In this document: piece after piece, positions 1 to 64,000 of the stretch
Layout of the letters: every line of letters begins with the position of its first letter
Position numbering within the stretch: the first letter of the stretch is position 1
Assembly: GCA_003344405.1 (NCBI GenBank)
Contig: NOWV01000017.1
Span: 186,001-250,000 of the forward strand
Direction of reading: 5' to 3'
Length of the DNA stretch: 64,000 nt
Origin: Trichoplax sp. H2
Taxonomy: Eukaryota
The notes under the pieces: model-generated
What the model was told of the DNA's origin: nothing
Databases searched by the model: none
The model's input: the letters and a program-made list of their open reading frames with translations, nothing else
Position numbers and translations under genes: made by a program

Positions 1-3000
1 ATACACCTTCTTCATCTTCAGGCTCGAATGTACCTTTACATGAGTATGCGGATACATGATAATAAGTTTTTAAAAATGATTTCGTCAAGCTTTTCAGGTG
101 TTTGACTCATAGAGAGTGCTATACTAAAATTAATGAGTTAACAAAATGATTGTCCTGCTACTGCTGATTATAATATGTAAATACTAACCGAATATCCTGT
201 CCCAAATAATTAATACACCAGCGTAATTTTTATCTATATATTGAGGATTGCGGCCTAGTAGGTGAATGTAGTATAAAAATAACTTCATTAATTTTTGACT
301 GATTTTAAATCTGAATTATTCTTTGCTTAAAAATTGTAAACATACTATGATGAACTCGATGATGGCTTGGTGTATTGAGAAAGTATTCTAGAGGTCCGAT
401 TTTATCAATTACCTAGATATCAAGTAAATATTAGCCAGTGAGTATATAGAAGATTGTTTGATTAAGTCAGCGACGATGAACATGGTAATTTCAAATACGA
501 TTAGCATTAAGGTAACAACATTACTATTAGTTAAATTGAAGATTAATAGTTTTTGATAAACACTATTGGTAAACATGCGATTATAAAGGATTGGTTAAAG
601 AGGAACTTAAATTTTCAATACACCGGATATGTAAGACCATTCGACTACAAACTAGCTCATTTTCTAGAGTTTGTAATCGCCACTTTCAATAATTCATTAC
701 AATAATTAATTTTTACTAATGCTAAACATATTACCATCATTAAATGGCGATATTTAAAGCGCCGTAAGTGGTTATTAGTTTACATATTTGTTTAATCGAA
801 GTCTAATTATTTAAAGTGTATAAATTGTAAAAAAAATTACCCCGTAACAAAGGTTAATGCAGGATGTATTACATTCATCGAAGATATAAATTTTAATTTA
901 CAATTTTGCGTTAATTTTGTCAGCATATTACAGCTATGAAAACGACTTGAATAAGACTAGGTTAACTTTAATTAAAATTTCGGTAGTAGAGTTAGTTTAC
1001 CTCAGTATGTATCCAAAATTGAAAGATTAAGTTCAATTGTATATGAACTAAGAAAACTGGAGGGGGCACTAACAATGCCAAAGGTAAATAACCTACCTGT
1101 TAAATAGTCCAATAACATTTAAAATTAGGATACTAAGAAGCATAAGATTGCTCGAAGGCTTAGGGATTGTTTTATTAAATTGTAACAAGAAGAATTGATA
1201 TCTTTCGACAATAGATTTCTATAGAATAAGGATATCTTTTAGAACACACATATACAGTATGTACTTACTGTTTAAACTATTAGATTCTAGCAAACACAGA
1301 ATATAGATTTATCGATATAGTATTTTCAATAGTACAGGAAAAGAGCACTTAGAACATACCCAGCTGAAGTATTGTTGAAGAACAGATTGGCGTAGGGCAG
1401 TTGATAGATTATATTCCTCAGAACTGTGATGAACTTGATGAGCAGCCCAAAATAAGTTGACCTCTGTAGTTTAATTAGAATAATACGTCAAGAAAAGATC
1501 GATTTTGGCAGAGAATACATCTTTTTCTAGATTTGCCTAGTATTTAGTAAAAGTATGTGATGTACAGAGTAAATTTTAATGACGAGAAATTTTTCTTGCC
1601 TTATCAGAGTTTGCAAACTGTGTAATCAATAAGCTTATAACGACGAATATACTCCTACATAAAAATAGTACGTTGATTGGCACCTTATTTTAGAATACAG
1701 GGCATCCTATCACTATTCTGCTGTAAGTATGGTCAATTTATTATTTATAAATTAACTAAAGGCAACCGTATATCACCCTATTCTATATATCATACGTTAA
1801 GAATAGCATTTGTGATCTTTTGTGCTAGAGTAATTAACGCATTCTTACACAAGCTTTCTTGATATGATCACTTTATCATCAGTTGATATTTCTATGATTG
1901 ATTGGGAAGTAGTGTGCTAATTTACTTCTATCCAGCTACATCTATGCATGTGCACCCTAATTCAATCTCACTTATGCTAGTTATCCACATTTTTAAAGTG
2001 TTTAAATTAGTTTATCGCCAATTAAATTGTATTTTGTATGCACTCGTATTAGGCATTGCATTTCTGCGACGGTCAATATTGTACTGAAATCAACATAAAC
2101 TAATAGGATTTATGCTGCTTTTCTTACCATGGCCAAAACGATGTACCCAATAATATCCCATATCAACACTTAGTAAGCAGAAGATCCATGTCCAATAAGA
2201 ATTCCATGGCAATCGTACTAAATTGTAATGCTCATAAAACCAAATGTAGGCTCCTAATTCAAGGCTACCAAAATACAGCCTGGAGAAGTGCAGATATATA
2301 TAGTCATTGTAAAACATTGGTATTCGTATATGGGATTTATCAAGCATAAAAAAAGAACTTGATCTACAATGAATTCATTAGCACTAGCTATCGACGACAG
2401 AACATACTGTGGAAGTCTTGATATAATGCCAGCTGAGAGAGATCCAATTATATCGTTGACTCTAGCTGATGATCCAATTCCCATGATTGATTTAATGATA
2501 ATTTCTAGTATAATAGCGCTTATAAAGAGTGGCACTACCTAGAGGATAGATAACGACATAGGAAGTATATCAAAATAGAATTGTGTCTACCTTAGTGGCG
2601 ACATCTGTTAAGAGTTCTGTAAGTTTCTGTAGTAATTATGGATGTAGTATTATTCAATCGTTCATTACAATTACTGCCTATGCCTGTATGCTATCGGATG
2701 CAAAGATGATATACTAGAGTATCTTACAGTCTGGTTGTAAGCTAACTTGTATCTCTATACACGTATGATTGTTGATGTAAACAATTGGATATTATCGACA
2801 CTTGGCTAGCCAACTTGAAGTTGGGGCTATATTTCACCCATCCATCTCTACTAGTTGCTGAATGATGTAGAAAAGTATGGTTAAAAAGCTCTTCATTTTT
2901 TACCTGTTTGACGTATTCAGGGACTTCTTGAACCGTCTGAAACATGCTTTCACTAGGAGCCACAAGATAAAATAACGATCGTAGGGGGAAAATATCGATC

Positions 3001-3029
3001 GGTAAGACTGTAATACTCGTATTCGCCAT
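1..3029 (-). CDS. AGMO: Alkylglycerol monooxygenase (fatty-acid hydroxylase family); spliced, 3' part runs off the window
   Basis: Exons 3029-2904, 2538-2408, 2279-2128, 1463-1360 and four more down to position 1, all GT-AG. They give His-box motifs [54 protein letters not shown] and [18 protein letters not shown]. Confidence 0.93.
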
Positions 3030-3332
3030 TATTATCGCTCACTGGAATATGATTAACTATAATCAATCAATTATAATATGACACGTTCAATGATGATCGA
3101 TCAAATATTCAATCTATTGGCAAGATTTTGGCCTATGACTTTCTTTGTAGTGGGCTATCAGTCGTAGATAATCAATTTAGCCACAATCCTTGGTAATGAT
3201 ATCTAGTAAAATATATGCGCAAGTTGATAGCATTAATTAAAGATCTAGCCAATGAGTAATTTCTATTATAATTTAATTTTTCCCCTATTGTATTCTAGGA
3301 TAAGCGAGCTTCTATTCATTTACAATATTGAT

Positions 3333-4042
3333 TAACTTTAATAGTGTTAAGAGTAAATGGCTGGTACAATATCACAACTTGTAGGACTGATTGTATAAGA
3401 TTTTATGATAACAAGTAGAGTCTATGCTGTTATGGTAGTCAATCGATTTAAATTTGAATGGTTTGATATCTGTAACTTTAATAGTATTAAGAGTAAATGG
3501 CTGGTACAATATCATAACTTGTAAGACTGATTGTATAAGACTTTATGATAACAAGTAAAGTAAAGCTGTTATGGTAGTCAATCGATTTCAATTTGAATGG
3601 TTTGATATCTGTAACTTTAATAGTGTTAAGAGTAAATGGCTGATACAATATCATAACTTGTAGGACTGATTGTATAAGATTTTATGGTAACAAGTAGAGT
3701 CTACAGTATACTGTCGTTGTAGTCAATCGATTTAAATTTGAATGGTTTGATATCTGTAACTTTAATGGTATTAAGATTAAAAGGCTGATACAATATCATA
3801 ACTTGTAGGACTGATTATAGAAGATTTTATGATAACAAGTAGAGTCTACAGTATACTGTCATTGTAGTCAATCGATTTCAATTTGAATGGTTTGATATCT
3901 GTAACTTTAATAGTGTTAAGAGTAAATGGCTGGTACAATATCATAACTTGTAGGACTGATTATAGAAGATTTTATGATAACAAGTAGAGTTGATGCTGTC
4001 ATGGTAGTCAATCAATTTCAATTGAAATGGTTTGATATCTGT
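3333..4042. repeat. Tandem array of 5 copies of a 139-145 bp unit
   Basis: Unit begins TAACTTTAATAGTGTTAAGAGTAAATGG; copies start at 3333, 3473, 3612, 3757 and 3902. Confidence 0.95.
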
Positions 4043-5770
4043 ATTGGCGATTGCTTTACAGCAGGCGTAGCAAAATGTTTGCAAAATAAAATGGTCCTTA
4101 ACAATGATCGATATTGTAGCCAATCTAGTCTAGATTGCAATCCTATTATTATTTTCCACCTACTTTTGAATCGATAGCTTATATTAAGATTTCCAACGGA
4201 TAGCAATCAGCACGTTCGATAAAGATGGGCTAGTTTAGAAGGAAAGGGCCAACACGAAGAGCATTCCCACACTCTAACACCAAGAGGCTGCACTGATGAT
4301 TATTGAACCCTTAATAATGAAAGGCTGAAATTCAGTCCTGATACGTTGGTATGCTTGTGGCAGTGGCCCAACCCAACTTTCCTGATCGGCGATTGGTACG
4401 TCGCAACGCAAGTGTATGACGTCATGATGGCCAGCCAAATTGGGAAGTAAACAGTGCTGCGAGCTCGGCTGCTCGATAACCTTGGCAACACCAATAGTAA
4501 AGCACGTCGTGAAGGTAGAAACGCTCAACGTTATTGTGAAGTAATATTTCAGGACGAGAAGAAATGTTTCATGTTTGCTCATTGGCCTGATCTCCACTCC
4601 AGCAAAAGAGAACGAGGAAAATAGTAGGGATGAGTCCATTGAGCAAAGATTTGTTCTCGTCCTGCAACATTGTCCACTCCAGTAGCTGCAATGCAGTAGT
4701 CGGTTTAGAACGTAGCGTTCCTATTAAACCAGTGTGATTTATACTGTATAGAGTAAGTACATAACTGTAGTTGTTAAGTAACATAGTCCAAGTTCTAGTG
4801 TACTGCATTGAGCGGTGGACCCCAAAATTGGATAGAAATTTTAAACGGGCAAAATATTGATTCCAAAGCAAGTACTCTACTGTTCTCTACCGCGTATCGG
4901 TGCTCACGTACTACAGCTGTGAACGGCCTCTCATTTCGTCGCTACAATTCAGCAATCACTGTTAAGCCCAGGTTTTTTCTTTCTTTCTTTCCTCGTAGCT
5001 AAACCCTAGTCCATGGACTTGTACAACTATACTACTGTCTTTGTAAAAGTCTATGGCTAAACCATCGTGCTGTTCATTTATTAGAAGATCATGGACGCTA
5101 GGTCTGTCAGCGGTTTGGTTTCATTTTAGATTGAGTACAGTACAGTATGATCTGTCTACGAGTAACTACGCACTCTCTGTCCGTTCCGTTCCATACGGTC
5201 TACTCGCTTACTCGCTATCATCTGTACAGTTTTACAGTAGAGTACATGAATATGATAGCTTGGAAAGACACCATGATTGATATTCAAGATGATGAGAGGA
5301 TGAAGAGTAGGTTTATTTGTAGATTGAGAATGAACGCACATAGGTAGAACGTTAGAGAGACATACAGGAGGAGGCTACTACCAGACAGACAGAATAGGAA
5401 TCTATCAATATGATACAGTACAGTACTGTACTGGATCATTGAGACGTACAGTTAGACTGCTAGCATGTGATATCACTTATCGATGTACACGTGGAAGGTA
5501 TTGGATGCACATAGTACACATTATACTGTATATCTGTACGGTGGTTATAGAGTGTGTATCAAATTATTTTGCCACTTTGAAAGGAATCAACCAGTGATCT
5601 TAATAAACAAATACTGATTAAAAGTTGTTATATGCCATAAAACTATCATTCGACGATAGTTTTACTGTATTTTTAAAGAAAAATATGGCCCGAAAGTGAT
5701 AAAATGTTATGGAACATACTGTACAGTGTACAGTGTACAGTAGGCTGTCCATTCATATTACAGTGTACAG

Positions 5771-6049
5771 TACTGTAATCAAAGAGATGGGAGGTGAGCC
5801 TGCTCAGTGCACGCTCTGTTTCGGTTTCGGCGGGCACGAGAGCAAGGGAGTTTAAATTCCATTTGATTTGATGTTAATGAAACAAGACCTTGTATAAGTT
5901 ATGCCAGGGACTTGGAATAAAAGTTCTGATGATGGTATGAGCAGCAACGACTCAAGTAAAAGTGTTTACTTTCAAGTCAACACTTGATCAATCCCTACTC
6001 TTACTGTTGTTGTTGGCAGGGCGCGCTGTCCAGTCATCCTGCTACAGTA
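5771..6049 (+). ncRNA. Candidate long rod-like structured RNA or decayed fold-back element, family unknown
   Basis: About ten colinear stems centred near 5917, e.g. 5812-5820/6015-6023, 5863-5871/5972-5980, 5899-5906/5933-5940 and 5907-5913/5921-5927, with many G-U pairs on the + strand. Confidence 0.4.
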
Positions 6050-6304
6050 GGGTGTATCATTCTAGCTGTACAGTACAGTAAACTGACCAGTAAAATAAGA
6101 GACGATCGTTTCCTATCGGGGTCTCAGTACTGTACACATCCAGTAGACGAAAATCCATTGTACCTCCGTCCACGCTATACAGTATAGACAGTGGCTACTG
6201 TTGTATGGCACATACTATACCTTATTGGACTAGCAAGAAAACTTGCTAGTCCAGTCTTGTAGCCCTTAGTCCAAGTGTCGGCGTCCAGCCGAAAAGATTC
6301 CAAC

Positions 6305-9300
6305 ATGGCTTTGCAATATAGTATGCGACAAGATCGTCCTATCAATGTCCAGCAACACTATAATGTGCCCAATTTACAGCCTGTCTCCATGGCTTGTAAG
6401 TATTGTCATTTTATAGTCCAAGTCAATTGATATTTTGGTCGTTGTTGTCCGTCGGCCAGGCCATTACTGGACTAGTGTTGCCTTTTCTTCTACCTTGGTC
6501 AATGATGGATGATTCAATACTGCGCTAAAATTCTGCTTGTACCTTAATGATGAAAATCATGTCGGCTACGTTGAAATGTATACGAGTAGAATGGTAGTCA
6601 ATGGAATAAGATTACTACGTTAGTACAGTTTAAGTTGCACAAGAGTACAGTGTATGTACAATCTTAGCTAGTCACATTGAAAGGTTGACAGCCAGAAATA
6701 CTATCGATTTAGAGACTCGTTGTCTACGATACATATTGCAGTATTTTACTGGACGTCAAGTTACTGGCCAACGTCTTCAATCGTCATCCAACTCAAAATC
6801 AACAGGATCTATGTCTTTCCAGTCGTATTACATAGAAATTTCTACTTGTTCAATGGCCTTCTTGTTACTTACAGTACTGACAGTTATAGCATTCTTAGAA
6901 TGAATTGCATTACTAACCAAAAGAGATTACTGTACAAAGGAACTGGAAAATATCCTGTAGACCCTGTATTACAATAGGCAAGAATATCTTGTAGACCTTA
7001 TATTACAATATGCAAGAATATCCTGAACACCCCAAAGTCAACTAAAATTATACGCCAAATTTGGAGGCAATCTGCCATGTTTCAGTATCCAATCTTGGAA
7101 CATCCAATGCAATGAATCTCTAGCCTTACAATCATCATACTATCAAATTGTATCGTCATACTGACTCGTAGAAGCTTTATGCATTCTTACAGGCTACAGC
7201 ACGTCTGAATATAACAGAATCAACCTTTCATTAATATTTTTCTAACGAGCAGTTTAGACACGTACAGTAGCTCGAGATGCTTCTTACGAAATCACTTATA
7301 ATTATGCCAACTATACTATTAATCTATCAATACTAGATAGTTTATTTAAAACAATGCTGTCGCTGATACATACTGTACTGTACTGTACTGTAGTCAAGCA
7401 GTAAATTCACTTTCTACTATAAACGTAGATTATACGATATATTGTCGATGGACTGTAGACCAAAGTCATCAATAATAATCACAATTACATCGTTGCATCG
7501 ATTATGTATCCCGTGTAATTTACAAAATATTAGATTGTTAGCTAGTAGAACTAGTTCAAAATCTCGTAAAAATTCGAGTGAATCGCACTTGTTTCATGCC
7601 ACAAAATGCGTCAGTACCGTACTACTTTGATGATAAGTTTGCTGCTAAAATTGCTTTTCCATTTTGGTAATTTGAAATGCTTGGTTTATGATTATTAATA
7701 ACACAGCCTACAACTACCCTTATCAATCTTCCCCCGATGTTGGTAAACCGGTAAGATCTCGTAACTTACGTTGCAATAAATTAGAATAACCTTATAGTAA
7801 TCGATGTGATTAGTTAGGTGATAGCTACATTAGCATTGCTATTCCTAGCCCTAGGGTACGAGCTACTACACTGTATTATGCACAATATTTTACATCCTTA
7901 TGATTCGTTTCGGTTATAACCGCTACAGGCGGTTGTTCCATCGTAGATGGAAGAGGTGACATAATACTAAAAGATTATAATGACTTTAGTAAACAACTAT
8001 GCAGTTAAATTAAGTGTAGTTGCTCAAGTTAATTCTTTCAATTACTAGGTACAAGTAAACCAATCTCTTCAATGGAGTTCACCACAGCAGCTGCAGGCAC
8101 CTCCGCGTTATCAAATTGGCGTCACACAGGTAGGAATCGTATTATTTGACTCTAATTTCCTTAATTTTGAACCATTTAGTTTCCTATATCATATTAATCT
8201 AATGTCAAGACTGTAGAGGATCACTAGATCAGTAATAGTTGAATATATTAGAACATAACTCTTAGCACGATCATATAAATCAATTATTATCCAACATCAG
8301 TTACACCTCTACACGTTGCTTCGTTAAAAGCTAAAGATAATAAAAAGAAGTATGTCACATTAATACCAGTATGTTACACAAATATATACAATAGTATAAT
8401 TTACATAGTTGTTAGTGGCTCTACACTCAAACTGTTGTTATAAAATTTAAACCACTTTATACGAGTATTCAATAAATTGGATAATTTTCTGTAATACCAT
8501 TACTATTAATATTGCTATAATAATCGACTTTTATCTCTTACCAGCAAAATAGGAATTTTGTTGTTACATTATTGCACTAATTTGAAATTGCAAATATGAT
8601 TTTAATTAATTATGATACAGTTGCTACTGTCAGTTGTTGTGTCATGTTCTACTACATTATATATGGTATAGGAAACTTCAGACTAAGAATACTGCATAAT
8701 TTAAGATTTACCGTTTACTAATTTCACATACAGCCTCGTATGGAACCGACTAAGCCTCCAAAAGCACCAGAGAAACCTCTTATGCCATACATGAGATACA
8801 GTAGCAAGGTTAGTAGTAAATAAATGAATTTTTATACTTCAAGTCAGCTAGGCTAGAGACTGTATATCATTTTCATTAAGAGTCCTTATATTAGACATGA
8901 TAATAAATTCATAGATGTTCGAAAAAGTGAAAGAGCAACATCCTGACTTAAAACTATGGGAGATTGGAAAAATGATTGGTGCAATGTGGAGAAATCTCGA
9001 TGATAAACAAAAACAAGTAAGACCTAAACTAAATATGTATAGATACAGTTTAAGCTGTGATTTACAAACCGTAACGTCAGCTTATTAAAATAGATAAAAG
9101 TTACATAGAATTGCCTTCTACACTTTTGTTGATACAGTTAATTCACTTCTTACCCTACCCTATAGGAGTACTTTGATGATTACGAAAAAGACAAGGTTAT
9201 AATTCTTTCCCATTTTTCTGATAGTTATCCACTGTTTAGAAATTCTCATTTTGTAACTTCTAAAACCTAAAATTTAGAGACAATATAATGAATCTGTAAA

Positions 9301-10572
9301 AGCATATCAACAATCACCTGAATATCAGGCCTGGGTTATCTCCAAAGCAAGAAATAATGCTCCCCCTATACCGAATCCGAACCCGAACCCGAACCAAAAC
9401 CCAAAACCTCAAGGTATAGATGATACATTTTTACAATCCCTATTGATTATAGGTTTTGCTATGAATTAATGTTTCGATTGATATCTATTGTGTATGTATG
9501 TCGTGATATGCAGTAGTTCGTTCAGCACAAGATCAGCAAATATACGACAAAGCAATGCAGCATGCAGCACCTTCTGCTCCTGTAAGATTTCTTAATAGTA
9601 CTTTATTTTATACTTACTATTGATGTATGCTTATGACTATAATGGGAACGTTAATAATGTTCTGTTTGAATGAATAGCTACCAGAGCCTCCTATTAGTAT
9701 GCAAATTATAGAAGATGAAAGCGAAGGTAAAATATATTACCTAGCTGGCTTTGCTAGGTTTATTTGTTACTGGGTATAATGATTCCATTCGCTTTATATT
9801 ACAGAAAATGAACTGACGGAACAGCATATTGCTGCCGCACGTTTTTACAGAAACAATATATTAATGAATGAAATTTTCAGTGACACTGCTGCACGTGAAC
9901 CTAGCTCAGGTAAGATCATAAAGTTATAACCAAAAAGTTTGGTATATGCAGAATGTACTCTTAATTTTGACGTAATATTATGAATGCCAACAGGGGCCAC
10001 AGATGATCGCGTAAAAATATTAAGAGATCGACAAGAGTCTCTTAAGCAAATGCAAGTAAGTGGCAAGCAATGAAATTTTATATTACAAGCAAAATATTGA
10101 TTTTAATATGATCTTTATGAGTAAAATAATGACTACATTAATTTACTTGGCGATTGAAAAAAATTAGAAAAAGCAAGAGAAAGAACTACAAGAATTACAG
10201 GAAAAATTTGAACAAAAGAAGAGGAAATACGTGGAAAATGATGAAAAGTTTAGAAATAAATTGAAAGAGGTAATCACAACTTTTATCCCATATATTTATG
10301 TATCTATATGAGATGTAGTCATGCAAAATTTATTTATATTATAGCATAATATGGCATAATTAAAGTATAAAGATTGATACAGATTGCTATTGATCATTTT
10401 AAGGAATACGAAGTTTTACACTACATCAGCTATCAAATACTACTGTATACATCATGATAGCGGTTGATTTGAGTGTGTATTTTCTTTAACGTTTATGCCC
10501 TTTCTTTAACGTACTCAATAGTTGCGTTCGAAGAAGGAAGAAACTAATGCAGCGTTGAAGAAAGCTTCTTAA
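6305..10572 (+). CDS. SMARCE1: SWI/SNF (BAF) subunit BAF57, HMG box plus coiled coil; spliced
   Basis: Exons 6305-6395, 7707-7750, 8049-8129, then [19 protein letters not shown] / [28 protein letters not shown] (HMG box), [20 protein letters not shown], a coiled coil and stop TAA at 10570-10572. The three 5' exons are less certain than the core. Confidence 0.9.
6949..7031. repeat. About 2.4 copies of a 34-bp tandem repeat in SMARCE1 intron 1
   Basis: AATATCCTGTAGACCCTGTATTACAATAGGCAAG repeated with few mismatches. Confidence 0.8.
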
Positions 10573-11641
10573 ACAATGTTGTTCAAAATAATGTGATCTA
10601 ATATCTGTACCATGTAACCCGAAAAATCGATGTTAATTAATTAAATTAGGTCAACGCTATATTTTGTAGAATAATATTAATGTAAGAGGAATTTGATTAA
10701 TCTTCATATTACTATCTAATTGTTTAGCACAGCCTGAAAGTTATGGTTTAGGTTAGTAACTATTAATTTCCCGTACATGTAGAACGTCCTTCAACTTAAC
10801 TTAACGTATTAATGTATGGTTTAAAGTTTATCGTTGCGGTACAAATGCTAATGTGTAAAATTACTGTATTCTTAATGTTTTGTAATTGATATTACTGAAA
10901 TGTAGGACAAAGCTCTCGTAGTAAATTAAAATCATGGCAATTTATTTGCTGAATCTTGATGTAATGTTGACCAAATGTTGCTAATTACTGTATTATATTG
11001 TATAACAAGTAAAACACCTATCCGACATTATATTGTACATTCCTGATATTATTGTATTGTATTGAAATACATGTAAAATAAAATACATGACGTACTCTAC
11101 ATGGTAAGATGCGGGTTTACCAAGAATTGCTGTTAAACAGATTGATAATGCTGCGTTCTGGAGTATGCATTCATTATAAAGTACAATCCGGATCACTTTT
11201 ATATATTCGCTATTAAAGATCTCCCATTGCCTTACAAAATCCAACAATTTGGCGGTATCGTTATTATAGTATATGTAATTGTACTGGTATATGGTTCTAC
11301 GACATTTCCCGCCGCTATCCCATAGACAAAATAGTATACGTAGAAATTGTTGATCTTAGAATTTGACTTCTCTAGCAGTAAATAGCATTTCATCAACAAT
11401 AATTTTGAGGAAACCGTAGAGTGACGTGGATAGCCTCTTCAAATCTGGCAAAGTAATTCCAAATGTCATTGAAATTTTACTCAGCACATGCAATTAGTAC
11501 AACAGTAAAAGCTGGAAATTTGTTGGATGTATTTGTTAAGCTGAAAGCACGAAGTTAAAGAGGAGAAATAAAATATTTTTCTCCCTCAAAGGGGAAAGAT
11601 GCGAACACGACACGTCTTGTCTATGGATTCCATTAAATTCT

Positions 11642-11738
11642 ATGAGAATTTAGTCATTCACGGCCATACCACTCGTACATTCGGTATGTGTAGCAGACTA
11701 CTTAATGCTGTACGATCACGCTGACTAAAAATTCTCGT
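11642..11738. other. ~97-bp fold-back (hairpin or small MITE-like element)
   Basis: Nested inverted repeats ATGAGAATTTAGTCA/TGACTAAAAATTCTCGT, TCGTACA/TGTACGA and GTAG/CTAC. Confidence 0.5.
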
Positions 11739-12331
11739 CTACTTATATGAGTATAACAATATATACAACATCAGATTAGACGTTAGCTGAAGGCGCTCTT
11801 AATTATTATTGTTTAATGAAAGTCATCAACAGATTATGATAAAACTGTAATGTGTAATTGACCTGACTATATCTTATGAATCACAGATAACATAAGTTTT
11901 ACGTTTAATTAATTTAAACTATGTGACTAAATATACCAAATTATATATGACTACAACAGTTAATTATGTTCACTTCGAAAGACGTACCCTATCAGTCCTA
12001 AGTGACGGTATCAAGAGTTAAAAATATTCGTAGTACCAGTATATTAGCGACATATTTGTTGAATAGCAAATCTAGTGTGGTAATCCTAAAAGTACTTTTC
12101 AGTAATGTGATAGTTTTAACAGTAGTGTACAGATATAAACCGCACGAATTTTCAACTCAAGAATGTTTTGGCAGCGGAATTAATTCAGAATAAAATAAAA
12201 ATATATATTAATATGTAACATTAAAACAGGTATCAATTTTAAGGTCCTCTTTATCTTGTTAAGCCGTTTAAACAATTCCTAAAAATTCTACATTCTACAA
12301 GATTAGGTTAAAGTTATACACTACATACAAA

Positions 12332-15300
12332 CTAGTATAGAGCTAACTTTTCAATAATTAATAGGTAAGATTCTTCGATTGCTTTATAGCTATCATTAAG
12401 GAGCTGTACTTTGTCTTGGCTATTTGCTTGAATTATCGCAGCATTGTACTCCTCGGGCTTCAAAAATTTTTGTAACTTCAACAAGTCTTTTTCTTCTTTC
12501 TAAATTCAATAAATAATGTTACAAAATGATTTATATTACAAGGATGAAGTAAAGAAATCTATTTTGCGTGATCAATTTTCGATATTAATACTCTCTTAAA
12601 ATCTAGATAAGATAAGTGTTGTTTAAATACCTTGAATGGCTGGCTAAGCCTCTTTTTAACATAACTTTTGTAAGCCAGATACTCTTTAGCATTACTTCGA
12701 TCTGTTGCTTTCAAACGGAGAATTTCATAAACTCTTCTTGCTTGTTTCTATAAACGGAAGAGTTACTTTACTATTACATATACATAAGTTTAATTTTGTG
12801 CTGTGTCGCCTATTCCACTGGTGACTAAGATTTTAATATCTAACCAAACGGAGTATTTTGCAATAGCAACATACGCTGTATACACATACATACGTACTGT
12901 AGTCGCAGTGGAAAGTTTACCTTATGAATCTTAAGTTTTTTTCGTGCCTCATTAGCCATATTCTCGTTGAATCCATCATGTAGATTTTGATCAGAATATG
13001 CTGGTAGCTTTGCGCAACGACGGCAATCAACAAAGTCTCGTAAGCTTATGAAATTCTCAGATGGATCCTCCGCTAAAATTAATCAAATGAAAGGGTGTAA
13101 ACAAGCGGCAACAACGACTAATATTCTACTAATATCAATCAATAGATACTCATAGGTATCAATCTAAATAACTATAAACAATACCTGTGATATCTAAAAT
13201 GTTGTCATCCTTTTCTGCCAGTGAATAATAACTTTCTAATAACTTAGCTTATGGAACGAAAAAAGTTAAGAAATTAAATCCGATCGGAATATTTCATAAA
13301 CACAATAATTTCATACCTCCATGACCATTCCTTTGATATGGTGGTAATATAATGATTTGACTTGAAATTTGCATTATGTTACAAAAAGAAAATAATTAGA
13401 GACTTTTATTACTACAGATGAATAAGACTATATACAGTATACATAAATTACATCATTGACATTTCAATTTAGTTATTTATTAATTTATACCTAATTCTTG
13501 ATCGAATCTTGTCGGGGTATGCGTAATAGTTATAAGAGGTCATATATCCAATGATATCATAACGAAAAGCATTGTGATCCTTCCGCTTATGGTATCTGTA
13601 CATATACATATAAGTATCGTGCATTATAATTTTATGTATCATAAACTAGGATATATTTGATATACGATAGTATTGTAAGCACCATTTAATTAGCAGACTT
13701 CCTGTAGACTTTTATAACATAATTTTAAGTAACAGTTGAGTGTTTCGCACGAACTTACAGTAAATAAAATGTCCATTTTTCGTCGTCATCATCTATTTAA
13801 TTAAGAAAGAGGTGTTAAGCAAATTAAAATTCTTAACATCTGGGCTCGAACCTGTTATTATATCAAGCCATGATTAAGATATAGTTAAAACGAAAGCATT
13901 TTCAGATTTACAGAAATTACTTAACATAACTTACCGATAAATGAAGCAGTTTCAATATACCAAATCAGAAAGGTTCTAAGTCTCTCGTGGTATGCTTTAA
14001 AGCCGGGTATATCAACGTTGGCCTTCGTATAAATACGATACGTAAATCAATAGTTATAGAATTAGCCAGTACCGAAATACTACATAATTTATATAATTTT
14101 TTGAGCTAGTTTTAATTTGGCGTAGTTCCACAAAACGCATTATTCGTTCTAAAAATTTAGGTTAAACTCTTTTTAAAGGCAAAGAAGCAAACGAGCTCTA
14201 TATTAATTTACCTTCCTAATCTCAAATGTTTGATCGTCCAATGAATAGCTATTGATTATCTCCCCGAACGGCTTAAAATTACTCTCTTCCTTTTCTAATA
14301 CACGCATATATTCATCCTGATTGGTGTAAAAACCTGCAATGGACAATATAATGCAAGACAAATGAAAAAAAGGAAAGGTTACTCCTGCGATTAATTTAGT
14401 AATACTGTATCATACAAAAATGTAATAACAATTGTAAGCATTTGCTGGTTTAACCGACCTTGGGGTAAAACATCTGATAAAATTTGAATAATATCGTCGG
14501 CCTACAAGAAGTAATTGGTATATTTTAGTATAACAATGTACACGATGACAGAAGTACAATAGGATCAAAATTAGCATTATCCTACACTTGAGAGCTGCGA
14601 TTATGACATAGCAACTATAGCACTATTTAAAGAACTAATTACAGTACAAATTATATCTTGCTTTTGTTCAACTTTGCAATAGAAGCAGTTAGTTATTAAA
14701 TTTGTCAAATTGTGTAGTATAATATAATATCTGCTATAAATGTCACCGAAGAAAAAAGAACACATATTTATAAATTTTATTTTCTATAACTACGCTGTAC
14801 GTTAGTAACTTTAGTTATTTGAGAAAGATGGTGAAGTATGCTTTTAGATGTTGTACTTAAAGATGTGAAATGAGTGATGTTTTTTTTTTTTGGAAATTAC
14901 TAACTTTAACACCGTCAGAAGTAGACGGATCAATTTTCTGTGAATATGTGAATCCAAAATAAGTTAGGAGGCTCGAAGATCCATAGTATAACTAGATCAT
15001 ATAGGAATAGAGGATCGGAATATTTTGTTAATATCTTGCATGATATGTTAGCAAATGATAAATTTTAAATTATTCCTTGTTACAGTTTTCATTATTAGCT
15101 ATCTGGATACGCAAGTATCCTGTGTGAGATATAGACCAACATAGATTTAATCGAGGTAACTCAGTCATATACATATATTGCACGAAATGCATAACAAGCT
15201 AAGTACTTTTTTTAAAATTAATTGCTTATCACCTTGATTTCCAAATCCTTATATCCAAATATCGCTTCACTAGAATTGAGATTAGATATTGACATCGTTA

Positions 15301-17222
15301 GCTAATACTATATAGATTAGAATCATTGACTTTAACGGTAATTCACCAATTAAACTAAGATATTTAGAATTAATGATACTGTAGTATAATTTACTAGTAT
15401 TAACTCTGCAGCCCAGTGATGCAGATAACAATCTATAAGAATAGGCATTTAAGAATAAGATGTACGTACATTTAGGGATTAGAAAATATCAATTACAGTC
15501 TAAGAATTTTAACTTTTAATCCGTACTTGTCTCCGAATAGTTGATGAGTAAATTCAGGGTGAAATGATTCTGATTTTTCAAGAACTTCATCTCCTTTACT
15601 GACTGGATACGGAGAAAAAGGGTTAATTACTTTTAGATAAAGTATTAATTTTAAGAATTACTAGGATGAAAATAGTAGAGTACAATATACATAGTACATC
15701 ATATTTACTTAAATTGATTGATTGCAAATAGATGAAGATTTAAATGTATAAAGGTCTATTGTGGGGCTAGTGTAGATTGGTCTTACGGGTTCACTAAATC
15801 ATTCTAAAGATCAGATTACTCGTATTGTGATAAAGTGTCTTCAAAATAACAAAACAAGAACTACAGTTTCTTGTACTACATAAAATTAGGCTTGTCTTAC
15901 AACTACTAAGGACTATCTAGATTATTACAGAAAATTCATCATTAACATACGATTGGTTACAGAATGATTTTTAGCAAAACAATCATATGATAAATCAGCT
16001 CTAAATTTGCTATCATGCGATCTACTCATAATTCGGGTTTGTAATATGTAATTTTAATCTTAAGCTAATTTAGGGCTGCACAACATGCGTACATTGCTAT
16101 CTTAACTTATACTGTATAGCTTAGAAGAAATTAAAGGTCTGTATAAATTTGGTGACCGAAACTAACATCAGGGAAGTTGATACAAATTATGTGTATTCAG
16201 TTTCGCTTCTAGGTATTACGGTAGCTACACTTCTGCACATTTGTAACTATTGACCAAGGTAGAATGGATGCAAGATTGTAACCCTATCACATCTATGCGT
16301 CAACTATATGCAGTCTTAATCAAGTCAAGTGGTATATACTGAAAATTGATAGTTTTAAATTGTAATAGAATTGAGAAGTAGAAACCAGCATTTTTCACTG
16401 CAAGTAGACTGTACTATAAACATATTCCAATGGTGTATTTAAATTGATAGTTTTAATTGATTCAAAGAAATGGATTTAAAGTGAGCATCATTCAGAGAAA
16501 CAATACTGAAAGTTACTACAGTCTAATTTGAACTGTACAACGGCGAACGATGATACAAATTTTGATCATTAAAAAGAAATCAGCATTCTGACTCCATCTT
16601 ACTGCATGTGTTGGTTTAGCTTTACTTCCCTGATGATTTATCTAATCATCATTACTGTATAATTTAAACTCATTTTGAATCAATCTAATCCACTGAATAG
16701 CTTAACTATAACGAAATATTTTTATTAATTGATTCTCAATTTATCCAGCAGGTCCATTGTCAGCTAAGAAATTTCCAAAATCTACATACAGTACTATTCT
16801 ACTCTGCCTTTGAAGCTATGGTCGCAGTATGCAAACCATCCCATGATTTAATTTTGTTGTGTAGATGATAACAGTATACATACCTAGCTTGAGATGGATT
16901 GCTTCATTAGCTGATGCTATCAAATCGTGATCTTTCCCGACTAAAAGAAGCATGATAAAGGTTTATATTAATTCATTATTATTTGATTAATTCTTGACGA
17001 CGGCAACAGCTCAACATTGAAAGCTATCGTCTCCCCCTTGTCCATGGCAATGAATTGAACAAATATCACGTTTTTTTCCTTAAATAAATTATCTACCATT
17101 GAACATGAGTAGACAATATAGGTAACTCTAGTTATGACTAGCAAAGAGGATAGATTGAGTTGTAGCAACTATAAGAAATATTGAAGTTGTTTATCGATGA
17201 AAATTTGCAACTTACCTTCCAT
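12332..17222 (-). CDS. HAT1: Histone acetyltransferase type B catalytic subunit; spliced
   Basis: 7-nt first coding exon ATGGAAG (17222-17216), then ANEAIHLKL, SFHPEFTHQLFGDNEAIFGYKDL, YHERLRTFLIWYIETASFIDDDDEKW, RSRISQIIILPPYQRNGHG (acetyl-CoA motif A), DITAEDPSENF, KQARRVYEILRL; stop TAG at 12334-12332. Confidence 0.94.
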
Positions 17223-17275
17223 TGCAGAAATTTACGCGGTCTTTTTTGGACTTGTGCGCATGTAGGGCATCTTCT

Positions 17276-17445
17276 AGTACAGTAGTTTGTATGATGTCGA
17301 TTGGACGGTAGGTGGACTGAACTCAGACAGACGGATCCAGAGTCAGACTGGAATGATCAACAACGCCCTACTGTACAGTGTACAGTGTACAGTACTCTAG
17401 TAGACATACAGTACTGTCCTGTTCTGTCTGTACTGCAGTCTGTAG
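17276..17445. promoter_or_regulatory. TACAG/CTGTA motif cluster upstream of HAT1
   Basis: TACTGTACAGTGTACAGTGTACAGTA and neighbouring units lie 55-220 bp 5' of the ATG; a regulatory role is inferred from position only. Confidence 0.45.
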
Positions 17446-19773
17446 CATTTCCAATGATTCAAATGATTGGCCACTCTCCCTAGCCTATTTGCTGTTCAAC
17501 AGCGGACTCTCCTAAAACTGACTACTTAGTATGGATCTTCCGTGCCTGTTTTCTAAATCACTGGTAGTTCTTGAAATCAAGGTAGCATAGTAATCAGTAA
17601 TCGACTAGAGGACTAACCGATTCAACAAACAAATATAGACATAGTAATCCCATTAAAAAGATCCTATACTATCAGTATAGCAAATATACAGCAATAACCA
17701 AGGAGTGTTGTGATTGATGGAATTGTTGTGCAAGTGCAGATGTTCTATTCTTAAGTCAATAACAAAAGTTTTAGTCTACCTTTTCCATCATGGATTAAAA
17801 TGATTATTTATTTTCAGTAAGTAGAAATGGAGTAACAGATAATAAGATTCAATGCAATATGACTTAATTGCATACTGAAGTACTGTCATAACGGATCAAC
17901 GTTGATCCATCAGAACGAAGTATTGAGCACAATATTTTAACGAGATCAGAGATGAGAATGTCTGTCCATCCAAAAGTGATCAATCCAGGGCCTTCTTCTA
18001 CTGTACTCTGCACAATACTGTGGTAGGTAGTCCATGCTCAGCTGTGGACTACTAAAATTGATTAACGATAATTAAAGGTATTTTAGTAGTGTGTGTATAA
18101 TCCCACCCACAATCACTCTTATCCTATGTAATGTTGATCCCATGATAATTGATGCAACCATTGCTCTTTTCTTTTAGACTATTTTAGACTACAAGATGCA
18201 ACCGTAGAGCGAAAATGGCACGGAAGCACTAGCTAATAATGCTGTAAAATCGAGAACGAAATAGACAGTAAACAAGACGCGTTGAAAACATAGCGCATGT
18301 CTACTTTAGCTTGAGCACTTTTTCCATGAGTCCAAATGTCCAATGCTTTCTAGATATCCTATTGTAAATTAAAAGCATGACTACCGTAGGCGAATACTGC
18401 AGCTAATTTTGAATGAGCCCAATAGTTTACCCTAGTCATGACAATGTCGACAAAACATGGCATAACTTAATTAATTGTACAGGTATTATTCTACTGACTA
18501 GAATATCCACCCTGCTGCTATCCCTACAGAATTCAAAACATGACTTTAGCTAGGGCTTCAGCTAATTTTAAATGAGTTTTATGCTTTGTAATAACGTGTC
18601 TGATACTCTGATGATTGAAAGTGTCAACACAATCAATTTAAAACATCATTTTAGCTAACTTTAAATGTTTACAGCTAATACTTAGTAGGTAACATGTCCA
18701 AATACTCCGCTAGTTGAAAGTATCGAACACAATCAATTTAGAATATCGAATGTTTTAGCTAATTTAAAACATGGCTTAATCGTTCAATTTCCAATGAATC
18801 GAATACTTTAAAGGTATCGCATCTAGTGTTGTGGTAATTAGAATATCGATTGACACAGTAAATTCAAAACAACTTGAATAAGTTCGAAATGGGTCTAACT
18901 ATACCATAAGCTCGATAATTCTATACTGCACTTCGTAGTGATACAACCAATGCAACAGCTGGGTTAGGTCTTAAATCTCGCTCGAGCCCAGATACAACTA
19001 TGTTATTGATGCCGGGAAATAGCCATTTACTCACTTGATGAATTACAGTTTTAGTTTAACCAGTCTGTGGGGAATGAATCTGCAAAACATATTGCAGGTA
19101 ATAATGGAGCAGGTGTTTAGCAGACTACCGTAAACCGTAGAGGTCATCGCAAGCCCTTATGCCGTTTGTATTGCACTGCGCCTGAATTGGCTTTAACAAA
19201 TAGGGAGGCAGTGGGCAGATTTTGATGTTTGTGCCTTTAGATTGGTATTCTCTTGAACTAGGATAAATTTACTAGTTAGTGTATACGAAAGGATCATTAG
19301 TAGTTTAGCTAAAGGATCTCTTCAAAGACAGTAAAGTATTACGACATTTTCTTAATGCTGTAAGATCATCCGTAGCAGACGTTTTGATGGCTCCATTGCA
19401 GCCAGCATAGCGTCCCACTTGGCTTTAGTCTTTCTGTCCATGCTCCAGGTCGTGATAGAGATGCTATAGTAACATAGTATCGAAACGCCGACCTGGCCAA
19501 TCCATTCCAGTTGATAGGGAATCCAAGACCTTACCCAACCCTAACAGGTGTCACTATTAAAAATATAGTCATACTAGCGTATCTGTACTGCAGTCGAGTA
19601 TAGATAAACTGAGACTCCATTCCAGCTGTCCTACTGTCCTGCGTCCCGGGCTAACGCCAAAGCGGAGAAAGGCAGCAGGAGCTTAGTGAAACTTGTCAAG
19701 AAACACCCCAGCAAATTGAATTTTTACTCTAATTCCAACATTAATCAGTTCTAATTCATCGATTGTCAATACC

Positions 19774-22700
19774 ATGTCACAGAGTAATAAGCGCAATAAA
19801 CCAAATAAAACGAAATCTACTGATATATTAAGAGTCATGGATAAATTCGGCAATCAAGAAAAGAAAGCATCCCGTAACGATGGGCCAACAACAACTCCAA
19901 CCAGTAGTAGTAGTAATACCACTCATGAAAGCACAGGTTAGCTAAGAAAAAGAGAACATGATAGCATGTTCATTAGTTTGCCTACAATCTTATGCAATAG
20001 ATATTAGTAAGATAGAAGACGGATACGTTTATCTATCACCTGATGTCCATGGTAGACTTGATAGTCAACTAATACTTATTTCTATTCTATGTTGATTAAA
20101 AGTAAAAATTTGTTCTAGAAGAAGATATCAAGCAATCGAAAATAAACTTTTTTTCCATTTTGATCCAATGTAGAAACAGTTTCTGAATCTTCTACTGCCA
20201 ACGATTACAATGTTGTCGAAGGTGGAATGGTGATTGTTAGCGGTAGCGATAGTGATCTATCGTGCAGCTTAGAGTAAGCGATTATAATTATTGAGGGGTT
20301 ATTTTTAGCGATTATCTGTTCATCGACGCGTTTTATAATGGATCAACTTATCTTTGCATGAGCATTGTTGTCACTGTCGTGCTAGATTTACTGTATACCT
20401 AGTGGTTTAGACATGTCATGCTAGAAAAACTACTCAATCATCTAACATAGATAGTATCCAATAATACACTGTAGTCTACATGATTTTTATCTCCATTATG
20501 ACTCAATGCATAACTTGTACACTATACTATACAGTGTGCAGGTTTCTTGCAGAAATTGATCAAGTTACATGCAGCAGACAGTAAATGTTAAGGTGTCATC
20601 TCTTATCACAATATCGCAATATCAGTCTCGCATGGAATATGACTTTTCATGCATTATTATGCACGTATTTAAATGCAAGAAGCAATTGAAATTATTAATA
20701 GTAAGATGCGCTAATTAAGAACGATATCCGTATCACTGTTCTCGATGTTATTGATAATACTGTATTGAGAATTAAAACTTATAAAATTGACCTACTCATA
20801 TGGAATGATTTTTATACGATGGAAGTTAGCAGCTTCTACAATGGAGTGTTTTATATTAACATTTTCACAATTACTATTGCAAACTTTTACTATAATTTAG
20901 GGATGAATGGATAAAGTTATTTGGACGAGACGATTATGATGTCTATGTAAGAATTATCTAGTATGGTAGTGCTAATTTCTGAAAACATAGATAAGATTTA
21001 AAAAACACAACAAATATGCTACTGGTTTTCCTGCATCCATGTTATGTATACAATGCCTATATATACATACTATCCGAGTTCAACAGGATTTATAACAATA
21101 TTGCTATATTCGCTTTCCTTATTTAGCTAACCCAATTGTGTTCAACTAATCCTGATAAAGTGCTTTCATAATTGTCGAATAATATTGCAATCATTTAATG
21201 TACTATTACAGATTAAGGAATTAGGCATGCATGGCAGTTTAAGTCGATGTCGATTTCGTGGCGTCTGCTGGCGAGTAAGATAATAATCAATTAAAAATTC
21301 GATCGATGCTTGTTATATTGATCATGGAATTAATCAACCTGCAACACAGCCTGGATATACAATAAATAGAATTTAAAGGTGATACTCTACCACTTTTCCT
21401 AGGTTTTCCTCGATTGCTTACCGCGTGATACCTCTAAATGGATTACTGCAACCACCAAATTAAGGAAAAGTTATGACGAAATCAAGGAAAAGGTTCTTAA
21501 ATACAGCATTATATTCCCTATCTTACCCTTAATACAATAGGTGGCGTAGATAATATATATTTTATGAGAGCTCTTGTTCTGTATACTAGTGGAGTAATGG
21601 TTAGGTAAATTAATTGAGAAATTTTGCGAAACTAGAATTATGGACTTACTTAATCTATATCATAAGATGTACATTTTAAGTTGAAATATCCTCTATTAAT
21701 GTAATCAATATCTTGTTACATTGCGCAGTATTTATTAGATCCTCATCAGCAGCATGGCAAAGACATAAATATTGATAATCCGCTTTCTCAGGATAAAGAT
21801 GTAAGTAAATTTATTTAAAGCAAATGACTACCAATCCGTATGCTGAATGCTAGAAAATCAAAATTATTTTATGGTTGCGTATTGCAAATGTGGCTTAGTT
21901 TAGTTACGGCTAGAAATTTATCATACTGAAATATCATCTTTATTTTTAGAGCGTTTGGTGTCAATTTTTCGAGCATACAGAATTAATGCAAATAATAGAA
22001 CAAGATGTAAATAGAACGTAAGTATGACATGATTCAAAAAATTGATCATGTTACATCTAATTTGCTATCTATTTACAATCTATATCTTTAAATGCTATCC
22101 TTACAGTATTTGAATATTATAGTAATGTTTCTAATTATAATTATTAGATTTCCTGAACTGACGTTTTTTCAATCAGCAAGAGTAAAGTAAGCTCAGGACA
22201 ATAATTTAGTACATATGATATCAGTACATCTATGATTTCTATTAATACCTGGGTATAACATAATCGAAATGTTAAGTATACATATTTTATTATAATTAAC
22301 CAGAAATATCATGATGAATATTTTATTTTGTTACTCGCGAGACAACTCTGCTCTATCCTATCGCCAGGTTTGTTGCTTTTACTGCACTGAGTAACTTGCT
22401 GTTTATTATTTTATCCTATGCATTGGCACTTAGTAATAAAGAATAATATTAAGCTAACTTACTATAGTAAAAACCTATCTTTATACTATTATAAAGGGCA
22501 TGCATGAACTACTCGCGCCAATAATTTTAACGTTAGAGCGAGATATAATCCATACAAAATCCAAAGCAGAAAATTTATCGTAAGTTTGATACATTTCTAA
22601 TAAGCATTCATTCAAATATAAAAGTAAGACTTATGAATAAATGTATTCAACGATAGTGATATCGCTCAACACTTATTGCAAGAAAAATATCTTGAACATG

Positions 22701-25351
22701 ATTCATTGTAAGTCAGCTAAGCATAAGCTTTTTCTCCGCATTATAGCTTTTATTGATACTATTATTATTTCTTTACTTCCTTGACTTAAAAAACTTTTAT
22801 CATTTCGTAAATGCAAACGAATGTAGTAGTAGTAATATATATATAATATAGAAAGTACATTGTTAACAGCATACTTCAGTAATAAAAGCTAATAGACAGT
22901 ATCTCGACGGCCGTAACTACACTATTTAATCTAACTCTGGAACTATTCTTAATGATATTGTTTTTGCCGTTGGTAATATTGTAGTCATTTATTCGCACAA
23001 TTAATGACTGTAGCTGAATGGTGGTATTTACAGCCTGAGCGAGATGAGATGAGGGAAAGGACTAAGGATAAGGTGAGCTCTTTTGATACAGTTATTACTT
23101 ATTATTAGTGTGAAGATATTGTAACCAGTATTACGACCCTGCATACTATTACTTGCAATAATCTTGTAAAAGTGTTGTGAAATTTCTTTTCAAAATGACT
23201 AATATTATTCTATCTCATTCAGTCTCGCCCTGTCGAAAATTTATTGGATGTTCGACTGTTTAAATATGATCAACATGGAAGTGATCTGGATACTCCAGTA
23301 TGTAATAATAGTCCTCTTATATCTGCATAATTGCGTCTAATACGTTTCCAGCAAGCATTACTAAAGTGTATTTGAATATAATAATTTTTTCCTTATATAT
23401 TACAGTCTTCTCATTTAGCAAAGAAAGTCAATTACATACAAAATGTATTACTTAAGAGGATAGATTATGAATTATGTTCTCATTTGGCAAGATTAGATAT
23501 AGCCCCTCAAATATATGGAATGTAAGTTAATATCAATTTCCTCAGGATCGTCTCTTATTATAACTAGCTTTTCACAATTTATAAAAGTACAATATTCTTT
23601 GATAACAGCCGTTGGATTCGCGTTATGTTTGGTCGTGAGTTTCCAATGGATGATGTCCTAGTATTATGGGATGCAATTTTCGCTGATGGAAAACCATTTT
23701 CTCTTGTTGACTACGTTTATGTTGCGATGCTAACTTATATTAGAAATTGGCGTAAGCATTAATAATTAATTTGTATCATTATTTTCTGCTTCGACCGTAG
23801 ATCTCATCAATACATAATATATATTTGTATCAGGCTTCACTAATCTGATATACTAAGTATTAAACGACATTTATAGTGTTGGAAAGTGATTATGCAACCT
23901 GTATGACAAAATTAATGAAGTATCCTCCAGCTGGCGATATCAGCTATTTTATAGATAAAGCTCTATACGTACGAGATCCTTCTGTAAGTCAGCTTATAGG
24001 TTATTTGATTTGATTAGCTGCATTTCTTACATAGAAGGTAATGAATTGAATTACCCTGTGATGTATATATACATTTGCAGAACAATATGAAACCACCTCA
24101 GTACGAGTATGGAGCTACAGTTAAAATTAGTAAAAAGGAAGTTCAAAGTAATACCTCTAACGCTAAGACTGAGCGAAAATTTCTAGCCTCATATCACGCT
24201 AAGACTCGTAATACAAGTGATAGCAAGAATAAGGAGGTAAGTCAATATTACTTCAGGTTAAGTTCACCATACCGTTAATTTGTTTTATAATAATTTATAA
24301 CAGGTAACTACTAAGCAAAAGGAGACTTCGCTTTCTGTTGTTATGAAATCGCATAACACCAAGCCTATCAACATCAAGAGCACTCGAGATAGACTGTCAA
24401 AGGGCGAAGATGACGTTTTTCTGTCTCACAGTGATATTGAAAGCGATTTATGTATAATTTCTCATCCGACAAATACGAAAACAGAACAAACTCCTCGAGT
24501 GTCGAAACCAAGGAGCATTTCGTTCTCACGTAAAAGATCTGGATCAGAAAGAAAGGTATACTCGCATATTGCTATGTTTTTAACATTGTAAGAATTAAAA
24601 TTTTTTAATAAGTGTATAATTTAGAGTCAGTACAATAATATATACAGTATAATATAAAATTTTAAGTATTATTATGACATATTTCTCTCTGTTATTGTAA
24701 CTCTAGCGATCTACATCGACAAGCGATCCCATTGACTTAAACCTTAAGACAAAATTTGAAGACTTGAAGATTATGTGTAAATACTGTTCATCAAAAATGG
24801 ATTCCTACATAGGTTAGCTATCATCTATTATTGAAAACTTAGAGCATGTCAACGGCATGTATATTGTATATGTATACGGTTCAAATTGAATATTCCTGTT
24901 ATTAGAGAGTTTACAACAAGAAATGCAACTACTATCTATGGGAGATAGAGAAGATAAAATCTTATTAGCGGTTGCTGGCTTGAAAAAGGTAACGTATTCT
25001 TTTATAACCCCCAAAAATACCAATGCGAATTTATAGAACTATATAATTAATGCACCGTTAAGTAGAGGCATTGATATTAATTCATTATTATCGAGTTATA
25101 TAATAATTTGCTCTAATTGTTAGGTTCGAGACATTCTGAAGGGTACATTACCATTTGCTGGATCACCAATAGAACCAGATGATGTCATAGATACTGACAT
25201 TTTAGTTCCTGCAGCAAGAGTAGCTAGCCGTACACCCAGTCCTAGTGAAGAATTTGAAAGCAGTATTGACGTTGACGCTGAAAAGGAAGATCTTAAAGAA
25301 TTTGTTGATTCTTCCAGTACAGCAACTGACGACATCAACTCCCATAATTGA
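19774..25351 (+). CDS. TBC1D5: TBC1 domain family member 5 (Rab7 GAP, retromer-associated); spliced
   Basis: GSLSRCRFRGVCWR, IDNPLSQ, IEQDVNRTFPE (Arg finger), YRQGMHELLAPI (Gln finger), LDIAPQIYGIRWIRVMFGREF, LMKYP and C-terminal LAVAGLKKVRDILKGTLPF; stop TGA at 25349-25351. Confidence 0.93.
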
Positions 25352-26066
25352 TTGTTAATAAAGTATACTTCCATAATATCTTAATAATAATGAAATCGGT
25401 AGAGCAAAAGGAAATTTACCTGCAGAGTATGATATTATTTTTGCTGCTTTGAGCTGATAAATAATGCCGCTTTTATACATAAAAATATTTTATTACAGTA
25501 TAGATCGATTGCTGTACATGATGCATGTTTATGATTGACATAAAGGATAGAATAATATGCTAAATCTAGAGTTTATAGATATTTCACTATATGTATTACT
25601 AAAATCTTCGAAAATATTTCTATTGCTGCCAGTAGTTAGGCATTTACAGCAGATTTCAAAATTTTATCACCACAGCCGCCAATCAATAGTAATATCTATT
25701 TTATAATAAATTTCAGTCTAAATATAATACAGTATTATAGAATTTGCTGATATTCACCGACTGATAGTAAGTAAGTAGTAAATAGTATGCTGTTTATGTT
25801 ATAAGATTTCATTTGAGTAGTATAAAGGTTTGCATACTGGCTGATAGAACCAACAAATTTTTTTTTAAGATGTTGAAGGAATTTGCTAACAAAGCTGCAC
25901 ATTCACAGAATAGTCTACAGAAAAGACATTTTATAATCACAGAAAGGATTTATACACGAAAAATGAAAGTTACTAATTCGCTAAGCACAAAGAATATTCA
26001 TATACTAATTTTCAATCAATGTGATATAAAAGTTTTAGAATTTTACATTGATATGGTGTATTCTTG

Positions 26067-28867
26067 TTACGATTTTATTTCAAATTTGTCGTAAGAAGAC
26101 AATATTTCGGCTACCAGATTAAGAGCGTCAGCATCACTTAACAATTTTCTATGAATTAAAAACAAACAATAAACTTTACTTAAAATATAACTTACTACAT
26201 GTAATGTACGTTTATAAAAGTAAAGGAATGGAATCCATAAAAGTAGTGTGTATAAAATTTGAACAATGCTAGTGACTTACTTCACTGATTCCTTAGCGTT
26301 TTCCGCAATTTGATGCAGCTGTTGTGAAGCGAATTGAACATTTTCTTTAGCAGAAATCATGCCATGTAGTTGTTGTTTTAAGATCGCATTATTTGCTTTA
26401 ACTTCAATCAATTCCTTTTTTAGTTCAGCAACAACAGCTTCGGCATGAGTAGCTCTTTTCTATAATATCAAACAAATAGATTTTCTTCTTTATTTCAATT
26501 TAATTTCAAGTCAGTTTTAACATACTCGCCTCTTGTAGAATAATTTTATATCACATTACGAATTTATGGTACCAACTATGAATCCTGACGAAATTGATAC
26601 AATTACACCAGCCATACTGTACTCAATCTATTACCTAGTGAGTTAATGTCATAAAATCTAAGTGATGAACTCGGCTAAAACGTTCTTTTATGCTAACGAA
26701 TGTAAAATCTTTAACACCGATTTTAACGTTGTAAAGGTTAGCAAATACTCCGATGCTAATTAAACCATTGATTCAAATCATAGGCTATAATTATATTAAC
26801 AGTTTTCGCTAAGGAAACATAATATTTACGGTCGCTATTTGTAGGTTTTGTTCAATTTTTTCTGTAACTTGTTCAAGAGCAGCAGTCTCTTCAGCATCTT
26901 TCATTCTGATAAGTTTTAAATTTTCTTTTAATTTTGATACTCTATTATAACATAAACAGAAAATATTGCATTACTTTCAACGTAAATTTTCCTTCTTTAT
27001 TGACTTTAGGTAGAGCTTGCTTTTAGTTTCGGTAAACATATACTCGTATATAATATCATGTTTGCTTGTTTTAACATTCAATCGATGAAGCGTTGTTTAA
27101 AATACAATCTATAGTGATAGTTTTAGTATTATCAAAAAAAGAGGGCTATTGCAATTAAATAAAATGGCAATCATTGATCGCGTCTGTAAGATAACATACT
27201 GTGAAATAGATTCATCTCTCTCGGTTGTAATTTTCGCTATCTTTTTCTTTAAGTTTGAATTTTCAAGCCTTAACTGGAACAAGAACAGGATATAATTCAA
27301 AATAGTACTCCTTCATAATAGTAATATCAAGAAATTTATGCTTCGACAATATAATGCGCTATGACAATCTAGACGTGAAATCGGATCTAATAACAAATGT
27401 ACGATCGCGCTATAAATACGATAACGTGATCTAATCGCATTAACCGACAAGTGCACGCATCAGGCTCTCCGGTAGCTATTCATGCCCCTCTTCTTTTAAT
27501 TTATTTAATATTGCTAATCATGAATAGAGCTTGGCTATTACGTGATTAATGCCGTAAGCAATACGATAAAACACTCAGTAATGATAAACGGACGGTGAAA
27601 CTACTCTTATATTTCCTAAAAAACAATCGTGAATCTACCTTAATCACGTCGTCATCATCTTGAGAAAATATATCCAATTTACTGCCACTAGCTTTTTTGG
27701 ATTTATTCTTTTGCTTCTTTTTCGTCATTTCTGTTGTTTTATTTGTGCCTTCAAACGAAAACGGATTGACTTCTTCACCTTTTTCATCAGCTTTGAATAA
27801 AACGACAAGAATATTTTATCAAGATAGTATTCAAATTTTAAAGTAACATAATCATCCCAAGTACAACAAAACACGTAATGCATTTTTACTAATTATCCGT
27901 TAAAATCTATGAATCCCAACAGATCAATGAAATAGAGTACGGTTTCATTTTATACAATATTCAAATTTGCTAATGACATACACGTATGTTATCAATCAAT
28001 CGTTTAACCTCAATAATGTACATTTAGCAAGTCTACATTTATTGATATATTTCATATGGATTTGTAGCGCTTTAAGCTTTCAAGGTTTTATTAAATGAAT
28101 ATTGTATCTATCTCCTAATAGAATATCTCGATCTAGCAACTTTCTACTCGTATCTTCTGTCATTTGATATTGTATTTTAATTTATTTCTTAAGAATAGTG
28201 TTACTGATTCCTTACACGTTTTACTTGTTGCTAGCAATCGATACTGTTGTAACCAGCATCGTATGCGTCAGTAGTACGTTACGATTTCATTGATCGATGA
28301 GTAAGGATTGATAACATAGACATAGCAAGGGAATTCATCTCAGCTTCATAATCTGTACTGATGCTGTATATTATTACTATAGTTATAGTAATCATCCAAT
28401 GGAGCCTTCCTTAGTAATTATCTATCTACTATTAGTGCATTACGTTTGGCATGTTGCCCAACATGTAAATTGGCAGCAGATTTAAAGCAAAATGTCAGTC
28501 AGTATAGAATATCAGACAGTAAATCAGTATCTACTATGTCATACCTAATGTACTATTCTAAGCTTAGAAGTAAAGGATATTCTCATCGATTTGTAGATCA
28601 ATAAGCAGTATCATTGACTTAAAAAATTATCCACAGTATCTCTTCCACTGTTTACTTTTACTGCATACCTGCAAGGTCCTCTTCCAGCACTTGTGCGATA
28701 GTCATGCTATGACTTTTTGAATGACTGCTGTCGCTATCCGATACAGTTTCGTCTACGAACTGTTGACTCTTGACAAAATTGGTAAAAGAAAAGGGATTGG
28801 CCCGGCTGGGCAAACCTTCAGCGTTCTGTTGATTTTCATCATCTATCTGGTACTGGCTGTCCTCCAT
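26067..28867 (-). CDS. ENTR1: Endosome-associated trafficking regulator 1 (SDCCAG3)-like; 6 exons
   Basis: Two NPFSF motifs, coiled coil DAEETAALEQVTEKIEQNLQIATKRATHAE and C-terminal LLSDADALNLVAEILSSYDK resembling ENTR1; stop TAA at 26069-26067. Confidence 0.82.
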
Positions 28868-28999
28868 GGCTCTCAGCTCTTTCCACAGTTTTTCATTCCA
28901 TCCTTAACGACATCATTCATGGATGTACAGTATATTGGTAGCAACTCTAACACCACGTATACACTTTTATAATAATTATCTCTTGAGCTATAGCGACAG

Positions 29000-29283
29000 T
29001 GGCTGCACCTCAATATAAATCAATATGCTTCGAGAGTCTATAAGATTTACTCAACTCGAATTTGATCACTTCTTAAGCTTCCTAAGCTATCAATGGCTGC
29101 ACCTCAATATAAATCAATATGCTTTGAGAGTCTATAAGATTTACTCAACTCGAATTTGATCACTTCTTAAGCTTCCTAAGCTATCAATGGCTGATGCTTT
29201 CACCTCAATATAAATCAGTATGCTTTGAGAGTCTATAAGATTTACTTAACTCGAATTTGATCACTTCTTAAGCTTCCTAAGCT
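29000..29283. repeat. 3 tandem copies of a 94-bp unit in the ENTR1/BOP1 intergenic region
   Basis: Copies start at 29000, 29094 and 29188; the third has a 7-bp insertion. Confidence 0.95.
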
Positions 29284-29361
29284 GCCCAAAAGTCTGATGG
29301 CTATCGAATAATTCTTAACATTTGCTCTCCGCTGAATGAAATCCGAGGTGGTTGCCTTAGT

Positions 29362-29561
29362 AATACAGTACAGTACTGTACAGTGTACACTCTAGAAAAC
29401 GAACTTTTAACCATAATAATACTGTACAGTACAGTACACAGTTTTGTGCATCTGACTACAGTACTGTACCGTGCTGTACTGCATCACGTGAGCACAGTAC
29501 AAACCTACAGTACAGTACAAATCTACAGTACAGTACTGTAATGTTACAGTACTGAGTACTC
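29362..29561. promoter_or_regulatory. TACAG/CTGTA cluster with an E-box (CACGTG 29485-29490) in the ENTR1/BOP1 bidirectional promoter
   Basis: Dense TACAGTA/TACTGTA units plus TCACGTGA, about 125 bp upstream of the BOP1 ATG. Confidence 0.55.
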
Positions 29562-29615
29562 TGGCATCCCTGCAAGCATGCAACACCTGAATCCAGGAGA
29601 CCCCTTTTAACGGCG

Positions 29616-32600
29616 ATGATGGCTGATCACCAAGATAGCTCTGAATCAGATTATGGCGAGCTCGACAGTGAATTAATCGATTCGGTCTGTTCTTTAGCTT
29701 ATTTGAACATATTATTGCATGTATGCTATGATCTTAGCTAACATAGAACTTATAACATTAGGATGAGAGTGGCTCTGAAGAATTAGAAGATGATAATGTA
29801 ATGGATGACAGTTTAACAGACGAGGTAAGTCCCTTTGCAACATCTTTTATTTGTCCATCTTTTACACGATGTGTAGGATCGGCATACTGTATATTGTATT
29901 GATTCGCTATACGGGATAAGAAATGTGGTCAATGTCACTAGTAATAATCATGATATGGATAAAATCTGGCACCGATTATTACAAGAGATGTTTAAGATAT
30001 TTCTCTTTACCTATTAGGGTGATGCTAGCTTGGAAGAATCGGACAATCAATTAACAGACGAAGAGGTATAACTTTATTCATTTGATACCATGAAAGTGAT
30101 TATACTGTGAAGTACAGCAGGATAAAATGGAATGCAATAACTTGGTTGTTTCACTATGATCATATACAGTACAAACAATACCCTGTCAAAATTTCTATAT
30201 AATTAGGGTAATGCTAGCTTGGAAGAATTTGACGATAATTTAACGGACGAGGAGGTACGTACAACTTTGTCTTTATTCACCTGTAACTATGACAGTATGA
30301 AAGTGATAATGATACAGTGCAGTACAATGGATAGACGAATGGAAGTTTAACGAAGCCATTTGGTTATTCCTATATTTTTATGTGAAGTAATCTAGTGACA
30401 TGATAGTATATTGCTACTAGACTACTTTATGTGTTACTGCAGGTACATTGGTGCAGTTCTGATTTGAATCAATCTGTTCTAGGATATGGAAAAGGATATC
30501 CTTAGTGATGACAGTCAGGAAAATATTCAGGCGGTACCGGAAGAAGACTCCTCAGATGAAGAGGTTACTAACAATGACCTAAAATGTATCTTAAAAGTAT
30601 CTTTTAACGAAGGAAATAGCGAACCATATATATCGAGTTCTTTTATTTTGTAATACTTATACTGCGCTGCTCACCTCCAGATATTAAATAGACTGTACCT
30701 TGTATCGATCGTTAAAGTTTATGCTAAACTCTATTTTATAGCCACTGCGAACTCTTCACATATATTTTGAGGAGCTTATTCGATTGAATATCATTAGCTA
30801 TGCAGTATAGCTGTACTTCATATTATATGATAGCGTATCTTTCAATTTTGTACGTATAACTTTATTCATATATCATCACAAAGAATTGCTGTACAATAAT
30901 TTTGATGTAATCTCGGCAAGTAAATGATAGTGAACAAAACAATACTTTAACTTTGAATAATTTGCAGCCTATGTGTTGAATCGTTTAAAACCTAAAGCTA
31001 CATCAGATCTTTAATGCCGAAAGGGATATATTTGCAGTATACCAGTAACGAGATAATAATGCAGTATGTCTGCATTCGATGGATACTGTCATTTCTGTAA
31101 AGCTTCAAGTCTCAATGATTGTATATGTATTTATTGAACAGTTAATGCATAACCATAAATGTAGATGACAACAATTTAGATCGTCATAGCATATTTATTC
31201 TAATAATGGATTTGACGTGCAATTGACATTCTTTAATTTTATTTAATATAAATCGGTTAGCCACGAAATACCGTCGGCAATATCCCTATGAACTGGTACG
31301 ATGACTATCCACATATCGGTTACAACCTTGGAGGAAAGAAAATCCCGAAGCCACTGAAAACCGATGAAGTGAGTATGATACAAGTTCTAACTCAATTTCT
31401 TGATATACTGTTACTGATTGCTATTAGGTAATGTAATACCATGGAAATTGTTCTAAGAATTGTTTTATTGGCTTTAGCTGGACAATTTCTTAAAGAAAAT
31501 GGATGACCCAAATTTTTGGTATGGTGATTACCGTTAATATTGATATCGAACTCTTACTAACCTAAAAATTGCATCTCAGGAGAACTGTTACAGACAAAAC
31601 TACCGGAAAAGAGATAGTTTTAACCGATGAAGAGTTAGCATTAATTCAACGTATACAGGATGGAAACTTTCCTGATGCGTCTTACGATCCTTATCAAGTT
31701 GGTTATTATTCATTGCTTAGTATGTTGTACTTAGCGTACTCTTTTACGTGTGTCTAAATGCACCATTATTATAACTTCCGATAGCCATATGAAGACTTTT
31801 TCACTCGTGAACAATTGATTACTCCATTATCAAATAAACCTGAACCAAAATCAAAATTTATTCCATCTAAATGGGAACATAAAAGGGTATGGAGGTTGAT
31901 TGATAATTCAATGGTATCATTTTACGTTTTGCTAATATCAGAGAAAAATATTCTGTCGTCTAGGTTATGAAAATTGTAAGAGCTATTAGAAATGGATGGA
32001 TCAGACCAAGAGTTGAAAAGGACGCTAAACCACAATATTACCTATTATGGGACAAAGAAGGCCAGCAGGTAACATAGAAAATTGACATTTTAGAGATGGC
32101 ATAGATTAGTTATACTCAAACAAATTCATACTTGCAATCCCCACGGCACCGTAGAAAGATCATCCAATGCATATTCCTGCTCCGAAATTAAAAATGCCAG
32201 GTAGTTCACAGATGTATATTAAAAAATTTTATAATTATTTTATACACATGTCTGAGAAAAAGTCACTTTTATCCACCGTATTTTAAAAGGTCATGAAGAA
32301 TCCTATAATCCTCCACCGGAATACCTTCCGAATGAAAAAGAAGTCTGTACTTAATTCTAATAAGTGTGCAACTAGTGAAGTTATTATTAAGACATCCCTA
32401 TGACTTTCAATAAATAGATTCAAGCTTGGATTGAAAAGGATCCTGAAGATAGAGCTCTAAACTTTTTGCCTAAAAAGTATATTGATCATAGTGTTTATGT
32501 GATCTACTTCCATCTTACTCTATACAAGTTAGTGTAACCATGAAAGATTAAGGGTTTTTTTCCATTTCGATTATTTCTTCGTGCTCGTAGATACCAGAAT

Positions 32601-35057
32601 CTTAGAACAGTTCCCGCATACAATAAATTTATTCAAGAACGATTTGAAAGATGCCTTGATTTGTATTTATGCCCAAGACAGAAAAAAGACAGGGTAAAGC
32701 ACTTTATTATTAAAGCCCAGCGTTTCGCTTGTACACTTAGCTTGCTTCTCCTTAACTTTGAATCATTTTCATTTGATAGATACAAATTGACCCAGATGAA
32801 CTCTTACCAAAATTACCTAAACCAGCTGATCTCCAGCCATTTCCATCATCTGAACGAATTGTATATATTCTTTTGCTTAATTTATTCGGTCAAAAAATAA
32901 ATTTCGATAAATTTATCAAGCTACATATCTATTCCACAAGGTTTATAAGGGCCATACATCGATTGTTAGGAGTATCAGTCTTAGTCCTAGTGGTAGATGG
33001 TTGGTTTCAGGTCAGTTTATAAAATTATGGAATTTTTTTCACGTAATTTAAGAGTAGAATATCTAATAAATTAGTAAACTCTAACATTTTGTCGCGAAAT
33101 ATCAACAGGAAGCGATGACAAGACTGTTCGATTCTGGGATGTTGATATTGGTAGATGCATCAAAACCATTACATTTGAAGATTCAATTATGGTAGTATCC
33201 TGGTGCCCAAACCCGATGGTCAATTTGGTATTGATAGCTTGGTAAAATAATTACAATATGGATCTAACGCATATAACTAAGTACTGTATTAACGGATTGA
33301 TTTTTCTTAATGTAATCGAAGCGGTCAGCAAGTTAGGATTATTAATCCTGCTCTCACTGAAGATGATAAGGCTAAAACTAATGTAACAGATGAAGTCATA
33401 AAATCAATCCCAATAAGTAGTTCACAGGGTACTGAAAGTTTAGCAAATACTTGACCTTATGACTTATTAAATTTTATTAAACTTCCGTCATTAATTTTTG
33501 GTAAACTTGTGGTCTACGGTTAAATTCAGAATAAGCTTTTCTATAAAATTTTAGACAATTCGGCAAAGTGGATTATGTCGGATGAAAACAGCTACAGCAC
33601 GGGAGAGCGGATTGTCATTAAGTGTTCGAATGTAAATTGCAATAATTAATTAATAATAATTTCTAAAGATATGATACTCTAATACCTAGATTCATAAATA
33701 ACGTAACTGTTGAATGCTTCAGAATGTAGATTGTATTACATGGCATAATAAGGGCGACTATTTCGCTACTGTTCATCGAAAAGGTAAATTTGTTAACGTT
33801 AAATCGTTTTTGCTATTATTTCCAAAAATTTATTTTGTTATGAACTACCAATTTAAAATTTTCTAAAAGGAGGAAATAAGTCAGTACTAGTTCATCAGCT
33901 ATCAAAGGCCCGCACCCAAGTATGGTTAACCTTGATTTCGTTACTGCGATGTTCTATATAATTTTAGATGTTTTTTTGTCTATAATAAGCTGAATGGAAT
34001 GATAATAATTATATTTATAATCGTGTAGGTTCCATTTAAACGTTGCCGTGGCCTTGTGCAATGTGTTCAATTTCATCCTAATAAACCATTTATGCTTGTA
34101 GCGGTAGGAATTTTAAATCGGCAAATTGATGCGTTTTTGGCAACAACAATTGATGCAAAAGTGTATTAACTGCTAATCTCTTGATGTTTTAGACTCAAAC
34201 ATATATACGCATCTATAATTTGGTAAAGCAACAACTCGCTAAGAAGCTATCTAGTGGAGTAAAGTGGATATCGAGCTTAGCTGTCCATCCACAAGGTTAA
34301 ATTTAATGGATTGATTACCTTCAGTAGCTTCTAGTGTTAGAAAGATTGAAAGAAATATTACAGCTATCCCGTTATTGTTTCTTACAGGAGATAATATCAT
34401 CATTGGAAGTTACGATGCACGTTTATGTTGGTTTGATGTTGACTTGTCTACCAAGCCATATAAAACCTTAAGGTATTCATACACTGTATAAGCCATAGTA
34501 TTCTTTTACGTTTTCTAGTTTAGCTAATATGCATGTAGATCTAATGTCTAATTTAATATAAACTGTATTATGTTTCGTTGCTAAATAGGCAACATAAAAT
34601 GGCTATTAGAAGTGTGGTTTTCCATAAATGTTATCCCTTATTTGCATCTGCAAGTGACGATGGCACAGTAATAATTTGTCATGGCAGAGTTTTTAAGTAA
34701 ACGGAATTCATACTGAATAAAGTTTATATTCGTACAGTAAATGAGATCTTGTCGGTACTAAACTTTTATATAAATTTATGTGGTTACCAATCTAGTGACC
34801 TAATGCAAAATCCTCTAATAGTTCCTGTTAAAATTTTACGAAGTCATACCATTTCCAATGATCTCGGTTAGGGAGCGAAACATTAATACGTTTTTTTAAT
34901 CTAGTACTTATCCTTAGCATCAATATATAAATATGAAAGGTCTCATTTTTATTGTTTCTATTAATTATTGACAGGAGTTTTAGATTGCACTTTTCATCCA
35001 TCGGAACCTTGGCTATTGAGTGCCGGAGCTGACGGCACAATCAGATTATATTCATAA
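29616..35057 (+). CDS. BOP1: Ribosome biogenesis protein BOP1/Erb1 (PeBoW complex, WD40); spliced
   Basis: Acidic N-terminus, [115 protein letters not shown]; stop TAA at 35055-35057. Confidence 0.96.
30018..30365 (+). repeat. Tandemly duplicated 48-nt exon plus downstream intron in BOP1
   Basis: Exons 30018-30065 ([16 protein letters not shown]) and 30207-30254 ([16 protein letters not shown]); the following introns share ATGAAAGTGAT, AATGGAA and TTGGTT in the same order. Confidence 0.85.
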
Positions 35058-35510
35058 CTGCTAATTGGTAATATTCTACTATACGAACGAATATCATAAA
35101 CAGCTATATCAACGGTTACAATAGCCGGAATAAATTCCTTCTGTATGATAAAATTATATGATACATGAATAAAAGAAGTGTAGATCTTTTTTCTTACTTC
35201 TTTAGCGTATCTAGCCAATTATTAGAAAAAGCAAAACATTTTCCTTATTTCACCTAATTTTGGATATGAGATCTAAACAGCTTGTAAATAAGTTTTAATT
35301 ATACTGCTTCATTTAGCATTCTTTGAATGACGAACAGATTGTAGTGGTATCGCAACGACAATCTGTCAAGTTAATATTTATAAAGTCAGACAATGAAATA
35401 CTCACATTAAACATACATCAAGGCCGTAAGTACAATAATTCGAGATAAAGAATTGCTTCAGTTTTTCCAAAAGAAAATGAAGACAATTCCTACTTATAAC
35501 TAGAGTATTA

Positions 35511-38463
35511 TTAAATAAGTGTACAATCGCCTCCTTTTTGCCCTCCCTGCAATCTACCTTCTACTCTTTCAATTTCCTCTAAAGCGCCTAGAAATACTTG
35601 TATGGCACTCTAATGAAATAGAAAAATACGCGTATATAGTAGATTGAGATTTTTAATAATATGTCGGTGCTAACAGAAGTTAGAAAGGTATGATCTTCAT
35701 AGAATTAATAGTTCAATGTAGTCTTACAAAAAGCATACCTCATGACTTTTAGCAGTGGATTCTACAAATGTTGCATTCCATGAATTTGCAAGCTTTTTTC
35801 CATCTTCTGAACTAATAACTCTGAAAATAAGTTTGTTACAGCAAACGAATAAATGTCAGTGAAACAATCGCATATAAATAAAAACACCTCTGCGAAATGA
35901 TAGGTGTAAGGCTTACCTTTCCATGTGCAAATCGCTCTTATTGCCTACCAATATCATTGGAACACTGATAAAAATGGCGCAGATTTTAGAATGATTACAT
36001 TAGATGTACTGAAGTTTAGCTGTGAGCATTATAATAAAACATTTATTTGAGTAATGTTAATATCAAACTTACTGAGTCGTCCCGGTCATATCTAGTAATT
36101 TTTCTCGTACATCTTTAACTACTTCAAAGCTATTCAAAAGGCAGTAGTAATTATAGTTACTAAGACACATGCTATTGTAAGATCAATTTTAAAGCCAACT
36201 TATAGCAAGGAATATTCACCTCTTATTGCTAGTTATAGAATATACCAAGATGTAACCGTGAATATCCATAAAATAGGATTGTGGCAAGACTGCATACTCA
36301 TCCTGTTGCAAATTGTTCATCGCAAATGTAATTATTAGATAATATCGAAAGCTAGTAATTACAAATAACATGGTTTGTACGAGTGATAAAGATTTCATAA
36401 AGAGTACTTTTAGAATTACGGTACAAGATGAACGACAACAAGTTAAGGACAAATTTATTAAGTTAAAAGATTATTCTACTGTTACGACAAAAAGTCTTAC
36501 CTGGCCAGCCGTATCAACAATAGTTGTGCGATATTCTATCCCCCTGTGTTTAATAGTATGTTCAAAGGCTGCATAAAGAAAAGGACTAAAATTAAATTAT
36601 AATCTACTTGGTAGATCCTGTAGACTGAGTGTAGAGTTATGGTGTGTAACATGATAAATATCGCAAACTACTATTCAATGTACGTTATTACTGTCAGCTT
36701 TTCACAATCGTAAGTAGTTATCATAATGATTAAAGATATATTGAATTTAAATGTTAATGTCATGGTAAGACAATATAGCAAATTGAGGTACCAATAGCCC
36801 TAGTGACGATAATCATTACAGTAAGGCAAATTTCGACTACTCATCAAAGTTTAAAAAATATACGATTGTACTATCTTACAATGAAATATAACGTACTAAG
36901 GTATTTATGAAGTTAATTGAATAAACGAGATACGAATAAATAATTGATTGGAGGATAAAGCCTAAATCTTCTAGATAACAACTACAGCGAATTCTTAAGA
37001 TTGATAGTTGGTAGAGGTATTCTTCGATTACTGTAGTTTTTAAGCATAAGTTGCATGTCCAATACTTGTGGAATAACCCAGGCACTTTATAGCAGAAGCT
37101 ACGATAGAACTTTGTATGGGTAACAATTTTTGTATTCTAAGTTTAATGACTACTTTACATTACTGTCGATATGGAGTAAATCTTAGCATAACTTAGCAAA
37201 GAAACTTACACCCGCCAATAGTAGGATCGTAAGAGGCCACAAATTGATTATCAACCAATTGAATAATAAGAGAGGATTTCCCTAGTTAGTAAATAATATA
37301 ATGTTCATTAATAATTGCATTCTAGGAAGTATGTGCAAATAGTGAAAGAGAATCATCCACTGTTGTAGAAAATATTGTCACTTTCAGATTGAAAAAGAAT
37401 GGTTGCTGGGTTAATTGAATATTATACTGTCGTATTGGATTGCTGCCCAGGGGATATCAATTTTGTATACTTTACAATAATAACTCGTACGTCGTGATAA
37501 GCTGTTGATATGTCGTCTTTATCCATTGGATACTTACGTTACTCAAAGCTTCTATTTTGCAGTAAGACTAGATCACTGTAGGGTCTTGAAATTTAGCCAA
37601 TTTAGGTGTATTTCCTTGATTGGATTGAATTACAATTACAAATTGATCGATTTGTACACTCTATAATACAGTACAGACGTCCATTTCATCTTGCAATTGT
37701 GGTTGAATAAAAGGCTACAATGGAGTCTAAATAATGGATCAACTTGATGACTATTGAAGATCACATCCATTAAGTTTAATAGAAGCTAAAAGCTACGTTT
37801 ACCTCATCCTTAGCGATAGCAATTCTATCAAGAGGAATAAAAATGACCAATCATTCCAATTTACCCTATGATAAATACCTGGTGGTGCTCTATCGACTGG
37901 TGGAAACACGTTACAAGTACGAGAGCAGCATTGACGACAACATCAATGTCTGGATTTTTGGATTGCTACTGTACTCATCGTATGTCTATCTCGTTTTTCA
38001 TCGAAGAGGAAGGACACACTAAAGTGGAAATCATCATCCAGCAAGTCTAACAACTCATTTTGATGATCATTATCCTCCATCATGTGTTGATCGATAGTAG
38101 AATTATCGTATTCGATAAGTTTTTTTTTTTCAATAACGATTGACTAGATACGTTTATTTACCTCCGGTTGATTATCTAACAACATACGACTTGTCATCAC
38201 TGCACTAAAGTATCCATCCTACGTACGTACACCTGTAGCAGTATGGAACTCAGCCTGAAGAATACCGTCCCACTTGGTTGTTTTGTATTGGATATCAAGC
38301 CGAGCGAGACACAACTACTTTCAACTAGTTAAGTCATTATATTCATTCAATGGTGAAAGAAATGATCATTAATAGTGGTCATTGCTTATTCTAACTTGTC
38401 TTCTATCAACTTACCAACTTGCCGAAAACCTAATACACATAATTTTCTCGATTTAGGCGGCAT
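35511..38463 (-). CDS. RHEB: Rheb small GTPase (divergent); 8 exons
   Basis: MPPKSRKLCVLGFRQVGKSS (Rheb-type Arg in G1), YDPTI, DTAGQDEY, GYILVYSITS, KLLDMTG, LVGNKSDLHMERVIS, ESTAK and CAAX CTLI-stop. Confidence 0.92.
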
Positions 38464-38664
38464 GATAAATTATAACCAGTCTGAGTGAGGCAAAAACTTG
38501 CTGATGGCAATCAAGCACAGTAAAATTGAACTAGTCCAAAGACTCTAAACCATAATGACCGTCATAACAATCGGTTACTGTCCACTGTCCAATATACTGT
38601 AGTCCTACAAAGCGTACTGTACTGTCGACGTTTAGTACAGTACTTGATTTATTATCAAATTGAT

Positions 38665-39426
38665 CAAATGACACAACACTTGTACTGTACTGTACAGTAC
38701 AGTATATGTCATATACAGTACTGTACACTGTACACTGTACAGTATGGCGGCTACACTACTTCGCTTTATTAGGCTAGGTTAAAGTAGATCCAGATCGATC
38801 CCCCCCTTTTTTTTTTTTACTGTCATGGAGCTTAGGGGTAGTGATATCAACCATGAACTACCCAAAGAAAACTAGTAGTCTGTGCATCCACTGCACTAAC
38901 TAGCCAACCAACCGCAACGTTAACATGCACTAATAAGATGGTCTAGTAGTCCAGGGACTCCGGTGTAGTTACCGAACTGTACAGTATGTGTATGACGGCT
39001 ACACAACTTTGCTTTATTAGATCCCCCTTCCTTTTTTTTTACTGTCATGGAGTTTAGGGGACTACCCAAAGAAAACTAGTAGTCTACTGTATGTATCCAC
39101 TGTACTAACGAGCCAACCAACCGCAACGTTAACATGCATTAATAAGATGGCCTAGTAGTCCAGGACTCGGTATACAGTAGTTGGCAAATTTAGCAAATGA
39201 CACAACACTTGTACTGTACTGTATGTGTATATGGCGGCTACACTACTTCGCTTTATTAGATCCCCCCCCCTTTTTTTGGTTACTGACATGGAGTTTAGGA
39301 GTAGTAATATCAACCATGAACTACCCAAAGAAAACTAGTAGTCTGTGCATCCACTGCACTAACTAGACAACCAACCGCAACGTTAACATGCACTAATAAG
39401 ATGGCTTAGTAGTCTATGATTCGGTA
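38665..39426. repeat. Three diverged tandem copies (~200-300 bp) upstream of RHEB
   Basis: Shared core GGCTACAC...ACTACCCAAAGAAAACTAGTAGTC...CCAACCGCAACGTTAACATGCA at about 38665-38964, 38975-39172 and 39194-39426. Confidence 0.92.
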
Positions 39427-40593
39427 TAAGAGGTCTGGTATACAGTTTGATTAGGCCGTTTGTTGTTGTTAACATATTGCAGCTGATTTAGTAGTATGAT
39501 ACTGATACAGTACCTACACAACAATACTATTGATAGCGCTCTATTTTAGAGTCATGTTTGCCTATTCAATTGACTTCATCTATAGCACCAGGACAGCTGC
39601 AATTTGGACAAAAATGCCCAAGAAAATGATTCGATTTGGCTATGAAATGAAAAACTAGAACATACAATATTCCACTGTACTGTATAGTGTACAGCATAAG
39701 GCTCAAGACAATGATTTGATTGATTTTATTTTCGGTATGCCTTTGCTACACGGCATTTTTGCATCATCGCCACTTTTCATGAAGAAAAACTAACAGAAAT
39801 TCAGCAAGTCTTTGTCTTAAATAGGCCAGAAAAGCAGGCGTACATACTGTATACATACGTATTTAAATAGTAGAGGAATAAATGAGTATGCCGGGATGGC
39901 TGTACTTTACAGCATCCAGTCCAGTATCAATCATTTTCTCTGGGCTAGACATTACTTACTATAAGAGTATAACTATATCAGATCCTATTGAACCAAATGC
40001 AGAGGCCTAATAGTTATTATTAATAATCCAGTATAAAGTGCACGTTTCGATTTCGAAATGCGATTTGAACCTACAATAGTCGAGCAGAATAATCAACCAC
40101 ATAAGACTTGGCTTAAACCGGTAGTTTACTTTTCATTTCTTGACAATTTCGTTGATATGATGCCTTAGTTTATAGGTGTAAGGATGCTACTAACACCATT
40201 AGTATAATTATTATGATGATAATAACATTTCAGTGAACTTATGTAAGTTTAGGACATGTTAATATTAATCTTAAATTAAATAGGCTTTACCAGTGGACGT
40301 AAGTTAATAGCAGTATTGAGTAGCAGGTAATTTCATAACGATACAATATACTCCGTTATCTATTCTGATATTAGAATAATAATTTTCCCTGAAATTACCC
40401 ACTGTAGTTTGCACTCTATTTTAACCATAACCTGTGTATGAGCTTTTGCTCTTTCTAAGTCATCACTTTCAAAAACTATAAAAATGGATAATATATTAGA
40501 ATTTATTTTACTTTTCGATGTCAATATTACACTTCGTACTCTCAACAGCAAACGGTGGATAGCTTCAATGCGTTGAGGTCTGTCGGATGCTCC

Positions 40594-42360
40594 TTAATGA
40601 ACGGCAGAATGGAGCATTTTTGCCTTTAATGAATCAATTTCACTTTGCTTTTGTTCCAAGGAATCATGACATGCAGCTAGTTCTTGAATCATCAGATTCA
40701 TTTCTTGTTCCGAACTGGCCCGTGTTTCGCACAGTATCTGTATTTGTGCATTTTTAGTGGACAATTCTTTCATTAACTCTTCCTTTTTTGCTTGTAATTC
40801 CCTTTTAGCCATCGTTTCATCATCTTGCAGGGGATAATATTGGTTACCCATATTAGCTTTATCTTTGGCAATTTTGATTTCATTTTGAAGTCGATAGCAT
40901 TCAATGACTTTGTCTTTGTAGGCTTCTTTACTCATATCTAACCTAGCGTATAAATCTGCAACCTGCCGTTTTAGGTTAGTATTTAACTCAACTGCGAATT
41001 TCAGATTGGCTTGGGAATCCGATAATCGTCGATACAAAGCTTTTCCTTTTTTCACTGCATCCATATGTTGTTCTTCTAAATGTTCGTGAGCAACATACAG
41101 CGCCATTGTAGAATTTTTAGCGCAAGTCTTTTCTTCTCTCTCTTTATGGCGTAGTTCACGGCTTAACCTTTCAATTTCATCTTGATAACTTTTCGATTCT
41201 TCCTGGAGTATTCTAATAATCTCTTCAAAGTCACTATTATGATTCTTTTCTATAGTCAACGCATCAGTGCATTTCTTAACTTCTAATTCTATTACTTGAG
41301 CGCAATCAAGCAATGTACGACTATCGAAATTCTCAGCTTCTTCATGGTCATCCTTCCGTCTCAAGATATTTATACTGCCTATTAATGAATCCTTGACTAA
41401 GGTATCGTTGGCTTGTGATGATTCCATCAAAATCTCTAGATGACTAATTACATCTTTAAGTTCGTCGTTTCTTACGTGGGCATTTTGTAAATCATCATTA
41501 GATTGATTTAGCATACCTTTGATGGTAGCTATCTCGGTAGTATTATTTTCGATAATCTCTTGCAGATTTGTAATCAATGCTTTTAGTTGTTGGTTTTCCA
41601 GTGATGCATTATCTACTGTAAGGGAATATTGGCCTTTCATTTGCTCACTTTCGGAAAGTTTATCTAATGCTGATGTTAAACGATCTTCGTAGGAGGATAA
41701 ATTGATAGCCATCTTCTCTTGCTCTAGTTCTAATTCATCAATCCGTTGTGCTTTGGCTTGATTATCCTCTCGTACTTGCTCTACTTGACTCTTTAACATG
41801 TTTACAGATTGCTTGCTTTCTGCCAGTAAAGTATCAAGCGCGTCTTTTTCAATTTTCATACTAGATAATTGACTCTCCAATGTCATATTAGCAGCTATCA
41901 AATCTTCAAATGATGTCGGTATAGTTTCATTGTTATTCTGTCTACTGACAACTACTACATCGCCTTGAACATTGAACAAGTCCAGCCAGTCATAATCGTT
42001 ATCGGCTTCATCCAGTTCAAGAGGAAGGATAGTGAAGCTACGACTTACTGCAACCAATCGATTTTTATGATTCATATAGCACAGTTGATAAGTACTTTCA
42101 GTGGTAATTTCTTGTGGGATTGGTAATACATATTTGTTGATATGCGTATCATTGGAGCAATCAGTGCCGACATATTGACGCAGCAAGCAATCTTCTTCTG
42201 ATTTCCATCCAACCTTGAATAATCCGATCCAATCGCCATCATTGCAATTGGATTCTTGCACTCCCTCAACATCAAATTGTATGTTATCTCCTCGATGATA
42301 TCGACCTTGAATATTGGTGAAAGAAATATCAACTTTGAGTGATGATTTGGCCTCCATCAT
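40594..42360 (-). CDS. TAX1BP1/CALCOCO (NDP52) family protein, SKICH domain plus coiled coil; single 588-aa ORF
   Basis: SKICH motifs DWIGLFKVGW and YQLCYMNH...SRSF, a DVVVV segment at the position of the non-canonical LIR, and a long coiled coil. No C-terminal zinc finger is visible. Confidence 0.85.
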   Translation of the reverse strand: MMEAKSSLKVDISFTNIQGRYHRGDNIQFDVEGVQESNCNDGDWIGLFKVGWKSEEDCLLRQYVGTDCSNDTHINKYVLPIPQEITTESTYQLCYMNHKNRLVAVSRSFTILPLELDEADNDYDWLDLFNVQGDVVVVSRQNNNETIPTSFEDLIAANMTLESQLSSMKIEKDALDTLLAESKQSVNMLKSQVEQVREDNQAKAQRIDELELEQEKMAINLSSYEDRLTSALDKLSESEQMKGQYSLTVDNASLENQQLKALITNLQEIIENNTTEIATIKGMLNQSNDDLQNAHVRNDELKDVISHLEILMESSQANDTLVKDSLIGSINILRRKDDHEEAENFDSRTLLDCAQVIELEVKKCTDALTIEKNHNSDFEEIIRILQEESKSYQDEIERLSRELRHKEREEKTCAKNSTMALYVAHEHLEEQHMDAVKKGKALYRRLSDSQANLKFAVELNTNLKRQVADLYARLDMSKEAYKDKVIECYRLQNEIKIAKDKANMGNQYYPLQDDETMAKRELQAKKEELMKELSTKNAQIQILCETRASSEQEMNLMIQELAACHDSLEQKQSEIDSLKAKMLHSAVH

Positions 42361-42467
42361 TGCGTTTAAGATTTGTCAATAGGGACTGTTAGGGATGTTT
42401 TTTTTTTTCTTCCAATGCACAAGACTGACAGCCAGTCGATCACAACAACAAGGCGAAAGAAGTTTGT

Positions 42468-42720
42468 TACAGTACTGTACTGTTTGTGATGGGTGAATGA
42501 TGCGGTATTTGTACTTTGTAAGTAAAGTACAAAGTACGGTAGGCTAGAGTGCGATGACCAATCATGGCAGTACTGTACACTGTAGTGTAGTGTACTGTAC
42601 TCTACTGTACTCTACTATACTGTACTGTACAGTACTGTACAGTACAGTACAGTATTTCTGCACGGTCATCTCTCACTGACTACAGTACACCACACGTACC
42701 GTACAGTACTGTACTGTAGT
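42468..42720. repeat. Dense TACAG/CTGTA pentamer cluster upstream of the CALCOCO-family gene
   Basis: e.g. TACTGTACTGTACAGTACTGTACAGTACAGTACAGTA at about 42618-42654, with mixed unit orientation. Confidence 0.85.
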
Positions 42721-42980
42721 CAGTGACACGTCCGCATAGTGAAAGTATAGTTATAACGGTCCATTACGTCACGATTACAACGCACTAAAATTAAAATATG
42801 ACAGCACAGTCAGGGACTTGTAATGAAAGTAATACTGGCCTTTACAAAGTCCCTGGGTACAGTGCTGTAAATTGGAAAGATGGAGATACTACTCTATGAA
42901 AAATAGGCATTTATTGACATTGGTTGGCAAGTCAATACGCTAGAGTGGATGTACAGTAGGTACAGTATGGGGCTTCAAAT

Positions 42981-43129
42981 TCCGGTGGCTCACAAGGCTC
43001 CGCGCATACGCCGTAAGAACTGGTGATACGCTACAGAAATGATGTCACACAATCTTCAAGTGATATCGCGCAAACTTGAACTTCATCAGTTCTTACGGCG
43101 TATTGCGCTGAGCCTTGTAAGCCACCGGA
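42981..43129. mobile_element. MITE, 149 bp, ~46-bp TIRs, 6-bp TSD TCAAAT
   Basis: Left TCCGGTGGCTCACAAGGCTCCGCGCATACGCCGTAAGAACTGGTGA; right TCATCAGTTCTTACGGCGTATTGCGCTGAGCCTTGTAAGCCACCGGA; TCAAAT at 42975-42980 and 43130-43135. Confidence 0.8.
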
Positions 43130-43220
43130 TCAAATAGCTGCTCATTAATTCATTCATTAATTAATGATACTGCTGAGATGATGCAATCTAGTGTGCCACT
43201 ACAGTACTGTACACAGACTG

Positions 43221-43339
43221 TCATGGACTACGCAAAAAAGACCTGCAGACATAGCTCATAACGGTTTGAACCGAATCGAACCTTTCTCAGGTCTACCTGC
43301 ACTCTTGCAGTTGCGTATCAGTACTGAAGTAGTCCATGA
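43221..43339. mobile_element. Possible second MITE or fold-back, ~119 bp
   Basis: Perfect 11-bp terminal inverted repeat TCATGGACTAC/GTAGTCCATGA, inner AGACCTG/CAGGTCT and GGTTTGA/TCGAACC; no clear TSD. Confidence 0.45.
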
Positions 43340-43818
43340 TACTGAATCATAGTCATGACTCAGAAAGCTCTACAATGCACAGTACATGACGCTACAGTAC
43401 TTACTGTAAAAGAAAGAATGAAAGTACTGTACTGTATCGTACGGTACGATACTCTATTCCCATTCAGCCAGGGACCAATGAAGGCTTCAAAGCTTGACTT
43501 CTATACTGTACAGTACAGTACAATACAGGAGTGAAAATCCAGCAGTGTTTTCAGCACACGGCAAGTTTCCAAATTTGCCATTTTCCAGTTCCTGTACAGT
43601 AGCAAGTTTTATTTTTAGTCATGATTGTGCTAAGGTAAAAATGACCTACCTGGATATTTCTTTCCCACCAAGTTAAAGTTGCCCTTATTAGGTGAACAAT
43701 AACAACATCCAAGCTGTGTATTCGTCATTATCTCGTGGGGATATCATTAGTAACAGTACAGTCAGTCAAGAACCTTTCCATAGCCGGCAGTCACTCCTTG
43801 AACTTAATCAATCTCGAC

Positions 43819-45286
43819 ATGGTTTGGGAACGTTTTATTAGGTAGGTTGAATTACCTTTGATTGCATGATGCAAATGGTGAATGTTGAATGAAGAGATAG
43901 GTTGAGAACAGAAATATTATTCAAGCACACTTTATCACCTTAAATAGTTTGTACAGGGGTTGATTAGTCATCACAATGAACTACACTTGCTTTGATGTCG
44001 TACTAGCTTGCATAGTAACTGCATGACATAACTAAGCTACGTGTCAATCCAGCATGACAGCAATTGACAAGGTTAAAAATTTTTCAAATTTCTCAATCAG
44101 CTTCTTCATCGGCTTCTATTTTCTTCTACAGTATCGATAGACTGTTGTAGTTCGTAATACACCAGAAAGTAAGCTTTTTCATAAAGTTGAAGATGATACC
44201 ATGATACGATTTGATTTGAAATCATAGTAGATGACATGGTAGGTAATTCAAAATTGCAACTCAGCCTTTCCTAGTAGGGTATACGCGATACAAGTGATTG
44301 CATCGCATATAATATACTGTATATATTCTACTTGCTGCCACGTTATTAAACAATCCATCATGTAACGGACTTTGTAAGCAATCCATGATACAATCGTTCA
44401 TCGCAATTCTTTAAAGTAGTAATATTCTGAAACAGAGACACAACAATCATTTACAAATAATTCACTACAAGTACTCATTCATGGATCTTGATTCTTCAAT
44501 TAAAGTAACAATATTCTGAAATAGATAGAGTAATAATTGACAAAGAATTCACTGAAATGATACCATCGTCAATCTTCGTCAAAGTAATAATACATCGTAT
44601 TCAAGAAATAGAGATACGGTAGTAATTGAGAAATGATTCATTCTCAGATTCGGTAGGGTAAAAGTATTACTGCAATAGATATAGGTGAATTGGACTTCTT
44701 TCGACCTTAGTCATTCAGGTTGAACTAAATCTATAAATTTACAATCCTCTACAATCGAATGCTAATATTATTATTTGTCATTACCAAGCCGATTTGCAAG
44801 CCAATATTTAACGGAAAGGGTAAGAATAGCATTTCATGATTTAATTATTATCCTTAACAAGAATGAATCAAACATTATTTCCAATCTGTAGCTGGCCAAT
44901 TCCTACCTTATGCGTAGGCTTGCCCAATTAACTCATTATCATTACCTCAAAATGCGGAATGTGGGTGAGTGCATAGAATAGACGTAATGCATTGAAATTC
45001 AGTTGCACAATGGCTGGATTTGCGTTTTGTAAAATATAATTTGAACATTTCTGAGGTAATCAAATATAGCTTTCAGTATGATTGCCTTTCAAATAATTCA
45101 AAACTGCTGCGTTACGATATACTGTACTGTATAATCAATTTAGGCAATGAGAGTGTTGAAAATTTGAAACGGAGAACTCAAGCTCCTTATTCTAAAAGTC
45201 AAGAAGTAAAAGAAGGTTTCTTCAACACCTTTCTAAGAAATATTCAGGTCGAAATGGAGAAGGAGAGGCGAAAGAAAAATTTATAA
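43819..45286 (+). CDS. NCBP2AS2: NCBP2-AS2-like microprotein, 85 aa, 4 exons
   Basis: Exons 43819-43841, 44053-44071, 44892-44964 and 45144-45286 (all GT-AG, phases match) give MVWERFISMTAIDKLANSYLMRRLAQLTHYHYLKMRNVGNESVENLKRRTQAPYSKSQEVKEGFFNTFLRNIQVEMEKERRKKNL; LxxSxxMRRxAQLT and FxxxFxxxI resemble the family. Confidence 0.72.
44400..44645. repeat. Degenerate ~90-bp tandem repeat (3 copies), intronic
   Basis: AAAGTARYAATA...GAAAYAGA...ATTCA recurs near 44412, 44502 and 44581. Confidence 0.55.
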
Positions 45287-46425
45287 TCAAGCTATTACAA
45301 TATTATATTATATTATAAAATGAGATGATACGCAACTTGTATTTTTTATTTCAAGATCATTCTTACAGCTCATTATCTGATGCGCTTCTTAAGTAATTGC
45401 CCAAAATAGACAAAATACTAATTCGCCGTATTAATCTGCAAGTATGTATGATATGCAACTCGTACTTTTTGAATAGCATGGCTATAAAATGTCCACGTAT
45501 GCATTACTATCAGGATTCGTTATCAAATAGCGACTCGCTTTTATAAAATAATAATGTAATTTTCGTTTTGGACTTGTGTGAGAGTTAAATTATGTAGATA
45601 AATACTGTACCGTATATGTTCAATGTTAAGGTAAATGATGATGGTTTATTTGGTGGTAGGGAGTTGTAAATGCGGCTTAGGCAATCGCTATTCTTGAATA
45701 TAATTGGCTAAAGGTATAAATTGACGCTAATTAGCTATGGTTAAAATCAGTAATTTGAATATCCAGCTTATCTCTCGTCCAGTCATGATTTATGATCCTT
45801 GCTGACGATTAAAGGACATCATTTATCAAGGAGTCCGTAAGGATATCAGATACCTAGCTTGGCCGTGCTTACTGCTCAGCCACGATTTTTGGCTCCAAGC
45901 TATGATCCATAATACAGCTTTCCGTTCATAGCTTGTAGGATTACTATATATACTTGCTCTGTATTGCTATACAAGATCGTACAGTTTAGGAAATGCTGTT
46001 GCATTATTGACTCCTTTGGAACATTGTATTTATGTAAGTAAATTGATATTTTACAAGGCAATATTGCTACCTTTGGGGAGCTAAAGTATTAAAGCCTAGT
46101 AAACGATAACAACGTCTTTTTCTTGCTGATTTTGGTCTGCTCTGCTCAGTACACAGTCAAGTAAATCCTTATGCAAGCTACTTTTACATAATTAATTACT
46201 GTTCTACTATTAGTGATGATAGCCAGAGCATGTGTATCGTTAATAAAGTAGGATTACGAGACCGATAGTAATCTTACAATCCATCGATGTTAACCCAAAG
46301 TTGGCCTGTTAATCTCCTTTATTATTGTACGAGCATCACGACACCAGTGGTAATCTCCCACTTGTTGTAGAATACAGTAGAGTGTCGACAAATGGCCTTC
46401 GAAACTGAAATATACGCGTAAGATA

Positions 46426-47411
46426 GAAATAGTGCATGCTGCAAGTTCGATGATAAGTCTGTACAACTATCAAACTATCACTATAGGGGAAGAGATCTAG
46501 ATGATCTTTGGTAAAAGTTGTGGTTTTACGCAATAAAGAGAAGTGTTTTACGAAGAAGAAATGGAGGTTTTGAAATAGAGCATGCAGCAAGCTCGATGAT
46601 AAGACTGTACAAGTATCAAACTATCACTATAGGGAAAGAGATCTAGGTGATCTTTGGTAAAAGTTGTGGTTTTACGCAATAAAGAGAAGTATTTACGAAG
46701 AAGAAATAGAGCATGCGGCAAGTTTGATGATAAGACTGTACCACTATCAAACTATCACTACAGGGAAAGAGATCTAGGTGATCTTTGGTAAAAGCTCTGG
46801 TTTTACGCAATAAAGAGAAGTGTTAACGAAGAAGAAATAGAGCATGCAGCAACTTTGATGATAAGACTGTACAACTATCAAACTATCACTATAGGGGAAG
46901 AGATCTAGGTGATCTTTGGTAAAAGCTCTAGTTTTACGCAAGAAAGAGAAGTGTTTACGAAGAAGAAATGGAGGTTTTGAAATAGAGCATGCGGCAAGTT
47001 TGATGATAAGACTGTGCAAGTATCAAACTATCACTATAGGGAAAGAGATCTAGGTGATCTTTGGTAAAAGCTCTGGTTTTATGCAATAAAGAGAAGTGTT
47101 TACGAAGAAGAAATGGAGGTTTTGAAATAGAGCATGCGGCAAGTTTGATGATAAGACTGTGCAAGTATCAAACTATCGCTATAGGGAAAGAGATCTAGGT
47201 GATCTTTGGTAAAAGCTCTGGTTTTATGCAATAAAGAGAAGTGTTTACGAAGAAGAAATGGAGGTTTTGAAATAGAGCATGCGGCAAGTTTGATGATAAG
47301 ACTGTGCAAGTATCAAACTATCACTATAGGGAAAGAGATCTAGGTGATCTTTGGTAAAAGCTCTGGTTTTATGCAATAAAGAAAAGTGTTTTACGAAGAA
47401 GAAACGGAGGG
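46426..47411. repeat. Tandem array of 7 copies of a 131/145-bp unit
   Basis: Copies start at 46426, 46572, 46703, 46834, 46979, 47124 and 47269; the last three are nearly identical. Confidence 0.97.
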
Positions 47412-50010
47412 TGTTGTATTTGCAGAAGCTGGCAGCCTACTTCAGGATCGTTGTAGCAAAGTCGTGTGCAAAATGAGCTGTCACCTATTCGACCGTTTTT
47501 ATTCTTTTTTTGTCCTAGTAGACAGTGTAATAAGTTAACATAACGGACACCATGATCCCACAAGATGACAAACCATTCTGCACATCGTTTTCCTCGCTTG
47601 TCCGTCCTCTCCATCCGCTACAACATAGTATTGACTCATACAGCTGTCACAGAATAGGCATTAGACCAGCATTGTCTTGATACTATTGAGTGATTGATTA
47701 TTATTTATTTATTTATTTTACCGTATTTACACCGGTCTGGTCCAATTTTCGACTCCACGACTCCATGTATACTCAAGGCTAGTACTGGATGGTATGTATG
47801 GGTAAGTGTAGCATGTAGAGTTGAGTAGCCAGAGCAGCCCTTTCCTGACGTATTGTACGTGGATAGTAGCGAGTTATTGCAAAATCTCAAGACAAACTTT
47901 CTGACGTAGATCTACAATCAGTTGGTTTAAGAGGGAGAAAAAGAAATTGCAATACGCTTTAGGCCCGTAAAAAAGAGAAAAAACCTGAGGGTCAATTGCA
48001 TACCGTTGAAATTTTGGTCACCTTGAAGATATTAAGGTAAGCGTGATTGAACACGGCGAGATAGTTCCTATCGGCTGAACTGTTTGCATGGTGCCAACCA
48101 TGATGGACACGTAAACTCCCTTTTGTGATAGCCAAATGGCGATCATCGTCATCAACTACTCTACCGTTGTAGGCCGGCCTTTCATCATCCATGATATCAT
48201 CATTGAATAGCAATCGATGTCGAAATCAATCGAGCAATTTCTCTGCTTGATATTGGATTCAAAGGCATGCGATATCCCAATGCAATCGTAGCCGTGATGA
48301 ATGTGCCACTCGTATAGGACGATTAGCGACTTCTAATAATGCCTTTCAAACTGAATTGAATCCTGTAGCTTTTCTCAACTTCTTTTACTGTTGAGAAAAT
48401 GGATAACCAAGTACATGACATTATTTCCATTTTTTCAACGATTGAACGTAGGATAGGGTATTTATCCATCTTCTATCTACTTGTATTCCACACTATATGC
48501 ATTAGAAATGACAATGTACATCACTCACTGTCTATTCGCCTCTTTCAACCATGTTAAAACTCAAGAGAAATGAATTCATTTTAGGCGTACATGATTAGCA
48601 TCTCATGGTAAAAAGATGAATACTATCAATGAATGAATCGATGCTCTACTATAGCATGCTATTCCCCCAAAATAGAAAGACATAGAAAACATGTAGAAAC
48701 TGCGATACTCATCATTATGATGCGAGTAGAGTAAACTTGACCCTTAATTGAAATACTCCCAATAGACAGAGTAGTCGTCTACTGGACTTTCTCCAGCTAC
48801 TTGTAGGATAGCCATCAGTGATTGTCAACTTACTGTCATTGTCAATACACGACTTTCCATGGGATGATGAATGGATACAATAAGATAAAAAGTAGCCTAG
48901 TTGATTAACGATTGCTAATAGTAAAAAGATACCATAATCGGCTAATTTCCAGTACCGATTTTCGTTTTTTCTCTCATCGGTTAAGTGAAAGTACTCTCTT
49001 ACATTTGAAAACTGAGAGTGCGCAACTTTAGCTTCAAATTCGAGAAACCATTTGTAAAAATTGCAATCAACTGCCATGCCGACGCAGTCAATTGATTACT
49101 AGTGGAATAATATCTTGCCGTAGCAAAGAAATTTGGTCCATCTAGCATACACAAGTCGTCCAAAATTTTTACTTTCATTCTATCTTTGTTCACACATTAG
49201 ATGAAAAGTATTCTACATGCTCACGTACTTTTAACATCAATCTCGATCTTGACTCATTCGTTCTTTTGGGCAAGGGATGCCTACTCACGTCTACTACGCA
49301 TTGACTGTTAAGGTTAACTAAAGCGGAAAATGGAGCTATCCTACAACTACAATAGCTAAATCGAAAGGTAATACTACAATACTGTTTATCTTGCCATCAA
49401 CTTACCGATTAAATTGCTCAAGAATCAAACTTGTAACTCTTAACTTTGTCTCTCATGATTATTATCAATACCGGCTGACATACGCTTGAAAACAAACAAA
49501 ACAACTCGAGCTATATATGCTACAACTTTGATCCCTTTTATAATTATATAATCTTCAAGTTACCCCTTTCCCTTTGCAATAGTCATTTTAACTGCAAAAT
49601 TACGCCAAGTGTACGGGAAATAATGAAGCATTGAATGTCGGAGATATGTCTGATCTGACATGCTTATCATCGAACTGACTGATCATCAGGTACGCGCATG
49701 CTGCCACTTGACAGTAAATGGATGTTATGCAAAGGCAAGAGACGAGCCTGCTAGCTCAAAGAAACAGCTTATCGCCCTTGCAATCGTGTAAGAGATTGAA
49801 AGTAATTTCTAGTAAAGTTTGACGTTTCTTCTGTCTTGCTGCTAATTATACCTTAGATGTATAAATCTCTTAAAACTTTTTATTCGGAAATCTTAAACTG
49901 GATCACCGCTGTGTACATCTGATGATCTTTATTACGCCTAGTCGATTTTAGAGTGGAACAAGTCCTTGAAGATGATTCCGTACTGTGTTGCTAGGAGTTA
50001 ATCTTTCACC

Positions 50011-53000
50011 ATGGTAAATGTTTACCGTATTTTAATGTCTCCACTCTCCACTTTCAACGTCTGTGCACAGTAATGACTAAAATCATCTCCTCAAGTCAAT
50101 GATAAAGCACAGACTTGTTAAAAAGTCCCTCCAGAAAGTAGGTACCGTCGTACCTGTATACTAGTCTATAGTTACCAAAATATTGTAAACGTTTGCATCT
50201 ATACTTTCTACAGTAATTACTAAAATCGTCCCCGCGAGCCAATGATAAAACAGGGACGTCTTAAAAGGTCCCTATGTACTAGTCATTTGTTACCAAAATA
50301 TCGTAAACGTTGGCATCTGTACAAGTATACGTGTGCTTGATAAATTCCATTTCCAACATCAAAAAGTGTTTATTTTCGCATAGGTGTTCGTTTTCAATCC
50401 ACACTCACTCAACTTGAAGATAAATACTATTTCAATTTATTGAATTTTTACCATCACCTATAAACTTTACATGATTGTTAATGATACATCGATGCAACTG
50501 TTATCGTCTCTTACTATTGCCTCCGAAATTTTAATTGTCCTTGTTTTGTAACTACAGTACTGTATGTGTTCCTGGAAGATAAATAATTAAGTATGTGTAA
50601 AATACGATCTTTACATCCTTTAAAGCACGATCCGTAAAGGCTTTTTTTACCTCTATGGTATGATCCTTGTTAATAGATACAGACTGTAGTAAATTTTGTC
50701 ATTATCCAGAATTGACTTTTCTATTATAAGCTACGCTAAAGGCTACCTTTTTCAAGATCAAAATGTTATTATCGCTGCGTTAGTGCCTTCGACTACAGTA
50801 CTGTTACTTGTAGTTGTACTGCATATGAGTGTTATAGATAATGTCGGGTAATGAATAGTATCGAAACTATCCGGGTAGCAACAGCAATTAGATAATAACT
50901 AAGATCAGTCCTACTAGGAGAATTAGGGGATAACACCAATACTATCCTGGATACCTCTAATGCTATCCATAAACCGATATTACACATAACATACCAGTAA
51001 TCGATTGTACTGTTAGCGTATAGTTATCTGAGATTAATTATGGATATCATGCTTCAATTAGTATTACAGTAGATTCAGTTAATTAACACTATTCAAACAT
51101 TAGAATAGAGTAATAGAAATCAACAATATGTAGCTACGAACAGCTACTAACGTTAATTTATGTACAGTATGTACGCCCATAATGCTAAAAGTCGCTCCGT
51201 ATGGCAAACCTTACCTTCAGGATTTAGGGCTACCACTTACAATATCTTCTTGTACGCATGTTCGCTGTAAATAGACAAATGTTATAATTAGCTTAAGACT
51301 AAAAATGCATGCTTGTTGGTATCAACAGGACCTCATTCGATCACCGAGGCTTAAGCAGGAAGAAATAGAAATGAATCAACAAGATGATGCTTCTACGTCT
51401 AGCCAAATCGGTACAAAATTGTCAATAATATACATATAGCATGTTTATAGGATATTTACTCTACTGTAAATGAAGCCTGTCTTCTAAGATGATTACTCAT
51501 AAGCTGACTTTAGCTATTCCTTGATTAAGTATCTCTCCGTGCTGATTTCTAAAACTACAATAGATGATATTATCTCGTAGTCATAAATCAATTTATGATA
51601 ATAGCTCAAGATACAGAAATGCTCTGATGGGCTACGGTATTTTATTAATTATATACCTATGTAATACTCATCATTTCAGTCATCTATCTTTGGTCTGGTA
51701 TTTAGACTATAACCATGATTAATAGGTTAATTTTATATATATATATATATATCTGTATAAGGAATGTTGCTAAATGCCTGTGTAATGAATATGTAAAATA
51801 TCCTACAGTTTTTACCATAATGTTACAAACTTATAGATATTGCACACAGTAATAACATTTAATTTGTTATTGTACTAGCATTGCTAACTAGATGTATAAG
51901 AAATAATAGTTAATTGATACCATTTAATATGAAACGTGAAATAATATCAAATCACGTTGTAATCGTTGCTATAAATCGATTCCAAAGTAACTACTCCTTT
52001 TTTATACAAAATCTGACGTATGTAGTGGATCCTTATTTTACTGATCAACATGGAGATGATCTGAATGATGATGACGAGCAAGATGTTCAAGACCCTTTAG
52101 AAAGGAAACGGACGGCACACTCAATTGCTGAACAGAAGCGACGGGATGCGATTAAGGTTGGTTAAATTCAAAAATTTTCGTCCCCTGATATAAACATAAT
52201 CACTTACAATCTTCTTCTATATAAAAGCATGCAACTGTTATTCCTTTACTCTTTGAAAAATCTAAAATTTAATATATTAAACAAAATAGAAAGGGTTTGA
52301 AGATTTACAAACGCTTTTACCAACGCTTCGAAATAGCAGCAACGCCGGACAAAAACATAGCAAAGCAATCATATTACAACGGGGTAAATTAGAAAAATCA
52401 TTACCCGATAAACGTCATCGATAATTAAGATATAAAAGTAAATCTTCACATTGCTTATCGTATCATTCTGTTTAACAAACGAAATAATTAGCCGTAGAGT
52501 ATCTACAGTATTTAACTGAAGATAGAAGAAAATTACACGAACAATTAGATCAATTTCGAAAAGAAGTTATGGCCTTGGAAATTATGAAAACGTAATGCTG
52601 TGATAAAACTGTGATAATTATAAATTCACTATGTTGATGGAATTGACAGAGCTAAAATATTGATCAATTAACTGTTAATAATAATTCCTCTGTTGATTAG
52701 AAACTACGAACAAATTGCTCGAGTACATAATCAGGTAAAATTTTATGCTTACTTGCTATATATTCATGAATATCCTAGTAGTAGTGTACGTATATACACG
52801 GGTTAACTATTTAATTTAAACCTACTATGCAATCTTTTGTATACTCGAAACATTCACATATATTCTAACTGATTAATCATTCATATTTTACTTCTTTCAG
52901 CCACAACAAGAGAGTGGTATCACTGATGAAGAGCAATTCGATGCGGTAAAGCTTGGCTTAGGATGATATTGCAGAATTTCAAGCACCATTTACAGATATG

Positions 53001-53391
53001 ATGATGTATACAATACACTATCCTTTCTTGTCTAATAAACTAATATTTTAATTCTTTTTGATTCTTGTCATCGTGATGCACGAAACCTGCACAGTTCAAG
53101 AGTATTATGGATACACAGTTTCAAAGTTTCGATAGTTCGGTCAATTTAAGTAATTTCGAAGCTTTATCTGGTAGCATAATTAATTGGTTGGAATCAAGTT
53201 GGAAACCTGAAGTAGGTTTCGTAATTTTAATATGTATAATGAATTATTGGCTTTGCATTTTCTTTGGACTAAAAAATTGTATCCTATGCTATATAAAAAT
53301 TCTACAATTATAGATGATGCAGAACGCGTTGGCTAACTCTCTACGAGCAATGAATGAACCAGACCATTTCAAAACCAATCGACCATCATGA
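50011..53391 (+). CDS. MLX: Max-like protein X, bHLH-ZIP plus DCD; spliced
   Basis: ERKRTAHSIAEQKRRDAIKKGFEDLQTLLP, KHSKAIILQRAVEYLQYL, RKEVMALEIMKTNYEQI and IMDTQFQSF...NFEALSGSIINWLE; stop TGA at 53389-53391. The start (CACC-ATG|GT at 50011, joined to exon 51329-51410) is inferred. Confidence 0.9.
50068..50322. repeat. Two diverged direct copies (~110-135 bp) in MLX intron 1
   Basis: CAGTAATKACTAAAATC...GTTACCAAAATATYGTAAACGTTKGCATCT at 50068-50203 and 50211-50322. Confidence 0.8.
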
Positions 53392-54170
53392 CACCTGTAT
53401 GAAATTCGATTGCGATAAATGTCTAAATAACATAAAGAGGGCATCACCAACGATTTTTATACGAAACTTTTAACTATAAATTAATAATTGATGACATTTT
53501 GCACGTCACTAATAACGCTACGTGTATATCCTATTCTTGCGTATACTTGTAGCGATGAATCAGAAGAAGAACAAAAGTTACTTAGCATGTTTAAGTGACG
53601 TACGAGAAGGAGCGCATTCTATTTTCATGATTCGATACACCCTTAAAGATGACGTAGCCATCTGGTTTTATTGACAATTGAACTATTAGTCTACTTTAAT
53701 TGTTACATTTGATGGTTCAATTGCCAACAAAATATTCAAAAGATTTCCCTGCTAACTTTTTAAATATCTTTCGAATATAATTTTTAAAAGTTAGCTATTG
53801 TAATTTGTAGCTACCAAACGAAATATTTACGTAAATATGTTTATATTCTATTAATCTCGCAACAGTTTCGTTAAATAACCTAGCTCCATCGATTATTTAC
53901 TCTATTACCAGTAACATTGCTAAAGCTGTATCACATTAATACACTTATATATTATAATACTCTAATAAGATAAATTGACATAACCTTAATGTTACCGTAA
54001 ACTCTTACCCTTTACTTCAAAATGAATTTTAACTACGGTATTATGGTTGCATATTATCAATTTTTATATCTAGCTCAATCTACTTTAATTTTTCACGTGA
54101 AAATAGTTTGTTGACAAGTTTATATCAACCTCTATCGCACTTTGTTGTGTAATGTATGTATGACATTAAA

Positions 54171-57100
54171 TCAGAATAATTTATCATTCAGCAAAATCAG
54201 ATTCTCAACAACAAGGCGTTGGCTTCTCATGTCGGTTAAATTTTGCCACCCTTCCTCGCTGATTGGTGTTTTCATAATCGAAGGACCAAATACTACGCCA
54301 AGGTTACTTGCACTCATCAAATTTTTATCTTCGTGTTTGATAACTCTGTAATACATTTGTGATATTGCAGCACTGATTATCTTTATTGCTTTAAATAGTA
54401 ACTAAGATGTCATACGTTTATCTTTATTACCGTATATGATACGATCTATTATTTATAGTTCCAGCATATGGATACTAAAATATCTTTCTGTATATATATA
54501 ACGTTAAGTTTTCATTGCGAGTGTATTTTACCAGCTTGTTATAGCTTACCTATTTAAGTGTTGAACTAAGTGCTTTAACATATCGTAATGGGCAGGCGGA
54601 AGAGCCGACAATAACTGTTTCAATGTATTGACTTTATCTATTTCATGTTTCATATCTATCGCAAAATTTCCATAATGAGCGTTATCATAATTATATTAAC
54701 GACTCATTGATAAGAAATTCTTAACTTCAAAATATCGCATTAAAATATCACTTGAAAAAAGACCTGCCAAAATTTTCTTATCTACAATGAATTACCACAT
54801 GATGTAATGATAAATTTTTACATACCCACTATTTCGATAAAGGCATTGTACTGATGGTAAGGAATCAAAGGTACAGGCAATTCTCGAAGGTATAATTTTA
54901 GAAGACTAGTTATAACCTGAATATGAGGATATAACTGCGGTGTCAATTCGACCTTGGTATCGTCTTCAGTTTGCAAGATCAGGAGAAATTAATTATTAAG
55001 CAGTGATCAATATCATAATGCATAAAGTCAATCATTACTTAACCAATCCTGTCTGATATCAAGAATTAACATTATGCTCGAAAGATAATTTATAATACAA
55101 TCAAAGTCTATATGCACTTAAAGGTGATATACCAAGATCATAGAACTACTCTGATTTATGTTATATTTCCCTTCACGTCGTGACAGTATGGATCTTGCTA
55201 CAATCTCACTTACGCATACATAAAATCAACACTATCTATGGCAATCGGATATTTAAATCTGAGCTAAATATCCTTTGTGGAATATTATTCAAATTTCATT
55301 ACCTTCATCAAATTTGCTCTTAAGTATCTTTACATCCGTTGCAGAGCCAGGCTCTCTGTACAACCCTTCAGTATCGATCCCTTGTTTTTAAAATTATAAA
55401 TGAGGAATGTAAAATAATGGCGAAAAAGTTTACAGCATTTTCAATTATGCTTGTGTATATATACTTGTATAAGAAAAATTTTTCTACTACAAACACTTAG
55501 GATAGTAAAAGAGACGAAATTTTATATCGCATTCTATTCTCAAACAAATTTTCTGGTTGCAAAAGAATAAAATTCTACGTATTTTAACTCATTTTACCCC
55601 AGCTTTCAACAGCTTCCACACATTTATCAAAAACTAGCGGGCGAGGAGTATTGGTCAAGCTTAGTAAGGCAGTTAAATCAATTCCAAATACTATTTAATA
55701 AGTAAAATCAGTAGTAAATAATAAAAATATGCATTGGCCAGTCAGCGTCGTTCTATGTTCATTAAATAACTGGATTCCTGTCGAACGCTCGATCTGTACC
55801 TCGATTTGAAATCTTTTTAGGTGTGCAGCCGGTAATCACTCTGTTAATACATTGCTTATGAACGCAGTATCCACATTCTGGATTCATTATAAAAAATTGA
55901 GTCCGATTTTAAAATAATATTAGGAATAGAAACCAAAATCGAACTAGTATCTAGATGATTATACAGATACAGGTCATAATACTTTATGGTAATGTCATGT
56001 TATGAACGTTGAAGATGCCTAATATACAGTAATATATGCAGCTGATAGTGATAGTAGAATCAGTACACACTGTGAAAGTTTAATGATAGAAAACAGTATT
56101 CTAGATTCTATTACTTTTGCATCTTGCTCCTTGTTGCTTTAGCCCCCACATGAAATTTCGACAATAATCACACCAATGAAAGCCAACAAAGCTTGTCATC
56201 TACGTATATATATGATGTAAAATTCATATCAAGCAGTTAAGATTGCCTGTAATGATGCAACTATTGATATATATCTAGTGCAATATGGACCTTAAATTTG
56301 TGGTTCTCGCTTGATAGAAGAACAGTTTTCTATTAAAATAACGATTATTCGCAATATTATGATTATAATTTTTGATTTAAATCGCTCGAGACCACAATTA
56401 TAGTGGAAGTAAAATAAATTAACTTGGTTATCATGGACCTTTTCAGTCATTCCTTCAATACTGGCATTACTGGCAGTACTTGTATTTCTTTTCTTGTCCA
56501 TCGTTGATTTGCCATCGACGTTATCTACTTGAAAGAAAATTTAGTGATAAATTTCATCCTTGTCTTTAACAGTTGACAAGCCATAGATAATACTCCCATA
56601 GTAACAGAAATCGCTTTGATAGAATAGATAGCACTAGAGCTTTAGATGCTTGAGAAATTGTAGGTATAACATAGCCCTCCTCTCAGATATTACTGTTAAT
56701 ACTACATATAACTGCGGTAGCCATTCTATATCCGAATTTCATATGTATATTTATTAAAGAATTTTGAAACGCAGAAATTTAATGGATGTTAAGACTCATA
56801 TCGTAGAAAATAATACACAAGATTTCATTAATAAAGTTAGATTTGACCAACTAGTGTTATAATATCATAGTATGATTGTGGAATCAATAACTTATAAAAT
56901 TTATGATTTCTGTACCTGCTTCAGAGCCTTTAAAATCTGTCCAACCAAACAGCCTATCAATATAATTTCTACCTTTCGTTGTAACATAGAGCGATATTAA
57001 GCCATCTTCAACCAGGTCATAAACAGTGTCATATTTCTTCTCATCTATATTACGAAATAATTTAATAGTTATAGACCTTCATGAAACTCATTAACTAAGC

Positions 57101-59501
57101 CGTTATTTATGAGATAATGCTATTACAAATATCCTATTTCGGGTGATCACTTTACTCGTAAACTATGCTTTTAAGTAATTCAGTACTGACAAATTCAATA
57201 TTAATACAATATCCATCGCTTTAAATTACCAAAATAGTGTGTGATAAAAACATAAATATGATTGAGAAGTTCTTTACCTATGAAATGGTGTGAGCCATCG
57301 AAATATAGTCGATAATGTTTCACTTCTTTAAACAACCTAGTTTTAATCAAGAATAGCAGTAAATACCTTGTAATACAGTAAAATGAATTAATAAAACGGT
57401 AATATCTATAAATGCCAAGATTGTACCATGATATAAATTTTGAACAGCTGCAATAACCTTGTGCTACCATATAAATTAAGTAAACAATACTGAAAACGAG
57501 AACGATGACAACAGCTATCTTACTTGAATGAAAGAGAATAGTTTCCTAAACTTTTAAGGCTTTCTCTTACTAAGTAAAATCCATCTCGAAGCAGTAGTTT
57601 ATTCGTATCTTCTCTAGCAATGGCACCATGATATCTAATAATCAATTTTAAAGTTAGCCTGTGTCTTACCACAATAAACTTTATATAATTTCAGTTATTT
57701 CATCAAAATTTCTTAGGTCTAGCATTTGAAGTTAACGAATTGAAAAGCTCTCAAGAAACATGACGAATAGCTTTTGCTTAGAACAAAGTAACGCGATGAA
57801 TCACTAAGTAAGATTATTTTAAAGATTAAGAGTTTGATGTGGTAAATTCAAAAATTTACGTTGCCAGGAGATATTTTATTCCACTCGATCTTTAGATACT
57901 AAATATCATTAGCTATAGTATATGATAGTTAGTGTAGCAATTTAACTTAAGCCTCAGCTACGAATTCAACAGTGATATCTTAAAGACAATGATAAATGCC
58001 AACTAAAATTAGTATTATTAAGGCGTTCTGTATCGTTGATACCAAAGTCTATACTGTAACGCATTTGAACTTACTCATTTCCGTAGTGAAGAGGCATTTC
58101 TTGCTAATAAATCGATTGTCGAATATGAAAGTAAATCAGATAGTTAATAGAAGTATATATATATAGTTAGGCAGTCTAGCTATCAAAGATAAATATAATT
58201 GATAGTTAATTAAATGTAATCGTTTAAATCAGAAACCTGTCTTAAACAAGCTACTGGGTGTGGCTTTGGAGCCTCCATTTGCAACTGGCAGACTTTGCAA
58301 TATTGAAAACATTTAAGGTGCCAGAGAATTAATTAATTAATCAATTAATATCAAGGCTTAATTTTTCTATACAGATCCTATCGTTCTAGTAATAAATAGT
58401 GATGCGTCTGTCAGTTTTATTCTTAAAATCGAATTAAAGACTTACGGTAAGACATCCACTGGGTGTTATCTTCTTCCATATCAATTTCTAATAGAAATTA
58501 ACATAGGAAAAAATATGAATTGAAGTATGATACTTGATGAAGGTTACACAGAAGGCAACAACTTATTCGGTCATAGTTATTACTGAATAAAACATGGAGG
58601 GATCTAGGCTTCTATTAGCTGAACTTTTATAGCTAGAAATCAAATTGAAAATCTATCTTTGGGACTATCTTTAGTATAATACAGAAACTAGCAGGTAAAA
58701 AATGAATCGATAATTTTGAACTATGAGGGATTTCCTCTAGCATAACGAAGCCTAATTGTCGAAAGTAAATATACAGAAATCACGAGTATGAACGATTATG
58801 GCTGTAAAATGTTAATGAGATAGATAAATAAAATAGAATAAAGAATATAATTCCTTCTAATTATCCAATATAAATCTACGATCGATTATTTCTAACCTTG
58901 ATTATTCGCCTAAAGGCATGTTAAAAAAATGACCATAATGAATATGAGTCATACGAAGAGGAAACAATTCCCAGATATTGTGATGTAATCCAGTACATTA
59001 AAATAGGGACCGGGAAGAAAATTAATACATGAAAATTATTTAATTTGTCGATTAGATGCTACTCTTTGTAATATTATAATTGAGTTAATATGATCTTATG
59101 AAGTATTTCAGCACTAATGCAACTCATTTTGCTAACGTACGGTGGAAAGACTTTCAAACACCAAATTACAATATTCTTAGGACTTCAAAGACGAAACACT
59201 GCTAAAACTAATGTGAAAATTATATAATGGAATAGAAACTATCGATTTCTCTTATTTTTATCTATCTATTCGAATTGTAAGCATTAATCCTGATGGATAG
59301 ACGAGTTTAATTCAACTGAAAGAGTTAACTATTACTGCAATTTTACAGAATATTCCTTTAGTATATCCTGTAACATTGAGTCACTGATGTATCATTGCGC
59401 ATAGGTCGGCCTAGAGATAATTTGATCAAGTCATCTTTCACGTTATTAAAAATAAATTTATATACCATATCAACGTCATCCAGAGACTTGTTATTATCCA
59501 T
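54171..59501 (-). CDS. Chimaerin (SH2-C1-RhoGAP), CHN1/CHN2 pro-ortholog; spliced
   Basis: [17 protein letters not shown]2 YHGAIARE...GFYLVRES and [11 protein letters not shown]1 H-x12-CDYC...[12 protein letters not shown]...[46 protein letters not shown]. The 5' exons 59501-59466 and 58909-58897 are inferred from splice phase. Confidence 0.92.
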
Positions 59502-60146
59502 GATATCGACGAAAAATGATGAATCGTTTAAGTTCTTTAATAATGCAAATAATAACTGATTTATTCTATATCAATGCTATAACAAGTAATGCCTTATGAA
59601 CAATTAATGGCGAAGATTTGAACTATTGTTACTGTTTAGTATATTAAGCTATAGTCTTAAGTATGTCATGTACAGCATATCGTGTGCACCCTATCATGAA
59701 TTTGTAGCAACTCCACCATTGCAGCATGGGTATATTTTTTAAGCCAATTAGAATATCTGAATACTCATTATGAATCTTAAAAAAATTTTAATAAGATTCA
59801 ACTTGTTGATGTTAACGTGGGCTAACTGGCTTGTGCCACTTATGATGTGATATTTTTACATGCTAATAATATCCAGCTACTGATTTCGGACTTTACAATT
59901 CATAAATGTAAAAAAACTTCAACTTTATGCCACTTTGTTATGATAAAACAGTAGGGTATATTTATGTTTATAAAATTTAGAAAATTGGGTATATCATTCT
60001 AAAACTAGGAGGTGGAGCAATCTCATCACGAGAACGCACAGTCATCTGATTTTATTTAGCATACCCAGGTCATTATCGTAATATTGTAATGGTTTACCGT
60101 ATTGATGGTATGATGGTATTTTTTTCATAATATTCTAATGACTCAC

Positions 60147-60817
60147 CATAATGATAGTATTATTCCTAATATTGAAATTACACAACCAAAAATTGCATTC
60201 CCATATTCTTCTGGGTATACACATATACTATACACGGTCAGGATATGCATAAAGGAAGCCATATACCACTAATGCTTTGCTAAATCTAAAAGTTGTTCGA
60301 TATAATATAGCATGCCATTTGGATTAATTTTATGCAAATATTTATGAGCACAGTTGTTTATCTAAGGGATTCAGGTTGCATAAAAGAAGGATGAAAAGGC
60401 TCAGGATGCGTACATACGCTAATTATTTTTAAGCGAATCGCTCAAACTATGTCATACTAGTATAGTTATATTATAACTGAATCTCTAGTGTGTAGTATTA
60501 ATTCTTTTGGTATTTTAATTTAAGGCATCAAACATACATTTTTGAATGCTATAAAAGTAATCATCAGGCCATAAAATTCCTAGATTAATAATTTATGTGT
60601 TATAACTCTGTATGGTGACATGTCATATTATTTTCATTGCAATCATATTACATAATTGTTTAGACCTATTATACGAGAAAAATTAGTTTATTTTTGCTTC
60701 TACTGAATGGTATGGAATACCAAATCATCTATGAAAACATACTGCTATCAAGAATAGTTGAATATCATTTCTTTGGTATGGGAATATCAGTGCTATAGAA
60801 AGACAAATTAATGATAC
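60147..60817 (-). pseudogene. Candidate pseudogene (or unannotated gene) for a hydrophobic membrane protein
   Basis: Phase-compatible exons 60817-60743, 60579-60538 and 60361-60147 with GTATGT/GTATGT/GTGAGT donors; one in-frame TAG at 60271-60269. Confidence 0.45.
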
Positions 60818-62377
60818 CTAAAAGATTTTTTTCAATAACGAGCTAAACATGCTCTACGAGGTTGCTAAATTATAATGGAGACTATGAAAACATTAAAGAA
60901 CTTTCTTAAAAGCCTTTGATTAGTAATGGAAATGTAGTATCATCACGTTTAGAAAGTGTATATTATACGTATTATTAAATTGGCTTCATATTAAAATTAT
61001 GTAATTATAACAGATTTGATAAATCTTTTTGACCATACCTAATACATATCATAGATCATAAAATATGTAGTCTATAGTAACCTAAATTGTTTACATATTA
61101 AAATTTAACTGCAACCAATTTGAATTGAATTTATTATCATCATAATCATAAACTTACATGATGCTTGATCAATGTACACATAAGAATCAACACTTACAAT
61201 AGCCCTTAACTCCCCTTTTTATGCCACAAATAATAATGATGAATAAATAGCGTAAAGATCGTAAATAGTTTTATTAGTATTAATTTATTAATTTGGAATT
61301 CATGAATTCAACAATTTAAAGAGCGCTTCCAGGAAAAAGGCTGTTACTTAAAAATTAACTGTTTAAACAAGTTTATAGAATTAAAAGGCCAAGTCTATTT
61401 TGGATACAATGGTAAAATTTCTTTGATGTTGTAAATTTCCAACTGCAAAATTTCTAAAAATTACGGTCTTACTGTATTCTTCAAACTGTTACATTAGTTC
61501 ATAAAGTGTATTATGAGAATATCATGAACCGCATCTGATAAAAAGACATGTCCAATCTAAGATATATCTTCAGGTCGAGAGATAATTTAAAAAATATTTC
61601 TTGTAAATCTACGTGACTATAAGATATACTCGTATTATTAAGAAATAATTTATAGTTAGGCAAAAAAATAGTTTATTGAAGTCGTTATTCTTATAATACC
61701 ATTAATACATTTTCAAACTCATGTTTAAGCAAATCTGTAAGTTCAAATCGCGAGAACAAGCAGTTACTAGTCGCTTTTTTCATATAGTATACAGTTTCCT
61801 GGGCATAACATTAGCTATTCACCTAATATCTTCTCAATCCATTTATTGTTCGAGATTGCTACAACGATAAGATTTATAAGCGTTTTCTGATTCTAATATT
61901 TTCAAATGCCGCAAGAACGCAATCTTATGTATTGATATAAATAGTATCGCTTTTTATAAGAATAAAACCGGTTAAAAATTGTAATTATACGAATGACTTA
62001 CTTAACAACGGACTCAAAGGAAAACATTTCATTTTAAGTCAAAAGATTATATATCACACGAACACAACGCATACTCGTATGTGCAATACCTATGTTTGAT
62101 GATCATTCCTAAATACAAAATAAACAAATAATACAATATATTTATTCTATGGGCTTGATGCATCATTGTGCCTATCTCGCACTAGGAAGAGATTTCTATA
62201 TAGTATGATAACCTAATTATGAATTTTCTGTCGATGTAATGCCTTACGTAGAATATATTTCCGTTCATCGATTGGGTATTAAATTAGTATTGAATATAAT
62301 TGGAGTAATTCTGCAGAACGTCTAAATGTCCCTGCTTCTGTTTTAATAGGTTGGGTGGGTGCTGGGTGTGGCAGTGA

Positions 62378-62510
62378 TGTACAGTACTGTACAGTGTCCA
62401 GTACAGTACATTGTACAGTAGCGCATAGTACTGTACTGTACTGTACTGTAAAGCGTACAATTGCACTGTGCGACGTGAGTGAGTGATTGTGCGCAGTACA
62501 GCGTACAGCA
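62378..62510. promoter_or_regulatory. TACAG/CTGTA cluster upstream of the nucleoside hydrolase
   Basis: TACAGTACTGTACAGTG and TACTGTACTGTACTGTACTGTA lie 70-200 bp 5' of the ATG. Confidence 0.45.
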
Positions 62511-62578
62511 TAGAGATACAGCATAATAAGAAAACCTCTTCCTGTACACTGCTTGAAGGATTAGTTTGGCAATTAAAG

Positions 62579-63792
62579 ATGTCAGAAATTGAATCATTGA
62601 CGACTGGAAAAACTTTGCTTTTGGATACCGATGCCGGTATTGATGATGCTCATGCTTTAATGGTTGCATTAACTCATGATAATTGCCGTGAGGTTGTTGG
62701 TGTTACATGTACTTACGGTAATTGTTTAGTCGATCAAGTTGTTAAAAATGTTAGCTATATTTTACAGCAGTATGATAAAAAGATTCCGGTTTATAAAGGA
62801 GCACAAACATCCCTAATGCGAACATATGAAAATTTAGTTTTTCATGGCCAAGATGGTCTTGGCGATATTGAGCATCGTTGTGATGACAAGGAATGGATAG
62901 ATAGTTTGTTGCAATCAGAGCATGGTGCAATAGCTATGATTAATTTAAGTAAAAAATACGAAAAACAAATCACTTTGATAGCTATTGGACCATTGACGAA
63001 TCTTGCATTGGCGTGCAGGATTGATGGGAATTTTCCCTCAAGACTGAAAGAATTGATTATTATGGGAGGTAATCATACAGGTAGGAGATATTATGTATGC
63101 CCACACTACTATACATCTGTACTCTAGAATGACTCTGAGTAGATCACCATACGCTTGATTAGCTAAGCTAACTTTGATAATCATTCATGCATCTGAACAT
63201 AGATTCTTTGTGCCCTAATTTTCTCTGATTAATTAATGGACTAATAATATAATTATTTATAAATAATTAATTTGAAAACATTGTTCTGATTTCAATTTTA
63301 GCTTTGGGTAATGCTACATCAACGGGAGAATTTAACTTTGTCGTCGATCCGGAAGCGGCTGCCATAGTTTTAGATGAATTTCCGAGATTCTGTCCCGTTA
63401 AGGTTGTACCTTTAGAAGTTACTCTTGTTTCTAGCATCGAATTGGATTGGATTTCCGACATATGGCTTAAACAAGATTCCCCAAGAGCTACATTGAATCG
63501 AGATATGATGAAAAACTTCCTGAATAAGATGAAAGCAGAGAAACGGGAGGGTTATCCAGCCTGGGATGTGCTAGCTGTTGCTGCAGCCTTGCAACCAAAT
63601 TTTATTCGTGATAGTTTCAAGAACTTTATGACAGTAGAGCTCCATGGCAGCAGGACGAGAGGGCAAGGTGTTATAGATCGAAAGACGAAATGTGATTACC
63701 CAGTTGAAATAATTACAAAAGTTGATAGGGAAATGCTACGGCAGATGCTTTATAAATCGACCATGCCAGCGGAAAATCATGGTAGCTCATAG
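62579..63792 (+). CDS. Inosine/uridine-preferring nucleoside hydrolase; 2 exons (62579-63080, 63302-63792)
   Basis: DTDAGIDD calcium-binding motif, FHGQDGLGD, IAIGPLTNLALA, IMGG, GEFNFVVDPEAAAIV, WDVLA and VELHGSRTRG. Confidence 0.93.
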
Positions 63793-63799
63793 TAATAGC

Positions 63800-64000
63800 T
63801 TAACTAATTAAGAGCCTTGCTAAAATATTTTGATCAAACATACAGTATGCAATCCAACCCATCTCTCTGTTACTGAAAATCGTACACGTATATCTAATTC
63901 TTGAAAGGAAGGTATATAGGCGATCGCTATGCTTTTTTGTATACTGTAATATACCAAAGGTACAAGTATATCGAATGGGAAAGTGATTGTTTGTTAGCAT
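63800..64000 (-). pseudogene. Possible frameshifted C-terminal fragment of a GCV-T family (DMGDH-like) gene, cut by the window edge
   Basis: An alternative frame reads YSIQKSIAIAYIP (63948-63910), similar to remembered DMGDH [13 protein letters not shown]; the flanking similarity needs frameshifts. Confidence 0.3.

Follow-up and report, generated by a model that had tools for sequence, protein, structure and literature searches.

The stretch of Trichoplax sp. H2 DNA analysed here (the window, 64,000 nt) contains an HMG-box gene, HAT1 and a TBC-domain gene (both with inferred starts), BOP1, a putative RHEB gene with only a weak match to the Ras family, a SKICH-domain gene and a nucleoside hydrolase gene, together with a tandem array, a triple repeat and many copies of the heptamer TACWGTA (Table 1). 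TACAGTA occurs 79 times and TACTGTA 72 times, where 14.6 copies of TACWGTA were expected from base composition (close to the 15 or so of the original prediction) or 28.3 from an order-2 Markov model. An ACAGT excess had been noted for Trichoplax before: the motif is the ACAGT microsatellite of a published T. adhaerens survey (PMC2871265). When the 151 heptamers were parsed as TA-(unit-TA)n, 86 of the 112 tracts held a single unit, 12 held two and 14 at least three; besides the CAG and CTG units, in nearly equal orientation (79:72), the tracts contained 7 CAGTG and 6 CACTG. The proposed reading of the motif as these four units in mixed orientation between TAs was borne out: among the 40 CAG/CTG junctions, 23 keep their direction and 17 switch (p 0.43 against 50:50).

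Among all TA-x-TA words (x up to 7), CAG/CTG and CAGTG/CACTG rank highest (log10 p -92 and -11). The second class, which adds 7 nt instead of 5, has 13 members against 0.93 expected, and 4 of them stand alone (p 0.015). The spacer N in GTAC-N-GTAC is A or T in 43 of 46 cases. TA-CAGG-TA and its complement TA-CCTG-TA are near expectation (3 vs 2.3), and TACATA, TACATGTA, TACCATA and TA-CAGCTG-TA, tested as other footprints, are not enriched in the window. The heptamers are unevenly spread: 98 of them (65%) fall in six zones, drawn post hoc once the clusters had been seen, which make up 10.5% of the window and lie at gene starts that are themselves inferred.

Table 1. Positions of the motif tracts, clusters and repeats in the window.
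Feature	Position	Strand	Remark
All TACWGTA heptamers	1253..63948	.	151 in 112 tracts; motif scan and parse
145-bp tandem array	3333..4043	.	5 copies; copies 3 and 4 each exceed copy 1 by 5 nt at one TA
Empty TA site, array copy 1	3423..3424	+	
TACAGTA directly followed by TACTGT, array copy 3	3702..3714	+	12-bp palindrome 3703-3714
Same TACAGTA event, array copy 4	3847..3859	+	
25-heptamer cluster	4700..7400	.	Upstream of HMG-box gene (+); zone drawn post hoc
26-nt four-unit tract, copy 1 of 3	5717..5742	+	
Stand-alone +7 unit TA-CAGTG-TA	6646..6654	+	Tract parse
Stand-alone +7 unit TA-CACTG-TA	7867..7875	+	Tract parse
5-heptamer cluster	17200..18100	.	Inferred 5' ends of HAT1 (-) and TBC-domain gene (+)
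26-nt four-unit tract, copy 2 of 3	17369..17394	+	
Stand-alone +7 class unit	20465..20473	+	Tract parse
14-heptamer cluster	29300..29620	.	Directly before inferred BOP1 start (about 29616, +)
Stand-alone +7 class unit	34480..34488	+	Tract parse
Triple repeat, about 240 bp	38650..39440	.	Upstream of Ras-family gene (-)
26-nt four-unit tract, copy 3 of 3	38719..38744	-	
TACTGTA confined to triple-repeat copy 2	39085..39091	+	Copies 1 and 3 have TG
Densest cluster, 28 heptamers	42380..43650	.	Upstream of SKICH-domain gene (-, ATG 42357)
Longest tract, 7 units	42618-42654		In cluster 42380..43650
8-heptamer cluster	62300..62500	.	Before nucleoside hydrolase gene (+, ATG 62579)

Many copies stand by themselves, as had been noticed at the outset: for 34 heptamers the nearest motif pentamer is more than 30 nt away, where an order-1 model gives 11.4 and an order-2 model trained with the motif included gives 17.6, and outside the six dense clusters there are 53 heptamers for 13.2 expected. 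One-mismatch relics within 25 nt accompany out-of-cluster heptamers (0.36) no more often than they accompany 593 control TA-NNN-TA sites (0.39), so the lone heptamers are neither leftovers of longer tracts nor local copies. We also considered them as ends of old MITEs and rejected this, since successive lone heptamers in the window show neither an inward-facing bias nor inverted-repeat similarity inside.

The outer flanks of the 54 tracts outside the clusters favour A before TA and T after TA (54 vs 35); G is scarce at -2 (8 vs 21.5 expected), and A is not enriched at -3 (37 vs 34); positions -1 and -2 are biased and -3 is not. A score for AT alternation was significant for the motif tracts (p 0.0003) and for none of six control words (p 0.18-0.72). 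Tc1/mariner elements prefer AT-alternating sequence around their target TA. An earlier test on 34 sites found no single position significant, and an A(-1)+A(-3) score chosen after that look was not relied on; palindromy of the empty sites, as reconstructed, does not exceed that of TA sites in general.

Tracts of at least three units are about 150 times more frequent than independent stacking predicts (14 vs 0.09), and one 26-nt arrangement, CTG-CAGTG-CAGTG-CAG, recurs exactly three times. The claim that repeated insertion and excision at regenerated TA sites wrote the tracts therefore fails as a full account, and a second process of growth is needed. Once one unit exists, template switching at GTAC or TGTACA palindromes could also mix the orientations. 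The 26-mer is palindromic at 24 of its 26 positions and was found in five other records, two of which (L004 and L005) are long runaway tracts; it has no match in the viral contigs, and other 4-bp palindromes show no comparable amplification.

Two of the differences in length among the window's paralogs amount to exactly +5 and complete a heptamer. The sequences at 3423, 3702, 3847 and 39085 read as originally quoted, but their description as clean insertions was too strong. In the tandem array, copy 1 has an empty TA where copies 3 and 4, which represent one event, have TACAGTA; however, an adjoining G/A change completes the 12-bp palindrome, and the insertion site itself does not read the same in copies 2 and 5 as in copy 1. 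In the triple repeat, TACTGTA is indeed restricted to one copy, but the empty form is TG and not TA, and the long copy alone carries another perfect ACTGTA, at 39099, after a further 13 nt. A perfect local template is thus present solely in the long copy in both cases, neither of which can be polarised with certainty as gain or loss. The motif tract of triple-repeat copy 1 is, in addition, about 42 nt longer than that of copies 2 and 3.

Four sequencing runs were compared with positions 4100-24090. The strains differ by about 0.6-0.8% substitutions, and among the 40 of 296 listed, transitions dominate, A>G being about five times as frequent as A>T. The 12 listed of 71 indels, five of which (5743-5755) came from off-target contigs on a repeat, include no TA>TACWGTA; the only motif-linked change among them, at 5134 and seen in three runs, is a direct-repeat indel of 17 nt. 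Of the heptamers covered, 30 of 32 and 21 of 25 fall within contig pieces that rule out a 5-nt loss, and the long pieces listed leave room for no more than three 5-nt events. The listed indels show no peak of such insertions between strains, but the comparison is weak either way, because by our estimate only about two footprint gains would be expected at steady state. Metagenome contigs yielded no orthologous placozoan DNA, none of 56 pattern matches being confirmed.

The search for a donor gave nothing in the 64-kb window: the best TA-flanked pair of CAG ends among 737 inward pairs matched at 11 of 17 positions, and no transposase family was recognised among the 159 of 363 open reading frames scanned. 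A 149-bp MITE at 42981-43129 was rejected as donor, having TCCGG ends and a 6-bp duplication, and no CAG ends were seen at the depth spikes at 15838-15873 and 17566-17957. In T. adhaerens, the portions of the survey available to us report a transposable element content of 0.13%, about 20 MITE copies and 11 mariner/Tc1 relics with best matches to Tc1-like elements and Tigger, none described there with inverted ends (PMC2871265 and its supplement 2). Five Repbase Trichoplax transposons are cited in the literature available to us and could be relevant to the identity of a donor. If the window is typical, the genome would hold some 200,000 excess heptamers.

Two metagenome loci, each a single locus from another organism, are relevant here. 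L002 has words built on CCG, with 17 TA-CCGG-TA (0.06 expected), 8 TA-CSG-TA (0.46) and 2 TA-CCSGG-TA (0.03), and shows what on its letters reads as the same grammar, a parallel series for a CCG end; the ranking of words in L002 and in the window follows overhang pairing, since CG pairs with itself and AG does not. L003, which was chosen because it carries the 26-mer, contains a 740-bp TA-flanked element whose 20-bp inverted ends begin with CAG and match at 19 of 20 positions, whereas 60 resamplings gave 15 at best. The right end of this element coincides with the opening unit of the 26-nt stack that the window holds three times.

We propose, with a probability of roughly 0.5 and as yet unproven, that excision scars of Tc1/mariner type seeded the motif, that local copying lengthened it and that promoters kept it. 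An element of this superfamily (Tc1- or pogo-like) with 5'-CAG ends would have inserted at TA and later excised, and end joining of its two identical 3-nt CAG overhangs would leave TA-CAG-TA or TA-CTG-TA (+5), or more rarely TA-CAGTG-TA or TA-CACTG-TA (+7), in which one end contributes three letters and the opposite end two. Such excisions would have been very numerous and spread over a long past, and the families behind them have since died out or been lost. Where two units meet, palindromes centred on GTAC and short direct repeats would then allow slippage, together with template switching or templated repair, to add units in either direction and build long mixed tracts, which may have accumulated at gene 5' ends by re-targeting of open DNA or by co-option. 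What the window itself shows is the TA-framed grammar, a surplus of single units, biased flanks, crowding at gene 5' ends and the need for a growth process; the transposon and its excision, the chemistry of growth and any function are inferred. The exact letters, the balanced orientation, the surplus of single units, the biased flanks and the +7 class may well reflect such a footprint seed, and the parallel series of L002, the L003 element, the mariner/Tc1 relics of T. adhaerens and the +5 differences between paralogs also speak for it. Against it stand the lack of a donor in the window, the low transposable element content of T. adhaerens beside so many heptamers, the absence of TA>TACWGTA among the indels listed, the templated paralog examples, the crowding of 65% of the copies at gene 5' ends, the long tracts, the unenriched A at -3 and the unremarkable palindromy of the empty sites.

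The concentration of the motif in 5' zones would also be expected if it were a binding site (or a nucleosome or insulation signal) of a dimeric protein with a consensus near A-TACWGTA-T, kept and multiplied by selection, chiefly at promoters, through mutations of any kind. The T. adhaerens survey, in the portions available, finds 54% of the ACAGT repeats in the upstream 1 kb of genes and proposes a transcription factor binding site (PMC2871265), and a Hi-C model, as far as its preprint was available, selects ACAGT as a Trichoplax motif (10.1101/2024.11.14.623548). The symmetric flank bias would suit a dimeric protein no less than a transposase, the second change in both paralog cases also improves a nearby motif, and one-mismatch neighbours of the transversion class are enriched almost as strongly as those of the transition class. 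Selection for binding does not, however, predict length steps of exactly +5 or a +7 class, nor that L002 should use a different word under the same grammar, nor the 26-mer in five other records; recent paralogs vary freely in copies, and no binding protein is known. We regard this explanation as unlikely, although binding can hold as the retention step without being the origin.

Growth without any transposon, in which template switches at TA, GTAC or TGTACA and fold-back synthesis copy a neighbouring pentamer, inverted or direct, and slippage does the rest, agrees with the local templates of both paralog examples, with the excess of long tracts, with the palindromic 26-mer and its runaway occurrences and with the direct-repeat indel at 5134. 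It leaves about 40 excess lone heptamers with neither template nor relic nearby, does not account for CWG here as against CSG/CCGG in L002, and would have to spare the other 4-bp palindromes; we consider it quite improbable. Very doubtful, too, are scars of TA breaks made by another nuclease or element, or remains of CAGTA-ended elements with a deleted middle. The L003 element has a heptamer at each end, two-unit tracts are CAG-CTG in 5 cases and CTG-CAG in none (p 0.06), the order expected of two joined ends, and no donor was found in the window; but successive lone heptamers show neither an inward orientation nor inner inverted similarity, and we know of no nuclease leaving such scars. Ordinary slippage of an (ACAGT)n microsatellite with point mutations in the middle base, as which the motif was published (PMC2871265) and which would suit the same-direction runs at 7371-7392 and 62429-62450, has next to no chance as the sole cause, because the junctions are close to 50:50 (as had been argued from the mixed orientations), the spacer stays A/T despite the A>G excess, and most tracts are single units, the lone ones without relic neighbours.

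Placozoans spread mainly by fission, so scars of end joining would be inherited. We suggest, tentatively, that a supposedly transposon-poor animal genome may carry the extrapolated number of excision scars of vanished CAG-ended Tc1/mariner elements, now its commonest microsatellite and part of the furniture of its promoters, and that the same grammar may be general across eukaryotes, with the word set by the ends of the local element (CAG here, CCG in L002). If so, a motif flagged as unexplained in 2010 would be explained, the few transposons of Trichoplax would become many that came and left, repair scars would be a birth route for microsatellites and promoter motifs, and k-mer counts would make lost transposon families readable, a fossil record in a general, overlooked way of writing non-coding DNA. 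Should the binding-site explanation hold instead, the motif would still be a lead to a placozoan promoter factor.

Comparison with known systems places the motif between several of them. The (ACAGT)n microsatellite of T. adhaerens, with 5624 perfect repeats, agrees in motif, genus and 5' bias, but is treated as a head-to-tail repeat; TA framing, mixed directions, lone units, the +7 class and a footprint origin find no mention in the portions of that paper available (PMC2871265). The repeat is thus already published, whereas in the literature searched we found neither the footprint origin nor a paper combining Trichoplax, footprints, excision and mariner. The letters are, as predicted, those of the canonical Sleeping Beauty footprint, TACAGTA or TACTGTA, a gain of 5 nt at TA in either direction, and mouse has "over 300,000" sites of this type, according to the sections available (PMC6943129, PMC4378557, PMC8151067). 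Sleeping Beauty scars come from a known transposase and donor and are rare and single, whereas the units of the window, at about 2.4 per kb, form stacks and gather at promoters, and the search for a donor found none. Such sites are about 20-fold sparser in mouse, given the size of its genome. Sleeping Beauty is also described as inserting almost at random (PMC4786924, in part), unlike the spread of heptamers over TA sites here.

A Mutator terminal inverted repeat motif at placozoan promoter loop anchors (PMC12221973), called the ACGG repeat in the Chimaera preprint (10.1101/2024.11.14.623548), is likewise, from the descriptions available, a short repeat of transposon origin that sits at housekeeping promoters and may have been domesticated; the text available of the former contains neither ACAGT nor mariner. 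That motif lies within the ends of elements; in the window TACSGTA reaches only 19 (5 expected), and TA-CCGG-TA is lacking. At Tc1 breaks of C. elegans, where end-joining scars stay in the soma (PMC13148408, in part), scars are heterogeneous deletions with inserts and not one fixed word; the inserts are templated by polymerase theta, in the portions available of that study (PMC4490562), and such repair, which copies nearby letters, is a candidate for the growth step proposed here.

The window has a G+C content of 33% and is dense in genes. Its single-exon SKICH-domain protein groups with T. adhaerens XP_002110040.1 (581 of 587 residues identical), and the window is therefore Trichoplax DNA. 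Pfam matches among 159 of 363 ORFs scanned comprise HMG box, HAT1, TBC, BOP1, Ras, SKICH, RhoGAP, SH2 and nucleoside hydrolase, with no transposase among them. TACAGTA (79 copies) and TACTGTA (72) are the top 7-mers; their total of 151 compares with 28.3 expected from an order-2 chain and 14.6 from composition, in agreement with the chance level of about 15 originally predicted. They form 112 tracts, 86 of one unit (CAG, CTG, CAGTG or CACTG between TAs), 12 of two and 14 longer. CAGTG or CACTG units number 13; when every TA-x-TA word is ranked for x of at most 7, this +7 class comes second, after the three-base class. Direction changes at 17/40 junctions of three-base units (p = 0.43 against 50:50), bearing out the mixed orientation noted originally. 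TACSGTA (19 against 5 expected) and TACAATA/TATTGTA (61 against 31) are dispersed in the window, and TATAGTA is at background; heptamer decay would not raise TACAATA/TATTGTA and leave TATAGTA so unaffected. The motif is the ACAGT microsatellite already published in a 2010 T. adhaerens repeat survey (PMC2871265), which counts 5624 perfect repeats, places 54% of them in the 1 kb upstream of genes, and proposes a binding site. A Hi-C model (10.1101/2024.11.14.623548) hints at a role for the motif.

Six zones drawn around clusters, at inferred gene 5' ends, hold 98 of the 151 heptamers in 10.5% of the window. Outside them stand 53 heptamers against 13.2 expected, and their perfect, one- and two-mismatch neighbours are no commoner than at 593 control TA-NNN-TA sites. 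Isolated copies, as originally noted, thus exist, and they did not come from decayed tracts or local copying. In the outer flanks outside clusters, the TA tends to be preceded by A and followed by T, G is avoided two away, and position -3 is unbiased; the AT-alternation score gives p = 0.0003 for 54 tracts against p = 0.18–0.72 for six control words. AT alternation around TA is the target preference of Tc1 and Sleeping Beauty. Four of the +7 units are solitary (p = 0.015).

Independent visits to random TAs would yield 0.09 three-unit tracts and 3.6 doubles, against 14 tracts of at least three units and 12 doubles observed. Together with the threefold exact occurrence of one 26-nt arrangement (CTG-CAGTG-CAGTG-CAG), this means that tracts must also grow by some other route, whether hot spots, slippage or template switching at the palindromes GTAC and TGTACA, and mixed direction by itself is therefore no proof of a transposon. 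Likeness spills a few bases past the 26-mer on both sides (one pair, 45 nt at 89%), so all three sites could derive from a single small module. Repeated insertion and excision, as originally predicted, consequently fails as a full account of the long tracts, and survives as the likeliest seed. We give about an even chance (0.5) to a three-step reading: excision footprints of CAG-ended Tc1/mariner-type elements would have seeded the motif, slippage plus palindrome-driven copying would have lengthened tracts, and promoters would retain them by re-targeting or co-option.

Positions of features in the window and in five metagenome records outside it (L001–L005)
Record	Position	Feature
Window	5717; 17369; 38719	26-nt four-unit arrangement, exact copies (last reversed)
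Window	5715-5777; 17364-17422; 38683-38749	Likeness around the 26-mer
Window	15838-15873; 17566-17957	Numerous off-target contig matches
Window	28997-29283	Tandem array, 94 bp x 3, directly before BOP1 cluster
Window	30013-30257	Short acidic exon-like stretch, duplicated
Window	40597-42357 (-)	SKICH-domain protein
Window	42981-43129	MITE-like element, 149 bp
Window	46420-47410	Tandem array, 145/131 bp x ~7
L001	382-982	Inverted-repeat element, 601 bp
L002	1973-2277	CAGTG-ended element, 8-bp duplication, hAT-like (judged by eye)
L002	4417-4674	Inverted-repeat element, 258 bp, TA-flanked
L003	125-864	CAG-ended element, 740 bp
L004	1029-1381	Runaway tract, 350 nt
L005	1084-2158	Runaway tract, >1 kb

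The two paralog sets put forward as clean insertions were quoted correctly, but a second change or a TG site accompanies each. Copies 3 and 4 of the five-copy 145-bp array share one +5 event (TACAGTA where copy 1 has TA), then an immediate G/A change completing a 12-bp palindrome, so that inverted copying from 2 nt away would equally produce it; the three short copies differ mutually and the two long ones are alike, which mildly favours a recent gain. The triple repeat (~240 bp) has TG at the site in short copies and a perfect ACTGTA 13 nt downstream in the long copy only. In both examples the template is perfect only in the long copy, which speaks for templated copying or selection unless later homogenisation is invoked. 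Other paralog sets in the window (46.4-47.4, 29.0-29.3, 30.0-30.3 and 50.1-50.3 kb) differ by indels of other types, none of them a footprint event. Selection on a putative binding site, which gains from this pattern, we consider unlikely. A self-feeding palindrome gains likewise, and the runaway tracts of L004 and L005 demonstrate a grammar able to self-amplify; however, the 53 outside heptamers are not local copies, and this explanation is quite improbable.

The 26-mer was found in five metagenome records (G+C 36–42%). The L003 element is flanked by a TA duplication; its inverted ends of 20 bp start with CAG and match at 19/20 positions (best of 60 resamplings, 15), and its right end is the first unit of the 26-nt four-unit stack. 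The target site of the element is itself palindromic. The footprint model predicts an element placed on a stack, although copying out of the element's end would give the same picture. An origin of the motif in element ends or in some other break-and-join source has a slim chance. L002 is rich in introns and gives a weak myosin-head match. Scattered over the whole locus are TA-CCGG-TA 17 times (0.06 expected), TA-CSG-TA 8 times (0.46) and TA-CCSGG-TA twice (0.03), some stacked, a series that two CCG overhangs would yield. TA-CCGG-TA, the two-base overlap, would rank first because CG pairs with itself; CAG overhangs should be unable to pair that way, and the matching window words are at background. 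Slippage plus point mutation alone, doubted from the outset, is ruled out as a sufficient cause, and slippage alone is extremely improbable, since 43 of 46 GTAC-N-GTAC spacers are A or T although transitions are ~5x commoner than A/T swaps between strains.

No TA-flanked CAG-ended element was found within the 64-kb window. The MITE-like element sits in the densest motif cluster; its inverted ends of 47 bp, starting TCCGG, are 91% alike, and it has a 6-bp target duplication. Of mariner/Tc1 elements the 2010 survey reports 11 relics; three retain full ORFs but lack inverted ends. It gives a TE content of 0.13%, and a reviewer there questioned the depth of the TE search; a later paper (PMC12221973) places Mutator elements at many promoters. 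Contigs of four runs were aligned to 4100-24090 (divergence 0.6–0.8%). No TA>TACWGTA change, the predicted indel, is among the 12 of 71 indels listed; about two gains are expected at steady state, so the comparison neither supports nor refutes footprint gain and fits a process slow or finished. Among the same 12, the indel at 5134, beside a two-unit tract, is a 17-nt direct-repeat change, longer in three runs; one run has 6 nt extra at 21107. A 5-nt loss is excluded for 30/32 and 21/25 heptamers covered by contig pieces. Several contigs skip 264–390 nt past 17566, and the two stretches with off-target matches suggest dispersed repeats, of which further copies were not seen inside the window.

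Motif and footprint are each known separately; their link was not found in the searched literature, most subscription journals lying outside its scope. New here are the test for relics, the flank bias set against control words, the null model of stacking, the finding that both paralog examples are weak, and loci L002 and L003. The motif works like an excision footprint and is a putative, unproven member of that class. Placozoans reproduce by fission, and such an animal could inherit somatic end-joining scars. In C. elegans, the typical scar arises in the soma through end joining, and in the germline the element is restored or mixed scars are left (PMC13148408, PMC4490562). Sleeping Beauty inserts nearly at random (PMC4786924), whereas the motif of the window is crowded at gene 5' ends.
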